A DNA stretch of 24,044 bases from Candidatus Woesearchaeota archaeon (lineage in GTDB: Archaea; Nanobdellota; Nanobdellia; Woesearchaeales; GW2011-AR4), in the NCBI GenBank assembly GCA_016181305.1, contig JACOZN010000020.1, forward strand, positions 1 to 24,044, written 5' to 3'. Within the stretch, counting starts at the first letter, position 1. Every line of letters starts with the position of its first letter. The translations under genes were made by a program, and so were the position numbers. Positions 1 through 24,044 of this stretch are shown here, one piece after another. The notes under the pieces were generated by a model. It had not been told where the DNA came from, searched no databases, and was given only the letters and a program-made list of their open reading frames with translations.

Positions 1-1
1 A

Positions 2-1552
2 AACCTCAAATGCACTTCATGCCAGCTCGACACAACATCATGCATAGAAGCCCCAAAATGCGGCAATAATCTCATAGACAAGGGAGAAAGCTGCGACGGC
101 ACAAACCTAGGGCCCTTAAGCGGAAAGTGCGCTGACTACAGCGCCGAATTTAACTCAGGCTCAATGAAATGCGCAGACTGCAAGCTCGACACTTCAGGAT
201 GCGCAAAGGCCCAGGCATGCGGCAACAACAAGCTCGATACAGGAGAGCTTTGCGACGGCACAAACTTCGGCAACATTACAGATTTAAGCTGCAGCAAGTT
301 CAGCCCAAATTTCATTAACGGGACTTTGGCATGCAAGTCCTGCAGGGTAAAGACTGACGACTGCAGGACAAACTCCACGCTGCCGCCGCTGATTACCTGC
401 AGGGACAGGGGTGACTGCAAGCTAAACGAGCCTTGCAGCGACAATTCAGACTGCGAAGGCAGGTTCTGCTCCGTAGGGAAGTGCGTGCAGGCAGGCTGCA
501 GCGACGGCACCAAAAATCAAGGCGAAACTGACATCGACTGCGGAGGGCCGTGCGGCAAGTGCCCGAATGGAAGGGCATGCAACACAGAAAACGACTGCCA
601 GAGCAACTCCTGCAGCTTCGGGTTCTGCAGGCAGCAGGAAAGCTGCTTCAACGGCAAGCTCAACCCAGGTGAAACTGACATCGACTGCGGAGGGCCATGC
701 CCGTCAAAATGCCCTGAAGGAAGAAACTGCAACCTGGACAGAGACTGCGAGCAGAGCATGAAGTGCATTTCATCGTCATGCAAAAGCTGCGGGGCGAATG
801 ACAACAACTGCAACGGGATTCCTGACGACGAGGAGCTAAGCGGCATCAAGGACACGGACAAAGACGGCCTGCCTGACGATTGGGAAATAGAGAACGGGCT
901 TAACCCGAATGACCCAAGCGATGCCGATATAGACTCTGACAACGACGGCCTGACAAATCGCGAAGAATTTGATGTGAAGAATACATACACAAGAAGCACA
1001 GACCCAAACAAAGATGACACGGACGAAGACGGCTTCAAAGACAAAGACGAACTTGACAAGGGCACAAGCCCTGTTGACCCAGAAGACTTCCCGAAATCAG
1101 GCACGGCAAAGATCATCATGTTCTCTTTGGGCATATTAGTGCTGCTTTCAGGCATAGGGTATCTTGCTTACCAATTAAAAATGAGGAAAGAGGAGAAGCA
1201 CGAGCTGCTGAAGCACAAAGAATCTCCAAGGCCGGCACCGCAGCCGCAGATGAGGCAAGCGCCGCAACAGAGGAAAGCAGAGGACGCGAGGCTGGAAGCC
1301 TTGAAAAGAAGAGAAGAGCTGAAGGAAAGGGAAAGGGAAAAGCTGTTCGAGGCTTTTGGCAGGGAGAAAGAGCCGGAGAGCGCCAAAGCCGAAAAACAAG
1401 AAGCACCTAAGGCAAAGAAGCCAATAGCGGAGAAAGCTGAGAGGAGTAAAAAACGGCCGAGAAAGCCAAAAGAAGATGTTTTTGTCAGGCTCAAGGAGAT
1501 TGCAAAAGAGGCAAAAAAGAAGAAATCAAAGCGCAAAAATGCCAAAAAATGA
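2..1552 (+). CDS. Cys-rich, TSP3-repeat, C-terminally membrane-anchored surface protein (5'-truncated by the window)
   Basis: Frame +2 is open from base 2 (NLKCTSCQLDTTSCIEAPKCGNNLIDKGESCDGTNL...), so the ATG at 164 is internal. It contains ~54-aa CGNN-x-D-x-GE-x-CDGTN repeats, two GETDIDCGGPC repeats, acidic DxDxDG TSP3-like repeats (851-1087), a TM helix (IIMFSLGILVLLSGIGYLAY) and a Lys/Glu-rich tail. The TGA stop overlaps the next ATG. Confidence 0.85.
   Translation, partial: NLKCTSCQLDTTSCIEAPKCGNNLIDKGESCDGTNLGPLSGKCADYSAEFNSGSMKCADCKLDTSGCAKAQACGNNKLDTGELCDGTNFGNITDLSCSKFSPNFINGTLACKSCRVKTDDCRTNSTLPPLITCRDRGDCKLNEPCSDNSDCEGRFCSVGKCVQAGCSDGTKNQGETDIDCGGPCGKCPNGRACNTENDCQSNSCSFGFCRQQESCFNGKLNPGETDIDCGGPCPSKCPEGRNCNLDRDCEQSMKCISSSCKSCGANDNNCNGIPDDEELSGIKDTDKDGLPDDWEIENGLNPNDPSDADIDSDNDGLTNREEFDVKNTYTRSTDPNKDDTDEDGFKDKDELDKGTSPVDPEDFPKSGTAKIIMFSLGILVLLSGIGYLAYQLKMRKEEKHELLKHKESPRPAPQPQMRQAPQQRKAEDARLEALKRREELKEREREKLFEAFGREKEPESAKAEKQEAPKAKKPIAEKAERSKKRPRKPKEDVFVRLKEIAKEAKKKKSKRKNAKK
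524..696 (+). repeat. Intragenic 26-nt perfect direct repeat (GAAACTGACATCGACTGCGGAGGGCC), 2 copies
   Basis: Identical copies at 524-549 and 671-696, 147 nt (49 codons) apart, encoding ETDIDCGGP. Confidence 0.9.
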
Positions 1553-2028
1553 AAAGTGCACAGATTTACGGCCAGATATTCATCTACGTGTTAACCATAA
1601 TATTAATATCTTTTATTCTGGTTTACGGATATAATGCAGTCCGGAATTTTAGGGAAAGGGCTGAGCAGGTGGCATGCCTCAAGCTGAAAAGCGAGCTGAG
1701 CAACTCAGTTGAGAGCATATCGGGGGATTTTGGAAGCATAAGAAAAAAAGACATCCAGATGTGCAGGGGATACACCCAGATATGCCTTGTGGAGACATTC
1801 GAGACGCCGAAGCTGCCCGGCAGGATTGACCCAATTATAAAGGACAGCATATTGTCAGGCACCGGGAGAAATGCCTTCCTGGCGGATAAAATAGCAAAGG
1901 AGTCATTTTATGCAGGAAAAATATCAGTTGAGCCTGATGTGCTGTGCATAAAATCAGTCAACAACAAAGTCAGCCTGAGGCTGGAAGGCAAAGGCAACCA
2001 TGCAGTAATCAGCGAATGGGCAGGCTAA
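1549..2028 (+). CDS. Class III signal peptide (prepilin-like) protein
   Basis: MKSA|QIYGQIFIYVLTIILISFILVYGY: basic residue, small residue, Q, then a hydrophobic helix. ATGA overlap with the upstream gene. Confidence 0.8.
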   Translation: MKSAQIYGQIFIYVLTIILISFILVYGYNAVRNFRERAEQVACLKLKSELSNSVESISGDFGSIRKKDIQMCRGYTQICLVETFETPKLPGRIDPIIKDSILSGTGRNAFLADKIAKESFYAGKISVEPDVLCIKSVNNKVSLRLEGKGNHAVISEWAG

Positions 2029-2060
2029 TTTATTAAACATCGGATATAGGTTCTGCGATA

Positions 2061-3053
2061 ATGGACAAAAAGGCATTCGAAATACAGTTTAACTGGATTT
2101 TTGTGCTGGTGGCAGGGGCCGCAATACTGCTTTTTTTTTCAGTCATAGTAATCAAGCAGAAGGCTGTGTCAGAAACCTCGACAAAAGCCACTGTGCTTAA
2201 AAGCTTCGAGGCGATAATAACAGGAACAAGCGTAAGCACAGACACAACAAGCATAATAGACATACCAAACTCTGATATAGAAGTGAGCTGCGGCAGGATA
2301 TCCCTCGGAAGCGTATCAAACCAGTACCAAAACCTCGTGTTGTTTTCCCCGGCATTAATCAAGGGAAACCGGCTCATAACACATACATTAGCCTTCAGCA
2401 CCCCATACAGGGCGACAAATCTCCTTTACATAACAAGCCCGAACCTCAGGTACATCATCATAGGAGACAGCAATCTTGCAAGGGAAATAAACAGCTCGCT
2501 GCCATCAAGGCTCAAGAAGGAATTTTACAATGATGCGACTCAAGTCAAAAACCAGAACAACTACAAGGTTAAATTTGCAGTTTTTGGCGACATGATAGAT
2601 TTTCCGAAATCGCTTGAGGCAATGCCTGATTCGGATGTCGAAGCAGCCAGGTTTACAGGCGACAGCTGGAGCGGCACCGTGGATTTCTATGCCAAGGAAA
2701 AGTTTTCATGGCGGCACAGGGGCAGCTCAGCTTACATAGGGAAAGCATCGCTGATAGGGGCAGTTTACTCTGGGAAAGAGATGTATGACTGCAACATGGA
2801 AAACGTCTTTTTCAGGCTTAATCTTGTGACAAAAGTCTACATAGACAAGGCAAAAAAGCTTGCCCAGGACGCAGCGTCAAAAAAACAATTTCAGTGCAGC
2901 CAGATCTACAGCAGCTCCCTGAACCACCTCAGCAGCATTGGCTCTGCCTCCAAATTCATAAATGAGAATGTCGTTGCCGTGGCAAGCGCTGCAAAATCGC
3001 TGGCGGAGGAAAGCCAGAATGCCCAGGTATACTCCTGCCCGCTTATTTACTGA
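2061..3053 (+). CDS. Class III signal peptide (prepilin-like) protein, 330 aa
   Basis: MDKKA|FEIQFNWIFVLVAGAAILLFF. TATA-like TTTATTAAA at 2029-2037. Confidence 0.8.
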   Translation: MDKKAFEIQFNWIFVLVAGAAILLFFSVIVIKQKAVSETSTKATVLKSFEAIITGTSVSTDTTSIIDIPNSDIEVSCGRISLGSVSNQYQNLVLFSPALIKGNRLITHTLAFSTPYRATNLLYITSPNLRYIIIGDSNLAREINSSLPSRLKKEFYNDATQVKNQNNYKVKFAVFGDMIDFPKSLEAMPDSDVEAARFTGDSWSGTVDFYAKEKFSWRHRGSSAYIGKASLIGAVYSGKEMYDCNMENVFFRLNLVTKVYIDKAKKLAQDAASKKQFQCSQIYSSSLNHLSSIGSASKFINENVVAVASAAKSLAEESQNAQVYSCPLIY

Positions 3054-3054
3054 C

Positions 3055-3528
3055 ATGAAAAGAGCGCAAATCCAAATGGGAGAGACAATAGCTGTCTTGT
3101 TTGTATTCTTTGTACTGATAACCATAGGGTTTATATTTTATGTGAAGGTGGTGAAGAGCAACATAGAGCAGGAGAAAGACGAGTTCTCCCAGCTCAGGTC
3201 AGTCGGGGTTGCACAAAGAGTCATGTTTCTGCCTGAGCTCCAATGCAGCGAGGACAACATAGTAAAGGACAACTGCATAGACATCCTGAAACTTGATGCT
3301 GCGCAAAGCCTTATGAAGGAAAATGAAGTCTATTACTATGACCTGCTCCAGTTCAGCGACGTGGGCATTTCGCAGATTTATCCGGCAGAGACAAAATGGG
3401 AAATCTACTCGCGAAGCCTGGAAGGATTCAAGAGCAAGTTCGTGACAAACATACCTGTAGCATTGTACAATCCAAGCACCAGAAGATACGGCTTCGGAGT
3501 CTTGGCTATAGAGACATTTTCAAAATGA
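3055..3528 (+). CDS. Class III signal peptide (prepilin-like) protein, 157 aa
   Basis: Start re-called to ATG 3055, 1 nt after the upstream stop: MKRA|QIQMGETIAVLFVFFVLITIGF. Confidence 0.8.
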   Translation: MKRAQIQMGETIAVLFVFFVLITIGFIFYVKVVKSNIEQEKDEFSQLRSVGVAQRVMFLPELQCSEDNIVKDNCIDILKLDAAQSLMKENEVYYYDLLQFSDVGISQIYPAETKWEIYSRSLEGFKSKFVTNIPVALYNPSTRRYGFGVLAIETFSK

Positions 3529-4049
3529 AAAGACAAACGAAATCCAAGAATTTTGTTGCCCCACGAAAATCAGGATTTTCGACGGGAGCGCAGATGGAAA
3601 TACTTGGATTGGCTATTGTGGTGGTTTTGATACTCATGGCCACGATCTACATAGTCTCATTTCTTGTGGTTAGAACCCCGACAGACTACAGAAAGGGCTT
3701 TGTGAGCGCAGAGCTGGCATCAAACATGCTAAACACCTTTCTCAAGGCCGCAGCAAGAGACTGCTCGCAGCTTACAATGACAGAGCTCCTGCAGGACTGC
3801 GCTCAGGGGCAAGGCATTGTATGCAGCAACGGGCAGGACTCGTGCAGGTATGCAGAATCAACGGCAAGGGAAATATTTGAAAAGACTCTTGACAAGTGGA
3901 GCATGAAATACGAGTTTCTGGCTTATACAGACATAAATGCGCCTTTGGTGAAGGCTGGAAAGCAGTGCATAGCAGAGAAAAGGTCAAAACTGTTCCCAAT
4001 CCCGATAAGCTCTGCAACTATGTACGCAAAACTTGACATCTGCGGATAA
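3525..4049 (+). CDS. Prepilin-like protein with an unusually extended leader, 174 aa
   Basis: Start re-called to ATG 3525 (ATGA overlap): MKRQTKSKNFVAPRKSGFSTGA|QMEILGLAIVVVLILMATIYIV. Several Cys in the C-terminal domain. Confidence 0.75.
   Translation: MKRQTKSKNFVAPRKSGFSTGAQMEILGLAIVVVLILMATIYIVSFLVVRTPTDYRKGFVSAELASNMLNTFLKAAARDCSQLTMTELLQDCAQGQGIVCSNGQDSCRYAESTAREIFEKTLDKWSMKYEFLAYTDINAPLVKAGKQCIAEKRSKLFPIPISSATMYAKLDICG
3558..3589. repeat. Short imperfect palindrome inside the prepilin leader coding sequence
   Basis: CGAAAAT (3564-3570), CAGG loop, ATTTTCG (3575-3581) form a perfect 7-bp stem, extended by CCC/GGG pairs outside. Confidence 0.7.
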
Positions 4050-4107
4050 AAACCAAATATTTAAATATAACTTATTTAATAAAAGGGTATTATAAAGAGG
4101 CTTGCAA

Positions 4108-4386
4108 ATGAATAAAAAAGCGCAGAGCATTTCCATCAACACAATCATTGTCGCTGCAATAGCGCTGGCTGTGCTTGTAGTATTGTTTGCAATATTCACA
4201 GGAAGATTGGGCGGATTTACAAAAGGCGTCCAGGAAACAGACACCTGCAGCCAGAAATGCGCCAGCCTGAACCTGCCGAATTCTGCCGATGCAACGCAGT
4301 TTGACTGCACTCAGAAGCCTTCAGGGACTTTCATAGCAGGCAGGTACAGCGATACGCCGACAAACGGGTGCTGCTGCTATAAATAG
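4108..4386 (+). CDS. Small archaeal type IV pilin-like protein (candidate major pilin), 92 aa
   Basis: MNKKA|QSISINTIIVAAIALAVLVVLFAIFTG, with a Cys-rich C-terminus ending CCCYK. SD-like AGAGG at 4096-4100 and AT-rich TATA-like boxes at 4060-4079. Confidence 0.85.
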   Translation: MNKKAQSISINTIIVAAIALAVLVVLFAIFTGRLGGFTKGVQETDTCSQKCASLNLPNSADATQFDCTQKPSGTFIAGRYSDTPTNGCCCYK

Positions 4387-4395
4387 ATAAAAACG

Positions 4396-4403
4396 TTTAT
4401 ATA
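4396..4403 (+). promoter_or_regulatory. TATA box TTTATATA (probable leaderless transcript)
   Basis: Lies 23-30 nt upstream of ATG 4426. Confidence 0.6.
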
Positions 4404-4425
4404 CTTCTGTTTTAATTAAGCCAAC

Positions 4426-4695
4426 ATGCACAAAAAATCACAGAGTTTGTCCATCAACACAATCATTATAGCTGCCATTGGTTTAGCGGTACTTGTAGTA
4501 TTGTTTTTGGTGTTCACAGGCAGGTTTAAGATTTTCAGCGAGGGGATAGAAAAAACCGGATTAAGTTGCAAGGAGAGCTGTAAACTAGCTAAGTATTCAG
4601 ATGGCAATCCTGGAACAAGTTGCGACAACAAAATAGGTGGCAGTTTTAGCGATGTAGATCCCAAAAAGAATGAGGTTTGTTGTTGTGTACCGTAG
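4426..4695 (+). CDS. Small archaeal type IV pilin-like protein, paralog of 4108-4386, 89 aa
   Basis: MHKKS|QSLSINTIIIAAIGLAVLVVLFLVFTG, ending CCCVP. Shares exact DNA blocks with the upstream paralog (TCCATCAACACAATCATT at 4132 and 4450). Confidence 0.85.
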   Translation: MHKKSQSLSINTIIIAAIGLAVLVVLFLVFTGRFKIFSEGIEKTGLSCKESCKLAKYSDGNPGTSCDNKIGGSFSDVDPKKNEVCCCVP

Positions 4696-4714
4696 ACAAA
4701 CAGCAACCCAAATA

Positions 4715-4722
4715 TTTATATA
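4715..4722 (+). promoter_or_regulatory. TATA box TTTATATA
   Basis: Lies 23-30 nt upstream of GTG 4745, the same spacing as the 4396 box. Confidence 0.55.
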
Positions 4723-4744
4723 TCTGGTTCTTAAGAGTTTATTT

Positions 4745-4888
4745 GTGGTTAAAAAGCGATTTAACAAAAGGGGAGAAGAGGAAAGTTCAGAGTTTTCATT
4801 TATTATTACAGTTCTGCTGATTATAATCCTCATAGGTATCTTAATTTATATTATAACAGGGATAAAAAATGCATTTACGCCGAAATAA
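4745..4888 (+). CDS. 47-aa micro-pilin-like peptide
   Basis: GTG start: MVKKRFNKRG|EEESSEFSFIITVLLIIILIGILIYIITGIKNAFTPK, essentially a class III leader plus one hydrophobic helix. The TATA spacing supports this start. Confidence 0.65.
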   Translation: MVKKRFNKRGEEESSEFSFIITVLLIIILIGILIYIITGIKNAFTPK

Positions 4889-6038
4889 AAAGTCTTTGAC
4901 TGAATCTAAAATTGTAGGAATCATTCTTATGACTGCGGCATTTTTTCTTATTATTTCAATCTGGGATTCATTGAAGGGCAATTTGGAGGCAAAAACAACA
5001 GAACAGATATGCAAACTTAGCGTGGTTGCAAGGGAAAAATCTTACACAGAATTTTATGATCCAGTAAGCGGCAAATTAAAAATCGGAAGTGCCGCATCGC
5101 CATTAGCTTGCAGGACAACTGACAAATATATTCCAGAAGACAAAGATGCAACAAAAGAAGATATTCAAAAGGAGATGGCAGGGCTTATGGCTAAATGCTG
5201 GAACCAATTTGGTGAAGGATTAATACAAGATGTTTTTAAGCAAGGCGACTTTGTCACAAAAAATTGTTTTGTATGCTATACTTTAAGCATGAGAGAAACT
5301 TCAAAGTTCAAAGGTGAGATAAAAGCTGACGATTTGCAACAGTATATGTTTGATACTCCTTATAAGGTACCTCCTAAAGCTGACTTTTGTAAAGTGAATG
5401 GTGGTGTTTGCATAAACTCTGAGAATCTGGACGATTGCAAAGCCCAGATTCAGGCAGATCCAAGCTACGTATTGATTGATAAAAAGAGTGACGCGTGCAA
5501 AAAAGACGGCAAAAAGGCTTGCTGCTACACAGAATACGGATGCTGGAACCAAGGCGGAAAATGCAGCGGCTCAAATCCCGACATGAATGAGTATGCAGAA
5601 TACAATAGCAATGGCTGGGAATGCCCCCCTAAACTAAAATGTTATACCAAAAAAGAAGATTACTATTCCTATGGTGATTACATACAAAGGTTTGGAGGGT
5701 CTGGAAATGCACTCATATTGGCAGACATAATGCCAGGAGAGACTTATGCAATAAGCTTTGGCAGTCCAACAGGACAATGCGGTTGGTGCACAACGCTTGG
5801 ACTAGCTGCAGGTACAGCTGTCGGCGTGGTTGCAGGAATATACACAGGTGGCTTGGGATGGGCTGTTTTATTTGGTGGAGGAGCATACACTATTACAAAA
5901 GGAGGCTCTGAGAAAATTGTTGTTGAGAACATAGGAAAATTTTTTGAAAGAGATCTAAACACAGTCTATCTAACAACTCTAAACCAAATACAGTCAGGGA
6001 ATTACTGCAGTATTGTCAAGGATATAAGGGAAACATAA
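4869..6038 (+). CDS. Large Cys-rich prepilin-like protein with a Gly-rich hydrophobic segment, 389 aa
   Basis: MHLRRNKKS|LTESKIVGIILMTAAFFLIISIW. Two C-x3-GG-x-C motifs (CKVNGGVC, CWNQGGKC). Segment TTLGLAAGTAVGVVAGIYTGGLGWAVLFGGGAY at 5790-5888. Confidence 0.8.
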   Translation: MHLRRNKKSLTESKIVGIILMTAAFFLIISIWDSLKGNLEAKTTEQICKLSVVAREKSYTEFYDPVSGKLKIGSAASPLACRTTDKYIPEDKDATKEDIQKEMAGLMAKCWNQFGEGLIQDVFKQGDFVTKNCFVCYTLSMRETSKFKGEIKADDLQQYMFDTPYKVPPKADFCKVNGGVCINSENLDDCKAQIQADPSYVLIDKKSDACKKDGKKACCYTEYGCWNQGGKCSGSNPDMNEYAEYNSNGWECPPKLKCYTKKEDYYSYGDYIQRFGGSGNALILADIMPGETYAISFGSPTGQCGWCTTLGLAAGTAVGVVAGIYTGGLGWAVLFGGGAYTITKGGSEKIVVENIGKFFERDLNTVYLTTLNQIQSGNYCSIVKDIRET

Positions 6039-6039
6039 A

Positions 6040-6207
6040 ATGGGAATAATGAAAAACAAGAAAGCAGGAGTAGGAGAAGCCACTGGCGTAACAGCAGGAA
6101 GAATTATTATGTGGATTCTTCTGGGTGCACTTTTAATATGGGCGCTTTTTTGGTATAGTAACTTTGGAACATATCTAATTAAACTAGGAAAATCATATTT
6201 AAAATGA
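6040..6207 (+). CDS. 55-aa micro-pilin-like peptide (not in the ORF track)
   Basis: Translated by hand: MGIMKNKKA|GVGEATGVTAGRIIMWILLGALLIWALFWYSNFGTYLIKLGKSYLK*. It fills the 6039-6203 gap exactly, starts 1 nt after the previous stop, and its TGA overlaps ATG 6204. Confidence 0.75.
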   Translation: MGIMKNKKAGVGEATGVTAGRIIMWILLGALLIWALFWYSNFGTYLIKLGKSYLK

Positions 6208-7397
6208 CAAAAAGAGGGGCTGTAAGCTCAATTATAACCCTTGCAATACTTCTAATACTCTTGGCTGTGCTTTTTGCAGCATTTTATGAATCACTGCTGC
6301 CAAGCGTTGCGAATGCAGCAGAGCGCTTTGCAGACAAAACTTTAAGCAGGTTTAAAAGGGAAAAATTCCAGAATGTTGAAATAGTGGCAGATAAATCTGT
6401 TGACGAAACATATGAAAACATATTGAGTGTTTTAAGAACAACCAATAAAGGCCCTTGCATAACAACCCGTAAGGCTTTTCCAAGGGACTTCAAAGATTTT
6501 AAAATTACCCTATCCCAAACGGAACAGGGAATTTTTGTCATACTAAAAAATAAACAGGAACGCGTTATCAAAAGCAATACAATAAGCGGCAAAATACCTT
6601 GTGTTGTTGGTGAGGGAGAAGCTGCCAAGAATTTTTATAATAATTTTTTAAAAGTTTCGCGCTGCACATCCAACTGCTTAGGCGATTACAGCGCAGCAAA
6701 CATAGAATTTAATAGCGCAGACTCCATCATAGTGAATGGGCAAAAAAGAAACCTTGATGATGGCAATCTAGTTTATGTAACAGAAAATGGGAATGTCTGC
6801 TTTTTTCCTACCCATAATAGCGGAGTGTCTATAATAAGGCCATGGGAAATATATACAAAATATGGTTGTGACGCGGAAACAGGAAGTTTAGATGACGATT
6901 GCATTGAGCAGGTAAAAAGAAAAATACCTCAATGCAAGAATGAAGAATGGGAAAAAATACTTGAAGATTACAACAAAAATAAGTGTAAAGTTGACAAATA
7001 CACTTGCAAGGTTGAGAGTCTTGGCTGCCAGTGCTTCTCGGCAGGACTTCTCCAAAGCCAGCAGAAGCCTGAAATATGTGATGAGACAAAACCATTTTGC
7101 TATGATGGTGAGTATGGCTGCAATGACAAAGGTCCGGATTTGAAAGGCTATTCAGAAGTCTGCAAAAAAACCAATAAAAATTTCGAATTAGCCCAAAAAT
7201 GCCAAGTAGATGAAAACTGCCTAGTCAAAAATGCCCCGTGCAGTTGTCATGACGCAGATACCAAATTAAGAGGAAAATTGCCTTATGTATGCCTTGAGGG
7301 AAATTATTGCTACAATGAGCAGATAGGTTGTAAAAAAGACATTGACCCCAGTCAACCTTTATATGTTGATTATTGCCAAAAAAGCAATAAGAATTAA
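6204..7397 (+). CDS. Large prepilin-like protein with two C-terminal 8-Cys repeats, 397 aa
   Basis: MTKRG|AVSSIITLAILLILLAVLFAAFY. Tandem Cys modules start at 6984 and 7200. Confidence 0.8.
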   Translation: MTKRGAVSSIITLAILLILLAVLFAAFYESLLPSVANAAERFADKTLSRFKREKFQNVEIVADKSVDETYENILSVLRTTNKGPCITTRKAFPRDFKDFKITLSQTEQGIFVILKNKQERVIKSNTISGKIPCVVGEGEAAKNFYNNFLKVSRCTSNCLGDYSAANIEFNSADSIIVNGQKRNLDDGNLVYVTENGNVCFFPTHNSGVSIIRPWEIYTKYGCDAETGSLDDDCIEQVKRKIPQCKNEEWEKILEDYNKNKCKVDKYTCKVESLGCQCFSAGLLQSQQKPEICDETKPFCYDGEYGCNDKGPDLKGYSEVCKKTNKNFELAQKCQVDENCLVKNAPCSCHDADTKLRGKLPYVCLEGNYCYNEQIGCKKDIDPSQPLYVDYCQKSNKN

Positions 7398-7420
7398 TAT
7401 AATTATTGAGAGGTATTAAA

Positions 7421-7729
7421 ATGAAAAACAAAAAATCATTGGCATTGCCAACAGAGTTAATTATCACCTTTGTTATTTTAGGGCTAGTGCTTCTCGTGAT
7501 AGTAGGTGGGGGTATAAGGGGTATTCTTCTTCCACAACTTGCCAAAGCAGGCGAAAAATCAGAATATGCAACGCAGGATTGTGATGAAGATGATGTTGTA
7601 GGAGTAAGTGATCCTTGCCCTTGCGTAAATGCAGTCAAACAAAAGTCTGAAAAAGGGCAAACCTGCCCACCTCCAGATAATAAAGCAACAACAAACTGCC
7701 CAGCCTTGTGCAAAAGCAAACAAAAATGA
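7421..7729 (+). CDS. Small prepilin-like protein with a TSP3-like motif, 102 aa
   Basis: Start re-called to ATG 7421 (SD GAGAGGT at 7408-7414): MKNKKS|LALPTELIITFVILGLVLLVIVGGG, followed by QDCDEDDVVGVSDPCPC. Confidence 0.75.
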   Translation: MKNKKSLALPTELIITFVILGLVLLVIVGGGIRGILLPQLAKAGEKSEYATQDCDEDDVVGVSDPCPCVNAVKQKSEKGQTCPPPDNKATTNCPALCKSKQK

Positions 7730-8376
7730 AAAAGGCAGACATAGTGCTTGGCATCTTATTCTGGACAATAGTCGGATTGATGATTTTCGTGCCAACTGCG
7801 CTATTTGCCAGCAAATTATTTAATTTAAGCAGCAAAGGGCTTGAATCTTCCAACAAGCTTGCAGAGATAATTGCATCGCTCAAGGATGGGGATCAGTTAA
7901 GCAGCCCGGTTTACATGGAGCAAAAATCATTTATTGTAGGATTTGCAAAAAACAGCAATAGGTTTGAAAATCATAGGTTCAGATATTCAGGGGTACAGCC
8001 TACAGATGTTGTGGTAGTTTTTGACAAGCCTGAGAAATGTGCAGGCAAATCATGCTTATGCTTTTGCAATACCATGGATTTAAACCAAAAGCAACAGCCA
8101 ATTTTAATATTATGCAATAAAGAGCCAATATGCACACCTTTTAACAACATTGATTTTCTGCCTGAGAAAATAATCAGAAAAGATGAAAACGGAAAGACAA
8201 GAGTTCTTTTCAAAGGCGGGTTTATGTTTATCAGGGGTTTTGAGATTGAGGCGCTCAACCCAAGCCAGGCTGCAACCCTTACAGCATATGTTGAAAGATA
8301 CAAAGATATAGTTGATGTTTGCGCAGAGCGCCCATGCATCACAAGCGAGATAAAACAGAGAATAGACTCAGGATAA
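7726..8376 (+). CDS. Prepilin-like protein, 216 aa
   Basis: Start re-called to ATG 7726 (ATGA overlap): MKKA|DIVLGILFWTIVGLMIFVP. Confidence 0.75.
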   Translation: MKKADIVLGILFWTIVGLMIFVPTALFASKLFNLSSKGLESSNKLAEIIASLKDGDQLSSPVYMEQKSFIVGFAKNSNRFENHRFRYSGVQPTDVVVVFDKPEKCAGKSCLCFCNTMDLNQKQQPILILCNKEPICTPFNNIDFLPEKIIRKDENGKTRVLFKGGFMFIRGFEIEALNPSQAATLTAYVERYKDIVDVCAERPCITSEIKQRIDSG

Positions 8377-8420
8377 TAATTTCCAAAAGAGATTTAAATC
8401 TATAATATTCTTTATCCAAT

Positions 8421-8828
8421 ATGAAAAAGAGAGGGGACACAACAGCCTTTTGGTTTTTTGTAGAGACAATAGTGGCAATTGTTATAGTCTTTATGATTGT
8501 CGATGTTTCTGTGGCTCGCGCAGAGGGCAAAATCTACGAGAAGCTGAACATTGCCAAGGACATTGCAATGCAGATAAATACATTGTCAGGCATTTCAGGA
8601 GATGCATACATAGTAAACAAAAACCTACATGGTTATTCTTTGCACTTTTTTGATAATAGGATAGAAGTTTTTGAAAACAGCTTTGAGCAATCCAAAGGCA
8701 TCTACTATTTTGTAAAGATAGGTGATACAAAACTTGACTTAAGGCTGGACAAACCAAAACAGGTTGTGGTGGCAAAAATAAACAATGAAATAGCGGTTTC
8801 AGAGGATATTCCAAGCGCAATCAAATGA
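8421..8828 (+). CDS. Prepilin-like protein, 135 aa
   Basis: MKKRG|DTTAFWFFVETIVAIVIVFMIV. TATA-like TTTAAAT at 8393-8399. Confidence 0.8.
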   Translation: MKKRGDTTAFWFFVETIVAIVIVFMIVDVSVARAEGKIYEKLNIAKDIAMQINTLSGISGDAYIVNKNLHGYSLHFFDNRIEVFENSFEQSKGIYYFVKIGDTKLDLRLDKPKQVVVAKINNEIAVSEDIPSAIK

Positions 8829-9292
8829 ACTCCAGCAAAAAAGGCGACATATTGGGGAGGAAAATGGTATTTTATGTCATAGCCATATTTGTGATTGTTG
8901 CAGCTTTTTTTGTTGTCACCCCTGCTATCGCCTCTGACAAATCCAAAATAAGCGAGTTGCCTGAGGGGCTTGAAAATTATTTTCTGATACAAAGATTCCT
9001 CAACGCCCCATCATGCTTTGCTCTTCAGGACAGGGACACAGGCAGAACTTTTCCCATGACAATAGACATAGAAAAATTCAATGAGGCAAATCTCAACAAG
9101 TGCTACAACGCCCAGGATACAAGCGTGAAGGCTTACAGGCTTACGCTCAAATACGGGAACGTTGAAAAATCACTAAGCACAAAAAACTGGCAGGGCTTCT
9201 TCAGAAAAGCTGAAACAAAGAGAGTTTTTGCATATGACAACGGCAATGTGCAAAAAGCCGAACTGATTATAGAAACCCAAAATGCAAAATAA
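8825..9292 (+). CDS. Prepilin-like protein, 155 aa
   Basis: MNSSKKG|DILGRKMVFYVIAIFVIVAAFFVV. ATGA overlap. Confidence 0.8.
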   Translation: MNSSKKGDILGRKMVFYVIAIFVIVAAFFVVTPAIASDKSKISELPEGLENYFLIQRFLNAPSCFALQDRDTGRTFPMTIDIEKFNEANLNKCYNAQDTSVKAYRLTLKYGNVEKSLSTKNWQGFFRKAETKRVFAYDNGNVQKAELIIETQNAK

Positions 9293-9782
9293 GAAATCGC
9301 AAATTGAGGACTTGCTGTCTTTTTTGGCTGCAATAGTAATTATAGTATTTGTGGTTTTTTTCTTTCCATCAAGAAGTATAGCCGGAACAAAAGCTGTGCA
9401 GGAAAAAATAAACCTTCAAATGATAAGCAAGGATTCCGAGCAGTTACTGATTAGTTACCTCAGGACTCCATTAAACAATGACGTTGATGTAGCAGAAGCA
9501 GTTAATACTTATTTTGTCAGTAATGATGAAAATTTGCTGAATCAGATAAAAACTCTTGCTCATGAATTCTTTTCAAAGAGTTACTTAGAAACAGACAGCT
9601 CTTCATGGTCGTTGGAGATAAGATATCCCGGGAAAAGTTCGCTCATAATTGAGCCGGAAAAAGCAAGGACAAATTACATTTTAAGAAAAGAAATTTCTGT
9701 TGTAACTATCCCAACACAATTTTTTGATAAGCAAATAGAACTTAAGATGTTTTTAGTCCAAACAAAATATGTTCCAAAATGA
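9282..9782 (+). CDS. Prepilin-like protein, 166 aa
   Basis: MQNKKS|QIEDLLSFLAAIVIIVFVVFFF. Confidence 0.8.
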   Translation: MQNKKSQIEDLLSFLAAIVIIVFVVFFFPSRSIAGTKAVQEKINLQMISKDSEQLLISYLRTPLNNDVDVAEAVNTYFVSNDENLLNQIKTLAHEFFSKSYLETDSSSWSLEIRYPGKSSLIIEPEKARTNYILRKEISVVTIPTQFFDKQIELKMFLVQTKYVPK

Positions 9783-10927
9783 AGCCAAGAAAATCGCAAA
9801 TGCTGCTTTGGGGTGTAAGTGTGGGAATTATAGCTGCAATCATACTCTCCCTATTCTCCAATTTAACTAAAAAGGATTTTGATGCAATTGGAGCATCATC
9901 CCTAATGCTTGTTGGAGCGTCAAATGAGGCAGAGAAAACATTACTCTACATAGATCAATCAGCAAAATATTCCTTGCAACAAGCTGTGTACGAATTGAGC
10001 AAAAGCGGGGGAATTCCAGATTACGTTACTGTTGATGAGATATTCTCAGAAACATTAGTCTCAACAAGTGCACAATGCAGCAAGTTTTTCGGCTATTCCC
10101 TATGGTATGATAAGACAAAAGATTCTGAAGAGGCAATATCATGCTTTGATGCAAGCCAGTCAACCAGCAACCTTCAGTATTTGTTTAACAAAAATCTGAA
10201 TCAATACTTATCGGCTTATCCGCATAACATACCGCAAGACAATTACGAGTATGAGGTAAGGGACAAATTAGAGATTATCGGAAAAGCCGCCAAGCCATTG
10301 AGGTTTGACATTTTAAAGGACGAATCAAAAAAGGCTGTCAAGGAAGCAACTGAAGCCAAGATAGAAACTCCAAAAGGATTGGTGGACTTCAGGGATTTTA
10401 CCGACTCTAGTTTTTGTGCAAAAGGTGTAATTTGCATGTTAACGGAGGATGCATATGAACTGCTGGTTAAGGCTGATGCCTTGGCAAAGCAAAAATTCAG
10501 GGAAAGAAACATAAGAGCAGAATGCTTAAGCAATGACGAGCCATGCCTTCAGATTAACTCAGCATACAGGGACATTAAAAAGCAGATCTATCTTTGGGAG
10601 GTTGCATATAAAAATGTGCCTCTTGAACAGAGAAGGAAAAAAGTATGCTACCCTTACGGCAATGATGTTGAGCAAAGATGCCCGCATCTTACGGGAAACG
10701 CAGTTGATGTTGTTTTCAAGGGAAAGACGACAAAAACGATGAATGGTGATGACTGGAGGTTATTGCATACAATAATGACTGGTGTAAAAAATCAAAATGG
10801 AGAAACAGGATGGGTAAGGTACGGCAATGAGAAGGACCCAAGCATAGGCGAGCCGTGGCATTTTGAATGCTGCGGGACAGACAGGTATGCAAAGGCAAAA
10901 GCGCAGGGGGTGACTGCAATAGCCTAA
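9779..10927 (+). CDS. Prepilin-like protein fused to a C-terminal M15 (VanY/D-Ala-D-Ala carboxypeptidase-like) Zn peptidase
   Basis: N-terminus MKPRKS|QMLLWGVSVGIIAAIILSLF. C-terminal domain (~10547-10867) carries INSAYR-x4-Q, CPHLTGNAVD (variant of S-x-H-x2-G-x-A-x-D) and EPWHFE (E-x2-H). Confidence 0.8.
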   Translation: MKPRKSQMLLWGVSVGIIAAIILSLFSNLTKKDFDAIGASSLMLVGASNEAEKTLLYIDQSAKYSLQQAVYELSKSGGIPDYVTVDEIFSETLVSTSAQCSKFFGYSLWYDKTKDSEEAISCFDASQSTSNLQYLFNKNLNQYLSAYPHNIPQDNYEYEVRDKLEIIGKAAKPLRFDILKDESKKAVKEATEAKIETPKGLVDFRDFTDSSFCAKGVICMLTEDAYELLVKADALAKQKFRERNIRAECLSNDEPCLQINSAYRDIKKQIYLWEVAYKNVPLEQRRKKVCYPYGNDVEQRCPHLTGNAVDVVFKGKTTKTMNGDDWRLLHTIMTGVKNQNGETGWVRYGNEKDPSIGEPWHFECCGTDRYAKAKAQGVTAIA

Positions 10928-10928
10928 A

Positions 10929-11909
10929 ATGGAAGCGAAAGACTTTATTTTGCTGATGATGCTGCCACTAATATTAGTTGGTATAGTAATCTACACAGAT
11001 AAAAATCCTCCAGTAACTGGCGCAGTCACGGCTAAGCAAACAGAAAGCAATGTTATAGGGACTTATTCCATAAACCCTTCTTTCAAGGCAAAGATTGATT
11101 ATGATTTAAGTGATTATAATAAAATAAAAGAGCAGCTTGATTTTATAATTGTATGCAAACAAAATGACGGAGATATAGAATCATGTATGCAACAGGCACA
11201 GAACGATGAACAATTTAAAGATCATAAATTTGAATGGGTTTTAAACTGTGATAAAGAAGCCAAAAAAGTCCAAGGCGCGGAAAAAGTTCTATACGATTTT
11301 GCTGAATTTTTCCAGAACTGCATTGATTCAGAAGACAATAATTGCTTATGTATTAAGGACGATTTTAGGTTATCAAAAGAAAAAATAAATGAATATGGGT
11401 TGTCAAACAAAAAATATGAAATTGTATTCAAAGACAAACCGTCACTTAGACAAATAGAGGCAAGTCTCTCAAAAATAAATGATAAATCAGCAGATTATTA
11501 CTTATCACAAAGCGTTGATACAAAAGGCATATCAATTTGGACACCAAACCTATACATAATAGCCTATACCAACAATAAATTGTTTCTTAATCTAATTTTT
11601 ATGGAAATAACAGGAATATTTCGTAGTCTAGGACCTATGAATGAGATAGTGCTTTACAAGAACTACAACAGCACAAGCCAAATAATGTCAATTGATTTTG
11701 TAAGGCAGGAAGGAGAAAATCTTGTTTATCCAACTCTTGGTAAGATTACCAAAAAACCAGATGATTTACATCCGTGCCAAATAAAATCCAAGAACATTTA
11801 CAAATTTTGCGTCACTAAAAAAGACACAAAAGTAACGGTTTATGATAATATTGACAGGCAGGTTAAGGAAAGAAATGTCACGATAAAGTTTGCTGCTTAC
11901 ATACCTTAA
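10929..11909 (+). CDS. N-terminally membrane-anchored hypothetical protein, 326 aa
   Basis: FILLMMLPLILVGIVIYT TM helix followed by PPVTGAV. No class III basic motif. Starts 1 nt after the peptidase gene stop. Confidence 0.7.
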   Translation: MEAKDFILLMMLPLILVGIVIYTDKNPPVTGAVTAKQTESNVIGTYSINPSFKAKIDYDLSDYNKIKEQLDFIIVCKQNDGDIESCMQQAQNDEQFKDHKFEWVLNCDKEAKKVQGAEKVLYDFAEFFQNCIDSEDNNCLCIKDDFRLSKEKINEYGLSNKKYEIVFKDKPSLRQIEASLSKINDKSADYYLSQSVDTKGISIWTPNLYIIAYTNNKLFLNLIFMEITGIFRSLGPMNEIVLYKNYNSTSQIMSIDFVRQEGENLVYPTLGKITKKPDDLHPCQIKSKNIYKFCVTKKDTKVTVYDNIDRQVKERNVTIKFAAYIP

Positions 11910-11939
11910 AGATATTTTATAAAAAAATTTAATCAAAAA

Positions 11940-12072
11940 ACGAGAGACCTGTTGCTCGCATTGCAGGTATGCGCTTTCTAAGCATTAATGGGTGCTCCTC
12001 AAGGACTGCTTTCAGGCAAAGAAGCGCAAGCGGATTACTTTCCTTGCTTTTGCATCACAAAGTCGCTCTCGT
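11940..12072. ncRNA. Unidentified multi-stem structured element (candidate ncRNA or MITE-like element)
   Basis: Terminal inverted repeat ACGAGAG (11940-11946)/CTCTCGT (12066-12072). Internal stems ACCTG/CAGGT, GCGCTT/AAGCGC, AGCA/TGCT and GCAAG/CTTGC. Flanks are AT-rich, with TTTATAAA at ~11916-11923 and a T-run after the 3' end. Confidence 0.4.
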
Positions 12073-12125
12073 GATTTTTAACATTTTATCGATTTGTTTG
12101 ATGTATGTCAAAAAAAATCCAAAAC

Positions 12126-12134
12126 ATATATAAA
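12126..12134 (+). promoter_or_regulatory. TATA box for rpa
   Basis: ATATATAAA 23-31 nt upstream of ATG 12157. Confidence 0.55.
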
Positions 12135-12156
12135 CCATTTCCCCAACCCCTTGTTT

Positions 12157-13149
12157 ATGATTAAGATTCCTTACGAGGAGATTGTTCTCAAGATAAACGA
12201 AAAGGCAAAGATTCCTGTCTCAGAGATAGAGGATAGGGTTGAGAAGAAGATGAAGCAGCTTTCCGGATTGATAAGCAAGGAAGGGGCTGCGCATATTGTT
12301 GCCAATGAGCTTGGAGCAAAGATTTTTGAGCCATTGAGCGGCAAGCTGCAGATTAAGAACATACTTACGGGCATGAGGGATGTTGAGGCTGTCGGCAAGG
12401 TCCTGCAAGTCTATGACACAAGGGAGTTCATGAGGGGGGATGCCTTAAGCAAGGTTGCTTCAATTCTGATTGGAGATGAGACTGGCACTATAAGGGCTGT
12501 TTTGTGGGGCTCTCAAGCTGACAATGCAGCCAATCTTGGCTTGAATGATGTTGTAAAAATTGTCGGTGCTTATGTCCGCGAGAACAACGGAAGGAAGGAA
12601 TTGCACTTGAATGACAGGTCGCAGTTGCTCATTAATCCAAAAGGGGAAGTTGTCAGCGAGGTTTTTGCAGAGGCAAAAACAGGAGCCAGGAAGGAAATTA
12701 AAAGCCTTGGTGAGAATGATTTTGATGTTGAATTATTGGGCACAATCGTGCAGGTTTTTGACGTTAAGTTTTATGAAATCTGCCCGAGGTGCGGGAAAAG
12801 GGCAAAGCCGACTGCCGCATTGTTTGAGTGCGCAGAGCACGGCAATGTTATTCCTGCCTATTCATATGTATTGAATGCAGTCCTTGATGATGGCACAGAG
12901 ACAATAAGGTGCGTTTTCTTCAGGCAGCAGGTTGAAAAGTTGCTTGGCTTGAATCAGGAGCAGCTGTTGAATTTCAGGAGCAATCCTGCTGATTTTGAGG
13001 TTGTTAAAAACGAACTGCTTGGCACTATTGTAAAGCTAAATGGAAAGACAAACAAGAACTCCATGTTTGACAGGCTGGAGTTTGTTGCCAACAATGTTGA
13101 TGCAAAGCCGAATCCCGAAGAGGAAATGAAGAGATTGCAGGGAAACTAA
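12157..13149 (+). CDS. rpa: Replication protein A (archaeal RPA; OB folds plus Zn finger)
   Basis: Start re-called to ATG 12157 (MIKIPYEEIV). OB-fold signature IGDETGTIRAVLWG, second LDDGTETIRCVFF, and Zn ligands CPRC...C-x2-H. Confidence 0.85.
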   Translation: MIKIPYEEIVLKINEKAKIPVSEIEDRVEKKMKQLSGLISKEGAAHIVANELGAKIFEPLSGKLQIKNILTGMRDVEAVGKVLQVYDTREFMRGDALSKVASILIGDETGTIRAVLWGSQADNAANLGLNDVVKIVGAYVRENNGRKELHLNDRSQLLINPKGEVVSEVFAEAKTGARKEIKSLGENDFDVELLGTIVQVFDVKFYEICPRCGKRAKPTAALFECAEHGNVIPAYSYVLNAVLDDGTETIRCVFFRQQVEKLLGLNQEQLLNFRSNPADFEVVKNELLGTIVKLNGKTNKNSMFDRLEFVANNVDAKPNPEEEMKRLQGN

Positions 13150-14066
13150 TTTTGTTTATAGAATGAACTACTATCTGTCCTGTAAAAACCATTTATGTCA
13201 GAACCGAGATACATATCATTAGAACTTACGTTAAGTTTAAATTTTTCTACTTTTATATTAACTAAACCACCTTCTTTTTCTAGAGATCCCCTTTTATCAT
13301 AAATACTCATAGTTAAATTACCTATGTCTGACCAAACCAAAAAGACCCATATAAGTGTGTTATTGTTTCTGTATCTACTTATATTATATTTTAATTCAAT
13401 GGTATTATAATCTGTTTGATATAATTTCCAAACTAAAAAATCATATTCATCAATGAATAAAGAAAATCTATCTTTGATTTCACTATCTCCAATATCCATT
13501 ATAAATTCTTTTCTAGCATTAAAATCATATTTTTTTGTATTTATTATAAATAAAAAAGTCTGATTCGGTGAAGAGAAAAGACCTTCATTCCTAATCTTTA
13601 ATAAATCACATTGCTTTATTAATTCACTTTTATCAGTAATATCTTCTAATATGCCTTTACCAATTAGACTACTTAGTTTAGCAATTGTTTCTTCTTTACA
13701 TTTTTGTTTTTTTTCTTTTAATATTTCTAGGACTTGTGGATTAGTTGGATCTAATTGAAATGACCTGAATTGTTCAAAAGTTATTTCGGGTATTAAACTT
13801 CTAACTAAATCTAATTTAGTATCGATCTCTGACAGCATTTGATCCTCTTTTTTTGAATAGTATTGTGTGATAAAAAAAGAAATTAAAATCGAAAATATTA
13901 TTGTAATGACCAGAGGAATAATTATTTTTTTATCTTTATACCATGGTTTTTTAATAGTATCAAAATCAAATGTTAATTTTGATAATTTTTTAGATATGTC
14001 TTTGATAGTAGTTTCTTGCTTTTCTTTTTTATCTAATTGATCAAATTTTTCACTAGTTTTGTGCAT
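13146..14066 (-). CDS. AT-rich single-TM hypothetical protein, 306 aa
   Basis: Long ORF with TM IIIPLVITIIFSILISFFITQYY. Very low GC (9/60 in 13381-13440). The C-terminus has only a weak resemblance to LamG/ConA beta-sandwiches. Confidence 0.65.
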   Translation of the reverse strand: MHKTSEKFDQLDKKEKQETTIKDISKKLSKLTFDFDTIKKPWYKDKKIIIPLVITIIFSILISFFITQYYSKKEDQMLSEIDTKLDLVRSLIPEITFEQFRSFQLDPTNPQVLEILKEKKQKCKEETIAKLSSLIGKGILEDITDKSELIKQCDLLKIRNEGLFSSPNQTFLFIINTKKYDFNARKEFIMDIGDSEIKDRFSLFIDEYDFLVWKLYQTDYNTIELKYNISRYRNNNTLIWVFLVWSDIGNLTMSIYDKRGSLEKEGGLVNIKVEKFKLNVSSNDMYLGSDINGFYRTDSSSFYKQN

Positions 14067-14162
14067 CTTATTCGTTAAGTAATCTAAACTAATTTATAAA
14101 TTAGATTGAAATTTCTTTTCCATATAGCAAACAACCACTGGACACTGGACATCTGTGCCTAA

Positions 14163-14172
14163 AATATATAAA
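14163..14172 (+). promoter_or_regulatory. TATA box upstream of the structured leader
   Basis: AATATATAAA. The expected TSS near 14195 falls just before the first hairpin at 14199. Confidence 0.55.
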
Positions 14173-14198
14173 CTAACTCTACTCTACTACTTGTTGAA

Positions 14199-14318
14199 GT
14201 TGTTGCAAAACAGCTTTACCCAGCCTCTGGAATGTTGAGGAAATGGCGTAAATCCGCCTAAGGCCAAGGCATTCCTAATTAAAGAGGCTTTGAAACAAAA
14301 CGCGAAAGCAAGGGTGAA
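14199..14318 (+). promoter_or_regulatory. Candidate cis-regulatory structured 5' leader that occludes the SD
   Basis: GUUGUU-GCAA-AACAGC (14199-14214); UUUACCC/GGGUGAA (14215-14221/14312-14318); AGCCUCU/AGAGGCU (14222-14228/14283-14289); GGAAUGUU/GGCAUUCC (14229-14236/14268-14275); GGCG/CGCC (14245-14248/14255-14258); GC-GAAA-GC (14302-14309). Confidence 0.55.
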
Positions 14319-14321
14319 AAA

Positions 14322-14618
14322 ATGGAAAATAGAAATGTGCCTGAAAAGAAATTCAGCACAGGTGTTATAACTGCCACAGTCTGGCAAAACCAGGGAAAAG
14401 GCAGAAACGGGGAAATAGTGGGATACAGAACTGTTTCTTTGCAGAGGAGATATAAAGACAAAAACGGCGTATGGCAAAGCGCTAACTCTTTCAGGGTCAA
14501 TGACCTGCCAAGGGCATCATTGGTGCTGCAGAAAGCCTACGAATACTTGGTTCTCAGGGAGCAAGAAGCTGCCTCTGACTACTCTGTAGACGAGGACATC
14601 ATAGAAGAGGTTATTTAG
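14322..14618 (+). CDS. Small putative ssDNA-binding (PC4/Whirly-like) protein, 98 aa
   Basis: PEKKF-x-TG-x-ITATVWQN...YRTVSLQRRYKDKNGVWQSANSFRVNDLP with an acidic C-terminal tail. SD GGGTGA at 14312-14317. The fold assignment is from memory of similar proteins. Confidence 0.6.
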   Translation: MENRNVPEKKFSTGVITATVWQNQGKGRNGEIVGYRTVSLQRRYKDKNGVWQSANSFRVNDLPRASLVLQKAYEYLVLREQEAASDYSVDEDIIEEVI

Positions 14619-14684
14619 CCTCTTTCTAAACCAAAAGTATAAAAAACAAAGGTGATTATAAAATGGAACAAGAGCTAATAGAAG

Positions 14685-15575
14685 TTGAGCCAAACAACAG
14701 AAGGAAAAAGACATGACCTGATGAGCATAGCAGTCGCAACTCCGGCAGAATTGGTTGATGCAACCGGCATGAGCGATGCAGTCGCAAAGAAGATGATTGC
14801 AGTCGCAAGGTCTTCATTGGAAATGGGCTTTGAGTCAGGAGAAGAACTTCTTAAAAGAAGGGAAAAAGTCCAAAGAATAAAAACAGGAAGCAAAAACTTT
14901 GATGCATTGCTCGGCGGCGGACTTGAAACAGGCGCGATTGTGGAATGCTTTGGAGAATTCGGCTCAGGCAAAACCCAGATTGGGCATGTTTTGGCAGTAA
15001 ACAGCCAGTCAATTGAAAAAGATGCAGTTGCAGTCTACATCGACACAGAAAACACTTTTCGCCCAGAGAGAATAATCCAATTGGCAAAAGGCGCTGGCTT
15101 GGATGAAGAGCAGGTGCTGAAAAACATCAAAGTGGCAAGAGCATACAACTCTGACCACCAGATGCTGCTGGCAGAAAAAATAGAGGACTTAATCAAGAAG
15201 CAGGGCTTGAACGTCAAGCTTGTTGTGATTGACTCATTGACAGCTCATTTCAGGGCAGAGTTCATCGGCAGAGGGACATTGGCTGACAGGCAGCAGAAGC
15301 TTAACAAGCACATGCACATTTTGCTTAAATTGGCTGACACGCACAATCTTTGCGTTTATGTAACCAATCAAGTCATGGCAAAGCCTGACATGTTCTTCGG
15401 CGACCCGACACAGGCAATTGGCGGGCATATTGTTGCGCATGCGTCAACCTTCAGGGTTTACCTCAGAAAAGGCAAGAAAGGCACAAGAGTTGCAAAACTC
15501 ATTGATTCCCCCAATATGCCAGAAGGCGAGGCAGGATTCTATGTTGACGAGACTGGAGTAAAAGACGTAGAATAA
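14685..15575 (+). CDS. radA: DNA repair and recombination protein RadA (N-terminus apparently disrupted)
   Basis: Polymerisation motif MGF, Walker A GEFGSGKT, Walker B LVVIDS, YVTNQV and [10 protein letters not shown]. The SD-led ATG at 14663 is in a different frame and stops at 14714-14716. Confidence 0.9.
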
Positions 15576-15589
15576 TTTTTTCTTATTTC

Positions 15590-16408
15590 TTAATTTTTTT
15601 TCTTTAAAACAAAATTAAAATATTCCCTATCCCCGCTTCTAAAGGACTCATATGTTTCTGTCCCCTTTAATCCGGCAAAATCCGAGAAGGACTTATGAAG
15701 TATCCTCGGCACTTTTTGGATAAGCTTTAGCTTGCGGTTGTTGTCCAATTCCAAAGCCCTTAAGACATTTTGAGTTATTCTTTCCTCCTTGATTAATTCA
15801 AAGCCCGAATGCACTAGCTGTTTACGCAGAGTGCTGATTTCATCCCTCTTGCGAAAGTCAGCAAACAAGAAATGCCCATCTGGCCGAATTACCCTGAAAA
15901 CTTCCCTCAAAAATTGATCCATATTTCCGTAGCAATGTGAAGACTCGACGTTGACCACAGCATCAAATTTATTGTCTTCAAAAAGAAGGGACTCAGCATC
16001 TCCAACATAAAATGAAAGCCCTTTAACAGAATAAAATTTTTTACAGAATTCAATTGATTTTCTGGAAAAATCTAAACCCATCATAGAGCTTGGTTTGAAG
16101 TATCGCATGATGTAAGATGAACCGCCTCCGCGCCCACAGCCTACCTCAAGCAAGTCTTTGTCTTTCAGGTTAATGGCGCTTGCAACATGGTGATAAAGCT
16201 GAATGCAATAGCGGTTCTTTTCATCAATTTTTCTAAGTTTTGCCTTTTCTGATTCAGAAGCATACCCATAATTCATAAAAATGACCTGTGCTCCTTTGTC
16301 CAATCCGGTAACATACTGATAAAATACTCTTCAGACTGAACGCTTTAACCCCGGCGATACGCCACAAACTAAATCAAAAAACTTGTGTAATGCAGCTTTT
16401 GTTGTCAT
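15590..16408 (-). pseudogene. Class I SAM-dependent methyltransferase with an in-frame TGA at codon 26
   Basis: ATG 16408 has a TATA box (16438-16447) and AGGGG upstream. Reading: MTTKAALHKFFDLVCGVSPGLKRSV*RVFYQYVTGLDKGAQVIFMNYGY. TGA is at 16333-16331. SAM motif LLEVGCGRGGG and VVNVESSHCY follow. The remainder from TTG 16303 is an intact ORF. Confidence 0.65.
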
Positions 16409-16500
16409 GTTCCCCTACTCTATTTTTAAGTCATACCTATATAAAAATATGCCCTAAATTGTTTTTCACCAAAACCTTTTTAACTTAATATTTAATAGTC

Positions 16501-17145
16501 ATGGATATGGCATACCCTATTGCAAGATACATTATAACGCCGATTTACAGGCTCTGGATAAGGAAAATAGGCGGATTGCAGAACATACCGAAGGGCAAGC
16601 CTTTCATAATAGCAGCAAACCATACAAGCTACTTTGATGCATTGCTCCTGCCTTCAATAATCGGCCCAAGGGTGAACAAGAGCGTGCACGCTTTAGCCAA
16701 CAGCTTTTACTGGAAGCCACTCCTGACAAGGTTCTTCCTTAACTTATGGGAGGCATTGCCTGTCTATGTCGGCAATGAGAAGGGCGCAAAAAGGAAAAAC
16801 CAGCAGTCATTGGAAATGGCATTAAAATATATCCAAAAAAATGAGCTGCTGATGGTTTTTCCGGAAGGCACAAGAAGCCCTGATGGAAAATTAAAAAAAG
16901 CATACACGGGCATTGCAAGGCTGGCATTAAATTCAAAAGCCCCTGTGCTGCCATGCGGAATCATAGGCTCGAACAGGGTGCTTCCAAAAGGAGCATCCTT
17001 TCCAAGATTCGCAAGGTGCGAGGTTAAGATCGGAAAATTGATGTATTTTAACCACAAAAGCAAAAATGAAAAAACATACGAGAGAGTAACAATAAAAATT
17101 ATGAAAGAAATAGCAAAGCTGATCAACCAGAAATACAGCTACTAA
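16501..17145 (+). CDS. plsC: 1-acyl-sn-glycerol-3-phosphate acyltransferase (PlsC/LPAAT family), copy 1
   Basis: Catalytic NH-x4-D (ANHTSYFD) and FPEGTRS blocks. Confidence 0.9.
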   Translation: MDMAYPIARYIITPIYRLWIRKIGGLQNIPKGKPFIIAANHTSYFDALLLPSIIGPRVNKSVHALANSFYWKPLLTRFFLNLWEALPVYVGNEKGAKRKNQQSLEMALKYIQKNELLMVFPEGTRSPDGKLKKAYTGIARLALNSKAPVLPCGIIGSNRVLPKGASFPRFARCEVKIGKLMYFNHKSKNEKTYERVTIKIMKEIAKLINQKYSY

Positions 17146-17146
17146 G

Positions 17147-17779
17147 ATGGTATACCTAATCCCAAAGCTTACGATAATACCGATTGTAAAGCTCTATGTA
17201 AAAGAAGCCAAAGGCCTTGAAAACCTGCCAAAAAAAGGAGCGTTCATAGCAGCTGCGAACCATGCAAGCTATATCGACCATATGATAATAGCGTCTTTTT
17301 TGGTATCCCATCTCGACAGAAAAGTGCATTTCCTTGCAAAAAAGGAGCATTTTGACAATGTTTTCAAGAAGGCATGGCACAATTACGTCGGAGCAATCCC
17401 CCTAGACAGGGCAAAAGGCGGCAGAGAGGCATTGAAATGGGCAATAAATGCTTTAAAGGGCGGGAATATAATAGCAATACATCCCGAAGGCACAAGAAGC
17501 CTGACTGGAAATCTGCAGAGGGCAAAAACAGGAGTTGCAAGGCTTGCACTGAAGGCAAAAGCGCCCGTCGTACCAATAGGGTTAATAGGGACTTTTGATA
17601 TACTGCCGAAGGGAAAATACCTACCAAGGTTCAAAAGGGCTGTAATGGGCATCGGCAAGCCAATTTCTTTTGAGAAATACTACGGCAAAAAGATTAATAA
17701 AAAGATGCTCAGGGAGATAACAACAGGGATAATGAAGGAGATTGCTAAGCTGTCAAAACAAAAATATAATTTCAAATGA
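17147..17779 (+). CDS. plsC: 1-acyl-sn-glycerol-3-phosphate acyltransferase (PlsC/LPAAT family), copy 2
   Basis: ANHASYID, FLAKKE and HPEGTRS blocks. Confidence 0.9.
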   Translation: MVYLIPKLTIIPIVKLYVKEAKGLENLPKKGAFIAAANHASYIDHMIIASFLVSHLDRKVHFLAKKEHFDNVFKKAWHNYVGAIPLDRAKGGREALKWAINALKGGNIIAIHPEGTRSLTGNLQRAKTGVARLALKAKAPVVPIGLIGTFDILPKGKYLPRFKRAVMGIGKPISFEKYYGKKINKKMLREITTGIMKEIAKLSKQKYNFK

Positions 17780-18753
17780 AAAAAATCTCGGTCATAGGGG
17801 CAGGCTCGTGGGGAACAACTTTGGCAGTTCTGCTTGGGGAAAAAGGCTTTGACGTAAAGCTGTGGGCAAGGAGGGAAGAGCTTGCAAACGAGATTGAAAG
17901 CAAAAAGGAAAACATGCAGTATCTACCCGGAATAAAAATACCGGGCAATGTCATTGCAGACCATTCTTTAAAAAATGTCCTTGAAAGCTCTGAAATGGCG
18001 GTAGTTGCCATCCCGTCGGAGTTTTTTAGAAAAATATTGAAGGATATAAAGCCCTTTTTTAGCAATCAGGTCATTGTCAGCGTCACGAAGGGAATAGAGC
18101 ACCATACCAACAAGAGAATGTCTCAAGTCATTGAAGACGAGCTTGGCAAGGCGAAAATAGCCGTGCTTTCCGGCCCAAACCACGCAGAAGAAGTCAGTGC
18201 CAGGATGCCGACTGCAAGCGTTGTGGCGAGCAGCGACATGAAGACAGCAAAGCATGCTGCAGAGTGCCTTGCAGCCCCTTACTTCAAGCTTTACTGCCTG
18301 AATGATATTGCAGGAGTTGAAATCTGCGGAGCCCTGAAGAACATACCTGCAATAGCCACAGGAGTTTGCGACGGGTTTGGGCTTGGGGACAACGCACGAG
18401 CGTCAATAATAACGCTTGGCCTGATGGAGATGAACAATTTTGGAAGGCACTTTGGCGCAAAAAGAGGGACAGTATACGGGCTTGCAGGAGTCGGAGACCT
18501 GATTGCCACGTGCACAAGCAGGCACTCAAGAAACAGGTTTGTGGGCGAGCAGCTTGCAAAAGGCAAAACAATGGACGAGATAAAAAAAGAGATGCATGGC
18601 ATGATTGCAGAAGGGATTCCGACAACAAAGGCCGTTTACGAGTACAGCAAAAAGCACGGCATAGAAATGCCATTGGCGCAGCAGGCTTATGAAGTCCTTT
18701 TCGAGAAAAAAGATATAAAGCAGGCAGTTAAGGATTTGCTGAGGCTGGTGTGA
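17776..18753 (+). CDS. gpsA: NAD(P)H-dependent glycerol-3-phosphate dehydrogenase
   Basis: IGAGSWGT Rossmann motif, LSGPNHAEEV, GALKN and GLAGVGDLIATCTSRHSRN. ATGA overlap with plsC. Confidence 0.93.
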   Translation: MKKISVIGAGSWGTTLAVLLGEKGFDVKLWARREELANEIESKKENMQYLPGIKIPGNVIADHSLKNVLESSEMAVVAIPSEFFRKILKDIKPFFSNQVIVSVTKGIEHHTNKRMSQVIEDELGKAKIAVLSGPNHAEEVSARMPTASVVASSDMKTAKHAAECLAAPYFKLYCLNDIAGVEICGALKNIPAIATGVCDGFGLGDNARASIITLGLMEMNNFGRHFGAKRGTVYGLAGVGDLIATCTSRHSRNRFVGEQLAKGKTMDEIKKEMHGMIAEGIPTTKAVYEYSKKHGIEMPLAQQAYEVLFEKKDIKQAVKDLLRLV

Positions 18754-19353
18754 TTACTCCTCTGTAAAGTCCTCAAGCTTTTCCTTCAGCTCCTCGCCTT
18801 CTTTCAGCTTCCCTTTCAATTTCAGGAACTCCTTTGTAAGAATATAGAAGAACAGTCCAAGGCTTTTCTTGCCCTTGTTGTTGCAAGGCACTACCAAGTC
18901 TATAAAGTTTGACATATTGTTTGTGTCGCACAGCGCAATCACCGGGATTCCAACCCTGACACCGTCGAGGACCGCGTTCCTGTCAGGCCACGCGTCAACA
19001 ATAAGCATAATCTTCGCTTCTATGTACCGCTCAAGATTCGGGTTTGTCAGAATTCCGGGAGGGTACCTTCCTGCAAAAACCCTTATGCTTGTAAGCTTGC
19101 CGAAAAGCTCGACTGCCTTCCAGCCGTTCTCGCGCCTGCTCACGATAAGTATGTCTTCCGGGCTGTATTGCGCAAGAAAAGCAGCAGCCACCCTTATTCT
19201 TTCGTCAATCTTCTGCAAATTCAATACGGATAATCCGTCAGGCCTTGTCTTGTATATGAACTGCTCCATTGCCTTTGTCCTGAACTTCGTGCCTATGTGT
19301 ATCCCTGACTTCAGATACACGTCCCTCGGAACCAAAAAGCTCTCGTCAGCCAT
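18754..19353 (-). CDS. rps2: 30S ribosomal protein S2 (uS2, archaeal type)
   Basis: YLKSGIHIGTK, GRYPPGILTN, IPVIALCDTNN and IDLVVPCNNKGKKS. Confidence 0.95.
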   Translation of the reverse strand: MADESFLVPRDVYLKSGIHIGTKFRTKAMEQFIYKTRPDGLSVLNLQKIDERIRVAAAFLAQYSPEDILIVSRRENGWKAVELFGKLTSIRVFAGRYPPGILTNPNLERYIEAKIMLIVDAWPDRNAVLDGVRVGIPVIALCDTNNMSNFIDLVVPCNNKGKKSLGLFFYILTKEFLKLKGKLKEGEELKEKLEDFTEE

Positions 19354-19356
19354 TTT

Positions 19357-19444
19357 GCCTGAAATTTTTAAAACATATTTCCAGTCCAGAATTCTGAACT
19401 GCTTTTATCGCCCGCAGTTGCGAATCAAATTGTGATTCATAGGC
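19357..19444 (-). promoter_or_regulatory. Candidate structured 5' leader of rps2
   Basis: On the minus strand a GCCU/AGGC closing stem encloses GAAUCA/UGAUUC, AACUGC/GCAGUU, UCAG/CUGG and GAAAU/AUUUC hairpins. TATA TTTTTAAATA at 19468-19477 places the TSS near the start of the structure. Confidence 0.45.
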
Positions 19445-19479
19445 AATATTCAGTGGGATATTATGGCTATTTAAAAAGC

Positions 19480-20007
19480 TTACTGAGAATTAAACAAAGC
19501 CAAATCCTCGTAAACAGCTCCTTTCGGGCTTAATGCTGACTTTACCAGCCTGAAGTTCTTTACTTCAATTTTTTTATTTTCAACTTTTATTTTTTTAATT
19601 TGATCAACAAAGGCTTTCTTGTCTTCGGGATATTTAACCCTTGCCAAAGTGATGTGGGCTTTGAAGTCTTTTTCCTTCCTGAACAGCGGCTTTAATGCTT
19701 CGTCAATTTTGTTCTGCAGCTCTAAGATACTGTCTTCCGGCTTCAGGCCCACCCAGATGACCCTTATATAATTTTCCGTCGGGAAAATGCCTGTGCTGTC
19801 AAGGAAAACAGTGAATGGCTCAAGCTTGATTGTCTTTAAAATTTCAACGATTTTTTCCGTTTTGTCAGGCTGGACTTCCCCAAGAAACTTTAGTGTAAGG
19901 TGAAATGTTTTCGTAAGGCTGAGTTTTGCATTTTTCGGCAGAAGCCCCTGCAATTCAACAAAGTATTCCCTTAATTCGTTGAAATCAACTGCAATAAACA
20001 GCCTCAT
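19480..20007 (-). CDS. thpR: RNA 2',3'-cyclic phosphodiesterase (2H phosphoesterase, ThpR/LigT)
   Basis: MRLFIA start and two H-x-T motifs (FHLTLKFLG, AHITLAR). Confidence 0.9.
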   Translation of the reverse strand: MRLFIAVDFNELREYFVELQGLLPKNAKLSLTKTFHLTLKFLGEVQPDKTEKIVEILKTIKLEPFTVFLDSTGIFPTENYIRVIWVGLKPEDSILELQNKIDEALKPLFRKEKDFKAHITLARVKYPEDKKAFVDQIKKIKVENKKIEVKNFRLVKSALSPKGAVYEDLALFNSQ

Positions 20008-20106
20008 GGAAATACCTTAAGGCTGAATGTATTTAAATCTAACTCAATACAGAGAATTTTGAATATCCATATAACTGTCAAAGTTCTATATAAAATAAAA
20101 AGACTG

Positions 20107-20469
20107 TTAACCCCCTTCCTCGCCAAAGTCTTCTGTGTCCTGGCTGCCGTATTCCTCTCCCTGGGGCTCTTCTGCTGCTTCGTAGCTTTCCCCAGCCGGC
20201 TCTTCAGAGGATTGAGCCTCCTCCTTCTGCTCGCCTGAGCCCTCGCCAACAACCTCGGCAAAGCCGACTTTCTGCAGCACTCTTGTCACTCTTATCTTGA
20301 CTTCATCGCCTTGCTTCGTTCCCGGAACGAACAATACAAATCCGTCCTTTTTTGCTATGCCGTCGCCTTTCTCACCGACAGCTTCTATCTTCACATCCAA
20401 CTCGTCGCCAACCTTTACAGGCGCGAAACTTCTTGGCCTAAAGCTGCCTTTTCCTTTCTCGTATCTCAT
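20107..20469 (-). CDS. Single TRAM-domain RNA-binding protein with an acidic tail
   Basis: APVKVGDELDVKIEAVGEKGDGIAKKDGFVLFVPGTKQGDEVKIRVTRV. SD GAGGT and a TATA-like box at 20541-20549. Confidence 0.88.
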   Translation of the reverse strand: MRYEKGKGSFRPRSFAPVKVGDELDVKIEAVGEKGDGIAKKDGFVLFVPGTKQGDEVKIRVTRVLQKVGFAEVVGEGSGEQKEEAQSSEEPAGESYEAAEEPQGEEYGSQDTEDFGEEGG

Positions 20470-20557
20470 TTCTATTTACCTCTACCTATTTAATACTATT
20501 TTTGCACAATGTGCAATAGCCCCCAATTAAACATAATTAGTATTTAAAATTATGGTT

Positions 20558-20863
20558 TTAAAATCTTAAGCCGCCGTCAACCCTTATAACTTCGCCTGTT
20601 ATGTAGCCTGCCTTGTCAGATGCAAGAAAAGCAACCAGGCTTGCTACATCCTGCGGAGTGCCGCTTCTGCCAAGGGGTATTGAGCCTGCCAGCTCCTTTT
20701 TCCTTGCCTGTGGAATGGATTTGATAATGTCAGTCTCTATAAGCCCAGGAGCTACTGCATTTACAGTAATGCCGTGCTTCCCAAGCTCCTTTGCCAACGA
20801 CTTTGTAAAGCCTATTATTCCGGCTTTTGAAGCTGCATAATTAGTCTGCCCGAAATTGACATT
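20558..20863 (-). pseudogene. fabG: Out-of-frame C-terminal part of the FabG-like SDR
   Basis: The frame of ORF 20558-20797 extends upstream as [40 protein letters not shown]. The catalytic YxxxK (20839-20825) is in a different frame from the N-terminal half. Confidence 0.8.
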
Positions 20864-22227
20864 AATGCGCTCTTGGTTACATTATAAATACCCTTAAGGT
20901 TAGTTGTTATTACACTGTCCCATTCCCCCCTAGCCAGGTTTTGCAGTGTTTTGTCCATTATTATTCCTGCATTATTGACCAGTATGTCCAGCTGCCCAAA
21001 CTCCTTCTTTATAGTATCAAACATTGCCTTTACCTCGTTAGGGTTGCCAACATCGGCCTTTATTGATATGCACCTGGAATATTTTTTTGCCCCATCAACA
21101 GCTTCAGAGGCTTCTTTCTCATTCCTGTTGTAGTTGACAATTACATTCGCACCTTTTTTTGCAAGCTCGATCGCTATAGCCCTGCCTATGCCTCTTGAAG
21201 CTCCTGTCACCAATGCAGTTTTTCCATTCAACCCCAGCCGGTTTTCAGCAAGGGAATGTTTTGGCTTTTTTGCGGTAACATAAAGGAAGCTGATGATGAA
21301 TCCCTCAGCATCAGCCAGCGGATTTTTGCTCCTTAGCTCGTCAAACAGCCTGTTTGAAGCCAGTGTAATCAGCGTGTCCCTGTCTGTCTCCTCTTTTTGC
21401 GAGGGCTCGTTGCCGCCTATCTCAGGCAATATGCCTGCCTGCAGCCTTCTTACCCTCAGAAAATTAAGCCAGTCGCTGTATTTCACTTTTATCAGCTTGT
21501 AATGGTGCCCAAGGTACTCGAAGCCCGCACCCTTCAGTGCTTTGAGATAGATGCCAATCGGCCTGGGGTCCGGGAACACAAATTTTCGCTGCGGCTCTGT
21601 CGCCTTTATGCGCGCGTCAATGTCTTTCCTGTAGGCTGCAAACTTGGAATATTTGCGCACAATATCCAGCGCTATGTCATGCACCCTTTTTACCGTGTCG
21701 TCAACAAGCAGTGCGCCCTCAGGCCCCTCGTTTGGTATGTTGCCGCTCAAGAACGTAAAAGTGCCGCTTTCCTTCAGGGCTTCTGAAATTCCCCTGAATG
21801 TATCCTCAATGTCCGGAATAAGGTGGACAGTATGCGCTGAAACAACATGATTGACTATGTTTCTGCCGACGCAATCGCCAAGCTTTGAATAAGCCTCATT
21901 TTTTTTCTCAAGAAGAAAGCACTTGACATTAGGGTTGTCGCTGAATACCTCATAGGCTTTTCCCAGCCATGCGGCAGAGTTGTCAACAAGCCACAGCTCT
22001 ACATTAACTTTCAGGCGTTCCAGCAGGCGAATGGCTGAAACGCCTGTGCCCGCCCCGAAATCAACGACAATGTCGCCGTTTTTTACCTTAGGGACGATAA
22101 GGCCTGCCAGCTCATCCAGTGCAGCTATGTAATACTCAGCCTTGGATACTGCCTCGTGGTATGCTGTAGCACCTCTTGATGTCGGCCTGTCAGGCTTCCA
22201 GCAGCTGCGCCCGCCTTCTTCACTCAT
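20815..22227 (-). CDS. Class I methyltransferase fused to the N-terminal part of a FabG-like SDR (frameshifted after TKSAL)
   Basis: [11 protein letters not shown] motif in the N-terminal ~320 aa, then [27 protein letters not shown] and TTNLKG. After KSAL the sequence is no longer SDR-like. Confidence 0.8.
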
Positions 22228-23357
22228 ATGATCACACCCCTGCTTTGCAGTTCCATGATTTTTGATTTGCTATAACCCATTTTTTTTAGCAAGCCTTTTG
22301 CATTTTCTCCAAGCTTTGGATGCCTTACGCAGGCAATCTTTTTATGCGATGAAAACTCAACAGGCATCTTTACAAGGGATATCCCGTCAACCTCTTCCAG
22401 CATTTTCCTGCCCTTGAAATGGCTGTCTTTGGCTAAACTCCCCATCTTTTTTACAGGCTCGCAGCAAAAATCATGCCTGCGGCTTATTTCCATCCATTCC
22501 TTTACCTTTTTGCTCTTGAAAACAGCCTGCATTTCAATGGCAATTTCTCTGCTGCTGTCAAATTGCCTGCCAATAAGCTCCTCTCTTCCGATTGCGCTGC
22601 AAAAATTCACCCAGAATTTTTTTTCTATCGCGCCAAGGCTTACAAACTCGCCATCCTTTGTTTTATATATGCTGTAGCAGGGCTTGCTGCCCGACAGTAC
22701 AGTATCAATGTTTTCCGAGACAGACCTGTATGCCATATGGATTCCTATGACAAAGAGTGCCGTGTCAAGCACCGCAACATCTATATAGCAGCCCCTGCCG
22801 CTTTTTTGCCTCGAGAGCAAAGAAGCGACAATCGCAAATGCGGAAACAAGCGCGCTGCTTGTGTCAGGAACCTGCACGCCGGCAACAATCGGCTTTTGGA
22901 ACATTGCATCAAGCATCCCGCTTAGTGATGCATAATTCAGGTCATGCCCTGCCTTGTTTCTGTAAGCACCTTTCTGCCCATAGCCCGTTATTGAGCAGTA
23001 AACTATGCCCGGGTTTATTTTTTTGACAGCTTTGTACCCTATGCCAAGGGCATCCACTTTGCCGGGGCGGAACCCTTCAATAATGACATCCGCATCTTTT
23101 GCAAGAGCCATAAAAATTTTTTTCCCCTCATCAGCTTTCAGGTTCAATGAAATGCTTTTTTTGTTACGGTTAAGGGCAGCAAAATAAGGATTTTTGCCGT
23201 TCACGTTTTCAAAGTACCTCATTGGATCGCCGCTTGGGCTTTCAACCTTTATGACATCGGCACCGAGCTCTGCAAGAAGCAAAGAGCACATTGGCCCGGG
23301 CAAAAGATTTGACAAGTCCAAAACATTTATTCCTTTCAGCATTTCGCTCCCAACCAT
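22224..23357 (-). CDS. CaiB/BaiF family III CoA-transferase (alpha-methylacyl-CoA racemase-like)
   Basis: VLDLSNLLPGP, LGADVIKVE, EGFRPG and SITGYGQKG...GHDLNY. The start is ATG 23357 or ATG 23342. ATGA overlap with the downstream gene. Confidence 0.88.
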   Translation of the reverse strand: MVGSEMLKGINVLDLSNLLPGPMCSLLLAELGADVIKVESPSGDPMRYFENVNGKNPYFAALNRNKKSISLNLKADEGKKIFMALAKDADVIIEGFRPGKVDALGIGYKAVKKINPGIVYCSITGYGQKGAYRNKAGHDLNYASLSGMLDAMFQKPIVAGVQVPDTSSALVSAFAIVASLLSRQKSGRGCYIDVAVLDTALFVIGIHMAYRSVSENIDTVLSGSKPCYSIYKTKDGEFVSLGAIEKKFWVNFCSAIGREELIGRQFDSSREIAIEMQAVFKSKKVKEWMEISRRHDFCCEPVKKMGSLAKDSHFKGRKMLEEVDGISLVKMPVEFSSHKKIACVRHPKLGENAKGLLKKMGYSKSKIMELQSRGVII

Positions 23358-24043
23358 CAATTAAGGTTCCTCAATATGTGCATTGTTGCAATGCTCCCGG
23401 CTCCCCCGATGTTCAGGGCAAGCCCGTAGCTTGGGTTTTTAACCTGCCTTTTTCCGCACTCGTTCTTCATCTGCTTTGCAATCTCGTAGATTTGGGCAAG
23501 CCCTGTAGGGCTTATCGGATGGCCCTTTGCCTTCAGCCCGCCGCTTGTGTTCACGGGTATTTTTCCGTCAAGCTTTGTAATGCCTTCCCTGATAAGCCTC
23601 GGGCCTTCGCCGGCACTGCAAAACCCCAAATCCTCGTATGAAATTAATTCCAATGGCGTGAAAGCATCGTGCAGCTCCGCAACCCTTATATCGGACGGGG
23701 AAATTCCAGCCTCCTTGTATGCGATTTCCGCCGCTTTTCTCGTGGCCCAGAAAGAAGCCATATCGTCTCTTTCAAAAGGGCTTAAGTAATCGTTTTCTTC
23801 CGCAGAGCCAACAACCTCAATGCCAGACTCGTCTTTGGAGAGTATCAAAGCGGCAGCCCCATTGCATGAAATGCTGCAGTCAAATACCCTAAGCGGAGAC
23901 GCAACAACAGGGGAATTTTTTATATCCTCCAGAGAAACCTTCTTTTTGTAAAACCTCGCCTTGGGGTTGAGGTAGGCGTTTTCATGGTTCTTTAGAGCCA
24001 CCAATGCAAAGTCATCTGTTGTTGCGCCGTACTTCAGCATGTA
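23357..24043 (-). CDS. Thiolase (acetyl-CoA acyltransferase, archaeal/SCP2-like type), 5'-truncated by the window
   Basis: KNH-x-N, ELHDAF, VNTSGGLKAKGHPISPTG and NIGG. The frame stays open to the window edge. Confidence 0.88.
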   Translation of the reverse strand, partial: YMLKYGATTDDFALVALKNHENAYLNPKARFYKKKVSLEDIKNSPVVASPLRVFDCSISCNGAAALILSKDESGIEVVGSAEENDYLSPFERDDMASFWATRKAAEIAYKEAGISPSDIRVAELHDAFTPLELISYEDLGFCSAGEGPRLIREGITKLDGKIPVNTSGGLKAKGHPISPTGLAQIYEIAKQMKNECGKRQVKNPSYGLALNIGGAGSIATMHILRNLN

Positions 24044-24044
24044 C

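Follow-up and report, generated by a model that had tools for sequence, protein, structure and literature searches.

Our analyses lean towards two independent traits, neighbours only through genus-level synteny, as the explanation of a woesearchaeal contig that carries a murein-directed surface operon and a bacterial-type glycerolipid module with proposed in-cell acyl synthesis. The wall-cutting and lipid modules are both real and are inherited independently. A sequence-only reading of this DNA had listed the same modules, all of which are present, and had joined them into one lifestyle, that of a bacteria-exploiting archaeon which attaches to bacteria, breaches their wall and uses their fatty acids. 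The wall-breaching part of that proposal is supported, and is strengthened by the exchange of hydrolase domains described below; the functional link between the modules was not upheld, since they are distributed independently at the order level and RPA and RadA stand between the surface operon and the lipid module.

The window, that is, the whole 24,044-nucleotide contig analysed here (C11), belongs to a groundwater genome of about 1.1-1.4 Mb that is 78% complete and comparatively capable, with a shikimate operon, an acetate-CoA ligase and an acyl-CoA carboxylase. RadA, uS2 and RPA in the genome are those of a DPANN-type archaeon, as had been supposed, and the nearest RadA sequences are from groundwater Candidatus Woesearchaeota. 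The contig is not chimeric, a risk that the sequence-only reading had raised: its gene order is also seen in five relatives of the genus, and it overlaps two neighbouring contigs (C15 and C21). Its features are collected in Table 1; among them, the 306-aa gene was not found in any of the five relatives, nor was the SAM methyltransferase, which is strain-specific.

Table 1. Features of the woesearchaeal window, with positions, strands and assignments.
Feature	Position	Strand	Remarks
Cys-rich/TSP3 protein, C-terminal 516 aa	2..1552	+	Candidate adhesin
Four conserved pilin-like genes (159, 330, 157, 174 aa)	1549..4049	+	Class III-like N-termini
Two small paralogous pilin-like genes (94, 89 aa; 6 Cys each)	4102..4695	+	Candidate major subunits
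389-aa Cys-rich protein	4869..6038	+	N-terminal anchor, C-terminal glycine-zipper hydrophobic segment
Six genes (397, 107, 222, 135, 155, 166 aa)	6204..9782	+	Class III-like N-terminus in each
382-aa pilin-like protein with VanY/M15B zinc peptidase head	9779..10927	+	Head at residues about 250-365
Last operon gene, 326 aa	10929..11909	+	In all five relatives, 26-47% identity
Housekeeping spacer	12094..15575	mixed	RPA-like OB-fold protein (+), RadA (+), 306-aa gene (-)
Low-GC 306-aa gene	13146-14066	-	In housekeeping spacer
SAM methyltransferase	15590..16303	-	Closest to fatty-acid O-methyltransferase Mtf2 or PDIM methyltransferase, both sub-cut-off
plsC-plsC-gpsA operon	16501..18753	+	Two PF01553 acyltransferases (HX4D, PEGTR motifs), NAD(P)H glycerol-3-phosphate dehydrogenase
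Acyl-CoA genes: methyltransferase-SDR fusion, family III CoA-transferase, thiolase	20561..24043	-	Thiolase cut by contig end

The surface operon consists of 15 co-directional ORFs (1549-11909, plus strand). By a rule devised ad hoc for this analysis, which combines a [KR][GAS] motif with a hydrophobic helix, a class III-like N-terminus was found in 14 of the 15 operon ORFs versus 80 of 1171 crude genome ORFs; the motif before the helix is what we take to be a class III-like signal. The pilin array of the sequence-only reading is thus borne out as far as these N-termini go, and the status of the proteins as pilins is unproven, none of the operon ORFs matching a Pfam pilin family. The first four genes occur in the same order in five relatives (42-75% identity), and the only Pfam match among them is a sub-threshold one to FtsX (19.4 bits, cut-off 25.5). 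The operon middle (6204-9782) is fast-evolving, its tblastn matches being weak or absent in four of the five relatives. The Gly-rich membrane-type segment noticed earlier lies in the 389-aa protein (residues about 303-330), where it forms a fivefold GxxxG zipper, and three relatives retain this feature. Another contig (C2) bears a gene for an assembly ATPase, along with two genes of platform-like membrane proteins and four canonical pilin-like ones; a search for prepilin peptidase gave nothing in this 78%-complete genome and a match in 37 of 40 others of the genus.

Ahead of the operon, and just outside the start at 1549 given by the sequence-only reading, lies the adhesin-like Cys/TSP3 protein that the reading had described and that we retain as a candidate adhesin. 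Its 516 residues in the window hold 39 Cys, followed by a transmembrane anchor and a Lys-rich tail. Contig C15 shares an exact 25-nt overlap with the window, and joining the two gives a complete gene of about 1874 aa that includes a Sec-like signal. The match to TSP3_bac stays below cut-off in the window protein (22.6 bits, cut-off 25) and reaches 46.7 bits in a 2001-aa orthologue from a related genome.

The wall-peptidase domain is carried by the 382-aa protein, in which a pilin-like N-terminus is followed by a conserved N-domain (residues about 35-190) and the head. The head belongs to the VanY family by motifs and fold, has its zinc ligands, reaches 24.7 bits against VanY in the protein search and 26.4 bits when the genome is scanned, and matches VanXYc in Foldseek (E 1.1e-6). 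Orthologues keep the N-domain and swap the head, either for Amidase_2 (three genomes, 93-99 bits) or for Peptidase_M15_3; one orthologue bears only fn3 on the N-domain, and a 2401-aa relative bears SLT together with VanY. Of 101 family-level genomes of the order, 75 have the N-domain; among 41 proteins with it, the domains recognised by Pfam were M23 (12), SLT (10), Amidase_2 (3), NlpC/P60 (3), M15 (2), VanY (2) and YkuD (1). Among 30 members scanned singly, 16 had M23, SLT, NlpC/P60 or Amidase_2 above cut-off, always directly after the N-domain, 12 had no recognisable hydrolase and two only a sub-threshold M23. The model of the N-domain (pLDDT 84) matched no solved fold, with nothing at E <= 0.001 in Foldseek; its best Z score was 5.5, with VIA, and the pilin PilJ (Z 4.3) was within noise. 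Because unrelated peptidoglycan-hydrolase domains interchange on one scaffold, the view that bacterial murein is the target of the surface operon is supported. The operon, headed by the giant Cys/TSP3 protein, would supply some 15 proteins whose N-termini resemble those of type IV pilins (class III-like), presumably secreted and processed, and anchored in the archaeal membrane or assembled from it. One of them would display a zinc D-Ala-type peptidase on the conserved N-domain, which may, upon contact, cleave the stem peptides of bacterial peptidoglycan, serving attachment, feeding or killing.

The enzymes of acyl-ester lipids on glycerol-3-phosphate noted earlier are likewise in place, as is the acyl-CoA gene group. 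GpsA scores 409.6 bits (cut-off 257) and the two PlsC-family proteins 82 and 93 bits; the plsC-plsC-gpsA order is conserved in five relatives, and GpsA matches at E <= 3e-53 were found in 22 of 24 genus genomes. At the far end of the window, which overlaps the start of contig C21 by 33 nt, the thiolase frame runs on to its N-terminus on C21, where genes for a FabG-like protein, DUF362, thiolase, FabZ, AccC, BirA, BCCP and a carboxyltransferase lie upstream. In this assembly the methyltransferase-SDR fusion (a single frameshift near 20839-20857) and one thiolase carry frameshifts and the FabG-like gene is short by about 30 residues, which makes three damaged genes. CarS and CDP-alcohol transferases are encoded elsewhere in the genome. 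Searches of the genome for the canonical archaeal lipid genes (G1PDH, GGGPS, UbiA, polyprenyl synthase and HMG-CoA reductase) gave no match, in agreement with the suspicion that it lacks the G1P/isoprenoid pathway, and GGGPS was found in none of 101 family-level genomes of the order. For imported acids, the family III CoA-transferase would in principle be a possible activating enzyme.

The claim that host fatty acids are scavenged is not supported. Scavenging is not indicated because plsC-plsC-gpsA leads into a cluster of thiolase, FabG-like, FabZ and acyl-CoA carboxylase genes and because the sole AMP-binding match in the genome is the acetate-CoA ligase, no long-chain acyl-CoA ligase being found; the genome appears equipped for building its own fatty chains and not for stealing them. 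Endogenous fatty-acid synthesis is no more than plausible, given the three damaged genes; against the module as a whole, KAS (0/41), ACP, an enoyl reductase and, as an enzyme of the first acylation, PlsY (0/41) were not found. The module (16501-24043 and onward on C21) would make glycerol-3-phosphate with GpsA and acylate it with the two PlsC-family enzymes, the donors probably being acyl-CoAs from an ACP-independent set of thiolase, ketoacyl reductase, FabZ and acyl-CoA carboxylase in the cell; head groups would then be added by CarS and the CDP-alcohol transferases.

The co-occurrence of wall hydrolases with gpsA, which the sequence-only reading had proposed as a check, was counted in 100 other families (22 GpsA-positive and 78 GpsA-negative). 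The N-domain (17/22 with GpsA versus 57/78 without) and the M15 heads (2/22 versus 9/78) were independent of GpsA, whereas FabZ (7/22 versus 2/78) and CarS (17/22 versus 31/78) tracked it, in a set whose genomes are kin, so that Fisher p-values overstate. In six other families gpsA and FabZ share a contig, 11-16 kb apart.

A combined lifestyle of the archaeon, with attachment to bacteria, breaching of the wall, uptake of host fatty acids or lipids and their re-esterification onto glycerol-3-phosphate through PlsC, is unlikely. The idea draws on the head swaps and N-domain fusions, on the canonical backbone genes, KAS, ACP and PlsY not being found, on the damaged fatty-acid genes, on the CoA-transferase within the acyl-CoA cluster and on the synteny of the entire arrangement in five genus relatives. 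Against it stand the independence of GpsA from the N-domain and the M15 heads over the 100 families, the separation of the modules by RPA and RadA, an acetate-CoA ligase as the only AMP-forming ligase found, a backbone made de novo by GpsA, and FabZ and acyl-CoA carboxylase genes that travel with gpsA and that a pure scavenger would not need.

The hydrolase proteins might instead be weapons of competition that kill neighbouring bacteria, the archaeon being free-living or dependent on another archaeon, which we hold to be quite improbable. Archaeal peptidoglycan hydrolases, prominent in Nanoarchaeota, kill bacteria according to a published survey (PMC12352652), the genome is a capable one, and an arms race would fit the fast evolution and the head swapping; yet the heads seem to be held by an N-terminal anchor, of membrane or pilin-like type, instead of being released, which suits contact, the genome is small and without the lipid backbone genes searched for, and the findings fit feeding as well as killing. 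It is very improbable that the N-termini are plain signal anchors of ordinary membrane-tethered exoproteins, with no pilus and an M15 head acting on a non-murein substrate. Pfam pilin families are unmatched, the pilin fold matches are all within noise, the operon has no ATPase or platform gene and the VanY score is at threshold, but the [KR][GAS] motif precedes the helix in 14 of 15 ORFs, genomes throughout the genus have prepilin peptidase, and a non-murein substrate is unlikely because at least five unrelated murein-hydrolase families share the same position.

A bacterial host and bacterial-type lipids for Woesearchaeota are ideas published before. The excerpted account of woesearchaeal murein-directed proteins shares with ours the lineage, the murein target and the interpretation as possible episymbionts of bacteria, and the SLT domains of the 2401-aa relative and of 10 of the 41 N-domain proteins provide a parallel. 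The window protein differs from those proteins in being small, with an M15 head on a pilin-like N-domain within a 15-gene operon, and the available portion of that account does not mention an interchange of M23, SLT, Amidase_2, NlpC/P60 and M15 on a single N-domain. The proposal of 'vampiristic' or predatory Woesearchaeota that attack bacterial peptidoglycan is genome-based and takes GH23 transglycosylases together with a TlyC-like toxin as its grounds, its accessible text making no mention of pili, lipid or fatty acid (PMC9723730). As far as the survey is accessible, archaea without murein encode M23-type and other murein hydrolases, prominent and diverse in Nanoarchaeota and with domain shuffling noted; a known cell-wall-binding domain was required, and hydrolases were reported in 175 of 3706 archaeal genomes (PMC12352652). 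In contrast, the proteins described here lack those binding domains in Pfam and have instead the N-terminal anchor domain of 75 of 101 order genomes.

Bacterial-type GpsA and PlsC in Woesearchaeota have been read as transfers from Bacteria, with a bacterial host suggested as the lipid source, in the available parts of three reports (PMC8204110, PMC6431249, PMC11868695). Beyond what these contain, the operon here forms one stretch with genes for thiolase, a FabG-like protein, FabZ and carboxylase, and it co-varies with FabZ and CarS and not with the wall hydrolases, PlsY, KAS and ACP not being found. An ACP-independent archaeal fatty-acid synthase has been described in Sulfolobus acidocaldarius, in a preprint available to us in part (10.1101/2024.07.05.601840). 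Unlike that system as there presented, the woesearchaeal cluster has a FabZ-type dehydratase and DUF362 in place of DUF35, for which there was no match, its enoyl-CoA reductase was not identified, and it includes the three genes that are damaged in the present assembly; the two are alike in clustering a thiolase with an SDR ketoacyl reductase, without ACP and with a zinc-ribbon partner beside the thiolase.

All the modules on which the sequence-only reading had built its picture of a bacteria-exploiting archaeon, one that attaches to bacteria, breaches their wall and uses their fatty acids, were recovered in the window by sequence and domain scans, and this observation is confirmed. Their positions are collected in the following table.

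Positions of the features discussed, in nucleotides of the window
Feature	Positions	Basis	Remark
Cys-rich/TSP3 protein	2-1552		C-terminal quarter of a giant protein; just outside the start (1549) of the sequence-only reading
Pilin-like operon	1549-11909		15 co-directional ORFs
389-aa Cys-rich pilin-like protein	4869-6038		N-terminal anchor and Gly-rich hydrophobic segment
382-aa protein with VanY/M15-type C-terminal head	9779-10927	motifs, fold, borderline profile	
306-aa gene, one TM segment	13146-14066	-	minus strand; lowest-GC kilobase of the window (0.27)
SAM methyltransferase	15590-16303	-	minus strand; inserted between radA and plsC
Two PF01553 acyltransferases and GpsA	16501-18753	PF01553 82.4 and 92.8 bits; GpsA NF000942	
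Acyl-CoA genes	20561-24043		MT-SDR (methyltransferase-SDR) fusion, family III CoA-transferase, thiolase

The 382-aa protein consists of a conserved N-terminal domain (residues about 35-190, hereafter the N-domain) followed by an enzyme domain, or head, which scored 24.7 bits against PF02557 (VanY) when searched as a protein (cut-off 25) and exceeded the cut-off, at 26.4 bits, when the genome was scanned. The SAYR..KQ (SxYR..Q) motif and the zinc ligands of M15B (VanY/LdcB, LAS) peptidases, in H303-x6-D and EPWH361, are all present and were aligned to VanXY, and H303 and H361 are invariant among 13 orthologues, three of which carry another head. Since comparison of the protein sequence with the PDB gave weak matches only (4mur, E 0.43), a fold search was needed: with the AlphaFold model of the C-terminal domain (pLDDT 80-93), the best Foldseek match was VanXYc (4mus; E 1.1e-6, prob 1.00, TMt 0.53), followed by VanY, LdcB and the phage endolysin Ply500.

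Homologues of this protein were identified in 32 of the 40 other genomes of the genus, in which residues about 35-190 are kept and the head varies. The same N-domain bears an Amidase_2 head (93-99 bits) in three genus relatives and a Peptidase_M15_3 head (44.6 bits) in one; two further relatives resemble the latter by eye, and the one of them that was scanned gave no Pfam match. One relative has fn3 as the sole domain after the N-domain, and a 2401-aa protein of another has C-terminal SLT and VanY domains. At the level of the order, a profile of the 13 orthologues detected the N-domain in 75 of 101 Woesearchaeales genomes, each representing a family. The 40 ORFs with the best N-domain matches, together with the window protein, make up a set of 41 members, among which Pfam matches were found to Peptidase_M23 (12 members), SLT (10), Amidase_2 and NlpC/P60 (three each), Peptidase_M15 and VanY (two each), and YkuD, Phage_lysozyme2, Lysozyme_like and GDSL lipase (one each). 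The last is encoded at L081:212-3985 in a genome of another family (G059), where a C-terminal GDSL lipase/acylhydrolase (58.8 bits) accompanies NlpC/P60; it is the sole lipid-active head among the 41.

Regular expressions and all-vs-all clustering proved too crude for typing the heads and were replaced by Pfam scans, which covered 30 of the 40 order-level proteins singly. A murein-hydrolase domain exceeded the cut-off in 16 of these 30 (eight M23, four SLT, one Amidase_2 and three NlpC/P60, of which one has SLT as well), a sub-threshold M23 was present in two, and Pfam detected no hydrolase domain in 12. By subtraction, the other 10 of the 40 account for two M23, five SLT, two Amidase_2, two Peptidase_M15, one VanY and one YkuD matches. 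The enzyme domain begins at about residue 175-280, straight after the N-domain, in all 16 positives. Because unrelated enzymes with only their substrate in common thus occupy one position, comparative evidence provides good support for bacterial peptidoglycan as the predicted target of the heads. The M15 fold and motifs, and the interchange of unrelated murein hydrolases on the N-domain, support the proposal that the wall is breached.

The N-domain itself, modelled from 43 sequences (pLDDT 84.2), comprises an N-terminal helix of ~70 residues and then a small alpha/beta unit. A known solved fold was sought and rejected, as neither method gave a convincing match: Foldseek returned nothing at E <= 0.001, the best VIA-align result (Z 5.5) was among helical look-alikes, and the pilin PilJ (Z 4.3, rank 33) was tied with unrelated rows, within noise.

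Class III signal peptides of archaeal type IV pilin-like proteins begin short and basic, have a small residue where cleavage takes place and go on into a hydrophobic helix. By a rule of our own, applied with three starts moved to an internal Met, 14 of the 15 operon ORFs have this layout, with a [KR][GAS] pair ahead of the helix, compared with 80 of 1171 crude ORFs of the genome (G000). No Pfam pilin family matches any operon ORF. Outside the operon, contig C2 of the same genome encodes a FlaI/TadA-like assembly ATPase (T2SSE, 128.6 bits), two UpsF/FlaJ-like platform membrane proteins and four canonical pilin-like proteins. The prepilin peptidase (Peptidase_A24) was not found in G000, which is 78% complete; it is present in 37 of the 40 other genus genomes, and in 12 of the 12 high-quality ones. 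As this evidence is mixed, with machinery genes found and a fold, a Pfam family and a G000 peptidase not, 'pilin-like' is a reasonable label for the operon proteins, as candidate pilins. The frame of the adjoining giant protein runs across a 25-nt overlap into contig C15, yielding a protein of about 1874 aa that carries a signal peptide of Sec-like type; its orthologue in another genome, G136, has 2001 aa and matches TSP3_bac at 46.7 bits.

Both acyltransferases of the lipid module, candidate PlsC (LPAAT) enzymes of the bacterial phosphatidic-acid pathway, carry HX4D and PEGTR, and they scored 61.5 and 87.3 bits against TIGR00530, below its cut-off of 102.95. GpsA, the NAD(P)H G3P dehydrogenase, reached 409.6 bits against NF000942 (cut-off 257) and matched both Pfam domains. 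The gpsA gene was detected in 22 of 24 genus genomes at E <= 3e-53 (23 of 24 at E <= 0.001) and in 23 of the 101 order genomes at E <= 1e-20. PlsY, an enzyme of the first acylation, and KAS, which with ACP would belong to a type II FAS supply, were each found in 0 of 41 genus genomes, no ACP (PP-binding) was found in G000, and CTP_transf_1, used there as a test for CdsA, matches only the CarS ORF (33 bits).

The sequence-only reading had called for a check of the G1P/isoprenoid lipid genes, which bore out their absence as far as G000 (78% complete) extends: GGGPS, UbiA-type prenyltransferase, polyprenyl synthase and HMG-CoA reductase were not found, and neither was G1PDH. The sole Fe-ADH_2 match was rejected as a G1PDH candidate, being a 3-dehydroquinate synthase (262 bits, versus 29.7 for G1PDH) that sits in the shikimate operon of this genome. 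GGGPS was found in none of the 101 order genomes searched, 76 of them of high quality, so its absence characterizes the entire order, gpsA-bearing or not. CarS (CDP-archaeol synthase), which scored 113.9 bits on contig C19, nevertheless occurs in 49 of the 101 order genomes although GGGPS was found in none; its substrate in Woesearchaeales may be scavenged archaeol precursors or phosphatidic acid.

Concerning the source of the acyl chains, the window ends in a 33-nt overlap with contig C21 that leaves the thiolase frame unbroken, and C21 continues with genes for a FabG-like SDR, a DUF362 protein, a second thiolase, FabZ, biotin carboxylase, BirA, BCCP and a carboxyltransferase. The partner gene matching DUF362 has a zinc-ribbon start and no other match. 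A thiolase (Thiolase_C_1), a FabG-like SDR and FabZ are clustered on C21 beside the window, in likeness to the archaeal ACP-independent fatty-acid synthase of Schmerling et al. (10.1101/2024.07.05.601840), which comprises a clustered ketothiolase, SDR ketoacyl-CoA reductase and dehydratase as well as a DUF35 scaffold protein and an enoyl-CoA reductase; C21 differs from that system in that its dehydratase is FabZ-type and nothing matched DUF35. In this assembly some of the acyl-CoA genes of the window and of C21 are damaged. Relative to the intact 573-aa G136 orthologue, the MT-SDR gene (20561-22227, minus strand) contains one frameshift at 20839-20857, so that residues 7-464 and residues 475-573 fall in different frames. 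Within C21:490-3580 (L044), a frameshift interrupts the second thiolase and, by comparison with G136, the FabG-like SDR is short of about 30 residues at profile positions 110-139; this could be real decay or assembly error.

A chimeric contig was ruled out by uniform GC (0.39-0.42 across all 22 contigs of the 1.07-Mb genome, which has 0.25% contamination), by gene order in relatives and by exact overlaps at both termini, of 25 nt with the C15 end and 33 nt with the C21 start, which give the order C15-C11-C21 (C11 being the window) with both joins inside genes. When all window proteins were searched by tblastn, five genus genomes were found to have in common the order giant protein, pilin-like genes, M15 protein, RPA, RadA, plsC, plsC, gpsA and uS2, with the acyl-CoA genes next where the fetched contig stretch reached them. 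Identity to these five relatives was 69-93% for housekeeping proteins and 24-75% for pilin-like proteins, and the middle of the operon was frequently without a match.

We compared 100 other families of the order, one genome each and G000 excluded, by Fisher tests, whose p-values overstate significance since the genomes are related. The N-domain was present in 17 of 22 GpsA-positive and 57 of 78 GpsA-negative genomes (odds ratio 1.25, p 0.79), and an M15-type head, counted as the union of two profile scans (M15 family and N-domain), in 2 of 22 and 9 of 78 (odds ratio 0.77, p 1.0). The corresponding figures were 7 of 22 versus 2 of 78 for FabZ (odds ratio 17.7, p 0.0003) and 17 of 22 versus 31 of 78 for CarS (odds ratio 5.2, p 0.003). 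Across the whole order set FabZ occurs in 10 of 101 genomes, eight of them GpsA-positive, and in six other families FabZ and gpsA share a contig at a distance of 11-16 kb. The direction is clear even so: it is chain-building and head-group genes that the lipid module accompanies, and not those of wall attack. In the window the two modules are neighbours by synteny at genus level, and RPA and RadA separate them. Independent distribution of the modules, which the sequence-only reading had named as refuting its combined model, is what was observed. Scavenging of host fatty acids is not indicated, as the only AMP-binding enzyme found in G000 is an acetate-CoA ligase (1016 bits, cut-off 657) and gpsA is tied to chain-building genes. 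The interpretation as a whole is thus partly supported; a functional wall-lipid link and fatty-acid scavenging are not supported.

Of the uncultivated archaea that live in groundwater and sediments, Woesearchaeota count among the most abundant, and we know of no host for them. Four papers have already put the hypothesis on lifestyle, and the lipid genes, in print: giant murein-transglycosylase proteins in Woesearchaeota and Pacearchaeota, some of which were suggested to be episymbionts of bacteria, together with bacterial G3P dehydrogenase and fatty-acid genes (PMC8204110); a proposal of predatory, 'vampiristic' Woesearchaeota (PMC9723730); killing of bacteria by archaeal peptidoglycan hydrolases, in a survey limited to proteins with known wall-binding domains (PMC12352652); and archaeal GpsA and PlsC read as transfers from Bacteria (PMC6431249). 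Our literature search returned no paper joining Woesearchaeota, pilin and peptidoglycan, or DPANN, pilin and N-acetylmuramoyl-L-alanine amidase; the supplementary tables of PMC8204110 and PMC12352652 may list these proteins.

A tentative and rather doubtful generalization would be that in most Woesearchaeales (75 of 101 sampled families have the N-domain) a pilin-like anchor domain, specific to the lineage and of unassigned fold, presents murein hydrolases that can be exchanged for one another, that physical attack on or attachment to bacteria would be an ancestral and general way of life in this very abundant order, and that a subset including this genus would also build bacterial-type G3P ester membranes from self-made acyl-CoAs. 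If true, that subset would belong with Bacteria in the 'lipid divide'. A conserved anchor domain with swappable murein hydrolases offers a sequence marker, an enzyme set and microscopy antigens for the question of bacterial hosts. Coupling of the lipid module to acyl-chain-building genes, and not to the wall apparatus, shifts the question from lipids 'stolen from a bacterial host' to lipids 'made by the archaeon', and makes the genus a candidate for an archaeon whose membrane chemistry is of bacterial type.

Also encoded in the window are an archaeal RadA (Rad51 family, 283.9 bits), the ribosomal protein uS2 and an OB-fold protein of RPA-like type. The nearest RadA genes in named records (84-91% identity) belong to groundwater Candidatus Woesearchaeota MAGs; many close relatives are recorded in third-party assemblies under the title 'uncultured Methanosarcinales archaeon', which looks like a mislabelling. 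From one study, four groundwater metagenome runs contain 0.90-0.94 of the window's sampled words and may be its source sample; no RNA run was among the matches listed. Two genes were not found in the five relatives. The 306-aa gene also has low GC and no Pfam or NCBIfam match, and is therefore probably a recent insertion. The methyltransferase between radA and plsC is most like the fatty-acid O-methyltransferase Mtf2 (232 bits, cut-off 400) and a PDIM methyltransferase (244 bits, below cut-off). Glycine zippers are found in pore-forming and channel proteins; the 389-aa pilin-like protein has a perfect GxxxG x5 zipper at residues about 303-330, kept as a feature in three relatives, which could be a membrane-inserting element.

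Follow-up and report, generated by a model that had tools for sequence, protein, structure and literature searches.

The genes plsC1, plsC2 and gpsA form one translationally coupled operon of bacterial type. Judged by sequence, its products would use scavenged fatty acids, activated with CoA, to build lysophosphatidic and phosphatidic acid, both acyl-glycerol-3-phosphate lipids, in an archaeon of the Woesearchaeales (DPANN) with a small genome and without archaeal lipid-core or chain synthesis, a reading to which we assign a probability of roughly 0.55. Archaea normally make glycerol-1-phosphate (G1P) ether lipids; GpsA yields glycerol-3-phosphate (G3P), and PlsC forms acyl esters. Membranes of ester-linked fatty-acyl G3P lipids, if they are indeed built here, would constitute a natural archaeal exception to the lipid divide, which is at the heart of discussions about early cell evolution and about the way in which an archaeal host might have gained bacterial-type membranes in eukaryogenesis.

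The window, by which we mean the whole stretch of 24,044 nucleotides analysed, places this operon in an archaeal setting (Table 1), supported by RadA upstream of it. Read base by base, plsC1 and plsC2 are separated by a 1-nt gap (TAA-g-ATG), plsC2 and gpsA share an ATGA overlap, and the TGA of gpsA directly abuts the reverse-strand stop of rps2 (18753/18754). The original prediction had described both the coupling to gpsA and the abutting archaeal uS2, and both descriptions hold; uS2 scores 233.4 bits against TIGR01012, a model of archaeal/eukaryotic type (cut-off 211.5). A TATA-like stretch, 52–63 nt before the plsC1 ATG and within a 197-nt intergenic region, is a possible archaeal promoter element. 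None of the sequencing runs listed as containing the stretch was an RNA run. The window also contains a match to a VanY-like peptidase.

Table 1. Genes and sequence features of the plsC1–plsC2–gpsA locus, with positions in the window.
Feature	Position	Strand	Description
plsC1 (C1)	16501-17145	+	214 aa, short PlsC-family acyltransferase
plsC2 (C2)	17147-17779	+	210 aa, short PlsC-family acyltransferase
gpsA	17776-18753	+	325 aa, NAD(P)H-dependent glycerol-3-phosphate dehydrogenase
rps2 (uS2, archaeal/eukaryotic type)	18754-19353	-	199 aa; convergent context marker outside the operon
radA (archaeal recombinase)	14685-15575	+	NF003301, 431.9 bits; upstream context marker
TATA-like AT-rich stretch	16438-16449	+	Sequence read by eye; candidate promoter element

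The family assignments of the three products are clear. GpsA scores 409.6 bits against NF000942 (cut-off 257), 184.6 bits against PF01210 and 192.1 bits against PF07479, and its translation carries a GAGSWG dinucleotide-binding motif at the N-terminus. The two acyltransferases match PF01553 (cut-off 23), C1 with 82.4 bits and C2 with 92.8 bits, and their translations retain intact HX4D and PEGTRS motifs, as had been noted from the DNA.

This gene arrangement recurs far beyond chance, being conserved in 33 related loci from species-level genomes, nearly all labelled Woesearchaeota/Nanoarchaeota. GpsA, whose orthologs in these loci show 56–96% identity, adjoins a convergent uS2 in 33/33. At least two PlsC genes lie upstream of it in 30/33, as does the full order C1–C2–GpsA, and the remaining three loci are truncated by contig ends; radA precedes plsC1 in 28/33. 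Under even sampling of the order, the tandem cluster was found on a single contig in 24 of 301 genomes, spread over 12 families. Across the same 301 genomes, PF01553 was present in 54 of the 79 that encode GpsA and in 85 of the 222 that do not, a comparison in which kin are not independent.

In the proposed mechanism, GpsA would reduce DHAP to sn-glycerol-3-phosphate, acyl-CoA would be formed from fatty acids acquired from a host or the environment, and the two PlsC paralogs, both short and probably peripheral, would place two acyl chains on G3P. With its canonical motifs, C2 is the likely lysophosphatidic acid (LPA) acyltransferase, and C1, with an altered motif II, is a candidate for the other acylation. 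Genes elsewhere in the genome encode a CarS-type CTP transferase, PgsA-type and PssA-type transferases and a PS decarboxylase, which may then add the head groups. Two of these steps, the use of a CoA-activated fatty acid as acyl donor and the acceptance of a diacyl substrate by CarS, are ones we infer. The tight, clade-wide coupling to gpsA is easier to explain if G3P is the substrate of the acyltransferases.

A pathway census of 34 cluster-carrying genomes is consistent with this scheme. Neither G1PDH, whose best matches were AroB-like, nor GGGPS rose over its cut-off in any of the 34, and UbiA occurred in 5. The genome from which the window derives, estimated to be 78% complete, yielded no G1PDH, GGGPS or DGGGPS; an Fe-ADH_2 match on its contig 15, considered as G1PDH, was rejected as AroB (TIGR01357, 388 bits), lying beside DAHP synthase. 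The original prediction had set the operon against the normal archaeal route to G1P ether lipids, a contrast that loses its footing in a lineage without that route. GGGPS is also rare in the order at large: full-length matches occurred in 3 of the 301 order genomes (16 were over cut-off, mostly with short C-terminal partial matches), and an apparent anti-correlation between cluster and GGGPS was discarded as meaningless because the whole order is almost without the enzyme.

Chain synthesis is similarly sparse, with KAS in 2 and polyprenyl synthase in 3 of the 34 cluster genomes, and with no ACP, HMG-CoA reductase or polyprenyl synthase found in the window's 78%-complete genome. An acyl-CoA ligase of about 505 aa is present in 19 of the 34; one copy was scanned, and it scores 497 bits against the subfamily model for long-chain-fatty-acid-CoA ligases (cut-off 476). 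The window's genome, at 78% completeness, yielded no copy of this enzyme; the only ligase seen there was an acetate-CoA ligase. The earlier proposal of a minimal phosphatidic acid route without PlsB or PlsX/Y stood in part. PlsY was found in none of the 34 cluster genomes, and the window's genome holds just two PF01553 genes, both of about 210 aa, with no PlsB-like third gene found; the route itself keeps the standing of a candidate, in which a compact operon would suffice to make phosphatidic acid with two small enzymes of the PlsC type.

Downstream of phosphatidic acid, the census centres on CarS, which is present in 32 of the 34 cluster genomes. In the window's genome it passes NF003114 marginally (150.8 bits, cut-off 148) and scores 114.6 bits against PF01864; on contig 19 it is clustered with PgsA-type, PssA-type and PS decarboxylase genes, the PgsA-type enzyme matching TIGR00560 at 189 bits. 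The original prediction had proposed a genome search for egsA, GGGPS and cdsA, and none of the three was found at 78% completeness. This genome yielded no bona fide CdsA, and a CTP_transf_1 match on contig 21 that had been considered for this role was set aside, since it stayed under the cut-off at 19.9 bits and a rescan gave no Pfam family. In the 301-genome sample, CarS accompanies the cluster in 20 of 24 genomes and occurs in 124 of the 277 without it; in one family (f119) that carries the cluster, none of 3/3 genomes has a CarS match. CarS is thus common with or without the cluster, so its retention is not operon-specific, and its candidacy as a specific partner was rejected on this frequency and on family f119. 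A review describes the purified CarS of A. fulgidus as having a strong preference for DGGGP over phosphatidic acid and as unable to complement E. coli cdsA (PMC9385802). Given this preference, and with no bona fide CdsA found, CDP-activation of a diacyl lipid is a putative step. A further-reaching proposal, that this Woesearchaeales clade has swapped ether lipids for bacterial-type diacyl-G3P phospholipids, with a chimeric pathway in which GpsA and the PlsC pair, working as G3P and LPA acyltransferases, feed an archaeal CarS repurposed as CDP-diacylglycerol synthase and then PgsA, PssA and Psd, is in our view rather unlikely. The census supplies concrete targets in C1, C2 and a CarS kept without GGGPS.

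The same genes could instead serve lysolipid re-acylation of the Lands-cycle type. The cell would acquire intact phospholipids or lysophospholipids from a host or neighbour, C1 and C2 would act on different lysolipid classes, and G3P would be mainly a head-group donor for the PgsA-type enzyme and not the lipid backbone. We regard this alternative as unlikely overall, though it has several points in its favour. The lineage is without chain synthesis, as expected for a scavenger, and the PgsA-type enzyme noted above consumes G3P. PF01553 forms of about 800 aa occur in other genomes of the sampled order, and relatives include fusions of AMP-binding, carrier and acyltransferase domains (P0146, a ligase with a carrier and two PlsC domains). 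Such forms recall Aas-type salvage modules, fusions of acyl-AMP ligase, carrier and PlsC that share the acyltransferase superfamily and the theme of scavenged fatty acids. The VanY-like match hints at bacterial contact, and published discussion of Woesearchaeia leans towards the modification of bacterial lipids obtained from a host (PMC11868695). Against re-acylation, gpsA is translationally coupled to both acyltransferases clade-wide, and inspection of the window's genome revealed neither a transporter for lysophospholipids nor an Aas-type fusion, its only PF01553 genes being the two stand-alone short acyltransferases tied to G3P synthesis. Re-acylation and de novo synthesis are, moreover, not mutually exclusive.

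Synthesis of acyl-G3P lipids by short PlsC-type enzymes has a precedent in mycobacterial PlsM (Rv2182c/MSMEG_4248), a short PlsC homolog that we compared by description only. As described (PMC10593935), PlsM has no predicted transmembrane segments, carries its HX4D at residues 41–46, near the position in C1 and C2 (H41 and H39), and with acyl-CoA as donor can take either G3P or 1-acyl-G3P as acceptor; this activity makes it a precedent for the initiation of phosphatidic acid synthesis by PlsC-type enzymes. The systems differ in that PlsM is mycobacterial and C1 and C2 are archaeal, and in that the partner of PlsM is a large PlsB-type enzyme (PlsB2), whereas here it is a second short PlsC. A second likeness is to the eukaryotic combination of GPAT, AGPAT and cytosolic G3P dehydrogenase, in which both acylations of G3P are carried out with acyl-CoA by one HX4D superfamily (PF01553). 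Eukaryotic GPATs are, however, far larger and multi-domain or membrane-integral, and the likeness implies no specific relationship to C1 and C2.

The gene families themselves are already known from Woesearchaeota, and in NCBI the orthologs already appear as '1-acyl-sn-glycerol-3-phosphate acyltransferase [Candidatus Woesearchaeota archaeon]'. GpsA has been reported in Woesearchaeota, and PlsC in DPANN, MGII/III and Asgard bins (Yokobori 2016, PMC5059525; Coleman 2019, PMC6431249; Castelle 2021, PMC8204110), which bears out the earlier judgement that such genes are unusual rather than unprecedented. The consulted parts of these three reports deal with presence/absence or phylogeny, and do not describe a fixed plsC1–plsC2–gpsA operon, the split in motif II or a clade-wide census. 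What is added here is the operon structure, the split between the paralogs and the clade-wide pathway picture.

C1 and C2 are 39% identical and are old paralogs kept in constant order. Motif I reads NHTSYFD in C1 and NHASYID in C2, with N and H invariant in both ortholog alignments. Motif III is PEGTRS in each, and both ortholog groups keep its P-E-G without exception and its R-S almost without exception; motif IV is VPVLP in C1 and VPVxPIG in C2. The paralogs part ways at motif II. That of C2 is canonical (GAIPLDR), with D and R reaching 95% conservation or more across the 33 C2 sequences and D87 and R88 invariant in alignment A2; C1 has PVYV and a 6-residue Lys-rich insert across its ortholog group (31 sequences). 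Both proteins miss the TIGR00530 cut-off of 102.95 (C1 61.5 bits, C2 87.3 bits) and are best described, by sequence, as relatives within the family without the rank of certified equivalogs. A division of the sn-1 and sn-2 acylations between the two paralogs, as originally proposed, is possible at somewhat less than even odds; the clade-wide difference at motif II and the action of PlsM on G3P and LPA lend it indirect support.

The altered motif II of C1 also admits a narrower reading, in which the part of glycerophosphate (LPA) acyltransferase falls to C2 alone. The acceptor of C1 would then be of another kind, for instance a lyso-aminolipid, a mono- or diacylglycerol or a glycolipid, and the phosphatidic acid route would be incomplete, with the first acylation of G3P left to an unrecognised enzyme or to none. 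Motif II has been tied to acyl-acceptor binding, and in AGPAT1 and PlsB both the binding of the acceptor and enzyme activity depend on its arginine (PMC4280512); since C1 is without this arginine, it may not bind a glycerophosphate acceptor. C1 further shows weak NCBIfam matches, far under the cut-offs, to ornithine-lipid acyltransferases (OlsF 30.8 bits, OlsA-type 23.4 bits), and acceptor types are diverse within PF01553. C1 nonetheless retains HX4D, PEGxRS with the motif III arginine, and block IV. Its Lys-rich insert could also provide the positive charge, given that human AGPAT1 is inactive as R149A but still active as R149K (PMC4280512). C1 always heads the gpsA operon, which argues for the same pathway, and no genes for ornithine-lipid or glycolipid synthesis were noticed beside it. 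We consider this restriction of the glycerophosphate role to C2 improbable.

Structure comparison places both paralogs in one fold, with the C1 model reaching a pLDDT of 89.9. The top fold match of both models is Thermotoga maritima PlsC (5KYM; TM 0.65 for C1 and 0.68 for C2, the latter aligning with E 4.8e-18), followed for both by the plant or human GPATs 1IUQ, 1K30 and 8E4Y. This ranking is the same for the C1 and C2 models and does not separate GPAT-like from LPAAT-like enzymes. The Thermotoga enzyme shares with C1 and C2 the fold, HX4D, PEGTRS and block IV, and with C2 also motif II, whose Asp-Arg is missing in C1. The alignments to 5KYM start at chain residue 66–67 (from 66 for C1), and the N-termini of C1 and C2 are about 35 residues shorter. 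The N-terminal two-helix motif, which reportedly serves as the membrane anchor of T. maritima PlsC, is absent from both models, which have one helix at residues 4–17.

Phylogeny bears on the paralog split only in part. In a FastTree tree, C1 sequences form one clade (14/14 rows, support 94), and the backbone between C1 and C2 is weakly supported, so the tree does not discriminate on tandem duplication within the lineage. The best 120 homologs were all C2 orthologs; of ten neighbour clusters looked up, the two with an organism name were both Woesearchaeota/Nanoarchaeota, and protein-atlas neighbours were Chloroflexota and Bacillota clusters, which are no more than leads to a bacterial donor. 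At least two acyltransferase domains occur in 8 of 35 long relatives. When six such fusions were split, the halves of three (P0126, P0233 and P0172) paired with each other in the tree, the P0172 pairing being flagged as long branches meeting. None paired C1 with C2, so an origin of the long relatives as C1–C2 fusions was rejected and the fusions back a division of labour only loosely.

The remaining alternative, an artefact in which the contig is chimeric or is bacterial contamination placed in an archaeal bin, might be suspected from bacterial-type genes lying directly against archaeal ribosomal and recombination genes, but it has a negligible probability and was rejected, because 33 independent assemblies at species level show the identical gene order and contigs from 4/4 groundwater runs bridge the gpsA/rps2 junction. 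These contigs span all three junctions without a mismatch in each of the four runs, one of which is not flagged as a possible source, and the estimated contamination of the genome is 0.25%. A misassembly between gpsA and rps2, raised as a possible failing of the original prediction, is ruled out on the same grounds. The bin of one of the related loci, L041, is labelled as a CPR bacterium, a point for the artefact; since this locus has archaeal RadA and uS2, it is the bin label that looks wrong.

The four genes of the plsC1-plsC2-gpsA/rps2 region lie where the original prediction placed them and are joined as it described, the ORF list and a base-level reading being in agreement. The two PlsC-family acyltransferase genes, encoding C1 and C2, meet at TAA-g-ATG, plsC2 and gpsA share an ATGA overlap, and the gpsA TGA is followed directly by the rps2 stop on the reverse strand. 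An archaeal RadA, recognized by its family model, is encoded upstream of plsC1. The window is the whole of contig C11 (24,044 bp) in a 1.07 Mb genome of 22 contigs, estimated to be 78% complete and 0.25% contaminated.

Coordinates of the operon, neighbouring genes and the head-group cluster
Feature	Location	Strand	Description
TSP3 repeat, bacterial	2-1552	+	Weak Pfam match
VanY-like peptidase domain	9779-10927	+	24.7 bits, slightly below cut-off
98-aa ORF	14322-14618	+	No Pfam family; upstream of radA in 25/33 related loci, 67-94% identity
Divergent methyltransferase	15590-16303	-	Directly upstream of plsC1
PlsC1	16501-17145	+	214 aa; PF01553, 82.4 bits (cut-off 23)
PlsC2	17147-17779	+	210 aa; PF01553, 92.8 bits (cut-off 23)
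GpsA	17776-18753	+	325 aa; both GpsA domains; NF000942, 409.6 bits (cut-off 257)
uS2	18754-19353	-	199 aa; passes archaeal/eukaryotic model TIGR01012
Methyltransferase and FabG-like SDR fusion (MT-SDR)	20558-22227	-	Appears frameshifted
MT-SDR, first piece	20815-22227	-	Methyltransferase and initial ~122 SDR residues
MT-SDR, second piece	20558-20797	-	Different frame; SDR C-terminus (PF13561 positions 157-235)
Family III CoA-transferase	22224-23360	-	Found in 6 related loci
Thiolase	23357-24040	-	Truncated by contig end; in most related loci long enough to show it
Head-group cluster	Window's genome (G000) contig 19, L058:4570-8491		CarS, SnoaL-like protein, two two-domain CDP-alcohol phosphatidyltransferases, phosphatidylserine decarboxylase

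Scanning GpsA against one genome per prokaryotic species yielded 33 related loci at 56-96% identity. Mapping the window's proteins onto them revealed a common order: hyp98-RadA-PlsC-PlsC-GpsA, then uS2-LigT-TRAM in convergent orientation. uS2 is next after GpsA in 33/33 loci, at least two PlsC genes precede GpsA in 30 (the remaining three end at a contig edge), and RadA lies upstream in 28. In four groundwater DNA runs from a single study, each with at least 95% of the sampled words, independently assembled contigs spanned the gpsA/rps2 junction and both intra-operon junctions with 0 mismatches (4/4 runs, one of which was not flagged as a possible assembly source). The synteny and these contigs show that the gpsA/rps2 junction is not the misassembly that had been considered, and the operon observation is real and robust.

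By label, the loci comprise 15 Candidatus Woesearchaeota, four Nanoarchaeota/Nanoarchaeia, 13 third-party 'uncultured Methanosarcinales' assemblies (L014, L017-L019, L022, L023, L025, L027, L028, L030-L032, L042) and one 'Nomurabacteria'. The genomes labelled 'Methanosarcinales' are ~0.8-1.6 Mb and carry Woesearchaeal synteny; these labels look like mis-assignments, and we infer that they are doubtful. The 'Nomurabacteria' locus (L041), nominally from a CPR bacterium, has archaeal RadA and uS2 in the shared synteny, so its bin label looks wrong and the contig is probably mis-binned.

C1 and C2 are 39% identical (E 7e-51) and share a C-terminal tail, IMKEIAKL…QKY. Across the 33 loci and the window, their orthologs split cleanly into a first-position C1 group (n = 31, window included) and a second-position C2 group (n = 33), and the C1-then-C2 order is constant. 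HX4D, PEGxRS and block IV are kept in both groups. At motif II, which a GPAT/AGPAT review links to acyl-acceptor binding (PMC4280512), C2 reads GAIPLDR (its D and R do not vary in alignment A2), whereas C1 has IPVYV and a six-residue Lys-rich insert, with Asp-Arg absent. The same review reports that human AGPAT1 R149A is inactive and that R149K keeps much activity. The motif II difference is conserved and argues that C1 and C2 would see different acceptors. The sequence match of both to T. maritima PlsC (5KYM) begins only at chain residue ~66, and their AlphaFold models (pLDDT 89.9 for C1, 76.9 for C2) each have one short N-terminal helix. For both models the top fold match is 5KYM and the next are GPATs of plants and human, a ranking that leaves C1 and C2 indistinguishable by fold; both proteins also score under the TIGR00530 cut-off. 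The cluster of some relatives contains a third PlsC gene (L025:3589-4257, L043:4599-5228, L044:1829-2464), and the first-position gene of L044 is C2-like, not C1-like.

In the pathway proposed here, GpsA would convert DHAP to G3P, as its family membership strongly suggests, C1 and C2 would acylate G3P and LPA, and CarS would perform CDP activation. A true sn-1/sn-2 split between the paralogs, as the original prediction proposed, has a probability of roughly 0.4. Mycobacterial PlsM is a PlsC homolog without TM segments whose HX4D lies at residues 41-46; it takes acyl-CoA as donor and is reported to acylate G3P as well as 1-acyl-G3P (PMC10593935). Its activity on G3P shows that a TM-less PlsC-type enzyme can start the pathway.

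The suggested search for egsA and GGGPS was run over the 34 cluster-carrying genomes (the window's and 33 others). G1PDH (NF002022; best 52.7 bits, cut-off 413), GGGPS and PlsY each exceeded their cut-offs in 0/34, absences that, like those of the other genes below, mean 'not found' in metagenome bins and take their weight from repetition across the 34 genomes. A weak G1PDH-like match in the window's genome proved to be AroB. UbiA passed in 5/34, polyprenyl synthase in 3, a KAS condensing enzyme in 2, AMP-binding enzymes in 33 and CarS-like proteins in 32. By reading of the census table, a ~505-aa AMP-binding form occurs in 19/34 genomes; one such protein, when scanned, matched a long-chain-fatty-acid-CoA ligase subfamily model at 497 bits (cut-off 476). 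In the window's 78%-complete genome, the one such ligase seen was an acetate-CoA ligase, the only PF01553 genes were those of C1 and C2, and ACP, HMG-CoA reductase and polyprenyl synthase were not found. Since ACP/fatty-acid synthase was not found and an acyl-CoA ligase is present in many relatives, the donor would most likely be acyl-CoA from scavenged fatty acids.

CDP activation would be the weakest link of this pathway. CarS on contig 19 of the window's genome scores 150.8 bits against NF003114 (cut-off 148). According to a review (PMC9385802), purified A. fulgidus CarS preferred DGGGP over PA and cdsA was not complemented; the M. thermoautotrophicus membrane activity accepted ester and ether, and G1P and G3P, equally, and required geranylgeranyl chains. 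The two-domain transferases beside CarS differ: one has a PgsA-type half, the other a PssA-type half. Such tandem-domain transferases are unusual. A PgsA head-group reaction fed by GpsA also figures in an unlikely alternative, that scavenged lysolipids are re-acylated. Less likely again is that C1, lacking Asp-Arg at the motif tied to acceptor binding, takes a non-glycerophosphate compound.

In a sample of 301 genomes spread evenly over the order, the window's included, GpsA was found in 79, PF01553 in 139 and CarS in 144; GGGPS exceeded its cut-off in 16, with only three full-length matches. GpsA and PF01553 co-occur (both 54, GpsA only 25, PF01553 only 85, neither 137), although related genomes are not independent and kinship makes this not a clean test. 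A same-contig PlsC-PlsC-GpsA cluster was verifiable by coordinates in 24 genomes from 12 families, with CarS in 20/24 of these versus 124/277 others. The tallies include genomes flagged unpublished (G145, G154, G165, G216, G239, G241, G243, G278, G307); without the flagged cluster genomes G165, G241 and G243, 21 genomes and an unchanged 12 families remain. Family f119 (G152, G233, G292) combines the tandem cluster with four PF01553 matches per genome. A CarS-like match was found in 0/3 of its genomes (completeness 97, 92 and 79%), and CDP activation in these genomes may rely on another enzyme. Open frames of ~720-880 aa with PF01553 occur in many genomes of the order (e.g. G305:C74, G052:C3, G235:C44, G034:C14, G101:C53), the window's not among them, and are possibly Aas-like ligase-carrier-acyltransferase fusions.

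A large protein collection contained 714 C2-type homologs at E <= 1e-10; identity is 67% or higher among the top 120, and those that bear a name are annotated as '1-acyl-sn-glycerol-3-phosphate acyltransferase [Candidatus Woesearchaeota archaeon]' or as Nanoarchaeota. A 50%-clustered library gave 153 representatives at E <= 1e-30. Among those listed, the 35 long forms include eight with at least two acyltransferase domains (one being AMP-binding, carrier and two acyltransferase domains), 11 HAD fusions and four TPR fusions. In a FastTree phylogeny of 138 rows (13/33 loci, 96 representatives of 185-260 aa and six split fusions), C1 forms a single clade (14/14 rows, support 94) and core C2 a separate one (14/16 rows, support 96), the two outliers being the extra third copies of L025 and L044. 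Rather than being direct sisters, C1 and C2 are separated by many ~210-aa representatives on weak branches. Ten of these in-between clusters were looked up; two carry organism names, both Woesearchaeota/Nanoarchaeota, so the family seems to have radiated inside that lineage. Archaeal PlsC homologs are described as apparently acquired from Bacteria (Coleman et al. 2019, PMC6431249).

The gene families of the operon are already known in Woesearchaeota/DPANN. GpsA in Woesearchaeota and the lack of G1PDH in DPANN (Yokobori 2016, PMC5059525), PlsC in DPANN bins (Coleman 2019) and, for some Woesearchaeota, a bacterial G3P dehydrogenase and genes of 'bacterial fatty acid synthesis' (Castelle 2021, PMC8204110) have been reported; the idea that Woesearchaeia may make or modify bacterial-like lipids of host origin has also been raised (PMC11868695). 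The portions of the literature searched contained no description of the fixed plsC1-plsC2-gpsA operon or of the motif II split. The operon is a good experimental target.

Elsewhere in the window, positions 1-12000 (+) hold a long run of same-strand ORFs in which Pfam matches are nearly absent. Downstream, MT-SDR, CoA-transferase and thiolase (20558-24040, -) form a convergent neighbourhood conserved in related loci and could represent acyl-CoA metabolism tied to the lipid operon. The MT-SDR match is unbroken in several relatives (query residues ~10-463, e.g. L020, L029, L033) and in two pieces in others. The divergent methyltransferase is similar to fatty-acid O-methyltransferase Mtf2 and phthiotriol methyltransferase, with scores of 232-244 bits that fall under their cut-offs, and it occupies this position in only 4/33 related loci (L021, L032, L036, L037).
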